This document shows positions 1 through 52,844 of a DNA stretch of 52,844 nucleotides, in pieces (within the stretch, counting starts at the first letter, position 1; each line of letters starts with the position of its first letter). The notes beneath the pieces are model-generated. The model made no database searches. It saw only the letters and a program-made list of their open reading frames with translations, and was not told the DNA's origin. This stretch comes from an uncultured Campylobacter sp. Lineage in GTDB: Bacteria; Campylobacterota; Campylobacteria; Campylobacterales; Campylobacteraceae. The stretch is from assembly GCF_938017615.1 (NCBI RefSeq), contig NZ_CALIJA010000203.1:1-52844 (forward strand). Direction: 5' to 3'. Position numbers and translations under genes: made by a program.

Positions 1-741
1 TGCGAAATCCTAATCTGCTAGGATACGAGGGTTTCAAAAAAACTTCTAAACCTATTATCCGATAAATTTAAAATCTCATTTAAAATTTCACAGTTTTACT
101 CGCTGCACACGCACAACGAAGCGGAGTTTTTCGCGGGCTTTGATTCGTCGCTTCTGCGCGAAAAAGCTTGCGCATACGTAAGCGACGCCGGCATGCCCTG
201 CATCAGCGATCCGGGAATTGCGCTCGTAAAATTTGCGCAACGAAGTGGCGTGCCTTACGAGGTGCTTAGCGGCGCAAACGCTCTGCTGCTCGCAGCCGCC
301 GCAAGCGGACTAGTGGAGAAAGAATTTAGCTTTTTAGGCTTTTTAAATAATGACGGCACGCAGCGCAAAGCTCAGATCCTAAATTTAATGCAAAGCCCCT
401 ATCCATGCGTACTTTATGAATCCCCAAAGCGCGTGATAAAGCTAATAGAGCAGATCGTGGGCATCGACGCGCGGCGCAAAATTTTTGCGATTAAGGAAGC
501 TACGAAAAAGTTTGAAACAAAATTTTTAGGTAGCGCCGCAGAAGTTTTGCTGAGCTTAAACGGCGCAAATTTAAACGGCGAATGGTGCGTCGTGATTGAC
601 GGCGCGGGCGAGAAAAGCTTTGAAAAAATCACACAAGAAGATATTCTCTCGCTTGAGATCGCGCCGAAAATAAAAGCGAAACTGCTCTCAAAAATCAGCG
701 GCGAACCCGCCAAAGAAATATATAAAAATTTGATACGCTAA
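1..741 (+). pseudogene. rsmI: 16S rRNA C1402 2'-O-methyltransferase RsmI, 5'-truncated by the window, with an in-frame TAG at 19-21 (possible pseudogene or sequence error)
   Basis: Frame 1 from base 1 reads CEILIC*DTRVSKKLL...YVSDAGMPCISDPG...LYESPKR...KEATKKFE...GEW. SDAGxPxISDPG and YESPxR are RsmI motifs. The usual CEDTR motif has TAG in place of Glu. Confidence 0.75.
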
Positions 742-776
742 GTCATATTTTAACCGTTTTTCGCTAAAATCCCAAA

Positions 777-1478
777 ATGATTATTTACGGCAAGCAGCTG
801 TTTTTGCACCTTTTAAACCGGCATCCGCAGAAATTTATCCGCATCATCCTTGCTAAGGAGTGCGAGAAAGAAATTTTTAAAAAGATCGCCGCGACCGGCG
901 TAAAGATCGAGCGTGCCGATGCGAAAAAAGCTCAAGCCCTCGCTCGCGGCGGCAATCATCAAGGCTTTTTGGCCGAGGTGGAGGAGTTTAGCTTCGGCGA
1001 TCTTGCTAGCGTCAAAGACGATAAATTCGTACCGATCCTTTATGGGCTTACCGACGTCGGAAACATCGGTGCGATAATGCGTAGCGCCTATGCTTTGGGC
1101 GTGGACAGCGTGATCGTCGTCGCAAATAATCTAAATATGGCGGGCGTAGTGCGCGCAAGCTCGGGCGCGGCGTATGAGCTAAACATCGTTAAGGTCGCAG
1201 ACGGGCTTAGCGTGCTAAATGAGCTTAAACAAAGCGGCTTTGAAATTTATGCCGCGAGTGCGGACGGGACGAACTTTAAGGAGTTAAAGCTCGGCGCGAA
1301 AAGCGCACTCGTAATGGGGAACGAAGAAGAGGGGATACCTGCTAGGGCGCTTAAAAAATGCGACTGCGCGGTATCAATAAAGATGCGCGAAGGCTGGGAC
1401 TCGCTTAACGTAAGCGCGGCATTTGCGATACTATGCGATGGAATTTTAAATGGAAGAAATAGAAGAGAAGTTAAATAA
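777..1478 (+). CDS. rlmB: 23S rRNA Gm2251 methyltransferase RlmB (TrmH/SPOUT family)
   Basis: NHQG, GNIGAIMRSA, LVMGNEEEG and DSLNVSAA SPOUT motifs. Confidence 0.9.
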   Translation: MIIYGKQLFLHLLNRHPQKFIRIILAKECEKEIFKKIAATGVKIERADAKKAQALARGGNHQGFLAEVEEFSFGDLASVKDDKFVPILYGLTDVGNIGAIMRSAYALGVDSVIVVANNLNMAGVVRASSGAAYELNIVKVADGLSVLNELKQSGFEIYAASADGTNFKELKLGAKSALVMGNEEEGIPARALKKCDCAVSIKMREGWDSLNVSAAFAILCDGILNGRNRREVK

Positions 1479-2469
1479 TACGGACGAGCAGGCGGAACAA
1501 ATCGAGAAGCCGGAGCAAACACAGCAGCCAAAAAGCAGCGATCTAGATAAATTAAAATCTATGGATCTGATAGAGATAGCGCGTACGACGCGCATCGACG
1601 CACAAAATTTAGAATATATCATCAACAAAGACTTCGAAAAACTTGCAAATTTTAACGTGAAGGGCTACATTAAAATTTTAGAGCGTGAGTTCGGGCTGGA
1701 TCTATCGGACTGGCTTAGCGAGTTTGAGGTCGCGAAGGAGAGCTTTGCGCCCGTTAAAAAGGCTAAAGTCGAGCAGGTCTATGGTCAAAGGGTCAGCCCT
1801 AACAAAAGCGGCGGCGGTTGGCTTTTATGGCTGCTTGCAATGGTATTAATCATAGGTGCAATCTTTTATTTCGGACTTTATAAAAGCTTCGGCGAATTTT
1901 TGGGCTCGCTTTTATGGGAACAAAACAAAACCACCTATTCTGACGCTCCGATTGTAAATAATACTCAAAAAAAGCTTGAAAACATCGGTATCGACGTCGT
2001 TTCACACAACGCTACAGATGAAAAATTCGCACTAAAGTCAGATGCCAATGCAGCCGCTGCTGTGGATGAAAATTTAAGCTCGCTAAACGCGCTGGACCGC
2101 TCTATCAGGATCGAGCGCGCGAGTGCCAAAACGGAGGAAAATTCCACCGACGAAAACGCCACGCAAAACAAACCCGCGCCGAGCAAAGATATCGTGCTTA
2201 GCCCGCGCGGTAAGATGTGGATAGGCATTATCGATCTAAAAAGTGGCAAGAAGCGCGAGATGGTCATAAATTCCCCTTACGTCGTCGCTTCGCAAGGAGA
2301 TGAGGAGCTGCTAATCTCTACCGGTCACGGGATGTTTGAGCTCGGTAAAGCCGATGGCAACGTAACTTTCAGCGAAAGAAACACTCAAAAATTTCACGTT
2401 AAAGATGGCAATATCACTAAAATTTCAGCCGATGAGTTTCTGCGCCTAAACAAGGGCAAGAAGTGGTAA
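1450..2469 (+). CDS. RodZ-like membrane protein (N-terminal HTH, single TM, periplasmic C-terminal domain)
   Basis: HTH_25-like N-terminus (IARTTRID...KGYIKILEREFGLD), one hydrophobic helix (WLLWLLAMVLIIGAIFYFG), beta-rich C-terminus (KMWIGIID). Confidence 0.7.
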   Translation: MEEIEEKLNNTDEQAEQIEKPEQTQQPKSSDLDKLKSMDLIEIARTTRIDAQNLEYIINKDFEKLANFNVKGYIKILEREFGLDLSDWLSEFEVAKESFAPVKKAKVEQVYGQRVSPNKSGGGWLLWLLAMVLIIGAIFYFGLYKSFGEFLGSLLWEQNKTTYSDAPIVNNTQKKLENIGIDVVSHNATDEKFALKSDANAAAAVDENLSSLNALDRSIRIERASAKTEENSTDENATQNKPAPSKDIVLSPRGKMWIGIIDLKSGKKREMVINSPYVVASQGDEELLISTGHGMFELGKADGNVTFSERNTQKFHVKDGNITKISADEFLRLNKGKKW

Positions 2470-2963
2470 AGCTCTCGCTCGTAGGGCTTTTACCGCCACC
2501 GAGAGTAAAATTTTGGCTTTCTGCGGCGAGTGCGACCTAAATTAAACCTAGGAGCGTAAATTTAAAGAGTTTTAAAATGCGCTGCCTTGGATAAAATTTC
2601 AAGTGGTGTATATAAAATTTTAAGCGGTGCGGGCACTTGCGGTAGAGCGCTAAATTTAAGAGGCGTCGTCCACGGCGCCGTGCAAAACGGAAGCTTTGAT
2701 TGTTATCGTTTTGATCGGACGTAAATTTAAACAGCGCCGCAAAGTGTCGCGACGCGATAAATTTAAACGATCAACGCCTCTGCGCCCCTGCGGTTTTAAA
2801 ATTTTAGCGAGGTAAAAGTTTAAATTGCCCGAGCAATATAAAAAGCGCCGCCGCATCGACGCTAAGGCTTGAAATTTTGCCTACGTGCGCACGCACAGAT
2901 CGCGCGTTAAGGCGCTAAATTTTAAATAAAGCTTGAAAATTACTTTAAGATAAGAGGTTTGAG

Positions 2964-4169
2964 ATGTTTGACGAAATTCGTTTTTCAAAAATCGAGCGTT
3001 TGCCCAATTACGTTTTTGCCGAGGTCAATGCCATAAAAATGGCGGCGCGCAGAGCCGGCGAAGATATAATCGATTTTTCGATGGGCAATCCCGACGGCAG
3101 GACGCCGCAGCATATAATCGACAAGCTTTGCGAAAGCGCGCAAAAGGACAAGACGCACGGCTACTCCGTAAGCCAGGGCATCTACAAGCTGCGACTTGCC
3201 TGCGCGAATTGGTACAAGCGTAAATATGGCGTGATCTTGGATCCTGAAAGCGAGATCGTCGCCGTGATGGGCTCTAAAGAGGGCTTCGTGCATTTAACTA
3301 GCGCGATCGTAAATCCGGGCGATGTCGCAGTGGTGCCCGATCCTGCGTATCCGATACATACTCAAGCTTTCATCATCGCGGGCGGCAACGTCGTTAAAAT
3401 CCCGCTTGCCTATGATGAGAATTTAAATTTTAACGAGAATAAATTTTTCATCGATCTGCAAAAAACCTTCGACGAGAGCATTCCGCGCCCAAAATACGTC
3501 GTCGTAAATTTCCCGCACAACCCCACCACCGTCGTCGTGCAAAAGAGCTTTTACGAGCGGCTCGTGGCAATGGCGCGGCAGGAGCGGTTTTATATTATCA
3601 GCGATATCGCTTACGCAGAGATCGCTTTTGATGATTACAAAACGCCGTCCATTTTTGAGGTTCAGGGTGCGAAGGATGTCGCAGTCGAGGCGTACACGCT
3701 CTCTAAAAGCTACAATATGGCGGGCTGGCGCGTGGGTTTTGTTAGCGGTAACAAAAAGCTCGTCGCCGCGCTTAAAAAGATCAAATCTTGGTTTGATTAC
3801 GGTATGTTTACGCCGATACAAGTAGCCGCCACGATCGCGCTGGACGGGCCGCAAGAGTGCGTAGAGGAGATCCGCGCGAGCTATGAGAAGCGTAGGAATT
3901 TTTTGATCGATGCTTTTGCGGACGCGGGCTGGGTGATCGCTAAACCTAGCGCGTCGATGTTTGCGTGGGCGAAATTGCCGCCAGCGGCGGCTCATCTAAG
4001 AAGCATGGAGTTTTCCAAGCAGCTTCTTACCAAGGCGCGCGTCGCCGTAAGTCCCGGCGTGGGCTTTGGCGCGGCGGGAGACGATTATGTACGGATCGCT
4101 TTTATCGAAAACGAAAACAGGATCCGCCAGGCCGCTAGAAATATAAAAAAATATTTGAAAGAGATTTGA
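2964..4169 (+). CDS. PLP-dependent class I/II aminotransferase (Campylobacterota LL-diaminopimelate aminotransferase/AlaC-like)
   Basis: NFPHNPT, DIAY and SKSYNMAGWRVG (PLP lysine) motifs; directly upstream of hom. Confidence 0.9.
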   Translation: MFDEIRFSKIERLPNYVFAEVNAIKMAARRAGEDIIDFSMGNPDGRTPQHIIDKLCESAQKDKTHGYSVSQGIYKLRLACANWYKRKYGVILDPESEIVAVMGSKEGFVHLTSAIVNPGDVAVVPDPAYPIHTQAFIIAGGNVVKIPLAYDENLNFNENKFFIDLQKTFDESIPRPKYVVVNFPHNPTTVVVQKSFYERLVAMARQERFYIISDIAYAEIAFDDYKTPSIFEVQGAKDVAVEAYTLSKSYNMAGWRVGFVSGNKKLVAALKKIKSWFDYGMFTPIQVAATIALDGPQECVEEIRASYEKRRNFLIDAFADAGWVIAKPSASMFAWAKLPPAAAHLRSMEFSKQLLTKARVAVSPGVGFGAAGDDYVRIAFIENENRIRQAARNIKKYLKEI

Positions 4170-5437
4170 TGAAGGTAGCGATTTTAGGCGTCGGCACCGT
4201 AGGTAGCGAAGTTGCAAACATTTTGATCAAAAACAAAGACATCATCCTTGCGCGCGCGGGCGTTAGCATAGAGCCCGTAATCGGGCTCGTGCGCGATACG
4301 AGCAAAAAAAGAGGCGTGCAAATTCCGCTTAGCAGCGACGTGCAAAGTATCATCGAGCGCGATGACATCGACGTTTTTGTAGAGCTTATGGGCGGGGTAG
4401 AAAAACCCTATGAGATCGTAAGTGAAATTTTAAAGCGCAAAAAGGCGGTCGTCACCGCAAATAAGGCGCTTTTGGCTTATCATCGCTACAAGCTCCAGGC
4501 TTTGGCGGGCGATACGCCTTTTGGCTTTGAGGCGAGCGTAGCGGGCGGAATTCCGATCATCAAAACCCTGCGCGAGGGACTAAGCGCCAATCGTATCGAA
4601 AAAATAATCGGCATCGTAAACGGCACGAGCAACTTCATCCTTACGAATATGATGCAAAAAAATGAGAAATTTGAGGACGCGCTAAAGCGAGCTCAAGAGC
4701 TCGGATACGCCGAAGCCGATCCTAGCTTCGACATCGGCGGATTCGACGCGGCGCACAAGCTTTTGATTTTAGCTAGCATCGCATACGGCGTGCACGGAGA
4801 TCCGGAAGATATCCTAATCGAGGGGATCGAGGAGATCACGCAGGAGGATATATATTTCGCGCGCGAATTTGATTTCATAATCAAGCTGCTTGCGGTGGCT
4901 AAGCGCGCGTGCGACAACAAAGTCGAGCTGCGCGTCCATCCTGCGCTCATTTCAAAGGATCAAATGCTCTCAAAAGTCGATGGCGTAATGAACGGCGTGA
5001 GCATCTACGGAGACTGCGTCGGCGAGAGTATGTATTACGGCCCTGGCGCGGGCGGAAGCGCTACGGCAAGCGCGGTTATAAGCGATCTCATCGACATCGC
5101 GCGCGATAACAAAAACCCGATGCTCGGCTATAAAATTTTGCCTAGTGAAAATTTTATGCAAATTCTGCCAAGCGAGCAGATCCGCACGAAGTATTATTTC
5201 AGGCTACGCGTGCGCGATGAGAAGGGCGTGCTTGCGAAGCTTACGAACATTATGAGTTTAAACGATCTTTCGATCGACAGCTTTTTGCAAAAGCCGAAGC
5301 TCAAAACGGACGAGGAAGTGACGCTGTTTTTCACGACGCATACATGCTGCGAGAAGGACATAAAGCGCGCTATAAGCGTGATTAGCGGCGAAAATTTCAT
5401 CACGCAAAAGCCTTTTATGATCAGGATAGAAAGTTAG
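4169..5437 (+). CDS. hom: homoserine dehydrogenase with C-terminal ACT domain
   Basis: GVGTVG, VTANKA, FEASVAGGIPII, GYAEADP, GPGAGG motifs; ATG overlaps the upstream TGA. Confidence 0.95.
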   Translation: MKVAILGVGTVGSEVANILIKNKDIILARAGVSIEPVIGLVRDTSKKRGVQIPLSSDVQSIIERDDIDVFVELMGGVEKPYEIVSEILKRKKAVVTANKALLAYHRYKLQALAGDTPFGFEASVAGGIPIIKTLREGLSANRIEKIIGIVNGTSNFILTNMMQKNEKFEDALKRAQELGYAEADPSFDIGGFDAAHKLLILASIAYGVHGDPEDILIEGIEEITQEDIYFAREFDFIIKLLAVAKRACDNKVELRVHPALISKDQMLSKVDGVMNGVSIYGDCVGESMYYGPGAGGSATASAVISDLIDIARDNKNPMLGYKILPSENFMQILPSEQIRTKYYFRLRVRDEKGVLAKLTNIMSLNDLSIDSFLQKPKLKTDEEVTLFFTTHTCCEKDIKRAISVISGENFITQKPFMIRIES

Positions 5438-5438
5438 C

Positions 5439-5782
5439 TTGAGCTTAAAAGAATATCTTTTCGGCTTTGCCTGCGAGGACCGTGCGGCGGAATTTTTACG
5501 CGGCGAAGGGTTTGAAATTTTAAAGCGAAATTTCCGCTGCCGCTTCGGCGAGATCGACATCGTCGCGCGCAAAGACGGGATTTTGCACTTCGTAGAAGTA
5601 AAGTAAAGGCCACGAGCGGCGATTATGACGCCGCAGAGCGCGTGACGGGCGCTAAGATGGCTAAAATTTTAAAGGCGGCGGAATTTTATCTGATGAGCTG
5701 CGATACGGACGAGCCGTGGCAGATCGACGTCGTGGAAGTTTATCCAAAGCAGATAAAATTTATCGCCAACATATCTTTTTAA
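5439..5782 (+). pseudogene. yraN: YraN (UPF0102) family nuclease-like protein, frameshifted
   Basis: TTG start gives MSLKEYLFGFACEDRAAEFL...RNFRCRFGEIDIVARKDGILHFVEVK then TAA (5604-5606). Removing one AAGTA copy of the tandem AAGTA-AAGTA at 5596-5605 restores a 112-aa ORF ending ...WQIDVVEVYPKQIKFIANISF*. Confidence 0.9.
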
Positions 5783-5806
5783 ATTAGAATTTTTAAGATA
5801 ATGAAC

Positions 5807-5812
5807 TATAAT
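5807..5812 (+). promoter_or_regulatory. probable sigma70 -10 box of trxA
   Basis: TATAAT about 30 nt upstream of the trxA start, followed by an AAGGAG RBS. Confidence 0.55.
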
Positions 5813-5841
5813 CCGCGGAATTTTAACACAAGGAGAACATT

Positions 5842-6156
5842 ATGGGAAAGTATATAGAGCTTACTTCGGAGAATTTCGACGTTATTAAAGAGGGTGTCGC
5901 GCTAGTCGATTTTTGGGCACCTTGGTGCGGGCCGTGCCGTATGATCGCCCCGATCATCGAGGAGCTTGCGAACGATTACGAGGGCAAGGCTAAAATTTGC
6001 AAAGTAAATACCGACGAAGCGCAGGATCTTGCGGTGCAATTCGGCGTCCGCTCGATCCCTACGATTCTATTTTTCAAAGACGGCGAGCTAAAAGCTCAGC
6101 TCATCGGCGCGCAATCTAAGCAGATCATAGCCGACAAACTAAACTCGCTTCTGTAA
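5842..6156 (+). CDS. trxA: thioredoxin
   Basis: WCGPC active site, 104 aa. Confidence 0.97.
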   Translation: MGKYIELTSENFDVIKEGVALVDFWAPWCGPCRMIAPIIEELANDYEGKAKICKVNTDEAQDLAVQFGVRSIPTILFFKDGELKAQLIGAQSKQIIADKLNSLL

Positions 6157-6162
6157 ATTTCA

Positions 6163-6189
6163 AAAGGGCGGCTTTCGCCCTTTCTTCTT
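6163..6189 (+). terminator. hairpin/terminator after trxA
   Basis: AAAGGGCG-gcttt-CGCCCTTT followed by cttctt. Confidence 0.6.
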
Positions 6190-6266
6190 CCACTCATCGT
6201 TTTATTAACTAAATTCGTAAATTTAACGCTCGCGACTTTACTTAATAAAATAATTAAGGAGAAAAA

Positions 6267-7211
6267 ATGTTAGATTTAGCAATTATCGGCGGCGGTCCTG
6301 CGGGGCTAGCGGCGGGGCTTTATGCTACAAGAGGCGGTTTAAAGGACGTCGTGATGTTTGAGATGGGGATGCCCGGCGGGCAGATCACTTCAAGCTCCGA
6401 GATGGAAAACTACCCCGGCGTCGCCGCAGTAACCGACGGGATGAGCTTTATGGCGCCTTGGCAGGAGCAGTGCTTCCGCTTTGGCTTAAAGCATGAGATG
6501 GTGCGCGTGCTGCGCGTCGCAAAAGACGGCGACGGAAATTTTACGATCTATCTCGAGGGCGATCAAACACGACGCGCGCGTGCCGTTATCGTCGCTACGG
6601 GCTCTACTCCGCGCCGCGCGGGGATCGAGGGCGAGGATGAGTTTTTCGGTCGCGGCGTCAGTACCTGCGCGACCTGCGACGGGTTTTTTTACAAGGGCAA
6701 AGAGGTTGCCGTCCTCGGCGGCGGCGATACTGCGCTAGAAGAAGCGCTGTATCTAGCCAAAATCTGCTCCAAAGTCTATCTGATCCACCGCAGGGATGAA
6801 TTTCGCGCTGCGCCTTCGACCGTGCAAAAGGTGCGCGAAAGTGAGAATATCGAGCTCATCACAAACGCGCTCGTAGAACAGATCAAGGGCGATGCAAGCG
6901 GCGTAACGGGCGTCGTAGTCAAAGACAAAACAAGCGGCGCCGCGCGCGAACTGCAGCTGCCTGGGATCTTCGTATTCGTGGGGCTTGACGTGCGAAACGA
7001 GGTGCTAAAAGACGAAAGCGGTAAGTTCATCTGCGATGTCACGCCCGGCGGGCAGGTCGCGGTAAATTTAAAGATGCAAACAAGCGTACACGGGCTATTT
7101 GCAGCGGGCGATATGAGGCAGGATGCGCCTAAGCAGGTCGTTTGCGCGGCAGGTGACGGCGCGGTTGCTGCACTTAGCGCGATCGCGTATCTACAAGGAT
7201 ACGATAAATAA
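6267..7211 (+). CDS. trxB: thioredoxin-disulfide reductase
   Basis: [21 protein letters not shown] and FAAGD motifs. Confidence 0.97.
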
Positions 7212-7237
7212 ACCTATCTTCGGAGCAAAATTTCACG

Positions 7238-7386
7238 GCGCGGCATGCGAAATTGCTTCCGCCGCGCTTTTTAAATTTAAAAGCCCGCGTCAAATTTGAA
7301 TGAAATAATGAAATTTTGACGCAAGGCGGCTCAAATTTAAAATTTCGTCAAATTGAGCCGCAAAATAATGCTATCGTCTTTTGCGG
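7238..7386. repeat. cluster of tandem short inverted repeats between convergent genes
   Basis: GCGCGGC/GCCGCGC (7238-7267), GCGTCAAA/TTTGACGC (7287-7322), GCGGCTCAA/TTGAGCCGC (7326-7361), CCGCAAAA/TTTTGCGG (7358-7386), interleaved with AAATTT. Confidence 0.6.
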
Positions 7387-7431
7387 AAACGCTTCCGAGC
7401 CGAAACGTCTTTTAAAAATTCAGATAAAATT

Positions 7432-8211
7432 TTATTGTCTTTCGTAGAAAGTTGCAAGGGCGTCTTCCGCCGTTTTTCTATTATTAAATGCCGATCTTAT
7501 CTTAATAACATCATCAATTATATCTTTAGTCACTATAAATTTATCCGATAAACTTACGCTCTTATCGGCATTCACGATAAAATTTAATTCGATCGCAGCC
7601 TGTGGCGGCAGCTCTGCTGCCCTTCCAAGCTGTAGCCTTATTTGGCTAGGCGTTAGCTGCGAATAATAAGCGACGTCTTCTAATGAATCAATAATATTAC
7701 TCATATAAATCGCAGAAGTTTTTGGTTCACCATCCTTTAGTATTTCATCTTTTAATTTATCGTCGCAATCAACTGGCTTTTTTTGAAATGAGTAATCTAT
7801 TTTGCCTCTGTCTTTGAGCTCCTCTTGAAATTTCGTCTCATTTATTTTGCAATGTTCATTTGCCAATTTAAGTAAACGCTGTTGTTTATCATCAGATTTA
7901 TCTTTATAGAAAAGCACGGCACCTCTTAAAGACGTGTTTAGCATAGCCTCTTTATATTTTTTGTTAAAGGCATCTACATCGACCTTTACTTTCTCCATAT
8001 CCACGTCGCAGACCATCTTAACCGTCTTTAATCCGCCGTTTTCCTCTTTGCTCCACGTGATATTTTTGCAGATTTTCGAACCCTCGATCGCCGTACCGAT
8101 ATTCATCGATTTGAAATCCGGCAGGGTGTAGTTTTTCACAAGCCCCACATCGTCATCGCCGCATCCTGCAAAAATAAATGCCGCAAGCGCAGCACCTAAC
8201 GTATATTTCAT
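7432..8211 (-). CDS. hypothetical lipoprotein
   Basis: Start at 8211 with an AAAGGAG RBS; MKYTLGAALAAFIFAGC lipobox; no recognised domain. Confidence 0.75.
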   Translation of the reverse strand: MKYTLGAALAAFIFAGCGDDDVGLVKNYTLPDFKSMNIGTAIEGSKICKNITWSKEENGGLKTVKMVCDVDMEKVKVDVDAFNKKYKEAMLNTSLRGAVLFYKDKSDDKQQRLLKLANEHCKINETKFQEELKDRGKIDYSFQKKPVDCDDKLKDEILKDGEPKTSAIYMSNIIDSLEDVAYYSQLTPSQIRLQLGRAAELPPQAAIELNFIVNADKSVSLSDKFIVTKDIIDDVIKIRSAFNNRKTAEDALATFYERQ

Positions 8212-8352
8212 CTTCGCTCCTTTGAGATAAATTTTAAAAATAGTGCTACCCCCTCCCCGCTTAAACATGTATAAATTTAGAGCTGAAATTTGAGATAAAT
8301 TTAGGGAGCGTTAGAGATCGAGAATGCAAAAGTGAAATTTAATGAAAGAATT

Positions 8353-8450
8353 TGGCGAGAGAGGGAGGGAATCGAACCCCCCGGAAAACGGTCAACCGCC
8401 CTCCTATCGGATTTGAAGTCCGCAGACGCCACCAGGTCGCCATCCTCTCC
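8353..8450 (-). tRNA. selC: tRNA-Sec (anticodon UCA)
   Basis: Reverse complement is GGAGAGGATGGCGACCTGGTGGCGTCTGCGGACTTCAAATCCGATAGGAGGGCGGTTGACCGTTTTCCGGGGGGTTCGATTCCCTCCCTCTCTCGCCA: 98 nt, UCA anticodon, long variable arm, TTCGA loop, G73-CCA. Confidence 0.95.
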
Positions 8451-8460
8451 AAACGGCACA

Positions 8461-8468
8461 ATTATAGC
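8461..8468 (-). promoter_or_regulatory. probable -10 box of selC
   Basis: gcTATAAT on the minus strand 10 nt upstream of the tRNA 5' end. Confidence 0.55.
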
Positions 8469-8478
8469 GAGATAAAAT

Positions 8479-11289
8479 TTATTTAGCTTTAAAGAGGCTA
8501 AATTTTAAGCCCTTTCGGCTCATTATTAGCGATGGCAGGATTATGAGCGCGCCCAAAAGCAGCAGGCTCATTACCAGACATATTAACATCCCGAAGTAGA
8601 TCGTAGGCCAGAAATTGCTCATCATCATCACGCTGAATCCCAAAATGATCGCAAACGACGTATAATACATCGCGTATCCGATACTTGCGTGGCTCGCGCG
8701 GATTGCCGCGGCCTCGTCGCCCAGGCGCGCAAACTCGCGCTTGTAGCGATAGATATAGTGGATGACATCGTCCACGCCGATACCGATGCTAATCGCCGCT
8801 ATCGTAATACTCATGATATCCAGCGGAATGCCTGCAACCCCCATGATGCCGAAGCAGGCGCAAAGAGGGATTAAATTTACGACGATCGCGATAAGCGCGT
8901 ATGAAAACGAGCGAAAGATGATCACGAAAAGCACGAAAAGCACGAGCACGGTGATACCCAGGGTGTCTATCTGTGAGCTCATCAGGCTTTGAAGCATATT
9001 GTTATAAAGCACCATTATGCCGCTGATCTGCGCGCTTGCCTGCTCGCCCTCGAGCAAAGAATTTAGCCCGCTTTGCAGATCTTTTAGGAATTTTGCTCTG
9101 CGTAAGCGCGGATCGCTGTCTATCGTGCGGACGCTAAAGTGCGCCTCGTTCGCTTCGATATTCACAAAGGGCGAAAGCACCATCTCGCGGTAGTTTGCCG
9201 GCATTTCAGAGTAGATTAGAGCAAGGCTTAGATCGTCCAGATCGCGCCCCTGATTAATCTGCTTGCCGAGCTTTAAAAGCGATGCAAGTGAGCTTACGTT
9301 GCCGATAAACTCATGCCCCGTGACGTTTTTGTCCTTCAAAAAATCGTCTATCTTGCCGATGATACGCATCTTTTCGGAGGTGAACCAATACTGCGGCTTG
9401 TTTTCGTTGGCGGCGTATTCGGCTTCGAAATCGCCAAAATCGTCGCTCGCGGTGGAATTCTGCTCTAAATTTGCGGCGTGGGTTTGATCCGAATTTGCGG
9501 CTTCATTTGATTGTGCTGCCGCGACGGAGCTTTGCACGATAAAATTTTGATCATTTAAATTTTGCGCCGCGGCAACGGAACTTTGCGTCGTGGAATTTTC
9601 TGCAATAGAATTTTGCGTTGTGGCGGTAGAATTCTGAGCGACGGAATTCCGCACGATAAAATTTTGCCCTACGGGATTGGAATTTTCGCCGCTCTTAGAA
9701 TTCGCGCTGCCGCTCGCGGAATTTTTACTCTCGCTAGCGGCGGGATCTGCGCTGCTCACACTTTTAAATTTAACGACGATATCAAGCGGGATTGTTCCTC
9801 CGAGATTTGTGTCTATGACTTCCATACCTGCGCGGATGTCGGTGCTTTTTTTGAAGTAGCCGATGAAGCTATTTTCGACGCGCAACTGCGAGATGCCGTA
9901 CAGCCCAAAGATCACCGCTGCAGCGCATACGCCATAGACCGCGCCTCTGCTACGCAGTGCCGTTTCCGCGCACCAAAGCGTAAATTTAAAGTGCTGCTCG
10001 AAGCTACGATTATTGTGCGTGCGCCTTAGAAGCGACATAACCGCGCCGAATACTCCAAATGCCGTAACTAGCGAGATACTGATGCCTACGCTCATCATAA
10101 TTCCCAGAGAAATTACGGGTTTTATATCGCAAAAAATTAGCGACATAAAACCGATAACGGTAGTAAAGATTGCGAAAAAGCAGGGCATTGCGCGCTCGCG
10201 CAGCACTGCGTAAACGAGCTGGCGCTGCGAAAATGCGTGAAAGCGCGCGCTAAACTCGCGGTAGGCGACGATTAGGTGGATACAGACCGAAACCGTTATG
10301 ATGAGTTGAAGCGCTATGAAATTTGAGCTAATGACCGTGACCTCAAAGCTCAAAAATCCGAATAATCCCGCTGCGAGCACGACCGAATACGCGCAGATGA
10401 TGAGTGGCAGCAGGATAAATTTTGCCTGTCTAAAAAAGAGCCAAAAGCAAGCTAGCAGAAGCACCAAGGCGCCGAGTCCGTAGGTCGCCAGATCCGAGCG
10501 GACGTAGCCTACCATATCGTCTGCGATCATATTTAATCCGCCCAAAAATAGCCGATCGCCCGCAAATTCCTTCTCAAAGCCCGCGATCAGCGCGCGCAAA
10601 GCCACAATGTCGCGGTGATCCTTTTCGCGCAGCTCGTCGCGGTAGGATTTGAAATTTTGCTCCGCAACTTTAAGCGCGTCTTTAAGCTGTGAAATTTGGG
10701 CCCCCGAGCGGTTGCCCTCGTGCTCTGCTTGCTCTAGAGCGCTTTTAGCCCCGTCTCTTAGGTGTAAAAGCTCCTCGTAGCGGATCTGCGGCTTTAAATT
10801 TATTAAAATTGCGGTAGTGCGAAAATCGGCGCTTACTAAATTTGACGCGTAAAAGGGGCTTGTGGCAAACTCGCGCCTAGCCGCGGTTAAATTTACGTCC
10901 GCGTCGGTAAGAGTGGGTATGTGCTTAAGCAGCTCGCTCATACCGCCACCTTTGTTTAGCAAAAGCGGCACATTCGTGATGTCCGTGACGCTAGCGACGA
11001 AATCCAGCTTGGAAAAAGCTGCGTCCATCTGCGCTATTTTGCGGATCGTCTCGGGCGCTAAAAGATCGCCCGCGGGAGTGTATGCAAGCACCAAGAAATT
11101 CGGCGTTTCGTAGCGTTTGGATACTTCGCGCCAAATTTGAAGGTCTTTGTCATTATCTAGTAGAAGCGTCTGGCTCGAAGCGTCGATCTCGAGCTTTGTG
11201 GAGTAATATCCGAAAAAGAGCGCCAGCGCGGTAAACAGCGCGAGCGTGATTTTCGGAAACGCGACGATTAGGCGAAAAATTTTTTTCAA
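8479..11289 (-). CDS. MMPL/RND-family lipid transporter with a ~100-aa low-complexity periplasmic insertion
   Basis: Two TM repeats, GIGVDDVIH motif, downstream of mlaA-mlaC; N/S/Q/A-rich insertion at about 9445-9760. Confidence 0.88.
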   Translation of the reverse strand: MKKIFRLIVAFPKITLALFTALALFFGYYSTKLEIDASSQTLLLDNDKDLQIWREVSKRYETPNFLVLAYTPAGDLLAPETIRKIAQMDAAFSKLDFVASVTDITNVPLLLNKGGGMSELLKHIPTLTDADVNLTAARREFATSPFYASNLVSADFRTTAILINLKPQIRYEELLHLRDGAKSALEQAEHEGNRSGAQISQLKDALKVAEQNFKSYRDELREKDHRDIVALRALIAGFEKEFAGDRLFLGGLNMIADDMVGYVRSDLATYGLGALVLLLACFWLFFRQAKFILLPLIICAYSVVLAAGLFGFLSFEVTVISSNFIALQLIITVSVCIHLIVAYREFSARFHAFSQRQLVYAVLRERAMPCFFAIFTTVIGFMSLIFCDIKPVISLGIMMSVGISISLVTAFGVFGAVMSLLRRTHNNRSFEQHFKFTLWCAETALRSRGAVYGVCAAAVIFGLYGISQLRVENSFIGYFKKSTDIRAGMEVIDTNLGGTIPLDIVVKFKSVSSADPAASESKNSASGSANSKSGENSNPVGQNFIVRNSVAQNSTATTQNSIAENSTTQSSVAAAQNLNDQNFIVQSSVAAAQSNEAANSDQTHAANLEQNSTASDDFGDFEAEYAANENKPQYWFTSEKMRIIGKIDDFLKDKNVTGHEFIGNVSSLASLLKLGKQINQGRDLDDLSLALIYSEMPANYREMVLSPFVNIEANEAHFSVRTIDSDPRLRRAKFLKDLQSGLNSLLEGEQASAQISGIMVLYNNMLQSLMSSQIDTLGITVLVLFVLFVIIFRSFSYALIAIVVNLIPLCACFGIMGVAGIPLDIMSITIAAISIGIGVDDVIHYIYRYKREFARLGDEAAAIRASHASIGYAMYYTSFAIILGFSVMMMSNFWPTIYFGMLICLVMSLLLLGALIILPSLIMSRKGLKFSLFKAK

Positions 11290-11314
11290 ATACCGCTCTT
11301 TTAGGCGCGCTGTG

Positions 11315-11905
11315 CTATTCGCCGCTATTGATGACGGTGGAATTTAGCCGCTTTATGAGCTCGTCAAAGCCCAAGCTTTGCGTTACGTCGCCTAGCTGCG
11401 AGCGGTAGGTTTGAATTAGGCTGACGCCCACGATATCGACGTCGTAGATACGCCAATCAGAGCCGTTAGGATAAAATTTAAAATCTATGTCGTAATTTTT
11501 CTGCTCGCCGATGACCTGCGTTTTTAGCACGCGGCGCTTATCGCTCGGGCTTTGTTTGCTTAGCACCTTCATATCCTGATCGGTATAAAGCGAAAGTTTT
11601 TCGATAAAGGAGCGCTTAAGATGCGCTTCGAAAGCTTTGTTAAATTCCTCGATCTGCGCGGGGCTAAGGCTAGCGTAATGCTTGGCAAGGGAGAGCTTTG
11701 CCATCATCTTGTAATCGAAGTAGCCGTCAAAAAGCGCAAAGATTTTCGCGGGCTTTGCGTCTTTGGGCGCGCTGCTTCGCATAATATTTACGGCCTCGGC
11801 GACCTTTTGGCTCATCACCGGCTCGATATCCGCATCGCTAATAGCGTGCGCCGAAATCAAAAGCGCTCCGCAAAGCGCTAGAACTTTTAAAATTTTCATT
11901 TTCAT
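11315..11905 (-). CDS. mlaC: MlaC/Ttg2D periplasmic phospholipid-binding protein
   Basis: Signal peptide; FDYKMMAKLSL and WRIYDVDIVGVSLIQTYRSQ motifs. Confidence 0.88.
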   Translation of the reverse strand: MKMKILKVLALCGALLISAHAISDADIEPVMSQKVAEAVNIMRSSAPKDAKPAKIFALFDGYFDYKMMAKLSLAKHYASLSPAQIEEFNKAFEAHLKRSFIEKLSLYTDQDMKVLSKQSPSDKRRVLKTQVIGEQKNYDIDFKFYPNGSDWRIYDVDIVGVSLIQTYRSQLGDVTQSLGFDELIKRLNSTVINSGE

Positions 11906-12621
11906 TCCTTTATTAGTTTCTCGCGATTTTGCTCGTAAGCATCGCGTAAAAATGGATATAGATCCACTGCATCTTTGGTCATTTTTTCATAAAATTTCGG
12001 ATCGCGCGAGTAATCGTTAAATATTCTAAATCCATTGACGGAGTTTCGAACGGTGCCATCTTTAATATAGTTTATCGGATTTGAAAAATAATCTCCGACA
12101 AGCCCCGCTGTATCGCGCAGATTGCTTTGCCCCAAAATCGGCCAGACGATGTGAGAACCTGCCGGCACGCCCCAATATCCGAGCGTTTGCCCGAAATCCT
12201 CGTCGTGGCGCGGAATTCCGTAGTATTTGCCTGCCATATCATTAAGCCCGCCGAAGCCGACGGTCGAATTGATCAAAAATCGCTTCGTCTCGTCCCAAGA
12301 ATTTTCAAATTTACCCTGCAATAGGTTGTTTACGAGCCTCATCGGATATAAAATATTATAGAAAAAATTTGAAAACGCGCCCTGGATCGGATCGGGCATT
12401 ACGTAATCGTAGCCGCTGGCTACAGGGGTTAATATGTATGAGTAAAATACGTCGTTGAAGCTCGTCATAACGCGGTTATAGCCGCTAAGCGGATCGAAAA
12501 CCTCGCGCTTGGCAAACTCCTCGTCAAAACCATCCGTATCGCTAGGCGCTACGTCTTGCTTTTGCGAGCAACCGCAAAGTGCCAATGCCGCGGCTAAGAA
12601 TATAATTTTTATAAATTTCAA
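11902..12621 (-). CDS. mlaA: MlaA/VacJ outer-membrane lipoprotein
   Basis: LCGC lipobox; DPLSGYNR, RFLINSTVG, EDFGQTLG and YPFLRDAY motifs. Confidence 0.93.
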   Translation of the reverse strand: MKFIKIIFLAAALALCGCSQKQDVAPSDTDGFDEEFAKREVFDPLSGYNRVMTSFNDVFYSYILTPVASGYDYVMPDPIQGAFSNFFYNILYPMRLVNNLLQGKFENSWDETKRFLINSTVGFGGLNDMAGKYYGIPRHDEDFGQTLGYWGVPAGSHIVWPILGQSNLRDTAGLVGDYFSNPINYIKDGTVRNSVNGFRIFNDYSRDPKFYEKMTKDAVDLYPFLRDAYEQNREKLIKE

Positions 12622-12751
12622 ATTGTGACCCTTCTTTATAAATCAAAGTGGCGATTTTACAAGTTTAAAGAAATTTTGTCAATAAGGGTAAAATTTCATA
12701 TAGAATTTCCCTCTTTATATCGCAGAATAAAGCCTGCAGCTCTTTAAGAAA

Positions 12752-12768
12752 TATATCAGAGGATATAT
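12752..12768 (+). promoter_or_regulatory. putative ModE operator
   Basis: TATAT-cagagga-TATAT matches the TAYAT-N7-TAYAT ModE consensus, next to TAAAAT (12771-12776) upstream of modE. Confidence 0.6.
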
Positions 12769-12799
12769 TATAAAATCACGTGAAAGTAAATAAGAAAGG

Positions 12800-13594
12800 A
12801 TGAAAATGGACGCAAAATTTGCTTTGGAATTTCTGCTTGGCAACGAAGCATCGCTTCTAGCCAAGCACATTAAGCTGCTTAAGGCCGTAGATGAGACTAA
12901 AAGTATTACAAAGGCCGCAGAGATCGTAGGAGTGTCGTATAAAAACGGCTGGGACGCGCTAAATTTAATCAACAACGCGAGCAAAAAACCTCTCATCGTT
13001 CGCACTCAAGGCACCAAGAAAAATAGCGGCTCCGAGCTTACCCCTTACGCTCACAAGCTGATTCGCGCTTATGATGCTATCAGCCACGCGGGCGAGACGT
13101 TTTTGAGTGAAATTTTAAAGCTTGACGAGATCACCGAAGAGAGCCTTCTAAGCTTAGAGAAGATCGGTATGAAGCTTTCTGCGCGCAATCAGCTAAGTGT
13201 TGAGATTACGGATGTTCAAACAGGCGCTGTAAATTCTCAAATCACGGCTAAACTCGCAGGTGGCGAAATTTTATGCGCGACGGTAACCGTAGAGAGCGAA
13301 AAGAATTTAGGGCTGAAGGCTGGCAAGGACGTGCTGTTTTTATTCAAAGCTCCAAGCGTCATCATCGCTAAAGGAAGCTCGGAGAAGCTAAAACTTAGCA
13401 CGACGAATCAAATCAAAGGCACGATTAGCGAGGTCAAAATCGGCGCAGTAAACGCAGAGATCTGTCTAGGCACGAGCTCGCATCAAAACATCACCGCGAT
13501 CATCACGCGAGAATCTGCCACCGCGATGGCTCTAGGAGTAGGAGATGAAGTAACGGCGATCATCGAGCCTAGCGAGATCATTATTGGCGCGTAA
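12800..13594 (+). CDS. modE: molybdate-responsive transcriptional regulator ModE (HTH plus two TOBE/Mop domains)
   Basis: SITKAAEIVGVSYKNGWD HTH; SARNQL and STTNQIKG Mop repeats. Confidence 0.9.
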   Translation: MKMDAKFALEFLLGNEASLLAKHIKLLKAVDETKSITKAAEIVGVSYKNGWDALNLINNASKKPLIVRTQGTKKNSGSELTPYAHKLIRAYDAISHAGETFLSEILKLDEITEESLLSLEKIGMKLSARNQLSVEITDVQTGAVNSQITAKLAGGEILCATVTVESEKNLGLKAGKDVLFLFKAPSVIIAKGSSEKLKLSTTNQIKGTISEVKIGAVNAEICLGTSSHQNITAIITRESATAMALGVGDEVTAIIEPSEIIIGA

Positions 13595-13695
13595 TAGGGT
13601 GAAATTGGGTGCACAAAATTTTAAAATTTAAGGCGTAAATTTAAAATTTTAGATACAATTCAATTCTCGGCGAGAGCCGAAACGAAAGGCATAAA

Positions 13696-14463
13696 ATGAA
13701 GTTGAAAGCAGTGCTTTTAGGAATTTTAACCGCAGGCGCGCTTAGCGCGGGAGAGGTCAGCGTAGCAGCCGCTGCGAACACGACGTATGCGTTTGACGAG
13801 ATCAAGGCGGAATTTGCCAAGCTGCATCCGCAAACTACGCTAAACGTGAGCTTGGGCGCCAGCGGTGCGCTTAGCACGCAGATCAAAAACGGCGCGCCGT
13901 TTGATATTTTTATGGCGGCGGATATGAAATTTGCAGACGATCTGCATAAAGAGGGCTTTGCGATGGCGCCTGCCAAAACCTACGCAAAGGGTAAGGTGGC
14001 GATGTTTAGCGTGCGCGGCGTAGATCTTAGCAAGGGGCTTGAAATTTTAAAAGACCCTAGCGTTAAAACGATTTCGATAGCAAATCCAAAGACCGCTCCT
14101 TACGGCACCGCAAGCGTACAGGCCTTCCAAAAAGCGGGAGTTTACGATGAGATCAAAGGTAAAATCGTAGAAGCAAAATCGATCGGCGAGGCTCTTTCGC
14201 AAGCGCTTAAAGCTTCCGACGTCGGCTTTATCGCGGCCAGCGCGATGTATGCGCCTAAGATGGTGAAGGACGGCTGCAACGACAAGCCTTGCAAGCAGGG
14301 CGAAAATTTCGTTTTGGTCGATACCAAGCTCTACGAGCCGATAGCTCAAGGCATGGTCGTGCTAAACCGCGCCAAAGACAATGCCGAAGCCAAGGCATTT
14401 TATGATTTTATCCTAAGCGATAAGGGCAGGGCGATCTTTGCTAAATACGGATACGAGTTTTAA
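13696..14463 (+). CDS. modA: molybdate ABC transporter periplasmic binding protein
   Basis: Signal peptide; AAAAN, GASG, GAPFDIFMAAD and ANPKTAPYG motifs. Confidence 0.95.
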   Translation: MKLKAVLLGILTAGALSAGEVSVAAAANTTYAFDEIKAEFAKLHPQTTLNVSLGASGALSTQIKNGAPFDIFMAADMKFADDLHKEGFAMAPAKTYAKGKVAMFSVRGVDLSKGLEILKDPSVKTISIANPKTAPYGTASVQAFQKAGVYDEIKGKIVEAKSIGEALSQALKASDVGFIAASAMYAPKMVKDGCNDKPCKQGENFVLVDTKLYEPIAQGMVVLNRAKDNAEAKAFYDFILSDKGRAIFAKYGYEF

Positions 14464-14855
14464 TGATTAGAGCGAGAATCAACGAAATTTTACAAAAAGA
14501 CGACATCCATTCTGTAGGATTTATCGCGGGCGGCATCAAGCTGCGTGGCGTATTTCTGCAGCTAAGTAGCGAGCTTAAGGTGGGCAATGAAGTTTACGTG
14601 GGCTTTAAAAGCACCGATGTGCTTTTATCTCGCGAAGCCCTAAGTGGTGTATCTAGCGAAAATGAAATTCACGGCAAGATTACGAGCCTAAGCTTGGGTG
14701 AAATTTTATGTACGCTCAGGTTTGAAGGCAAGATAAGCTTTGATGTGCTCATTAGCGCGCATTCTGCGCAGGAGCTTGCTTTACGCGAGGGCGACGAGGT
14801 TTTCGCATACATTAGCGCCACTGCGATATATATAGAAAAATATGATAACGATTGA
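14463..14855 (+). CDS. TOBE/Mop-domain protein of the mod operon
   Basis: Two Mop-like repeats (GFKSTDV; LISAHSAQELALREGDEVFAYI); coupled to modA and modC. Confidence 0.8.
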   Translation: MIRARINEILQKDDIHSVGFIAGGIKLRGVFLQLSSELKVGNEVYVGFKSTDVLLSREALSGVSSENEIHGKITSLSLGEILCTLRFEGKISFDVLISAHSAQELALREGDEVFAYISATAIYIEKYDND

Positions 14856-15690
14856 TTGTAAGAAAAAAATCAGTGATGATTTCTCGATTGATGCTCGCTT
14901 AGAGATTAACAAAGGCTCGTTTGTGTGCCTATATGGGCGCAGCGGTAGCGGTAAGACTACACTGCTGCGCATTTTAGCGGGATTTTTGCGCGCAGATAGC
15001 GGTAGCATAAAAGACGGCGATCGCGTGCTACAAGAAGGCAATGAATTCTTAAGTGCGGGCAAGCGCAGGATCGGCTTTTTGTTTCAAGACTACGCACTTT
15101 TTGAGAATATGAGCGTGACAGGCAATCTGCTTTTTGCCAGAAACGATCCGCAAAAAGCCGCAATGCTGCTTGAAATTTTAGAGCTTAGTGAGTTTGTGAA
15201 ATCCGGCGTAGAGGGTCTTAGCGGCGGACAGAAGCAGCGCGTAGCACTTGCTCGCGCACTGATGCAAGAGCCTGAAATTTTGCTACTTGACGAGCCGCTT
15301 TCGGCGCTTGATTTTACGATGCGCGAAAAAATCCAAGAGTATTTGCTAAAGATCCACGAGCAGTTTCATCAGACCGTGATTTTGGTAAGCCACGATGTGA
15401 GTGAGATTTATAGGCTTTGCAAGCGGGTTTATGAGATGAAGGACGGCAGGATCGTCCGCACCGGTACGCCGGAGGAAATTTTCCTTAAAACTAGCGGCTC
15501 GCAGAAGTTTTCTTTCGCGGGCAAGATTGTCGATTTGCAAGCACGCGACGGGGTCAAAGTGGCTGTCGTAGCGATCGGCAGCCAGCTGTGCGAAGTGGTG
15601 CTAAGCAATGCAGAAGCCGATGGCTTGCAAGTAGGCGATGAGGTCAAAGCTGGCGCCAAAGCCTTTAATATCACTCTGCATAAAATTTAA
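14842..15690 (+). CDS. modC: molybdate ABC transporter ATP-binding protein
   Basis: GRSGSGKT, FQDYALF, LSGGQKQR, LLLDEP; C-terminal TOBE domain. Confidence 0.92.
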   Translation: MITIDCKKKISDDFSIDARLEINKGSFVCLYGRSGSGKTTLLRILAGFLRADSGSIKDGDRVLQEGNEFLSAGKRRIGFLFQDYALFENMSVTGNLLFARNDPQKAAMLLEILELSEFVKSGVEGLSGGQKQRVALARALMQEPEILLLDEPLSALDFTMREKIQEYLLKIHEQFHQTVILVSHDVSEIYRLCKRVYEMKDGRIVRTGTPEEIFLKTSGSQKFSFAGKIVDLQARDGVKVAVVAIGSQLCEVVLSNAEADGLQVGDEVKAGAKAFNITLHKI

Positions 15691-16680
15691 ACTTGCAGGC
15701 AGGCTTTGGCGCGCCTGGGTGAGAAATTTCAACTAGATTAGAGATTTAAATGTAGACTCTTATGGAATTTTACGTGGAATTTAGACGAGGAATTTTGCGA
15801 AATTTTATCTAAATTTGCCCGCAAAATACGGTGAGATTTTAAAATTTCATTCGCATCGCGCTTAGATTGTTCAGAAATGCAAAAATTTAAACGCAGGCTA
15901 GAGTAAAACCGCAATGCAAGACTAGATAGCGTGGGGAAATTAAGCTTAAATTTTAGATTTTGCGCAGACAGGCGCCGTTAAATTCCTTCTTTGAATTTAT
16001 TAATTGGCGTGGTGGGTTTATTTTTAAATTTGGCGGCTTTTAGCTTACTTTTTTGGCAGGAGTTGCGCGAATTCTATCATGCGATCTTGGTAAAAATTTA
16101 ATGTAAAGCTTCGCGCAAATTTAAAATTTTCAGATTTAGAATTTTACCTGGATTTTGTGGCTTTGAAATTTTAAAAGCTCTAACAGCTTGAAGCTTGCGT
16201 GCTAAACTCGCTTAATAAGAGCTGTGGCAAAATTTCATTAACCGGGTCTTTTGGGTTTATGCGAAATTTTAATTTCGTCTTGTCAGGCTCAATGTAATTC
16301 CACTAAGTTGTTCAGAGAATGCCGTTTGGCTATATCTTGCGTGAAATTTGCGCTCAGATAAATCCCGCCCGTTCAAGTGTTAAAGCTAAGCTAAGCTTTT
16401 TGAAATTTAGCTCAGCAAAATTCGTGACCTTAAAAATTTGCCAGCTTAGTAGAGTTTAAATGCCTGACGGAATTTGCACGCTTGAAGGAATTTATTAGCC
16501 AAGCACTTTTATAAATTCCGCTCGCTTTAGCTTGCGCGAAATTTTTAAAATTTCATTTTGCAAGGCCTTATGACTATGAGGTTTGCGCAAATTCTATCTA
16601 GCTTTGCCTCTAAATTTTAAAGTAGGGCTAGGCTTTTAAGATTTTATAGTTTGGGCCCAGCGGCTCGGCTCGGAGGATAA
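15691..16680. repeat. 990-bp non-coding RAATTY-dense spacer inside the mod cluster
   Basis: No ORF of 60 aa or more on either strand in the track; about 31 RAATTY hexamers by hand count. Confidence 0.7.
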
Positions 16681-17370
16681 ATGTTTGAAATTCTAAAGGG
16701 GCTCGATTACACGCCGTTTCTCGTTTCATTAAAGCTTGCCAGCTTGACGACGCTCGCGTTGTTTATCATCTGCGTGCCGCTCGCGTTTTTTATGGCGAGA
16801 AAAAATTTCCGCGGCAAAAGCGTGATCGAATCGATCATCTCGCTTCCGCTGGTGCTGCCGCCCTCGGTGCTAGGCTTTTACCTACTCGTTTTTTTATCGC
16901 CGTATTCGGTGCTAGGGGAGTTTTTTGACAAACACTTCGGACTTCGGCTCGTATTTAATTTCAGCGGGCTCGTGATCGCGAGCTGTATCTACTCGCTACC
17001 GTTTATGTTTTCGCCGCTGGTTTCGGGTTTTCGTTCGCTTCCGCGCTCGCTTTTTTGGGCGTGCGATTCGCTCGGCAAGGGCTATTTTTCCAAGCTTTTT
17101 CGCGTCGCGTTACCCGCGATACGCCACTCCCTGCTTAGCGCCTTGGTGATCTGCTTTGCGCACACGATGGGCGAGTTCGGCGTCGTGCTGATGATCGGCG
17201 GCAGCGTGAGCGAACAGACCAAGGTCGCTTCCATCGCGATCTATGAAGCGACCGAGACGCTCGATTTTGCGCAGGCTCACGCGTATTCGGCGCTGATGCT
17301 ACTCTTTAGCTTCGCGGTGCTTTTGATTATGCATTTTTTGGGCGCAAAAGGCGCAAAAATACAAGCTTAA
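16681..17370 (+). CDS. modB: molybdate ABC transporter permease
   Basis: LPLVLPPSVLGFYLL and FAHTMGEFG motifs; GGAGG RBS. Confidence 0.95.
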   Translation: MFEILKGLDYTPFLVSLKLASLTTLALFIICVPLAFFMARKNFRGKSVIESIISLPLVLPPSVLGFYLLVFLSPYSVLGEFFDKHFGLRLVFNFSGLVIASCIYSLPFMFSPLVSGFRSLPRSLFWACDSLGKGYFSKLFRVALPAIRHSLLSALVICFAHTMGEFGVVLMIGGSVSEQTKVASIAIYEATETLDFAQAHAYSALMLLFSFAVLLIMHFLGAKGAKIQA

Positions 17371-17421
17371 ATCGGCTTTAAAACGAAATTTGCTAAAATC
17401 CCGCAAAATTTGGAATTTGGC

Positions 17422-20400
17422 ATGAAAAACAAAAAAGACTTCGTTACCGAAAGATTTAACGCCGCCTTGATTCTAGGCGCTGCGCTGCTTACGCTTGTAG
17501 TAGTTTGCGAGATTAGCTTTTTGCGCACTAGGATCGCTACGCAGCTTGATTTGCGGACGCGCACGGCGATTACTTTACTTAAAAATACCGACGAGTCGCT
17601 TTTTAGCGAGCTTGAAATTCTAAAAGAAAATATCATTTCTTTAGACGCAAGGCACGAAGCTGCACAAAGCGAGCTTTATGCGGATTTGATCCGCAACATC
17701 GTAAAATCTTCTCATAGATTTGACGCTATTTTTTATCTGCGCGCCCGCGGCGCGGAGCAGGATAGCTTAGCACATTTTTCATCGGATGCGCGCATTTCGG
17801 ATCTTGGCGAGATACGGCTTTCGGATATTGCAAGCGAGCTAAAAAAAGATGAATGGGTATCGCGCTATATGATGATGGATGGAGCGTGGCGGTATTTTTT
17901 AATCAAGCGCGTAAACGCTGATTCATATCTGCTAGGTTTTGCCAACACCGCTAGGCCGATTGCCAGGCTCTCTTCGCTGGGAGATATTTTGGTCTTTAAC
18001 GCCGAAGGCAAATTCTTTAACGCTCCTGGCAGCGTAACCGATATATTAGGGCAGGATTTTGATTTTTCGCGCCTAGGCGAAGTGGTAAGCTTTGAAGACG
18101 AATCTGGGCTAAGCTTTGCATATCTTGCGAAATTTGGGGATAATTTCGTAATGGCTCGCGAACGAGCCGGCTATTTTTTGGGCGCGGACGATTTTATCGT
18201 CGTAGCGCTAGCAGCAGCGATTTTAGCTTATTTAATCCTTCTAATTTCAAATTTTACGTTTTTAAAAAAGCGCGTTTTTATTCCGCTTACAGCAGTTCAA
18301 AACGCGCTGCGCCAAGGGGATTATCACTCCAAAATCCGCGATATAGAAGCGCTAAATCCGCTGAACTCTGTCTTAGAAATTTCTAAATCCATAGACGAGG
18401 TCTTGAAGTCTAATCTGCGCCACGGAGATTTTAGCCTCAGCTTTAAAGATGCGCTAAAATACAGCTCTCTTTCGGTGCTTAGCATCGATAACGTCGCAGG
18501 CACGATCGAAAGCGCTAGCAACGGCGCACGCGAGCTTTACGGCGATGATGTCGTAGGACGGAATATATTCGCGCTGCAAGCAGGCTCGTTTTACGATCAC
18601 GCCTATCAAACCCAGCGCGCAAACTATGTCAAAGAAAACTATGTCGTAACCCGCCAAGAGACCAAAAATGGCGTCAAAGATCTTTATGTTAAAAAATCTT
18701 ATATCCGTGACGGAAGTAAAATTTCAACCCTTTTTGTGGTGCTCGATGCGTCAAAATATCGCAGATTTTACGATGAAACTAAGCAAAAATACGAGTATTT
18801 AAATCACGCGCCTATTGTTACACTCGTGTTTGACTACACTTCGGGCAAGATCGTAGATGCTAGCAAAAATATAAAAGAGCTTTGGGGTTACGAAGCGGCG
18901 CAGTTTTTAAGCGGCGAGATAAGGCTATGGGATTTGCTGGATGAAAAGGACGCGAATGAGGCTAAAAACGAAATTTTAAACCGCTTAGCCGATATGCCTT
19001 CAGAAGAGCTAAGCTTTTCTCAAAGCTATAAAATTCGCCACAATGACAATATCCGCTATAGCTACGAAGTGAGCATCTATGTCAAAAAGTCCGCCGCCAG
19101 GGCTGCGTTTTATTTTCAAAATATTGATGACGATGTTAAGGCGATCCGCGGCTTGCAGGAGGATTTGGACTTTTACCGCACCGTAATCGAGACTAGGAAT
19201 TTTTGCACCTGCTTAATCGATCTTGACGCGCAGACGCTGTCGTTTGATAAAAATTACTTTAAAATTTTAAAATATCGCGGCAAAAGGCTAAACACTGCGA
19301 TGAGCTTTGGGGAGTTTAGTTATGAAATTTACTTCGCGGATTTAGAGAATTTCAATAAAATGATCCGCGAATGCACCGCCGGGCTTAGGAGCGATTTTAG
19401 CTGCGAATTTCGTCTGCGAAACGCCGCTAATGCCTATACTTGGATCAGTATGCAAGGCTACGTCACCGAAAAGCACGGCTCTCGCTCTCGCCTTGTAAAA
19501 ACTACACTCGAAGATATCAGCTCGCGAAAACAAACGGAGCTAGAGCTAAATTTAAACGCCAACGTCTTTTCGCGCTCGCTAGAGGCGATCTTAATCACAG
19601 ATGAGAGCGGTCGCGTGCTGCGCGCTAATAACGCCTTTTATGAAATCACCGGCTATAGCGAAAGCCAAACTATCGGCAAAATTCCAAATTTCTTCGCTCC
19701 TACGGAGGGCGGGGCAGACGTGATGGAGAGGATTAGAAAAAATCTCGTCGGCAAACAAACCTCTTACAAAGATGAAATTTACGGACTAAAAAGGGGCGGC
19801 GGCACCTTTCCTGCGCTATTTACGGCAATTGCGATAAAGGATGATTTTTCGCTTACCTCAAATTTCATCTTGATGTTTACCGAAATTTCGCAGATAAAGC
19901 AAAAAGAGAGCGAACTAGCCAAGATCGCCCATCACGATGCGCTTACGGGGCTTCCGAACAGAGTGTATTTTATGAAGGCTGCGCAGAGATTTACGGCAAG
20001 CTCGGGCGAAAATTCCAAGCTTATGGCGGTGCTTTTCATCGATTTTGACGGCTTTAAGGCGATCAACGACACCTACGGGCACGAGGTCGGCGATATGTTT
20101 TTGCAGGCTATCTCAAAGGCGATGAGTGGGCTACTGCGTAAAGGCGATATCTTGGCGCGCTTAGGCGGCGATGAGTTCGGCGCCATCATCGGCGATCTGC
20201 AAAGCAAGGATTCCGCGCATGTGCTATTAGATCGTCTGCTTGGAATTTCAAAGATGAAATTTAACCTCAAAGGCAACGAAATTAGCGCAAGCATCAGCGT
20301 TGGCGCAGCGTTTTACGACGGCAGCGAAAAGATCGATTTTCCAGGACTTTTATCGCGCGCGGATAGAGCGATGTATCGCGCTAAAACGAGCGGCAAAAAC

Positions 20401-21485
20401 CGCTACTGCATCTTTGAGCGCGCCGAAGCAGATGAATCTAGCGAGGAAGGGATTGCTGCGGCGATCGAAGAGGGGGAGTTTTTCGTGCTCTATCAGCCGA
20501 TCATTAGCGGAGCGCAGATTTACGGATATGAGCTGCTTTTACGCTGGGATCGCGGAAAGCACGGAATTCTTGCCCCGCAGGATTTCGCGCAGATATTAAG
20601 CGAGCCGCGATTTGAGTTGCCGATCTCAAAATTTGCGTTTTCAAAGATGATGGAATTTAACGCTCAAACGGGCGCAAACTGCTCGATAAACGTAAGTCTA
20701 GCCGTGCTTACAAACGACGAATTTTACGATTTCGTAGCTCACAGCTTGCGAGACAGAGCTAATGCAAAAGGCGAGTTGATGTTTGAGATAACCGATTTTA
20801 GCGAGCGAAATTTTAAGGAATTCGCCCCTGCGCGTGGGCGTTATGCAGATCTTGGGGTTAAATTTGCTCTTAATAGTGCAAATAAAAGCAATATCCCATT
20901 CCTGAATGCCCAGCCTTTCGATGTCGTTAAAATCGACCGCGAGCTCTGCCTTGACATAGGCAAGAAAAAAAATGCTATCCGAACGATGGTGGAGATCACA
21001 GGCAAGCTAAAGCGGGAGTTTGGATTTGCTCTGGGTGCTCAAGGGGTCGAAAACGCGCTGTCGCTGCGGCTCTTAAACAATTTGAAATTTAACTATCTGC
21101 AGGGAAATTTTATCGCAAAAGCGCTGGATCGCAAAGAGATAGACGCTTTCATCGCGCGATTTAAAGATACGCCCAAGCTCGCAGCCATCGACAAAGATGA
21201 GTTTATCAGCTTCTTAAACGCGCTTGATTATAAGGATTTGGCGCTAAACTTCATCGCGCGCGGTCAAACAGGCGAGCTTAGTCCGGGAGAGTTTGAAGGC
21301 TTTAGAGCAAAATTCGGCGAAATTTTAAACAAAACTCAAAGCGCAGGGAGCGAAAAATTTGCGCTAAATACAGAAATACGTAAGCAAATTTTAGATATTC
21401 TTTCGCTTGATTACCGCGTTTTGGCAAGCTTCATTCAGAGCTTTAAAACGCGACTGGATCAGTTCATAAGCGATTTGGAGGCAGC

Positions 21486-21489
<4 letters not shown>
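17422..21489 (+). CDS. membrane-bound multi-PAS diguanylate cyclase with a degenerate EAL domain
   Basis: Two TM helices flanking a periplasmic domain; several PAS-like repeats; HDALTGLPNR, DFDGFKAINDTYGH, RKGD...GGDEF; EAL-like region with ELLLRW, SINVS, KIDR, QG. Confidence 0.9.
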
Positions 21490-23596
<2,107 letters not shown>

Positions 23597-23669
23597 ATCG
23601 GGCAAAATTTTAATTTTACCCGTTGCGGGCGGCGCGACCGCTCATAGAACTGAATTTAAAGGAACGATC

Positions 23670-24221
23670 ATGCGAATACGACTACCACACGTGCCATATA
23701 TCGCGCATAAAATAGCGCTGGATCTGCTAAACTCTGGCTGCGTTACGCTCGGTGCGGGCATAGAGCCCGTCGCCAAGGAAGCGGACGAGATCATAAGGGC
23801 CGATCTACAAAAAGAAAGAGCGATAGACGAGCGCGCAAACGAGCTGATAGATGAGCGCATAAGCGAGCTTGACGAGATGAGCGTGAATAAAAAAGATATG
23901 TTTTGGCTCATCAAACGCCACATCGCAAACGACGAGAATTTCGAGCTAAATTTTGAGGATCGCTACGGCACCATATCGCATAAAATTTTAGAAACCGTTT
24001 GGAAGAAAAATTTGATCGATTACAAAGTCTCCGAAAACAGGCTAAAGACGATAATTTATAACGCGATCGACGAATATCTTAAAAATTATCAAAAGATTGA
24101 GGATGCGGTCTATGAAAAGATCGATGGCTACAAGCAAAAATTGATCCCGGGTACCGAAGAATACGAGCTTGTGTTCGAAAAGCTCTACGAAGAGGAGCTA
24201 AGAAAACGGGGCATGCTGTAA
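23670..24221 (+). CDS. DUF507 family protein
   Basis: MRIRLPHVPYIAHKI start and LIPGTEEYELVFEKLYEEEL end; usual position upstream of carA in Campylobacterota. Confidence 0.8.
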   Translation: MRIRLPHVPYIAHKIALDLLNSGCVTLGAGIEPVAKEADEIIRADLQKERAIDERANELIDERISELDEMSVNKKDMFWLIKRHIANDENFELNFEDRYGTISHKILETVWKKNLIDYKVSENRLKTIIYNAIDEYLKNYQKIEDAVYEKIDGYKQKLIPGTEEYELVFEKLYEEELRKRGML

Positions 24222-25339
24222 TGAACGCGTATATCTATATAGAAAACGGCATCTACCTGCAAGCCAAGGCGTTCGGCAAGGGCGGTAGCGCATTCGGCGA
24301 GCTCGTGTTTAACACCTCCGCCACCGGCTACGAGGAGATCATCTCCGATCCGAGCTATGCGGGGCAGTTTATTATTTTCACTATGCCTGAAATCGGCATC
24401 GTAGGCATCAACGAAAACGATAAGGAAAGCTCCAAAATCCACGCAAGCGGAATTTTCGTAAGAAATTTTAACAACGAGCCTTCAAATTTCCGCTCGCAGA
24501 TGAGCTTGGAGGATTATTTTCTGCAAAACGGAAAATTCGGCGTTTACGACATCGACACTAGATTTTTAACCAAAATGCTGCGCGACGAGGGCAGCCTGCG
24601 CGCCTTCGTTTCGACGCAGATCAGCGATAAGGCGGCTCTTAAAAAGGCGCTTAGCGAGTCTGCGCGCATAGAGGAGATCAACTATGTAAGCATCGTAAGC
24701 ACGAAGGCGCCGTATAAGCACACATCGGGTCGCTGGGATGCCGAGCGCGGAAGCTACTCCCAGCCCGCAAGTTGCGGCAAAAAGATAGCCGTGATCGATT
24801 ACGGCGTCAAGCGAAACATCCTAAATGAGCTTTGCGATCTAGGTCTCGGCGTCGAGGTTTTCCCGCACGACGTTAAAGCGGAGAGCCTGATTGCTAAGCT
24901 TAAAGAGGGGCAGATCGACGGCGTGTTTTTATCAAACGGCCCGGGCGAGCCGCGCATGCTTAAAGAGGAGATCGCGCAGATCAAAAAGATGGTCGAAGCG
25001 CGCGTGCCGATTTTTGGAATTTGCCTGGGTCATCAGCTGCTAAGCAACGCGATGGGATATGAGACCTACAAGCTGAAATTTGGCCAGCACGGCGCAAATC
25101 ACCCCGTGCAAAACCTGCGCACCAAATCGATCGAGATCACCGCGCAAAACCACAACTACAACGTCCCAGAAACGATCGCGCAGATCTGTGAGATCACGCA
25201 CCGAAATCTTTTCGACGGCACGATCGAGGGCGTGCACTACAAAGACTATCCCGTATTTTCGGTGCAGCATCACCCCGAAGCCAGCGCGGGGCCTACCGAG
25301 AGCAAATATATCTTCAAAGAATTTCTTGAAATTTTATGA
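24221..25339 (+). CDS. carA: carbamoyl-phosphate synthase small subunit
   Basis: GELVFNT, DPSYAGQ, SNGPG, GICLGHQ, HPEA glutaminase motifs. Confidence 0.97.
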   Translation: MNAYIYIENGIYLQAKAFGKGGSAFGELVFNTSATGYEEIISDPSYAGQFIIFTMPEIGIVGINENDKESSKIHASGIFVRNFNNEPSNFRSQMSLEDYFLQNGKFGVYDIDTRFLTKMLRDEGSLRAFVSTQISDKAALKKALSESARIEEINYVSIVSTKAPYKHTSGRWDAERGSYSQPASCGKKIAVIDYGVKRNILNELCDLGLGVEVFPHDVKAESLIAKLKEGQIDGVFLSNGPGEPRMLKEEIAQIKKMVEARVPIFGICLGHQLLSNAMGYETYKLKFGQHGANHPVQNLRTKSIEITAQNHNYNVPETIAQICEITHRNLFDGTIEGVHYKDYPVFSVQHHPEASAGPTESKYIFKEFLEIL

Positions 25340-25360
25340 TTTTGAAATTTTGCCTGCATT

Positions 25361-25391
25361 AAATTTTACCGCGGCCCTGCGGTAAAATTTT
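25361..25391 (+). terminator. hairpin after carA built from two AAATTT sites
   Basis: Perfect 12-bp inverted repeat AAATTTTACCGC / GCGGTAAAATTT (25361-25372 / 25379-25390). Confidence 0.6.
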
Positions 25392-26189
25392 AAATTTGCG
25401 GAAGGCTTTAAATTCTAACGCGGTCTTTGCATTGTAAATTTAAAGCCCGTCACAGCCTGGATAATTGCAGGCTAGAGTAGCGTGTAAAGCGCACTTTTGC
25501 AGACTGAGGATTGCCGCGGTGATTTTGGATTAAGCAGCTTTTTGGATGAAACGGATCTGTGCCAGTCGCGATTTTAAATTTAAACCGGCTGCGCGCCGCA
25601 TACTTTTCATTTGCGCGATTTTGCTTCCACGTAGCTTTTAAGCGCACGCGCGGCTAAATTTCATGCGTTTTAAATTTAAAAATTGGGCTTGCTACGCTTA
25701 GCTCTTTCAAAACAGATCTTGCGGTACATTTAGCATGGCTTCAAGCTCTTAAATTTGACGAGTCGTCTTGTTGCCGTCAAAGTTATGCCAATAAACGCTT
25801 CGCCGCCTGTAAAATTTTATCTAATGTTGCCCGCTCGTTAAAGCTTATCAGCGCTGTTTCATTTCCCTCTAAAAGCCATTTGCCTAAAATAAAATTCCAC
25901 TCCGCCGCGTAGTGAAATTTTACCTGCGTTTGCTTTGAAATTTTACTTTCAGCCGCTCTTAAATCTCTTTCGCACCGATAAGATTTAGCTTACGTCATTT
26001 TAAATTTTGCTCCACTCCTAGGCTGCGGTTTTTACTCATGCTTCTTTTTTAATCCCGCCCATATTTACACCTAAAATAAGAGTTGTGTTACTTTATGAAA
26101 TTAAATTTTTAACTTAACATTATTTTAAGCTCAATAAAAGAGAAAATTTGAAAGAATTTCGTTTGAAATTTCGCCTTGAGGGGTCTGCT

Positions 26190-26873
26190 ATGAGCTGCGC
26201 TTTAAAAGAGCTGGACGTCTTGCTAGTCGAGGACGATACTAAATTACTAGCCTCGCTGCATAAGGCGTTTGAGGGTATTTTTAACAACATTTACAATGCC
26301 CAAAACGGGCTTGAAGGTGTGAAAAAATTCAAAAAATTTAGTCCTAATCTCGTCATTACCGACATTCTAATGCCGATCGAGGATGGGCTAGCGATGATAC
26401 GCCAGATCAAGCAGATCTTTCCGCATGCCCCTATCGTGGTGCTTAGCGGCTTCAGTAGGGAGGAGCAGCTAAAAGGCGTTATGGAGATTGGCGTCGAGCG
26501 GTATTACTTTAAGCCGGTAGATATCGCCGCATTTGTGCTAGAGATAAGCGCGCTGATGAAGTCTAAGCTGGACTCTGTGCGAGTCGTAAATATGGGCGCA
26601 GGCTACGTATTTGACGGGCTCCGTCGTATTTTGCTGAAGGATGGCGAGCAGATCGTGCTTACTAAAAAGGAGCTTTCTTTTGTCTCGCTGCTAGCCAGTC
26701 GCGTGGGCGAGCTGGTGCTTTACGAGGAGATCAAGCGTTACGTCTGGACCGAAGGAGCCGTGAGTGATACGGCGCTTCGCACCTTCGTCAAGCGTATCCG
26801 CGATAAAGTGGGTGGCGAAATCATAAAAAATGTCCCAAGCCTGGGATACAAGATCGAGCCTGAGCCAGCTTAA
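26190..26873 (+). CDS. OmpR/PhoB-family response regulator with no adjacent kinase
   Basis: Receiver motifs LVEDD, ITDILMP, FKP; winged helix LTKKE...RTFVKRIRDK...NVPSLGYKI; ATG at 26190 after GAGGGG. Confidence 0.9.
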   Translation: MSCALKELDVLLVEDDTKLLASLHKAFEGIFNNIYNAQNGLEGVKKFKKFSPNLVITDILMPIEDGLAMIRQIKQIFPHAPIVVLSGFSREEQLKGVMEIGVERYYFKPVDIAAFVLEISALMKSKLDSVRVVNMGAGYVFDGLRRILLKDGEQIVLTKKELSFVSLLASRVGELVLYEEIKRYVWTEGAVSDTALRTFVKRIRDKVGGEIIKNVPSLGYKIEPEPA

Positions 26874-27149
26874 ATTTGATCGCGTTTTTGCCGCTTTGTA
26901 ATTTACGGAATTCACTTGTAAAATTTTGCGTCGAAATATGCCGCGATTAATGCGGAGCGAGGCAGAATTCCGCGCTCAAAGCGCCACAGATTAAAATTTT
27001 ACGCTCGTCCAACTTACTAAATTTGACTTGATAAAATTTAGCCTCTCAAGCTTTTCAAAAACTTCTTTGCTTAAAAGCCCAAACTAAAAATTTCTTGCTA
27101 AAATATCGCAAAATTCCGCGTTCTGCAGATCGCCCATAAAGGATTTGTT

Positions 27150-30062
27150 TTGAAAAATTTGCCCTCTAAAAATCTCTTTGTCTACACCAGCTCGCGTGCG
27201 CTACGCGCGGCGCTGCAAAGCGAGAGCGGCGGCGTGCTGGCGCCTAGGATTACGTTGGCGGAATTCTACGAAAAGGCGCTTTTTGTGCCGGATCTTGTCG
27301 CTTGCGGCGAGATAGACCGCGCGCTTTTTATGAAACAAGCGGTAAACGAGAGCAAGCGCGCAGGCGAGAGGCTTAAATTCCCTAACGAGCTTTACGAGTT
27401 TATGCGCAACCGCGAGTATCTTTTCGGCTTTTTCAAGGAGCTTGCGACGGAGCGCGTAAGTATCGATGCGCTCGATCTTAGCGACACCTATGCGTGGTAT
27501 GCCGAGCATTTTGAAATTCTGCGAGAGCTAGCGGGGGCGTATGCAAGGATTTTGCGCGAGCATGGATTTTACGACGAGATCACGCTGCCCGCGCTTTATG
27601 AGCTAAACGAATCCTATCTGCGCGGATTTGAGCGGATAGAAATCAACATCGATGGCAATCCTAGTGCATTTGAGTTCGAGGTTTTTAAGCGCGCTGCGGA
27701 GCTGAGCGAGGTTGTGTTGAGCTTTAGAGCCACGACTTTAAATTCCAAGCCCGTGCGCGCGGTGGAGGAGCTTTGCGGCATAAGTCTAGAGCTAGGTTTT
27801 GCCTACCGCCTAAATCTTAGTACGGGTGAAATTCTAAGCCGAGAGCCGCTAAGCGTGGGCGGGGCGGTTGTGTGTAGAGGCTTTGAGTTGCGAAGCTTGC
27901 AGGCTAGCTACGTTTTTGAAAAAATTTCATCCTTCGTGCGCGCGGGCATCGCGCCGGAGCGCATCGCGGTAATTTTGCCCGACGAGAGCTTTGCCGGCAC
28001 ACTGCGGCTTTACGACGAGCGCATCGCAAGGGCTCGCGGCTCGCACCGCATGCTAAATTTTGCGATGGGAGAGAAGCTTAAAGATAGCCTATTTTACGTA
28101 ACGCTAGAGAAAATTTCGCAGTGCTTAAAAGAAGCGCGCACGCCGAAATTTGGCGTAGATTACCACGCATTCAAAAGTCCGGATGGAGGATTTTTGAATG
28201 CGGAGGATTCCGCGGTACAGCAAAATTTAGCGCTAGGGAATTTCGCTTCGGAGAATTCTATTTCGCAAAATTTCGCACAGCAAAATTCCGCGTTTGATTT
28301 CGAAATTTTTTCAAATTCTAAAGCGGATTTAAATTTTATGTCTGCGCGAGAGTTTGAAAATACGGAAAATTTTGAAATTCTGCACGAAATTTCGGCGGAA
28401 CGCGCGAATAGCGCGGAAGAGCAAAGCTTTTCGGCAGAGTTTGCAGAGTTGCAAGAGCCCTTGGAGCATGTGCAGCAGCGCGATTATTCGGCTCGTGCAA
28501 AACGGCAGGAGCCTTCAAGGAAGCAGCAAGAGAGCCTACGAGACTCTATGCAACTGGAGCATATAGAGCTTGAGGAAGAAGATGGGTATTCAAAAAGCCC
28601 TGAGCAGCGCGATCGTTTTAGGCACTCTAAAATGCGCGAGGGCGCAGATGAGTATCCGCAGCGCCCAAACCCACAGGAGCTTGATCTGTTTTTTGCGAGT
28701 GTGGGCGTGGATGAGGCACTTTTTGGTGAGTTCGCGCGCGATTTTGCAAAGCAAGTAAGCTTTGAGCATTTCGAGGCACTAATTACCAAGCTCGCCTGTT
28801 TACCCAAAATTAGCGACGCGCTGCTGCAAGAAAAGCTAAAAGAGCCGCTATATCTAATTAAAATTTTGCTTCGAAAATTTAAGGACGAAAACCTAAGCTT
28901 GGGCAATCTAATCGATCTTTTTTTGTTAGAAATTTCGCGCATTAAGCTCGATGATGTTCGTGGCGGAAAGGTCACGGTAATGGGACTTTTAGAGAGCCGC
29001 GGACTGCAATTTGACGGCGTGATAATCCCCGATTTTAACGATGATCTGGTGCCAAAGCGCAGTAGCGGAGAGATGTTTTTAAACTCCGCTTTGCGCGCTA
29101 GAGCAGGGCTCATCAGCCATGCAGACCGCGAAAATTTACAAAGATTTTACTACGACGGCTTGCTAAGAGGCGCTAAAAAAAGCGCGATTTGCTATCTGCA
29201 AAGCATCGAGAAGTTGCCTTCGCGGTTTTTGAAAAGCTTTGAAGTGCAACAAGACGCGGAATTTTCGCAGGAGGATTATTTGCGGCTTTTTGGGAGGGAG
29301 GAATTTAAGTCCGCCTTATGCGGACAAGAAGATCCCGTGGCTCGCCATGATTTTTTTGCCGAGGAGCTATCGTTTTCGCGGCTGGATACGTTTTTAGAAT
29401 GCAAGAGGAAGTATTATTACCGCTACGTTTTCGGACTGAGGGAGGGGCTAAAATTTGGCGAGGACAATGCGCTTTTAGGCAAAATTTTACATACGAGTTT
29501 TCAGCGTTTATACGAGCGAGCGGGGATGAAATTTAGCATGGAAAAATTTCGCCCTATTTATTCGCAGCTTGCGCGAGAAGCAGGGATTGCGCGCTTTGAT
29601 GCGGAGCTTGAGCTAAAATCGGTAGAAAAGCTAGCTAGGCTTTTAGAAGGGCATGAGCAAATTTGGAGCTTTAGCGGTAGTGAAGTATCGCTAAAAGGCG
29701 AGCTTGACGGAGTGCGGCTGAGCGGGCGGATCGACCGCATCGACGAAGATAAGGCAGGGCGGAAGTTCATCATCGATTATAAACGCGGTTCAGCTAAAAA
29801 GCATATGGAAAAATTTCAGCTTACGTTTTATCGCGCGCTTTTAGCCCAGGAATGCGAATGCGCCTATCTGTCGCTAAAAGATTGCACGTTTGCGGCTCCT
29901 GGCGATAAAACGCCTAGCTTAGAAAATCTACGCGAGACGCTAAGCTCTATCGGCAAGGAATTTGCAAGCGAGGTCGCTTTTACGCGTACGGAGGCGGTGC
30001 AAAGTTGCGAATATTGCGATTATAAAATCATTTGCAAGGGGCAGATCGATGGCAAAATTTGA
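27150..30062 (+). CDS. addB: AddB recombination nuclease subunit (PD-(D/E)XK, Fe-S cysteines) with a ~180-aa insertion
   Basis: VMGLLESRG, LSFSRLDTFLEC, GRIDRID...IIDYK and CEYCDYKIIC motifs; directly upstream of addA. Confidence 0.88.
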   Translation: MKNLPSKNLFVYTSSRALRAALQSESGGVLAPRITLAEFYEKALFVPDLVACGEIDRALFMKQAVNESKRAGERLKFPNELYEFMRNREYLFGFFKELATERVSIDALDLSDTYAWYAEHFEILRELAGAYARILREHGFYDEITLPALYELNESYLRGFERIEINIDGNPSAFEFEVFKRAAELSEVVLSFRATTLNSKPVRAVEELCGISLELGFAYRLNLSTGEILSREPLSVGGAVVCRGFELRSLQASYVFEKISSFVRAGIAPERIAVILPDESFAGTLRLYDERIARARGSHRMLNFAMGEKLKDSLFYVTLEKISQCLKEARTPKFGVDYHAFKSPDGGFLNAEDSAVQQNLALGNFASENSISQNFAQQNSAFDFEIFSNSKADLNFMSAREFENTENFEILHEISAERANSAEEQSFSAEFAELQEPLEHVQQRDYSARAKRQEPSRKQQESLRDSMQLEHIELEEEDGYSKSPEQRDRFRHSKMREGADEYPQRPNPQELDLFFASVGVDEALFGEFARDFAKQVSFEHFEALITKLACLPKISDALLQEKLKEPLYLIKILLRKFKDENLSLGNLIDLFLLEISRIKLDDVRGGKVTVMGLLESRGLQFDGVIIPDFNDDLVPKRSSGEMFLNSALRARAGLISHADRENLQRFYYDGLLRGAKKSAICYLQSIEKLPSRFLKSFEVQQDAEFSQEDYLRLFGREEFKSALCGQEDPVARHDFFAEELSFSRLDTFLECKRKYYYRYVFGLREGLKFGEDNALLGKILHTSFQRLYERAGMKFSMEKFRPIYSQLAREAGIARFDAELELKSVEKLARLLEGHEQIWSFSGSEVSLKGELDGVRLSGRIDRIDEDKAGRKFIIDYKRGSAKKHMEKFQLTFYRALLAQECECAYLSLKDCTFAAPGDKTPSLENLRETLSSIGKEFASEVAFTRTEAVQSCEYCDYKIICKGQIDGKI

Positions 30063-32967
30063 AAATTATCTGGCGCTTGAAGCAAGCGCAGGCAGCGGCA
30101 AGACCTTTAATCTCGCAGTGAGGTTCATCGAGCTAGTGCTAAAAGGTGAGCCGATCAATGAAATTTTAGCGCTTACCTTTACTAAAAAAGCGGCTGCCGA
30201 GATGAAAACGCGCATCGTGGAGAAATTTCAAAATTTGCTGCTTTTGCAGGATGGCTCGCTAAAGCCTAGCGCCGAGCTGGAGCAAATTTGCGCTGATTTG
30301 GGGCTAAGCGTGGATGAGGTTATGGCAGCTCAAGAGCGGCTGAGCCCAAAATTTTTAAGCGAAAGCTTAAATATTTTTACCTTTGATGCGTTTTTTGCAA
30401 AGGCTCTGCGCTCGTTTGCGTTAAACAGCGGCATTGATCCAAGCTTTGAAAACGACGAAAGCATACTAGGCGTGCAGCAGGCGGCGTTTTTAGGCGCTAT
30501 TTGTAAAAACGAAGCGCTATTAAGAGAGGTCGTGGACTACGTAAGCGACTCAGGAATGACAAAGAGCGAGTTCTTAAATAGCTTACAAAGCATTTGGAGA
30601 GGCGATATAAGCATAAATCCGCCCATGCTTCCCGCAAACTCCGCACTGGCAGAGATAAATGAAATTTTATCCTGCTTGCAAAAAGCGGCGAGAGATTCGG
30701 GCGTAAGCGCTGGAGCCGTAAATGGGCTAAGCCCTGTTAGTGATCTTTCAAAATTATCCTCTGGTTTCATTCTTTCGGCTCTTGCCAACGGCAGTTTCGA
30801 TTATCCGCGCTCACAGCTTAAAAAAATTTCGCATCTTGACGGCGAGTTAGCAAAGCTAAAAGACGCTATAGCTCGCGAAATAGCGTGGATGGATGCAACA
30901 TATGCGGCTAAGCTGGCAGGACTAATTAAAATTTATGCCGAAGCACTTAAATCGGTGCAGCGTAAAAGCGGCAAGCTTACATTCGGCGATGTCACCGCAG
31001 CCGTGCACTCGCTGCTAAATCCGAGCGCAGAGGCGTTGCAGGGCAACCGCGAGCTTTTGTATTTCAGGCTTGATTCTAAAATCACGCATATTTTAATCGA
31101 CGAATTCCAAGATACCGACATTTGCCAGTATGAAATCATGCTGCCGCTAATCTCTGAGGCGCTTGCTGGCAAAGGGGCGGAAGAGCGCTGCGGTAGCTTT
31201 TTTTACGTAGGCGATAAAAAACAGAGCATCTATAAATTTCGCGGTGCAGAGAGAAAAATTTTTGATATTTTGCGCGAGCAGTTTAGTCAAATCAAAACGC
31301 AGAGCCTGCCGCGCAATTATCGCAGTTTAAAACTTATCGTAAAATTTGTAAATGAGATCTTGCGCGATAAATTTGCGTCTTATGAAGATCAAATCGCAGC
31401 AAATAAGCTAGATAGCGATCTGCCCGCTTCGGTGCTGCAAAAAATCAAGGACTATCCGCTTTCCCATCCGCAAATGCCGCTATTTGAGGTGCAAAGCGAC
31501 GACTACGGCTACGTAGCGGCGTTTTCATACGACGACGTGCTAAAGGGAGCTGCGGAGCAAGCGCGCAGGCTTGTTGAGGAGTGCGGCGTGAGAGCTGATG
31601 ATATCGCGATTTTGTGTTGGAAAAACGAGCATGTAAGCGCGTTAAAAGAGATGCTATCGGAATTCTGCGAGGTTTACAGCGGCTCAAATAAGGCTTTGCG
31701 TTGCAGTGAGCAGGTAAATGCCGTAATTCAATACGCGAAATTTTGCGTAGGTGGCGATGAAATTTATCTGCGAAACGCCGAAGCGATTTTGGGTAGGCGG
31801 CTTAAAAAGATAGTGGTCGATCTGCATAAAAATGCGCAAAAAACGGCAGAATTTATAGCTAGCTCGCTGAAATTAAATTTTGTCGATCCAGATCTACTGC
31901 TGTTTTTTGAGACGCTGGCAAAATTTAATAGTTTTAGCGAGTATCTGTTTGCAAACGACGAAACGGAGGTATTTGCCAAGGAACAAAGTGGTATTAAAAT
32001 TATGACCGTGCATAAGTCCAAGGGGCTTCAGTTCCCGCACGTAATCGTTTGCGACCGCATCGGAGGAAAAGACCGGGGCGAGAGCTCAAAGCTCGCGACG
32101 GACTATGATTTCGCCACGCATAAGTGGAGAATTTTTTATAAATTTGCGAGCAGAAAGAGCCTGGATACGGAATTTGCGGCATTAATGGATGAAAACGATC
32201 GCTCTGCGCATGAAGAGGATATAAATAAGCTCTATGTGGCATTTACCCGCGCCGAACGCTCGCTCATCATCGTAAAACGCTCCGAGGCAAAAATAGATCA
32301 ATACAATTATAGCTTTTTTTCGCCTTACGCTAAAAAGACCAAGGGTGCGGGCGTCGTGAAGTGGCTGGATATCCCGGATTTTCAATACGGCTACTTAATC
32401 CCAAGCTCCGTAAAATCAGAAGAGAAACCGCCGCGCAAAAAGATCGCGCTCGTAGCGGGCGAGCCTCAAGGCGCGCAAGAAAAGGCTAGCGGGGGCGAAG
32501 CGGAGGCGCTAAGCGCAATATATTTCGGCGAGGCGCTGCACTATGCTATGGAGATGAGCGAAGGATTTGCGGCGGATGAAATTTTGCGAGGAGTAAGCCT
32601 GGCAAGAGGTCGCTACGCTAAATTTTTAAATGACGCGGATTTTGAAAATATCGCGGCGCGGGCACTTGGTCTAAGCAAAAACGAGGAATTTTTAGCTCTG
32701 ATAAGAGGCGCTCAAGCTTATAAAGAGATGCCGATCAAAAGCGCGGAAGGTGATCTTTTGCGCGTGGATCTGGCGTGCTTTAGGCAGGATGAAATTTTGC
32801 TTTTTGATTACAAAAGCTCCGAAAAATACCTCGCGCAAAACAAAGCTCAAGTGGCGCGATATAAAAGCGTAATCCGCGAGTTTTATCCGAATGTGCGGGT
32901 GCGCGCCTTCGTGCTGGCTCTCGAAGCTGCGGGCGCTAGGCTGATCGAAGTAAATGAGGAGGGATAA
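30049..32967 (+). CDS. addA: AddA helicase-nuclease (UvrD/RecB-like)
   Basis: ASAGSGKT, LTFTKKAA, LIDEFQDT, VGDKKQSIYKFRG, NYRS, TVHKSKGLQF, LYVAFTRA, DYK motifs. Confidence 0.93.
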   Translation: MAKFENYLALEASAGSGKTFNLAVRFIELVLKGEPINEILALTFTKKAAAEMKTRIVEKFQNLLLLQDGSLKPSAELEQICADLGLSVDEVMAAQERLSPKFLSESLNIFTFDAFFAKALRSFALNSGIDPSFENDESILGVQQAAFLGAICKNEALLREVVDYVSDSGMTKSEFLNSLQSIWRGDISINPPMLPANSALAEINEILSCLQKAARDSGVSAGAVNGLSPVSDLSKLSSGFILSALANGSFDYPRSQLKKISHLDGELAKLKDAIAREIAWMDATYAAKLAGLIKIYAEALKSVQRKSGKLTFGDVTAAVHSLLNPSAEALQGNRELLYFRLDSKITHILIDEFQDTDICQYEIMLPLISEALAGKGAEERCGSFFYVGDKKQSIYKFRGAERKIFDILREQFSQIKTQSLPRNYRSLKLIVKFVNEILRDKFASYEDQIAANKLDSDLPASVLQKIKDYPLSHPQMPLFEVQSDDYGYVAAFSYDDVLKGAAEQARRLVEECGVRADDIAILCWKNEHVSALKEMLSEFCEVYSGSNKALRCSEQVNAVIQYAKFCVGGDEIYLRNAEAILGRRLKKIVVDLHKNAQKTAEFIASSLKLNFVDPDLLLFFETLAKFNSFSEYLFANDETEVFAKEQSGIKIMTVHKSKGLQFPHVIVCDRIGGKDRGESSKLATDYDFATHKWRIFYKFASRKSLDTEFAALMDENDRSAHEEDINKLYVAFTRAERSLIIVKRSEAKIDQYNYSFFSPYAKKTKGAGVVKWLDIPDFQYGYLIPSSVKSEEKPPRKKIALVAGEPQGAQEKASGGEAEALSAIYFGEALHYAMEMSEGFAADEILRGVSLARGRYAKFLNDADFENIAARALGLSKNEEFLALIRGAQAYKEMPIKSAEGDLLRVDLACFRQDEILLFDYKSSEKYLAQNKAQVARYKSVIREFYPNVRVRAFVLALEAAGARLIEVNEEG

Positions 32968-33009
32968 AATTTTAAAGCTTAGATGAAATTTGAGCGCAGA
33001 TAGATTAAA

Positions 33010-33052
33010 TATAGCTTAAATTAAGCTATACGTAAGGATATTTCTATATAAT
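33010..33052 (+). promoter_or_regulatory. rplM promoter with a perfect 10-1-10 palindrome upstream of the -10 box
   Basis: TATAGCTTAA-A-TTAAGCTATA (33010-33030); TATAAT at 33047-33052. Confidence 0.55.
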
Positions 33053-33082
33053 CACAGCTCAAATTTTAATAAGGCGGAAACC

Positions 33083-33508
33083 ATGACAGAAATTACAAAG
33101 CCTAGCGAAGTTAAGCGCGACTGGGTCGTTATCGACGCGACCGACAAAAGATTCGGTAGGATGCTTACCGAAGTTGCGGTATTGCTACGCGGCAAACACA
33201 AACCAAGCTACACTCCAAACGTGGATTGCGGAGACTACGTCGTTATCATCAACGCTTCAAAAGCCGTATTTACCGGCAATAACAAAGGCGACGATAAACT
33301 TTATCACAGCTACTCGGGCTATTTCGGAAGCGTAAAGAGCGTGAAATTCCAAGACCTGCTTAAAAACAATCCCGCAAAGCTCTACAGACTTGCGGTTCGC
33401 GGTATGCTTCCTAAGACGAAGCTCGGTAAGGCGATGATCAAAAAGCTATTCGTATATGAAGGCGGCGAGCACCCTCATACTGCGCAAACAACTAAAAAAG
33501 GAAAATAA
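33083..33508 (+). CDS. rplM: 50S ribosomal protein L13
   Basis: [24 protein letters not shown] and AVRGMLPK motifs. Confidence 0.98.
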
Positions 33509-33510
33509 TC

Positions 33511-33900
33511 ATGGCGACAATTTATGCAACCGGAAAGAGAAAAACTGCCGTAGCTAAGGTTTGGGTAAAACCCGGAAGCGGCAAGATCGTAGTAAACGGC
33601 ATGGATCTAAACACCTGGCTAGGCGGTCACGAAGCGATCAAGCTAAGGGTCGTTCAGCCGCTTTTGGCTACTAAACAAGAGACCTCAATGGATATCACCG
33701 CACAGACTTTAGGCGGCGGATATTCGGCTCAAGCGGATGCGCTAAAGCACGGAATTTCAAAAGCACTTGCGGCTATGGATAAAGATTTTAGGGCGGCTCT
33801 TAAGCCAAAAGGTCTGCTAACTCGCGATAGTCGCGTGGTCGAGCGAAAGAAATTCGGTCGCCGCAAAGCGCGTAGAAGTCCGCAGTTCTCTAAGAGATAA
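33511..33900 (+). CDS. rpsI: 30S ribosomal protein S9
   Basis: [24 protein letters not shown]...QFSKR motifs. Confidence 0.98.
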
Positions 33901-33905
33901 TGTTT

Positions 33906-33943
33906 TTTACAAATTTGTGGCGAAATTGTCGCAAATTTGTAAA
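33906..33943 (+). terminator. hairpin after rpsI built from two AAATTT sites
   Basis: TTTACAAATTTG / CAAATTTGTAAA perfect 12-bp arms, extendable with G-U pairs. Confidence 0.6.
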
Positions 33944-33999
33944 TTCTTTAAAAATTTTATGGTAATATCGAACTACAACTTTATTTGAAAGGATGTTTA

Positions 34000-35022
34000 A
34001 TGAAGAAAGTTCTACTTGCATTAAGCTTGTGTGCATCCGGCGCATTGTTCGCTAGCGATGCTGATTATCACTGGGAGATCACCCCTACTATCGGTGGAAT
34101 GACTCATGAGGGCAATATGGATTTGGATTCGAATTTTATGTTCGGTCTACGCCTTGCTAAAAACCTACAGAATTCATTCATCGATCAATTAGAGGCAGGT
34201 TTCGATTACTCTCGTCATATCGGCGTAGAGGATCTAGCTTACAGAGCTGGTAATGCTAAGCCTAGCGCTAGATACTACCACATCAATGCTGTAAAAGACT
34301 TGGTAAATTTCACCGATAATTTCAAATTATACGGCTTACTAGGTCTTGGCTATATGGATTACACTAAAGACGTTTACAACGATGGTGATCAAGATAGCGG
34401 CTTCGGTCAATACGGCTTGGGTCTAAAATACTACATTACCGACAACTTTGCTACAAAACTTGAAGCACGCGATGCTATCAGATTTGACGACGGCAACCAC
34501 GTATTGTTCTATACTCTAGGCTTCGCAGTTGATTTTGGCAAGAGATATGCTGATGCAGCTCCAGCTGCCGCTCCGGCTCCTACAGGCTGCAAAGATGCAG
34601 ATAACGACGGCGTATGCGATAATGTCGATAGGTGCCCAGGCACACCTGCTGGTGTAGTTGTTGATGAATACGGCTGCGAGAAGGTTATTAGATTGAATTT
34701 GGGCGTAAATTTCGCTACAGATAGCTCAAAAATTTCCCCTGAGTTTATGAACCAGATCAAAAACGTAAGCGACGTGCTAGTAGCTCATCCTGATTACAAA
34801 GTAATTCTAGAGGGTCACACCGATAGCACCGGTTCGAATGCATATAATCAAAAGCTTTCCGAGCGCAGAGCTGCTGCAGTTGGAGGTGCGCTTAAGAGCT
34901 TCGGCGTAGATGCTAGCAGAATCACCACTGTAGGATATGGCGAGACTAAGCCTATCGCTACAAACGCTACTAAAGCAGGTCGCGCTCAAAATAGACGCGT
35001 TGATGCTAAATTTAGAAAATAA
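34000..35022 (+). CDS. cadF: CadF-like OmpA-family outer-membrane protein
   Basis: Signal peptide, beta-barrel N-terminus (EITPT), DADNDGVCDNVDRCP repeat, OmpA C-terminal motifs GHTDSTGS...NQKLSERRA...NRRV; syntenic after rpsI. Confidence 0.85.
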   Translation: MKKVLLALSLCASGALFASDADYHWEITPTIGGMTHEGNMDLDSNFMFGLRLAKNLQNSFIDQLEAGFDYSRHIGVEDLAYRAGNAKPSARYYHINAVKDLVNFTDNFKLYGLLGLGYMDYTKDVYNDGDQDSGFGQYGLGLKYYITDNFATKLEARDAIRFDDGNHVLFYTLGFAVDFGKRYADAAPAAAPAPTGCKDADNDGVCDNVDRCPGTPAGVVVDEYGCEKVIRLNLGVNFATDSSKISPEFMNQIKNVSDVLVAHPDYKVILEGHTDSTGSNAYNQKLSERRAAAVGGALKSFGVDASRITTVGYGETKPIATNATKAGRAQNRRVDAKFRK

Positions 35023-35040
35023 TCTTTTCTAGATTCACAT

Positions 35041-35067
35041 AAGCGGAGCTTCGGCTCCGCTTTTTTT
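35041..35067 (+). terminator. Rho-independent terminator
   Basis: AAGCGGAGC-TTCG-GCTCCGCTT followed by a T run. Confidence 0.9.
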
Positions 35068-35088
35068 ATATCCAAATTAAATTTTAAA

Positions 35089-36147
35089 ATGCCAAAATTC
35101 CAAATTACACTGCTTTTCGATCTGGACGGCACGCTCATAGACTCCACGCCCGCGATACTGGACGGCTTTCGCTACGCGTTTGCGCATTTGGGCGCTACAG
35201 AGCCTAGCGACGAAGCGATTAAAAGGCTTATCGGGCATCCGTTAGAAGTGATGTTTGAACGTCTAGGTGTGACGCGTGATGTGCAGAATTTCGTGCTCGC
35301 CTACAAACAGCGATACGCGCAGATATTTTTGGATCAGACCGTTCTGCTAAGTGGTGCGTTCGAGGCGGTTCGTGCGGCGAGCGAGTTTGCAAATTTAGGC
35401 GTCGTGACGACCAAGACGTCGAAATTTTCTAAAATTTTATTGCAGCATCTGGGTATCGCGGAATTTTTCGGCACCATCGTCGGGCGAGAGGACGTAAAAT
35501 ATCCCAAACCAAGCGCCGGACCGATCTTAAAAGCGCTCGAAAATTTAGGAATTTGCGGCGCGACCGCTAGCCAAAGCCCGCATGCTGCTTGCGGTAAAAC
35601 TTACGACGCGACTGATGATGAAAATACAAGCGCTGCTAGCAGGAGCGCGATTTTGAGTGAAATTTCAGTGCCTGATTTAAAGAGCCTTTCTGCGCTTGAT
35701 CCTGATCCTAGCAAAGTTTGCGAGCAAAATTTAAGCAGCATCGCGAGTCAAAATTCTGATAGAATTTCGTTTAAAGATTTAAGCGAAGTAAAGAGCGATA
35801 GACATGAGGCTGGTGATAAGAGCCAAAAGAACGGTATCGGCATCGAGGGCGAGAGCTATAAAAGCGGAGCGCGCGGCGGTAAAATTTATGATGCACATGA
35901 GCTAAATTCCACTCCTTGTTATGACAAAATTTGCAGTGACGAAATTCTGCCTTCTGTAAGCCAAAATATCTTTATGATCGGCGATACGTCGCTTGACGCC
36001 ATCGCGGCAAAGTCGGCAGCGGTGCGAAGCGTGGGCGTAAGCTGCGGTTACGGCAGTGCCTCGGAGCTACGGGCGCATTTCGAGTTCGTATGCGCGGACG
36101 CAAAAGAGGCGGTTGAGCTGATACGCGAAATTTCATCAAAATTTTAG
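35089..36147 (+). CDS. HAD-superfamily phosphatase (Gph/PpaX-like) with a ~135-aa insertion
   Basis: FDLDGTLIDS, VVTTK, KP and MIGDTSLD motifs; long low-complexity segment between motifs III and IV. Confidence 0.85.
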   Translation: MPKFQITLLFDLDGTLIDSTPAILDGFRYAFAHLGATEPSDEAIKRLIGHPLEVMFERLGVTRDVQNFVLAYKQRYAQIFLDQTVLLSGAFEAVRAASEFANLGVVTTKTSKFSKILLQHLGIAEFFGTIVGREDVKYPKPSAGPILKALENLGICGATASQSPHAACGKTYDATDDENTSAASRSAILSEISVPDLKSLSALDPDPSKVCEQNLSSIASQNSDRISFKDLSEVKSDRHEAGDKSQKNGIGIEGESYKSGARGGKIYDAHELNSTPCYDKICSDEILPSVSQNIFMIGDTSLDAIAAKSAAVRSVGVSCGYGSASELRAHFEFVCADAKEAVELIREISSKF

Positions 36148-37075
36148 GTGCAATAAAGCGAATTTTTTCTAGCTTCAATGCGCTATTTTTGCAAATACTT
36201 AGAAGTGAACCCGCGCCCGAAATTTAAAATTTCTAATTAATTTTTGAGTTTTAAATAGCACGCGATATGAATTTGCTCGTGCTATTTAGCTGGAAAGCAA
36301 GGCGCTTTCTAGGTGTTCAAATGTGATACGCGAAGTTAAATTTCGCATATTTCTGCTCTGGTCTAGCAAAATAACCTGTGCCATATTAACGATATATGAG
36401 AGATTTCACTTTGTTCGTCGTGCTTGATTTGATTCGTCGAATGTTTGGTATTAACACAGTATATGGGAAAAATTCCGTCGCAGTCAAATTTTATGCAATT
36501 TTACAATGTCTTTTGAGCCTGCAAAGGGTTTTTACAAGAAATTTTATGCAAGTTTCGCGCTCAAATTTTGGCTTTGATTTTAGTTTATGCTCCACCTTAT
36601 CGTGATAAATTCTATGTTCCGCTTGAGGTGAGTATTTGGTAGGACTTTTGTGCGATCCTATCGCAAGTCTATTTGACGCTTATTTTGGGCACCGTATTCG
36701 GGTTTTGTCGCAATTATGTTTGCTGCGGATTTTCGGTTTGATTTATAGCATTTAAGGTCGCGCCCGCGCCCAGCGAGCACTAAACATATATGTTTTGAAG
36801 ACAGGCTTATTATATGCTAAAATTTCATCCTGCGACAAATAGCTCGCAAAGGCGTAAATATAGGATAAACTAGCCAAATTTTAAAATTTAGCTCCGCGAT
36901 GATAGCCATATTCTTTTATCGAAGCCTATGAAAGCAGCGTTAGCTTTTGCGTTTGAATTTTATCGTTTCGGCGCAGCAGGGCTTTAAATTTAATCTAAAA
37001 TTTTGCAAAATTTTAAAATTCCGCCCGCTCTTATGCTTTTTTAAAGCAAAATTCTATAAAATACCGCTTCCGCAA

Positions 37076-37149
37076 TGGGCTATCGTCTAATGGCAGGACA
37101 ACAAACTCTGGATTTGTGAATATAGGTTCGACCCCTATTAGCCCATCCA
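37076..37149 (+). tRNA. tRNA-Gln (anticodon CUG)
   Basis: TGGGCTA/TAGCCCA acceptor stem, ACAAA-CTCTGGA-TTTGT anticodon arm (CTG at 37108-37110), GTTCGA T-loop, encoded CCA. Confidence 0.93.
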
Positions 37150-37314
37150 CTTAAATTTTTAATCCCCTTTATCATAGCTAGCGTTTGAAATTAATTTGCG
37201 CGTCATTTTTGCAGATCGTGGCAGCATTCGCCGGCTAAGGCAAATTGCGCCAAGCCATAAATACGCAAAATTTTAGCGAGCTAATAAGTAAGTTTGCCGC
37301 TTTAAAGCGGCGGA

Positions 37315-37776
37315 TTATTTGATTTTTTCTTTGCCTTTGTAAGTGGCGATGCTTTGATACGAGCCGTCTTTTTTAAACGCTACCACATCATAGACCTCGG
37401 GCTGTGAGCCTTGCTCCATACCTGGCGCTTCTAGCGGCATGCCAGGCACTGCTATGCCGATGACGTCTTTAGGCTTATTTTTTAGTAGCGTGCGGATCTC
37501 ACCTGCTGGCATATGCCCTTCGACTACATACCCATCTATGATCGCGGTGTGGCAGCTAGCGAGCTCCAGCGGAAGCCCAAGCTCATTCTTCTTCTGGATA
37601 AGCGGCTCGTCAGCCAGCGAAATCATCTCGACTTCAAAGCCATTTTGCTCCATATATTTTGCCCAGTTGTGGCAACAGCCGCAGCTCTCGCCGTGATAGA
37701 CCTTGATGTGTTCGCCCGCCGCCGCATAGCTACCTAATGCCGCTAAAAGCGCACCTACAAATAAAATTTTCTTCAT
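37315..37776 (-). CDS. DUF411/CopG-like periplasmic metal-binding protein
   Basis: Signal peptide; CGCC, SCHTA, YVVEGH and GIAVPGMP motifs. Confidence 0.85.
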   Translation of the reverse strand: MKKILFVGALLAALGSYAAAGEHIKVYHGESCGCCHNWAKYMEQNGFEVEMISLADEPLIQKKNELGLPLELASCHTAIIDGYVVEGHMPAGEIRTLLKNKPKDVIGIAVPGMPLEAPGMEQGSQPEVYDVVAFKKDGSYQSIATYKGKEKIK

Positions 37777-37886
37777 ATTTTGCTCCAGTGATTAAAAGTC
37801 CTCGATTATACAATACGAATAGTAAATTTTTAAGAGCGAACCATATAACTCTAAGATTAAATTTGACGAAGCAGACCCGCTCGTAA

Positions 37887-37918
37887 GCCGAAATTTTACG
37901 AAATTTTAAAATTTCGGC
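37887..37918 (-). terminator. hairpin downstream of the lipoprotein gene containing three AAATTT sites
   Basis: GCCGAAATTTTA / TAAAATTTCGGC perfect 12-bp arms. Confidence 0.5.
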
Positions 37919-37934
37919 GTCGCGGATAAGTTAG

Positions 37935-38363
37935 TTATAGGCACTGAGACAGTGCTGATTTGATAGCGGATTTTGATACGTAGCCTTCCGAGTCGCTGGT
38001 AAGTGATACGTCGCAGCCTGGCTTATAGTTTTTCCAGGTGTAGATATTGCCATTGTCTTCGGTTGTTTTGATGGAGTCTGGCTGTTTATTCCATGCAGAA
38101 ATTACTTGATTGATATGAAATGCATCGCTGCGGTCTTTCGGCGCATTAGTCATACCTGTGCTGTCGGGCAAGGTCGTTTCGACCATATCGGTAGTGCCTG
38201 CGGTGGAAACCTCTTGGACTTTATCATTTACGCCGCCGATATTTGTTTTGCTGCTTTGGGATTTTGTTTGATTGCGTACTCCGCTTGGTTCGTTGGATAT
38301 ATTCCAGTTGGAACAACCGATAAAAAATACCGCTGCTACGAGCGCAGCTATTAAATTTCTCAT
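37935..38363 (-). CDS. hypothetical lipoprotein
   Basis: AAGGAG RBS; MRNLIAALVAAVFFIGC lipobox; Ser/Thr/Asn-rich linker and a small two-Cys C-terminal domain. Confidence 0.75.
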   Translation of the reverse strand: MRNLIAALVAAVFFIGCSNWNISNEPSGVRNQTKSQSSKTNIGGVNDKVQEVSTAGTTDMVETTLPDSTGMTNAPKDRSDAFHINQVISAWNKQPDSIKTTEDNGNIYTWKNYKPGCDVSLTSDSEGYVSKSAIKSALSQCL

Positions 38364-38583
38364 AAAATTCTCCTTCAAAAATTTCGTTGCGATAGTAGCA
38401 CATTTATCTTTAGTTTAAAATAAATCCGAGCCCTTGAAATTTGAAATTTCGCAGGAATTTTGCGAGGCGTTTCAGTAGGAATTTATAAAATTTGAGATAA
38501 TATTGCAACCTTTCATACCAAACGGGCTTTTAAATTTTGCACGGCAAATGCCTTTTTGGCTACCAAATTTTAAAGGATTTTTG

Positions 38584-38892
38584 ATGTATGCTATCATCAA
38601 ACACGGCGGCAAGCAGTATAAGGTCGAAGAGGGCAACTACCTAAATTTAGACCATTTTAATGCTGAGCCGAAAGCAAAGCTCGAGCTTAGCGAAGTTTTA
38701 GCGCTAAACGACGGCGAGTTAAAGGTAGGAGCACCGTTTGTAAAGGGTGCCAAGGTGGTTTTGGAGGTCGTTTGCGAAGGCAAGGATAAAAAAGTCGTTA
38801 TCTTTAAAAAACGCAGACGCAAAGATTCAAAAGTAAAACGCGGCTTCAGACGCCAATACACCCGCGTCAAAGTCGTTTCGATTAAAGCATAA
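38584..38892 (+). CDS. rplU: 50S ribosomal protein L21
   Basis: [14 protein letters not shown]...KRGFRRQYT. Confidence 0.97.
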
Positions 38893-38902
38893 AGGATAGG
38901 AA

Positions 38903-39160
38903 ATGGCACACAAAAAAGGTCAGGGCTCAACCCAAAATAATAGAGATAGTATCGGACGCCGCTTGGGCGTCAAAAAATTCGGCGGCGAGTTCGTTCGCGC
39001 AGGCAACATCATCATCCGCCAGCGCGGCACCGCGACGCACCCGGGCTGCAACGTAGGCATGGGTAGTGATCACACGATTTTCGCGCTGATCGACGGCGTC
39101 GTAAAATTTGAGCGAAAAGACAAAAATCGCAAAAAAGTATCGGTTTATCCGGCTGCGTAA
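38903..39160 (+). CDS. rpmA: 50S ribosomal protein L27
   Basis: [16 protein letters not shown]...[10 protein letters not shown]. Confidence 0.98.
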
Positions 39161-39177
39161 ACATCGCTAAAATCTTC

Positions 39178-39198
39178 GGGGGCGCAAGCCCCTCTTTT
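39178..39198 (+). terminator. terminator after rpmA
   Basis: GGGGGC-GCAA-GCCCCT followed by CTTTT. Confidence 0.7.
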
Positions 39199-39269
39199 AA
39201 ATTTCATCCGTTTAAAAATTATCTTCAACTCATTTGGCTATAATTGCCGTTTTAAATTTAAGGATAGCT

Positions 39270-40325
39270 ATGTTCATAGACAGCGTAAAGCTTAGCGTCA
39301 AATCAGGCGACGGCGGCGCGGGCTGCGTCAGCTTCCGCCGCGAAAAATTCGTCATCTCAGGCGGTCCCGACGGCGGCGACGGCGGCGACGGCGGCGACGT
39401 GTATTTTAGGGTCGATAAAAACTCCCACACCCTCTCATCCTACAAGGGCAAGCGTGAGTTTAAAGCGCAAAACGGCGCGCCCGGCGAGGGTCGCAAAAAG
39501 ACCGGCAAAAGCGGCGAGGATCTCTATCTCATCGTCCCTCCCGGCACCAGCGTTTACGACGAGGATAGCGGCGAGCTGGTGCTCGATATGCTAAACGACG
39601 GCGAAACGAGGCTGTTTTTAAAAGGCGGCAAGGGCGGGCTTGGCAACGTGCACTTTAAAAGCTCGATCAACCAAGCCCCCGAATATGCGCAAAAAGGTCT
39701 CGAAGGGCAGACGCGAGAGGTGAGATTGGAGCTAAAACTCATCGCCGACGTGGGGCTCGTAGGCTTTCCAAACGTGGGCAAAAGCACGCTAATCTCGACC
39801 GTTTCAAACGCCAAACCTCAGATCGCAAACTATGAGTTTACCACCCTTACGCCAAAGCTCGGTCTAGTCGAGGTCGATGAATACAGCGGCTTTGTCATGG
39901 CCGATATCCCGGGCATTATCGAGGGCGCAAGCGAAGGGCGCGGGCTTGGCGTGCAGTTTTTAAAACACGTCGAGCGCACGAAAATTTTGCTTTTTATGCT
40001 TGATCTTGCGAACTACCGCAGCCTCGAGGAGCAGTTTGACGCGCTGAGGGCTGAGACGGCGAAATTTTCAGAGGGGCTTGCAAAAAGAGACTACGCGATC
40101 GCTCTAACTCGCGCGGACGCGGCCGAAAATTTGCAGGAAAAATTTGACGCGTTTTTGGCGCATTTGGGGCTTTCGGGCACGGCGGGCGAGATGAAATTTA
40201 AGCAAGATATTTATGAATTTGACGCCGCCAAGCCGTTTTTTATAACGCCGATCTCCTCGGCGACGGGACAAAATATAAACGAGCTAAAATTTGCCCTGCT
40301 TGAGCTGCTTAAAAAGGAGCTGTAG
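39270..40325 (+). CDS. obgE: GTPase ObgE
   Basis: MFID start, Gly-rich Obg fold, [23 protein letters not shown] at 39239-39244. Confidence 0.97.
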
Positions 40326-40456
40326 GCTGCGGTAAAAGTCGCGCCTTAAAGAATTTTTGACGAATGTGGGCTTTTAAGCGCGCACGTATATGCGAGTAAA
40401 TTTTTATGTTTACCGCTCGCAAACGTCGCAAAAAGATAAAAATTTAAGAAGGCGAA

Positions 40457-40798
40457 ATGAATAAAATTTTTATACTTGTGCTGTTATGTCTCGGCGCATA
40501 CGGTTGCGATCCCGCCGATCCGGTGCCGAATTTTATGGAGTTTAATGACAAAGATAACGACGGCGCACTGAGCTTGCAGGAGTGGACGGCGAGCGAGGTG
40601 CCGTCTGGGCTGAGAGTAAAGCTAAGTCTGCGCTCAGGCTCTGAATTTAAGAGGCTCGATGCTAATCGTGACGGCAAGGTTAGCCTTGATGAGCTGGGAG
40701 CGAAACCGTCTGCAAAGATTTATTGGTCCGAAGATCCGTGCGCTTTTTGGCCTTGGCCGGACGGATCCGAGGACAAAAATCAATCCGCCGTCAAATAA
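40457..40798 (+). CDS. exported two-EF-hand calcium-binding protein
   Basis: Signal peptide (MNKIFILVLLCLGAYG|C); canonical 12-residue loops DKDNDGALSLQE and DANRDGKVSLDE. Confidence 0.8.
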   Translation: MNKIFILVLLCLGAYGCDPADPVPNFMEFNDKDNDGALSLQEWTASEVPSGLRVKLSLRSGSEFKRLDANRDGKVSLDELGAKPSAKIYWSEDPCAFWPWPDGSEDKNQSAVK

Positions 40799-40985
40799 GG
40801 CGCATAAAACGGCAATGATGCGGCCTCTTGCGCGGGGTTTAGTTTGTGCGATGCGTATAAATTTTGCTTCGCTCAAGCGAGTATGAACCAGTTTTGCTTC
40901 GCGGTCTGCGTAAAATTTATTTCGAGCACAACTAGCGTCTGCATGATCGCTCGCACCGTGATGTGGCTAAATTTAAAGGAAAAGA

Positions 40986-41906
40986 ATGAGTATAGTTTTT
41001 ATGGGTACGCCCGAGTATGCGGCTAAAATTTTACGCGCGCTTGCGGGGGCGAAATTTAATATCGCGGCCGTCTTTACGCAGCCTGATAAGCCCGCCGGTA
41101 GGAAACAAATTTTAACTCCGAGCGAGGTTAAAGTTTACGCGCAGCAGTATCTGCCCGCCGTGCCGATCTTTCAGCCTGCGACACTCAAAGACGAGGCGGT
41201 TGCGGCGCAGATAAAAGAGCTAAAACCCGATTTTATCGTGGTTGCCGCATACGGTAAAATTTTGCCGCAAAGCGTGCTTGATATCGCTCCTTGCATAAAC
41301 CTGCACGCTTCGATCCTGCCTAAATACCGCGGCGCAAGCCCGATCCAAAGCGCGATCTTGGCGGGCGAGAAGCAGACGGGCGTGACGGCGATGCTGATGG
41401 ATGCGGGGCTTGACACGGGCGATATTCTTGATTTTGCCTACACGCCTTGCGAGGATAAAACGGCGGAGCAGCTGTTTGACGAGCTAGGCGATCTAGCGGG
41501 CGAGCTGATCGTGCGAGTGTTACGAAATTTTACAAATTTGACGCCGCTAAAGCAAGAGGGCGCGCAGGCTACGCACTGCAAAAAGATAAGCAAATCTGAC
41601 GGGCTTTTTAGCTTTGAGGAAAGCGCACGGCAGATTTATAATAAATTTCGCGCGCTAACGCCCTGGCCGGGGATTTATCTAGCTAGCGGGTTAAAAATTT
41701 TAGAACTAGAGCTTTTGCGCGAATCTTGCGGGCGTAAATTTCAGCGCGCGAGCGAAATTCTACACGTTGATAAGCCCAGTTTTTGCGTTTCTTGCAGCGA
41801 GGGCGCGGTTAAGATCATAAAGGTGCAAGAGCCCGGCAAAAAGCCGGTGGACGCTAGCGCGTATCTAAACGGCAAGCGGCTAAAGATCGGCGACCTGCTA
41901 TGCTAA
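40986..41906 (+). CDS. fmt: methionyl-tRNA formyltransferase
   Basis: VFMGTP, TQPDKP, VAAYG and NLHASILPKYRGASPI motifs. Confidence 0.96.
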   Translation: MSIVFMGTPEYAAKILRALAGAKFNIAAVFTQPDKPAGRKQILTPSEVKVYAQQYLPAVPIFQPATLKDEAVAAQIKELKPDFIVVAAYGKILPQSVLDIAPCINLHASILPKYRGASPIQSAILAGEKQTGVTAMLMDAGLDTGDILDFAYTPCEDKTAEQLFDELGDLAGELIVRVLRNFTNLTPLKQEGAQATHCKKISKSDGLFSFEESARQIYNKFRALTPWPGIYLASGLKILELELLRESCGRKFQRASEILHVDKPSFCVSCSEGAVKIIKVQEPGKKPVDASAYLNGKRLKIGDLLC

Positions 41907-42448
41907 GCGGGATTTTAAATTCTCGCGTTTTGTGCCACGCTTTTGATGCTATGCTGGGATTTTATTTGCGCCGCGCTTTTGGCGTCGCGGCGAAATTCTG
42001 CCTTGGGTATCGCCGCGATCGTGAAGTAAAATTTTACTGTGCGGAATTTCGAAGCGAAGCTCCAAAATCAAGGCTTTATAAAATTCTAAAACCTCGCTTC
42101 TATACTTTAAAATTTTACGCTCGCAGGAGCTTTAAATTTCGCTTTGGCAGTTGCGAACCTTGCGGCGTCGCACCGAACACACACCGCTTAAAATTCTATG
42201 ATCGTGCCACAGAATTTTTGCGAGATAAAGCTTTAAAATTTTATCGAAATACCGCTGGGAAAATCCGCATTGCCGAAGAATTTAGCAAGAGCGTAAAATT
42301 CCATCGCACAAAATTTCACTATGTCGTAAAATTTAATCATGCTAAATTTTATCTTGTCTCAAAATTCTATCACTACGCGGAATTTAAACGCTTGCAATAT
42401 TTCAAGGCGAGCCCTTCACCTTACGCAAGGAGCGGGTTTTGCAAGTAG
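41900..42448 (+). other. RAATTY-array ORF (182 aa, KF/EF-repeat-rich) bridging fmt and birA; coding status uncertain
   Basis: Overlaps the fmt stop and the birA start; 15 of 17 RAATTY sites between 41917 and 42385 fall in its frame as K-F or E-F codons. Confidence 0.45.
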
Positions 42449-43074
42449 AATTTGTAGAGCAAATGCCCTCCACGCAGGAGTTTTTGGTGAACGCCGTGCG
42501 CGAAGGCAGGATAACGCCGCCTTTTGCGATCGCCGCAAATCGCCAAAGCGCCGGTATCGGCTCGCGCGGCAATGATTGGGAGGGCGCGAGCGGCAATCTC
42601 GCATTTTCGTTCTGTGTCGCGCAGAGCGATATGCCCGCGGACGTGCCGCCTCAGTCGGCGAGCATATATTTTGCGATGATTATGCAGGAGCTTCTAGCAT
42701 CGCTCGGCTCGCAGCTTTGGCTTAAATGGCCCAACGATTTTTATGTGGATGAGCGCAAAATCGGTGGGACGATGACGAATAAGATCAAAAATACCCTCAT
42801 CTGCGGCATCGGCATAAACCTACTCGGCGCGCCCGAATATGCGGGAATTTTAGATATAAAAATCAGCGCAAAAGACGCTATAGAGGGCTTTTTTACGCTA
42901 TATGAAAATAAAATCTCGTGGAAGCAAATTTTTAGAAATTTTTCGTTACAATTCCAAAAATCGCAAAAATTTAGCGTTCATCTAGGCGACGAAAAAATTT
43001 CGCTTGCGCAGGCTAAACTTTGCGAAGACGGATCGATCATAATAAATGAAGAAAGGGTTTATGCTTTAAGATGA
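42439..43074 (+). CDS. birA: biotin-[acetyl-CoA-carboxylase] ligase (no HTH)
   Basis: STQ, QSAGIGSRGNDW, LKWPND, KIGG and CGIGIN motifs. Confidence 0.93.
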   Translation: MQVEFVEQMPSTQEFLVNAVREGRITPPFAIAANRQSAGIGSRGNDWEGASGNLAFSFCVAQSDMPADVPPQSASIYFAMIMQELLASLGSQLWLKWPNDFYVDERKIGGTMTNKIKNTLICGIGINLLGAPEYAGILDIKISAKDAIEGFFTLYENKISWKQIFRNFSLQFQKSQKFSVHLGDEKISLAQAKLCEDGSIIINEERVYALR

Positions 43075-43862
43075 GTGAAGTAATTACGATTGCCAATCAA
43101 AAAGGCGGCGTCGGAAAGACGACCACAGCGGTCAATCTCGCTGCGTCGCTAGCGATAAAGAAAAAGCGGGTCCTACTGATTGACGTAGACCCTCAGGCGA
43201 ACGCTACGACCGGACTTGGCTTTAACCGCAGCGACTTTGAATTTAACATTTATCACGTCCTAACGGGGCGTAAGAGCATGTCCGAAGTGATCCAAAAGAC
43301 CGAACTTGAGTTTATGGATTTAGTACCGTCAAACATTGGACTTGTAGGTATCGAGCGCGAAGTAAGCGAAGAGAAAGACTTCAAACTAATGCTAAAAAAT
43401 AAAATTTCCGAGGTTAAGGACAGATACGATTTCATCATCATCGATTCGCCGCCGACGCTCGGTAGCATTACGGTAAATGCCTTGGTCGCAAGTGATAGCG
43501 TAATTATCCCGATTCAGTGCGAATTCTATGCGCTTGAAGGCGTCGCGCTGATCCTAAATACCGTAAAAGTCGTCAAGCAAACACTCAATAAAAATTTAAA
43601 AATTCGCGGATTTTTGCCTACGATGTACAGCTTGCAAAACAATCTAGCCAAAGAAACGGTCGCGAATTTACGCGAGTATTTTGATGATAAGCTCTTTCGT
43701 ATCGGCAAGAGTGATGATCTAGTCATCATCCCGCGCAATATTAAGCTAGCCGAAAGCCCAAGCTTTGGCAAGCCGGTGGTTTTATACGATATAAAATCTG
43801 CTGGCTCCATTGCCTATCAAGACCTCGCTAAATCCATAATGGAGCAAAAATGGGCAAGGTAA
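43071..43862 (+). CDS. parA: ParA/Soj partition ATPase
   Basis: NQKGGVGKTT, DVDPQANAT, DSPP and PRNIKLAESPSFG motifs. Confidence 0.95.
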   Translation: MSEVITIANQKGGVGKTTTAVNLAASLAIKKKRVLLIDVDPQANATTGLGFNRSDFEFNIYHVLTGRKSMSEVIQKTELEFMDLVPSNIGLVGIEREVSEEKDFKLMLKNKISEVKDRYDFIIIDSPPTLGSITVNALVASDSVIIPIQCEFYALEGVALILNTVKVVKQTLNKNLKIRGFLPTMYSLQNNLAKETVANLREYFDDKLFRIGKSDDLVIIPRNIKLAESPSFGKPVVLYDIKSAGSIAYQDLAKSIMEQKWAR

Positions 43863-44713
43863 AAAGAGCACTCGGTCGCGGGCTCGGTGCGATTTTAGAC
43901 GACGTAGAAAGCTCCTATAACAGGGAGCTAGAAAGTGGAAATGCAGATAATTTAGTTATCGAAATCGATGTCGATAAAATCGAGCCAAATCCATATCAAC
44001 CGCGTCAAAGCTTCGATGAAGAGGCACTTAGGCAGCTAAGCGAAAGCATCGCTCGCCACGGGCTCATTCAACCTATCATTGTTATTCAAAAAGATGATTC
44101 TTACGTCCTTATCGCCGGCGAGCGACGTCTAAGAGCGACGAAGCTTTTGGGCGAGAGTAAAATCAAAGCCGTAGTCGCGGACATAAAATCTCAAAATTTA
44201 AGAGAGCTTGCCCTCATAGAAAATATCCAGCGCGAGGATCTAAATCCTATCGAGCTTGCTAAGTCCTATAAGGAGCTCATCGGCGAATACAGGATCACGC
44301 AAGAGGAGTTAGCCGACATCATCAAAAAGTCCCGCACGCAGATTACCAACACGTTAAGGCTTTTAAATTTATGCTCCGAAGTGCAAGACGCCATAAGCGC
44401 AGATAAAATTTCGCAAGGGCACGCCAAGATAATGGTTGGACTTGAAAAAGAGGATCAAATTTTAGCGCTAAATACCATTTTAGGACAGCGTCTAAGCGTA
44501 AGAGATACCGAAAATTTAGTAAAAAAGCTCAAAGATAAAACCGTTCCGAAAGAGAAAAAGCCTGGTGCGGAATTTCAAAGCTTCAAGCCTGAGCTTTTAA
44601 AGCTAAAGGCCAAGCTTGATCAATTTGGTAAAATAAGCATCAAAGAGCGTAAAATTTCGATCGAATTTAGCGAAATTTTACAAATTTCCGAGTTTTTAAA
44701 GAAAATCGGATGA
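43850..44713 (+). CDS. parB: ParB/Spo0J partition protein
   Basis: LGRGL, NPYQPR, IAGERRLRA and ENIQREDL motifs. Confidence 0.95.
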   Translation: MGKVKRALGRGLGAILDDVESSYNRELESGNADNLVIEIDVDKIEPNPYQPRQSFDEEALRQLSESIARHGLIQPIIVIQKDDSYVLIAGERRLRATKLLGESKIKAVVADIKSQNLRELALIENIQREDLNPIELAKSYKELIGEYRITQEELADIIKKSRTQITNTLRLLNLCSEVQDAISADKISQGHAKIMVGLEKEDQILALNTILGQRLSVRDTENLVKKLKDKTVPKEKKPGAEFQSFKPELLKLKAKLDQFGKISIKERKISIEFSEILQISEFLKKIG

Positions 44714-44787
44714 TTTTTTATAGTGTATTTTAATTTTTCATATTGTAAAATACGCATTTTGTTTAAAACTAATCTGGAGGAGGTGCG

Positions 44788-45210
44788 ATGCTAGACGTAA
44801 GTTTGACCGCCATGATAACGACCATCGTCGTATTTTTAGCTTTGATTTACTTCTTAAATATCAAGCTTTATAGACCGCTACTTTTGCATATGGAAAAGCG
44901 AGAAGCTATTATTAAAGAAGATGAGGCAAATGCGATGAAAAACGCACAAGATGCAGATGCCGATAAAGCAGAGATCGTAAGGATCATGGATGCTGCGAAG
45001 TTGCAAGCTGTTAAAATAAAGCAAGAGGCGATGGATAGCGCGAAGCAGGCTGCCGCTAGAGAAATAGCCGAGAAAAAAGCCGCTATGGAGGAAGATTTCG
45101 ATCAATTCTTAGGCGGTTTGGATGAGCAAAAGCGCAACCTAAAAAATGATTTGCAAGCTAAAATTCCGGAATTTAAAAATGCTCTAAGCAGCGCTGTGGC
45201 TAAAGTATGA
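44788..45210 (+). CDS. F0F1 ATP synthase subunit b'
   Basis: N-terminal TM helix plus coiled coil (LYRPLL...MEKR); first gene of the atp cluster. Confidence 0.85.
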   Translation: MLDVSLTAMITTIVVFLALIYFLNIKLYRPLLLHMEKREAIIKEDEANAMKNAQDADADKAEIVRIMDAAKLQAVKIKQEAMDSAKQAAAREIAEKKAAMEEDFDQFLGGLDEQKRNLKNDLQAKIPEFKNALSSAVAKV

Positions 45211-45220
45211 GGATTTTAGT

Positions 45221-45736
45221 ATGAAAAAATATCTATTTTTATTTATAATTCCCGCGTTTGTTTTAGCAAGCGATGGGCACGATGGAGTCAAGGACTACGA
45301 CGTGCTGTGGCGAAGCATAAATTTCATTTTGTTTTTCGGAATTTTGTTTTATCTTTTAAAAGGTCCTGCAAAAGCAGCATATCAAGGTAGAATCAACGGC
45401 ATCGCATCTAGACTTGAGGCTAATCAGAAAATTTTAAAAGAGTCCGCAGCTCGCAAGGAGCAAGCTAAAAAAGATCTGCAAGATGCCAAGGTTCAAGGCG
45501 CAGCTTTAATTGAAACTGCTAAAAAAGAGATCGTGTTCGCTACCGAAAAGATAAAAAATGCGACCGAACAAGAGATTGCGAATTTGCAAAAATCTTTCGA
45601 TGAGCAGAAGAGCTTTGAGGCGCGCAAGATCAAAAAAGAGGTCGTAAGCGAGATACTGGATGACGTTTTTGCATCGGATGACATCAAATTTGGTCAAGAC
45701 AAACTGGTTAAAATCGTAGAGAAAAAGGTCGGATGA
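45221..45736 (+). CDS. atpF: F0F1 ATP synthase subunit b
   Basis: WRSINFILFFGIL TM helix plus coiled coil. Confidence 0.88.
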   Translation: MKKYLFLFIIPAFVLASDGHDGVKDYDVLWRSINFILFFGILFYLLKGPAKAAYQGRINGIASRLEANQKILKESAARKEQAKKDLQDAKVQGAALIETAKKEIVFATEKIKNATEQEIANLQKSFDEQKSFEARKIKKEVVSEILDDVFASDDIKFGQDKLVKIVEKKVG

Positions 45737-46266
45737 TGATAAATAACACCTCAAAAAGATATGTAAACGCCCTAATACTGAGCTATAAAAAAGATGAACT
45801 AGGCTCTGTTTTGCAGACGCTCGAGAGCGTCGCAAGCGCATTTAGAATTCCAAAATTCCAAGATATTGTAAAATCTCCGACGCTAAAAGAGGAATCCAAA
45901 GTGGAACTTATTGCGTCGTTTATAAAAAATCCAAGCGAAAAAATCGTAAATTTTATTAAACTTTTAGCTAAGAATAGGCGTATTGCGCTAATTCCACAGA
46001 TAGTCGAGGAGCTGCGCAAGAATATTGCGGCGCTGGATAATAAATACTTAGGTAAAATTTATTCCGCTACCGAAATAGACGTCGCGAAAATAAAAGAGCT
46101 AGAGGCTAAAATTTCAAAGAAATTTAATGCAGATATTACCCTACAACCCGTTAAAAGTGAGCTTGAGGGCATTAAGATCGAAGTAGAGGATCTTGGATTT
46201 GAGATTAGTTTTTCAGTTGATAGATTGAAACAAAAAATGAGCGAATATATTTTAAAAGCAATTTAA
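45733..46266 (+). CDS. atpH: F0F1 ATP synthase subunit delta
   Basis: KRYVNAL and NFIKLLAKNRR motifs; position before atpA. Confidence 0.9.
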   Translation: MMINNTSKRYVNALILSYKKDELGSVLQTLESVASAFRIPKFQDIVKSPTLKEESKVELIASFIKNPSEKIVNFIKLLAKNRRIALIPQIVEELRKNIAALDNKYLGKIYSATEIDVAKIKELEAKISKKFNADITLQPVKSELEGIKIEVEDLGFEISFSVDRLKQKMSEYILKAI

Positions 46267-46277
46267 AGGAGTAAAGC

Positions 46278-47792
46278 GTGGGTGCGAAAATTAAGGCAGA
46301 CGAAATCAGCAGCATAATCAAAGAGCGAATTGAAAATTTCGATCTTAGCGTTGATATCGAAGAAACCGGCAAGGTCGTTTCGGTCGCAGACGGTGTTGCT
46401 AATGTTTACGGCTTAAAAAACGTAATGGCTAACGAGATGGTCGAATTCGAAAACGGAGCTCGTGGTATCGCGTTAAATTTAGAGGAGAGCAGTGTCGGCA
46501 TCGTTATTTTAGGCGATACTAGCGGTATTAACGAAAGTAGTAGCGTTAAAAGACTGGGTAAGCTTTTGCGCGTTCCGGTAGGTGATGCATTAATCGGTCG
46601 CGTGGTAAACGCTCTAGGCGAGCCAATCGACGGCAAAGGCGCGATAGAGACCAGCGATACTAGATTTGTCGAAGAAAAGGCTAAAGGCATCATGGCTCGT
46701 AAATCCGTCCATGAGCCACTTCAAACTGGCCTTAAGGCGATCGACGCGCTAGTGCCGATTGGTCGCGGACAGCGCGAGCTCATCATCGGCGACCGCCAAA
46801 CGGGAAAAACTACCGTTGCTGTTGATACCATCATCAATCAAAAGGGTCAGGATGTCATCTGCATATATGTAGCAATCGGCCAGAAGCAATCCACCGTCGC
46901 ACAAGTCGTTAAAAAGCTTGAAGAATACGGTGCGATGGACTATACGATCGTAGTTGCAGCCGGTGCTAGCGAGGCAGCCGCGCTTCAGTATTTGGCACCG
47001 TATTCGGGCTGCACCATGGGTGAGTATTTCAGAGATAACTCCCGCCACGCGCTTATCATCTACGATGATTTGAGCAAGCATGCGGTTGCGTATCGCGAAA
47101 TGTCACTTATCTTGCGCCGTCCGCCAGGACGCGAGGCGTATCCTGGCGACGTATTTTATCTACATTCCCGTTTGCTTGAGCGCGCTAGCAAACTAAGCGA
47201 TGCACTCGGTGCAGGTAGCCTAACGGCGCTTCCTATCATCGAGACGCAGGCAGGCGACGTTTCGGCGTATATCCCTACAAACGTTATCTCTATCACTGAC
47301 GGTCAAATTTTCCTAGAGTCTGGTCTATTTAACTCTGGAATTCGTCCTGCGATCAACGTGGGTCTTTCGGTTAGCCGCGTCGGCGGTTCCGCGCAGATTA
47401 AAGCGATCAAAAAGGTCTCGGGAACCTTGCGCCTAGATCTTGCTCAATACCGCGAACTTCAGGCGTTTGCGCAGTTTGCGAGCGATCTGGACGAGAGTAG
47501 CCGCAAGCAGCTGGATCGCGGACAAAGAATGGTCGAAATTTTAAAGCAACCTCCTTATTCGCCGCTTCCGGTCGAAAATCAAGTGGTCATCATCTTTGCG
47601 GGAAGTCGCGGATTTTTAGACGACGTACCTACGAGCTCAATTGGCAAATTCGAAGCTGAGCTCTATCCGTATATCGAGGCAAAATATCCTGAAATTTTTG
47701 AAGAGATCAGAAGCAAAAAGACCATCGAGAAGAATTTGGAAGATAATTTGATCAAAGCATTAAATGACTTTAAAGCGACCTTTGCCGCTTAA
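46278..47792 (+). CDS. atpA: F0F1 ATP synthase subunit alpha
   Basis: GDRQTGKT and [20 protein letters not shown] motifs. Confidence 0.99.
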
Positions 47793-47804
47793 AAAGGCTA
47801 AATT

Positions 47805-50122
<2,318 letters not shown>

Positions 50123-50132
50123 GAATTTTAAG

Positions 50133-50537
50133 ATGAAAGAATTTTTGCTTTTAGATATCGTTACACCCGAAGGGATGGTCTTTTCGGGCGAAGTCAAATC
50201 CGTCCAACTCCCCGGCATTACTGGCGAAATGGGTATTTTGCCAGGGCATGCGAGCTTGCTAACGGGGCTTAAAGATAAAAGCGAAGGCGGAGTCGTTGAG
50301 ATCGTAGATAAAGATGGCAAAAAGCAGCTTGTTTTGGTAAACGACGGATTTTTGGAAGTTACCGAAGAAAAAACTACTATTCTAGCCACTCAAGCCGTAG
50401 CTATCGGAGGTGATAGCGAAAGCGCCGTAGCGAAGTCTTTGCAGCGCGCTAAAGATATGCTTGCGTCCATTAGCTCCGATGCGGCAAATTCCGCAGCGAT
50501 TATGGCTAGAGTCGACGAATTCGCAAGGCAAAGTTAA
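50133..50537 (+). CDS. atpC: F0F1 ATP synthase subunit epsilon
   Basis: IVTPEG and GEMGILPGH motifs. Confidence 0.95.
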   Translation: MKEFLLLDIVTPEGMVFSGEVKSVQLPGITGEMGILPGHASLLTGLKDKSEGGVVEIVDKDGKKQLVLVNDGFLEVTEEKTTILATQAVAIGGDSESAVAKSLQRAKDMLASISSDAANSAAIMARVDEFARQS

Positions 50538-50539
50538 AT

Positions 50540-51115
50540 ATGCTAGATCTAATTTTAAGTTATTTTACGAGAAGCACGTTTATTACGATATTCGTGCTTT
50601 CTTGGTTATCCGTCTATTTTATCGTCACTTTTACGATTTTGATCTCCAGATTTGTAGGGCTTAGTGCGTGGCAACACCGCGAAGCAAAGGCACTCGAATC
50701 CTTACTAATGGGTGGTAGGATTTCGCTTTCGGGCTCTATTTTTCAAAAAGTAAATACCGATAAAATTTCAAAAGAAGCCTTGGAAATTTATAAAGGCAAA
50801 GCTGAACGCGACTCCACTAGCGGACTTACCTGGCTATCTATCGTCGCCTCTACTTCGCCGTTTATCGGGCTATTTGGTACAGTCGTTAGCATACTTCACA
50901 CATTTTCCAAGCTTGGCGGCGGGAATTCCGGCATCGATACTATCGCTCCTGCGATCAGTGAGGCGCTGGTTGCTACAGGATGTGGAATTTTTGTAGCGAT
51001 CCCCGCATACACCTTCAGCTTACTTATAAAACGCAAAGCATACGAAGTTATGAGCATCATAAATCGTACGGCAGATATTTTGCTATTTAAAGCAAACACT
51101 GGAAAAGCTATTTAA
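50540..51115 (+). CDS. MotA/TolQ/ExbB proton-channel protein (TolQ-like)
   Basis: SPFIGLFGTV and ISEALVATGCGIFVAIPA motifs. Confidence 0.9.
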   Translation: MLDLILSYFTRSTFITIFVLSWLSVYFIVTFTILISRFVGLSAWQHREAKALESLLMGGRISLSGSIFQKVNTDKISKEALEIYKGKAERDSTSGLTWLSIVASTSPFIGLFGTVVSILHTFSKLGGGNSGIDTIAPAISEALVATGCGIFVAIPAYTFSLLIKRKAYEVMSIINRTADILLFKANTGKAI

Positions 51116-51513
51116 TGTATAATTTCGACGAAAATCCAGAGTTAAATATCACTCCGCTCGTCGATATTATGCTTGTTTTGCTAGCGATTTTAATGGTCGC
51201 GCAAACGGCGATTATCTACGATGAGAAGATCGAACTGCCTAGTGGCTCAAAAGCACAGGTTTCGGAAAATACCGCAGAATTCTTGCTTGTGCGTATCGGT
51301 GAAGATCGCAAGGTTTATATCGACAAAAGCTCGATGAGCCTAGCTGAATTCCCGGATAATCTCGTGCTGCTTAAAGGCACCGGCAAGTATAGCTTGGAAA
51401 AACCTGTCTATATCCAAGCCGATAAGAGACTCGTTTATGACGATGTAATGTTTGTCTTAAAGAGTTTAAAGCAAGCGGGTTTTACTAAAGTCGCGCTTCA
51501 AACAAATGGCTAA
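51115..51513 (+). CDS. ExbD/TolR protein
   Basis: LNITPLVDIMLVLL and ADKRLVYDDV motifs. Confidence 0.9.
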   Translation: MYNFDENPELNITPLVDIMLVLLAILMVAQTAIIYDEKIELPSGSKAQVSENTAEFLLVRIGEDRKVYIDKSSMSLAEFPDNLVLLKGTGKYSLEKPVYIQADKRLVYDDVMFVLKSLKQAGFTKVALQTNG

Positions 51514-52486
51514 TTATTCAAATTTTACGGGGGTTAAATACGATAATTTTAAATCGTTTTTAATCGCCCTTTTTGCCTATCTGCTGGTGATTTTTGTTCT
51601 TTTATATCAAATTTCAAAGCCGCAGGAAAAATTTAAAAAATATACCGACAATCCCAACGATTATATGGATGTTACTTTTGATTTCGAAATAGATGATAAA
51701 CTTCCGTCCGCGCCTGAAATCGCTAAAGAAACAAAGCAAGGCGAGTTTGACAATAAGAATGTGAAGGATGTGCCGGAGGATAAAATTAAGACTACGGCGC
51801 AAGTAGTCCCGCCTCCTCCGGTGCAGGCAAAGCCGAAAGAGCCCGAAAAGCCGAAGGAAGAGCCGAAGCCGGAACCTAAAAAGGACGAGCCTAAAGCTGA
51901 GCCCAAAAAAGAGGAGCCCAAGCCTGAGCCTAAGTTGGAAGATAAACCTTCCGAAAAAGTAGTAGAGAAAAAAGAGGAAGCTAAGCCGGAGCCGAAAAAA
52001 GAGGAAAAACCGAGCTTGAGCGATCTTTTTTCGGATACGACTAAGGACAATAAGAAGCTTGAGGAGAGCGCTAAAGCTAGCGACGCCGTTCAGAGTAACA
52101 AAAAGTCCGATAAAGAAACCGCCACCTCTAGTGCTAAGGATAAAGCGGCATCTAAAAATGCTGTCGTCAAATCCGATAAGCTTGGTGGCAGGACGCAAAG
52201 GACGGGCGAGTATAACGCTTATTACGGCGCTATCGAGAAAAAGCTTCAAGTTCTATGGAGCAGATATGTTGCGACCGCGAAGGACGACGCAAGGATTAAA
52301 ATAGTCTTTAGCGCAGATGGGCGAGTGGCGGATTATACTATTATAGAGTTGGGGCGAGAGACTGAATTTAACCAGAAGTTGCGAGATTTTTTGGATAATC
52401 TATCGACTCAGACTTTCCCGAAGTCTCCCGACGGAGCGTCGCACGAGATTGATACTAGGATGTCCGACGTAATGAAGACAAATTAG
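51506..52486 (+). CDS. TolA/TonB-like energy transducer
   Basis: N-terminal TM anchor, K/E/P-repeat linker, TonB/TolA-type C-terminal domain; follows the tolQ/tolR-like genes. Confidence 0.8.
   Translation: MANYSNFTGVKYDNFKSFLIALFAYLLVIFVLLYQISKPQEKFKKYTDNPNDYMDVTFDFEIDDKLPSAPEIAKETKQGEFDNKNVKDVPEDKIKTTAQVVPPPPVQAKPKEPEKPKEEPKPEPKKDEPKAEPKKEEPKPEPKLEDKPSEKVVEKKEEAKPEPKKEEKPSLSDLFSDTTKDNKKLEESAKASDAVQSNKKSDKETATSSAKDKAASKNAVVKSDKLGGRTQRTGEYNAYYGAIEKKLQVLWSRYVATAKDDARIKIVFSADGRVADYTIIELGRETEFNQKLRDFLDNLSTQTFPKSPDGASHEIDTRMSDVMKTN
51829..52010 (+). repeat. imperfect coding tandem repeats (EEPKPEPK-type) in the TolA linker
   Basis: KPKEPEKPKEEPKPEPKKDEPKAEPKKEEPKPEPK...EEAKPEPKKEEK. Confidence 0.75.
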
Positions 52487-52504
52487 AATTTGTAAGGAAA
52501 AAAA

Positions 52505-52844
52505 GTGAAGAGACTTTTTTGTATTTTTGCCTTTTGCTGTATGCTTTTTGCAGAAGATGTGGATTCTGCTAAAAATTCTACCTCTTCAAATTTAAACACC
52601 GAAATTCAAAATTCTAAAGAATTTAGGGCTTATTATGGAGATATTGTAAAGAAGCTAGAATATCTGTGGCTAAAACAAGATGCTACCACTAACGATGACG
52701 CAGCGGTCGAGGTTACTTTCGGCGCGGACGGACGAGTGGTGGGTTATAAAATTATCGAGTTAGGTCGCGATATAAAATTTAACCAAAAGCTTGACAGATT
52801 TTTAAAGGGGCTTTCGGAGCAAAATTTTTCAAAATCCCCGGATA
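52505..52844 (+). CDS. exported protein consisting of a duplicated TolA/TonB C-terminal domain (3'-truncated by the window; absent from the ORF track)
   Basis: GTG start after AAGGA; MKRLFCIFAFCCMLFA|EDVDS...EFRAYYGDIVKKLEYLW...ADGRVVGYKIIELGR...FNQKL...KSPD; open to the window end. Confidence 0.85.
   Translation, partial: MKRLFCIFAFCCMLFAEDVDSAKNSTSSNLNTEIQNSKEFRAYYGDIVKKLEYLWLKQDATTNDDAAVEVTFGADGRVVGYKIIELGRDIKFNQKLDRFLKGLSEQNFSKSPD

Follow-up and report, generated by a model that had tools for sequence, protein, structure and literature searches.

Apparent RAATTY arrays in an uncultured Campylobacter sp. as the local face of a genome-wide word excess

The dense RAATTY tracts found in a 52,844-nt stretch of DNA from an uncultured Campylobacter sp. 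(the whole stretch analysed, hereafter the window) are best read as local views of a self-mark present throughout the genome and not as special or spreading repeat elements. We observed a genome-wide excess that is specific to this word, slow divergence of its copies, its lack in a prophage, a restricted spread of the excess among relatives, and lineage-specific insertions in the window. On balance we favor the view that RAATTY, chiefly as AAATTT, serves as a self-word throughout the genome and is gained and kept through a reader of the mark, likely in DNA uptake.

The window held 545 RAATTY sites compared with a mean of 188.3 (sd 11.8, maximum 222) in 100 dinucleotide shuffles, none of which reached the observed count. 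The enrichment noticed in a sequence-only reading of the window was thus confirmed, and it was equally evident genome-wide, where AAATTT was the commonest hexamer (14,338 sites in 2.157 Mb), with observed/expected ratios (O/E) of 20.0 against base composition and 4.18 against an order-2 Markov model; the order-2 excess of RAATTY was 3.5-fold. Mean density was 10.3 per kb in the window and 9.9 per kb (39.2 ± 9.6 sites per 4 kb) in the genome, which has a GC content of 47.4%. RAATTY held at 7-14 per kb across the genus over a GC range of 28.5%-47.4%, while GC-matched relatives outside the group (46.7-48% GC) had 1.1-1.4 per kb. Sites occurred at ~7 per kb in genes and at an intergenic mean of 20-21 per kb. 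Within 1,730 ORFs, 8,287 copies of AAATTT were observed, compared with 2,542 ± 30 after synonymous shuffling and 1,443 ± 31 after shuffling of codon order; in a count by codon phase, the three phases held 2,457, 3,101 and 2,705 copies. The excess is therefore about threefold beyond codon usage, and the 5.7-fold ratio over the codon-order shuffle points to a pressure that can prevail over constraints on the amino-acid sequence.

The RAATTY pattern exactly separates the over-represented from the under-represented NAATTN words. In addition to AAATTT, GAATTT/AAATTC (order-2 O/E = 2.77) and GAATTC (2.09) were enriched, whereas the seven other NAATTN classes were depleted (0.14-0.58); 83% of AATT tetramers sat within a RAATTY context, and AAATTT and GAATTC took the top two places, in that order, in a ranking of the 64 palindromic hexamers. 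Under the codon-aware null the ratios were 3.25 for AAATTT, 1.66 for GAATTT/AAATTC, 1.03 for GAATTC and 0.20-0.73 for the other classes, so that GAATTC was not enriched inside genes and the three RAATTY classes are not treated alike. Controls of the same composition fell below AAATTT (TTTAAA, 1.67 with 5,519 genomic copies; AATATT, 0.64; ATATAT, 1.08), and A6/T6 tracts showed no enrichment (1.05 in the synonymous shuffle and 0.31 under order-2). These results support a signal bound to the RAATTY word itself, which behaves like a maintained self-mark.

Divergence was measured over 340 kb aligned to a 95%-identical relative (G092). Non-coding divergence was 3.07% in RAATTY compared with 8.08% for the remaining A/T bases and 9.07% for G/C; hexamers made only of A/T but different from RAATTY diverged by 5.6%, and NAATTN words that do not fit RAATTY by 6.5%. 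Coding divergence was 2.29% in RAATTY compared with 5.9-6.0% elsewhere. RAATTY copies in both contexts thus diverged ~3-fold more slowly (range, 2.6- to 3.6-fold) than neighboring bases, a difference that would also follow from plain mutational stability. The sole large RAATTY-poor island (C101:1-25000; 2.4 per kb versus the genome-wide value) codes for a terminase, an SU10-type portal and a DUF1064 protein and is a prophage without the RAATTY excess; the same under-representation is reported for prophages of C. fetus (PMC13436318).

The sequence-only reading had placed dense RAATTY arrays in four spacers, in three in-frame protein insertions and in an ORF bridging fmt and birA. The features concerned are as follows.

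2470..2963, no strand: intergenic spacer upstream of the LL-diaminopimelate aminotransferase gene; 10 RAATTY sites (20.2 per kb), all AAATTT
8479..11289, minus strand: MMPL/HAE3-family transporter gene, 936 aa (NCBIfam TIGR00921, TIGR03480, TIGR00833)
9466..9699, minus strand: in-frame MMPL insert (aa 531-608), absent from G035; 10 RAATTY sites in 234 bp
15691..16680, no strand: modC-modB spacer, 990 bp; 31 RAATTY sites (31.3 per kb)
25340..26147, no strand: carA-response-regulator spacer; 16 RAATTY sites (19.8 per kb)
27150..30062, plus strand: addB-like gene, 970 aa (NCBIfam TIGR03623, TIGR02786)
28164..28607, plus strand: in-frame AddB insert (aa 339-486), unaligned in G035, the sole genome compared
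35089..36147, plus strand: HAD-family phosphatase gene, 352 aa; family models cover aa 7-156 only
35554..35946, plus strand: in-frame HAD insert (aa 156-286) relative to G035; 7 RAATTY sites (17.8 per kb)
36148..37075, no strand: spacer downstream of the HAD gene; 18.0 RAATTY per kb, measured over 36148-37314
37076-37146: tRNA gene (Rfam), which ends the spacer downstream of the HAD gene
41900..42448, plus strand: bridging ORF, 182 aa, overlapping the fmt end and the birA start; 17 RAATTY sites (31.0 per kb)

Insertions were defined by comparison with the syntenic relative G035, and the three protein inserts and the bridging ORF, all correctly recognized in the sequence-only reading, are real and lineage-specific. 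Its claim of unusual density stood for the MMPL insert (42.7 per kb; flanks 5-9), the AddB insert (11 sites, 24.8 per kb; flanks near 10; peptide motifs including QNL, GNF, ENS and QNF), the bridging ORF and the modC-modB spacer; it failed for the three other spacers, which at 18-20 per kb lie near the intergenic mean, and for the HAD insert, which hardly exceeds the N-terminal part of its own gene (15.1 per kb). Across the genus the MMPL gene was matched over its full length 19 times (ORFs of 916-968 aa, no stops), and three other genomes carried 813-815 aa versions. The HAD insert was present in 34 of 46 genomes (with an internal TAG in one carrier), absent from 10 (ORF of 214-257 aa) and fragmentary in two. 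The bridging ORF occurred in 33 of 46 genomes at 173-202 aa with no stop in any of them, and is missing in G035, whose overlapping fmt and birA genes have no ORF between them. Its peptide is rich in KF and EF, corresponding to in-frame AAATTT and GAATTT, it matched no Pfam or NCBIfam family, and its dN/dS was 0.47-0.87 as against 0.12-0.21 for fmt and birA. Among the spacers, the modC-modB interval is ~10 bp in G035, is kept in G092 and G014, and lacks 182 bp in G088; the carA spacer has a ~700-bp counterpart in G035 and retains 16 of 16 sites in G092 at 88% overall identity; and the spacer at 2470, unique in the genome, retains 9 of 10 sites in G092 at 85% identity with 49 gap columns.

The search for a ctsM homolog and competence genes, proposed in the sequence-only reading, was positive. 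The genome carries three D12-class methylase genes together with ComEC and DprA. One methylase (373 aa), with no nuclease domain seen among its neighboring genes, has full-length relatives (49-97% identity) in all sampled genomes of six Campylobacter genera, whereas four other genera of the family gave matches of ~30% identity or none. It is 50-51% identical to a C. jejuni gene directly after thrS-infC; since Akkermansia, Treponema and other phyla likewise have relatives of ~50% identity, its specificity cannot be read from its similarity to the C. jejuni enzyme. The RAATTY enzyme of C. jejuni is described as a D12-class methylase (PMC4294202), and C. jejuni is stated to take up only DNA methylated by CtsM at RAATTY (PMC10046745). 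Based on samples of 2.6-80 kb per relative, apart from some whole-genome counts, the RAATTY excess occurred only in Campylobacter genera with a relative of the 373-aa methylase (order-2 O/E of 1.2-3.9 in five of the six, compared with 0.6-1.2 in all sampled genomes lacking it). The methylase is, however, insufficient and its presence alone does not predict enrichment, since genus g18 carries an ortholog (49-52% identity) yet has O/E values of 0.70-0.91. Genus g14 resembles C. jejuni, in which the RAATTY mechanism was established, yet its own excess is small (1.17-1.55). In two g17 genomes GAATTC was enriched, within a longer word, and AAATTT was not (0.70), although of 115 methylase columns invariant in the others just 1 is changed in theirs. 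Together, g18 and the GAATTC genomes imply that something other than the methylase, a reader of the word, must set what accumulates.

The model put forward in the sequence-only reading, in which RAATTY-bearing units increase in number locally through tandem duplication (or slippage) and build arrays that add spacers and protein segments while molecular drive keeps the motif, is unlikely. Local duplication was clear only in the MMPL insert, in which a 29-nt unit recurs at 9521 and 9638 (86% identical, 117 bp apart), the two halves match at z = 7.2 against shuffles, and the peptide consists of degenerate ..QNS../..QNF.. units in succession; the claimed 15-21 bp periodicity likewise held here (spacings of 15, 21, 15, 15, 21, 18 and 21 bp for sites 9593-9719) but not in non-coding DNA genome-wide, where weak peaks at 8, 13-15, 23-25, 32-33, 42-45 and 52 bp reached at most 2.65-fold. 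Local multiplication would also fit the length variation of the MMPL ORF, always in frame, and of the bridging ORF, the 4 of 12 indels of at least 5 bp between the window and G092 that carry RAATTY, and the 7 of 11 G000-G092 indels of 30-48 bp that carry 2-3 sites each. Judged by reading the flanks of the four RAATTY-carrying indels in the window, a 12-bp one at 15763 clearly copies its neighbor in tandem, and an 18-bp one at 2618 has only its last 7 bases in common with the flank. Against local multiplication, TRF reported at most 2-3 copies of 5-13 bp units where arrays had been claimed, and the spacers had no matches elsewhere in the genome beyond ≤40 bp. Spacers as tandem arrays or mobile repeats were consequently rejected: they are ordinary intergenic DNA, with no TRF array and no repeat family. 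Half-versus-half comparisons gave z ≤ 2.1 in six of eight segments (0.0 for the AddB insert, with no internal duplication detected) and 4.0 for spacer 2, under a lenient null, as the hexamer does not survive dinucleotide shuffling. Of 92 recent indels of 6-40 bp, only six were tandem-like, two of these six with RAATTY (21 of 92 overall). Nor can local duplication explain the equal presence of the word in ordinary genes and in all codon phases. The proposed association with terminator-like hairpins likewise found no support: positions 1-20000 of the window held 35 such sites compared with 34.7 ± 5.5 in shuffles, and intergenic RAATTY density was equal in convergent (21.3 per kb), divergent (20.3) and tandem (20.2) spacers, which argues against promoter or terminator elements.

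Retention of the word for a physical or architectural reason such as DNA bending or nucleoid-protein binding, with the methylase sharing it by chance, is also doubtful. AATT-centered tracts have a narrow minor groove and no flexible pyrimidine-purine steps, and since all non-RAATTY NAATTN words place such a step beside AATT, this account predicts the same split; the AAATTT > GAATTT > GAATTC gradient tracks A/T-tract length, the surplus of AAATTT over TTTAAA recalls the classic finding that an A-tract followed by a T-tract is bent and the reverse order straight, and the weak spacing peaks and g18, with methylase but no excess, are in keeping with it. However, canonical A6/T6 tracts were not enriched, the periodicity was weak and strongest at 12 rather than 10.5 bp (a signal with no shuffle null), the excess is confined to methylase-carrying genera and lacking from a prophage in the same cell, and a sister lineage enriches GAATTC. 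A mutational equilibrium, in which RAATTY, perhaps through methylation, mutates more slowly or arises more often in the absence of selection or uptake bias, appears quite improbable to us. The reduction in divergence nearly matches the order-2 excess in magnitude, and the excess spans all codon phases, coding and non-coding alike; yet we know of no protective effect of adenine methylation on mutation, g18 has the methylase and no excess, the GAATTC lineage depletes AAATTT with a nearly unchanged enzyme, and protein sequence has been reshaped as well. Composition, namely islands rich in A/T within a genome of 47% GC, is very improbable as the cause. CGCCGC and GCGCGC also exceed base-composition expectation by 8- to 9-fold, composition is patchy, and AAATTT falls to 1.05 under an order-4 model, but that null says little on AAATTT because it already contains the enriched pentamers. 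The excess persists under each of the order-2, order-3, dinucleotide-shuffle and codon-aware nulls, and the same-composition controls do not match it.

In the self-word reading that we prefer, a conserved orphan D12-class adenine methylase would recognize and probably methylate RAATTY in this organism, and a sequence-specific reader of the mark, most likely part of a DNA-uptake route, would favor word-bearing DNA. A single methylated site is said to suffice in C. jejuni; if that holds, the favoring of one site per 100 bp is not accounted for. Copies would be gained and then retained wherever other constraints permit, in parallel with the uptake sequences of Neisseria and Pasteurellaceae, which are gained and kept likewise. 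Density would follow freedom from constraint, from ~7 per kb in genes through ~20 in intergenic DNA to 25-43 in certain stretches under the weakest constraint, and within genes the word would bend codon choice and even dipeptide order. The inserts would remain open since any frameshift or stop within them would cost the protein its downstream part, and a stop in the bridging ORF would uncouple birA from fmt if the two are translationally coupled. The apparent arrays may thus represent saturation of DNA gained in the clade, comprising the long spacers, the MMPL, AddB and HAD inserts and the bridging ORF.

The excess of RAATTY to which the sequence-only reading had drawn attention proved to be real and to be genome-wide rather than local. 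The window holds 545 sites, a count that not one of 100 dinucleotide shuffles (188 ± 12) reached, and AAATTT is the most frequent hexamer of the 2.157-Mb draft (214 contigs, 47.4% GC), its 14,338 sites averaging one every 150 bp. The genome-wide Markov analysis that the reading had proposed gave AAATTT an observed-over-expected ratio (O/E) of 4.18 under an order-2 model, compared with 20 from base composition, and the ten NAATTN classes divided exactly along RAATTY membership: order-2 O/E was 4.18 for AAATTT, 2.77 for GAATTT/AAATTC and 2.09 for GAATTC, against 0.14-0.58 for the seven other classes. A RAATTY context accounted for 83% of all AATT tetramers, and of the 64 palindromic hexamers AAATTT ranked highest, followed by GAATTC.

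The word is found in genes as well as between them. With a crude mask of ORFs of at least 120 aa (79% of the genome), RAATTY density was 7.4 per kb in coding DNA versus 18.7 per kb in the remainder, and coding copies of AAATTT were spread near-evenly over the codon phases (2,457, 3,101 and 2,705). The 1,730 ORFs analyzed contained 8,287 copies of AAATTT, far above both the 2,542 ± 30 obtained when synonymous codons were shuffled within genes and the 1,443 ± 31 obtained when codon order was shuffled; the choice of codons and the order of amino acids are therefore both bent by the pressure. Within genes, a codon-aware null kept the sign of the NAATTN split (3.25 for AAATTT and 1.66 for GAATTT/AAATTC versus 0.20-0.73 for the other classes), with GAATTC itself showing no enrichment there (1.03). 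RAATTY also overlaps 19% of stop codons.

AAATTT is a bare hexamer and not the core of a longer repeat. Its context showed a weak preference for T at -2 and for A or T at -1 and fell to background beyond ±4 bases, and the top 8-, 10- and 12-mers of the genome, all built on AAATTT, together with the context logos yielded nothing beyond the hexamer itself and pairs that overlap, for example AAATTTTAAAAT, so that a hidden longer motif was rejected. Composition is patchy across the genome, GC-only hexamers such as CGCCGC and GCGCGC being 8-9-fold over their base-composition expectation. Several palindromes were strongly depleted under order 2 (GTCGAC 0.13, TGGCCA 0.13, CAATTG 0.14, CGGCCG 0.19), which may reflect restriction avoidance.

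Copies of the word are better conserved than the DNA around them. Over 340 kb aligned with a 95%-identical relative (G092), non-coding divergence was 3.07% inside RAATTY and 2.33% inside AAATTT, compared with 8.08% at other A/T bases and 9.07% at G/C bases; control words were intermediate (other all-A/T hexamers 5.6%, TTTAAA 4.0%, non-RAATTY NAATTN 6.5%). Coding divergence was 2.29% inside RAATTY and 5.9-6.0% outside, and for the four spacers of the window the corresponding values were 3.0% and 10.5%. Density along the genome was very even, at 39.2 ± 9.6 sites per 4 kb, with only three low islands.

C101:1-25000, large island, 2.4 per kb versus 9.9 per kb genome-wide; a prophage encoding a terminase large subunit, an SU10-type portal, DUF1064 and, within a protein of 1,737 aa, a PBECR2 nuclease domain
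second island, containing prs, rplY and an acetyl-CoA hydrolase gene
third island, 3.5 per kb, containing a 2,003-aa ORF (C202:1042-7053, minus strand) with no Pfam match at 1e-6

The window itself (C203:1-52844) carries housekeeping genes in an order common to relatives; the order from rsmI to parB is kept both in G092 (94.6% nucleotide identity, 46.3% GC) and in the syntenic relative G035 (40.7% GC).

Genes of the window:
rsmI, rlmB, dapL, hom, trxAB
MMPL transporter, mlaAC, mod operon
GGDEF/EAL protein, hisZ, purA, carA
addBA, rplM-rpsI, HAD phosphatase
rplU, obg, fmt, birA, parAB, atp operon, tolQR
8357-8449, minus strand, tRNA-Sec gene (Rfam), adjoining the MMPL gene
37076-37146, tRNA gene (Rfam), ending the spacer after the HAD gene

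These two tRNA genes were the only matches when non-coding RNA was sought in the spacers with Rfam at the gathering threshold. The sequence-only reading had described the spacers as dense arrays, often with 15-21 bp periodicity. Three of the four (18-20 per kb) are average intergenic DNA for this genome; the description of unusual density holds for the spacer at 15691-16680 (31 per kb) and, outside the spacers, the intergenic mean was exceeded in the ORF bridging fmt and birA (31), the AddB insert (25) and the MMPL insert (43). Spacing of 15-21 bp is likewise real within the MMPL insert, where it stems from degenerate units of 5-7 residues (..QNS.. / ..QNF..). Within the claimed regions, Tandem Repeats Finder (TRF) found units of 5-13 bp repeated no more than 2-3 times, so that tandem arrays of similar head-to-tail units were rejected there, with the MMPL insert a partial exception. 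The proposed spacing analysis returned weak peaks in non-coding DNA (at 8, 13-15, 23-25, 32-33, 42-45 and 52 bp; maximum 2.65-fold) and only a 3-bp rhythm in coding DNA, and helical phasing was weak, the strongest non-coding pair-distance period being 12 bp at 6 times the mean power. A mobile-repeat origin was rejected as well: blastn searches of the genome with each of the four spacers and with the MMPL insert recovered only the self-hit and matches of at most 40 bp, not the many dispersed similar copies typical of MITE, REP or RPE elements. The system is thus neither a tandem array nor a mobile repeat family.

The suggested association with terminator-like hairpins was not borne out. Terminator-like sites were present at the shuffle level (35 versus 34.7 ± 5.5), promoter-like sites numbered 30 versus 25.8 ± 5.2, and RAATTY density was independent of the orientation of the flanking genes (tandem 20.2, divergent 20.3 and convergent 21.3 per kb). 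The word thus shows no link to promoters or to terminators, and a role in either was rejected.

The in-frame insertions reported in MMPL, AddB and HAD were confirmed as lineage-specific, from the comparison with G035 and, for MMPL and HAD, from a survey of the genus; the AddB segment was compared with G035 only.

Segments of the window that are extra relative to G035:
MMPL, residues 531-608
AddB, residues 339-486
HAD, residues 156-286
modC-modB spacer, 990 bp versus ~10 bp in G035
40457-40798, ORF of 113 aa with an EF-hand match, between obg and fmt; 88% identical in G092, absent from G035
41900-42448, bridging ORF, absent from G035, where fmt and birA overlap

The HAD insert occurs in 34 of 46 genomes of the genus (the 2.0-2.4 Mb clade, 70-95% identity), one of the 34 having an internal TAG; it is absent from ten (ORFs of 214-257 aa) and fragmentary in two. 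MMPL gave 19 full-length matches with ORFs of 916-968 aa, always open, while in three other genomes the ORF (813-815 aa) is without roughly residues 511-613. Apart from the hexamer, neither the inserts nor the spacers belong to any sequence family that recurs among them or elsewhere in the genome, and they therefore are not copies of an element. With the same crude ORF mask, gaps of at least 300 bp made up 11% of 455 kb in G092 versus ~2% in G035 and in genome G045, from which it follows that the clade gained much weakly constrained DNA. Elsewhere in the genome, the ORF downstream of the 373-aa methylase described below (L005:3-1514, minus strand, contig C1; at least 504 aa) matches PRA isomerase (trpF) at residues 225-305 only; extra segments may have enlarged this gene too.

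The bridging ORF also stood up to scrutiny. It was matched in 33 of 46 genomes, full length in 29 (68-90% identical, 173-202 aa), with a stop in none of the aligned rows and no Pfam or NCBIfam family match. Against five relatives its dN/dS was 0.47-0.87, compared with 0.12-0.19 for fmt and 0.14-0.21 for birA, and its dS (0.06-0.18) was below that of fmt in all five comparisons (0.19-0.35) and below that of birA in four of five (0.11-0.23), as conservation of the DNA word would predict. The KF and EF dipeptides of its product are in-frame AAATTT and GAATTT. We read this ORF as inserted spacer-like DNA whose sequence is nearly free and whose frame is kept open; because no row contains a stop, we infer selection for openness, and our guess is that openness serves the translational coupling of birA to fmt.

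A search for ctsM and the competence genes, which had likewise been proposed, recovered a ctsM-related methylase, ComEC and DprA, the genes of the latter two being widespread. Three D12-class methylase genes were found in the genome.

C1:2397-3515, methylase of 373 aa (PF02086), between trpGD and a PRAI-containing ORF
C178:19085-19900 (L001:1417-2232), D12-class methylase of 271 aa, adjoining a DUF5675 gene
C153, D12-class methylase of 230 aa

No nuclease domain was seen beside the 373-aa methylase, whose neighbors are trp genes. Full-length relatives at 49-97% identity were present in every sampled genome of its own genus (g1), of the C. jejuni-like genus (g14) and of four other Campylobacter genera (g15-g18), while other genera of the family (g19-g22) gave matches of ~30% identity or none; family relatives at ~50% identity also occur in other phyla. 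Among titled records, identity was 96-97% to uncultured Campylobacter MAGs, 67% to C. concisus and 50% to C. jejuni. The C. jejuni relative (50-51%) lies directly after thrS-infC, a position that we take to be that of Cj0208/ctsM. The 373-aa protein is thus a conserved D12-class adenine methylase related to C. jejuni CtsM, with no partner nuclease, and as regards the enzyme the system belongs with that of C. jejuni. The C. jejuni RAATTY enzyme has been described as D12-class (PMC4294202), and an orphan RAATTY methylase has been reported in Spirochaeta (PMC4752239). A methylase of the EcoRI type (PF13651) was rejected as a candidate, none being found in this genome or in G087, G057, G034, G061 or G046. 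Relative to the enzyme of this genome, the methylases of three genomes (G088, G009, G092) were 95-97% identical, that of G014 only 69% despite 94% DNA identity in the mod region, and that of G052, presumed a close relative from its genome size and word counts, 68%; the enzyme thus falls into two allele classes among very close relatives, which suggests allele replacement by recombination.

Whole-genome AAATTT:TTTAAA ratio and order-2 RAATTY O/E (2.6-80 kb per genome)
own genus (g1): ratio 1.2-3.6; O/E 1.6-3.5
g16: ratio ~2-2.8; O/E 3.1-3.9
g15: ratio 1.7; O/E 1.8-1.9
g17: ratio mostly 1.3-2.3; O/E 1.9-2.5
C. jejuni-like genus (g14): ratio ~1; O/E 1.2-1.55
g18: ratio 0.4-0.8; O/E 0.70-0.91
g19-g22: ratio at most 1
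other families of the order: ratio at most ~1.3
everywhere else than g1 and g14-g18: O/E 0.6-1.2

By these values an excess is present in five of the six methylase-bearing genera and in no sampled genome that lacks the methylase, an association among kin that does not amount to a statistical test. The methylase is not sufficient, since g18 carries it without an excess. Within the own genus density was steady at 7-14 per kb across 28.5%-47.4% GC; relatives outside the group with 46.7-48% GC had 1.1-1.4 RAATTY per kb.

Two g17 genomes, G087 and G057, favor another member of the set. AAATTT is scarce in them (order-2 O/E 0.70 in a 40-kb sample of G087), and over the whole genome GAATTC occurs 4,463 times versus 103 for CTTAAG in G087 and 3,712 versus 102 in G057. 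In the G087 sample almost all copies were intergenic (RAATTY at 35 per kb non-coding versus 1.5 per kb coding), and the GAATTC copies are clustered into dense runs of a longer word, TCTAGAATTCC; one run packs up to 12 of them into 240 bp, spaced 8-44 bp apart (mostly 8-21). Some of these runs stop just 5' of a ribosome-binding site.

Examples of G087 runs in locus L062 (G087:C1:100001-120000):
locus positions 7679-7920
locus positions 55-169
locus positions 12862-13014

A changed methylase failed as the cause of this lineage's preference: compared with ten RAATTY-group sequences, the G087/G057 ortholog differs at only 1 of 115 invariant columns. Because GAATTC is itself a member of RAATTY, the mark may be the same and the reader, that is, the presumed sequence-specific recognizer of the marked word, different; the lineage speaks against the methylase alone choosing the word.

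Compared with known systems, the word is that of C. jejuni, in which methylated RAATTY is required for DNA uptake via CtsM (Beauchamp et al. 2017, cited in PMC10046745 and in a bioRxiv preprint), and it is very frequent in both organisms, with 27,514 RAATTY strand-sites in C. jejuni IA3902 (PMC4294202). The two differ in that the order-2 excess is 3.5 here at 47% GC and 1.17-1.55 in the C. jejuni-like genus, and in that the three RAATTY classes are unequally enriched here. As with the DUS of Neisseria and the USS of Pasteurellaceae, a short word is in genome-wide excess, in genes as well as spacers, with copies better conserved than their surroundings and scarce in recently acquired DNA, as judged from one island, the prophage. 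DUS and USS are asymmetric, 9-12 bp long, often placed as inverted pairs in terminators, and occur at roughly 1 per kb, whereas the present word is palindromic, 6 bp long and present at ~10 per kb, shows no association with terminators and would be recognized in a methylation-dependent manner; it falls outside the DUS/USS class on motif length and terminator placement. Genes can also acquire in-frame insertions of small mobile repeats, Rickettsia palindromic elements among them, and the inserts found here resemble such repeats in adding weakly constrained peptide segments, kept in frame, to unrelated conserved proteins, yet the present inserts have no common sequence family beyond the hexamer. 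Like HIP1 (GCGATCGC) of cyanobacteria, AAATTT is a short palindrome, the most abundant word of its length, spread through genes and spacers, and a presumed orphan-methylase target; a recent preprint reports a methylation-dependent link between HIP1 and transformation efficiency (bioRxiv 10.1101/2024.09.10.611283). HIP1 is 8 bp long, GC-rich and from another phylum, no enzyme homology is claimed, and in the present case a sister lineage favors a different word.

We lean, with moderate confidence, toward the best-supported reading, that an orphan-methylase mark and a sequence-specific uptake reader drive the accumulation of the word; the system would then work like a DUS/USS-type uptake signal and HIP1, using the CtsM word. 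The orphan methylase would mark RAATTY, and a sequence-specific reader, most likely acting in DNA uptake as in C. jejuni, would favor word-bearing DNA. Copies would consequently be gained and kept wherever constraint permits, the step to which the observed excess, specificity, conservation of copies and prophage contrast pertain. DNA gained by the clade, by whatever route, would fill with the word, and segments within genes or operons would survive only if open; the insertions and their open frames are observed.

Other explanations appear less probable. The sequence-only reading had proposed expansion by local tandem duplication; such duplication is real for the MMPL insert, but evidence of it is weak elsewhere, and we consider it unlikely that active growth of this kind builds the RAATTY segments in general. 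A structural or nucleoid role for the word strikes us as similarly doubtful, the GAATTC lineage arguing against a purely physical cause for the whole family. Still less probable is an origin of the excess in mutational stability of the methylated word, and an artefact of composition can hardly be the explanation: words of the same composition were less enriched than AAATTT (TTTAAA 1.67, AATATT 0.64), and A6/T6 tracts stood at 0.31 under order 2 and 1.05 under the synonymous shuffle.

Building on the uptake reading, we tentatively offer a broader account, which is possible rather than probable: each Campylobacter lineage would have a reader-defined self-word inside the RAATTY set (AAATTT here, dense intergenic TCTAGAATTCC runs in the sister lineage) serving as a species barcode for DNA uptake. 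The drive would hold ~10 sites per kb as GC rises from 28% to 47%, rewrite codon and dipeptide usage, and fill newly acquired DNA, among it junk segments that are translated and an ORF, nearly neutral, kept open only so that ribosomes reach birA.

The RAATTY mechanism and the high frequency of the word in C. jejuni are already in print. We found no prior description beyond C. jejuni and C. fetus, although the founding paper (PMC5617262) may hold a remark on over-representation, and no literature was found on a strong, RAATTY-specific, site-conserved excess in GC-richer Campylobacter, on a GAATTC lineage or on translated, nearly neutral segments. The C. jejuni genome is so A/T-rich that an excess of the word is hard to see (1.2-1.55-fold in the sampled C. 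jejuni-like genus). At 47% GC, the word stands out 3.5-20-fold, is site-conserved and is missing from a prophage, the footprint expected of an uptake signal. Genus g18 and the genomes G087 and G057, which have kept the methylase and have either no excess or another word, are natural contrasts for finding the reader. The case also shows a six-letter, DNA-level pressure shaping protein sequence and sitting in translated, almost unconstrained segments, and, going by its footprint, the mechanism of C. jejuni would hold for oral and GC-richer Campylobacter as well.
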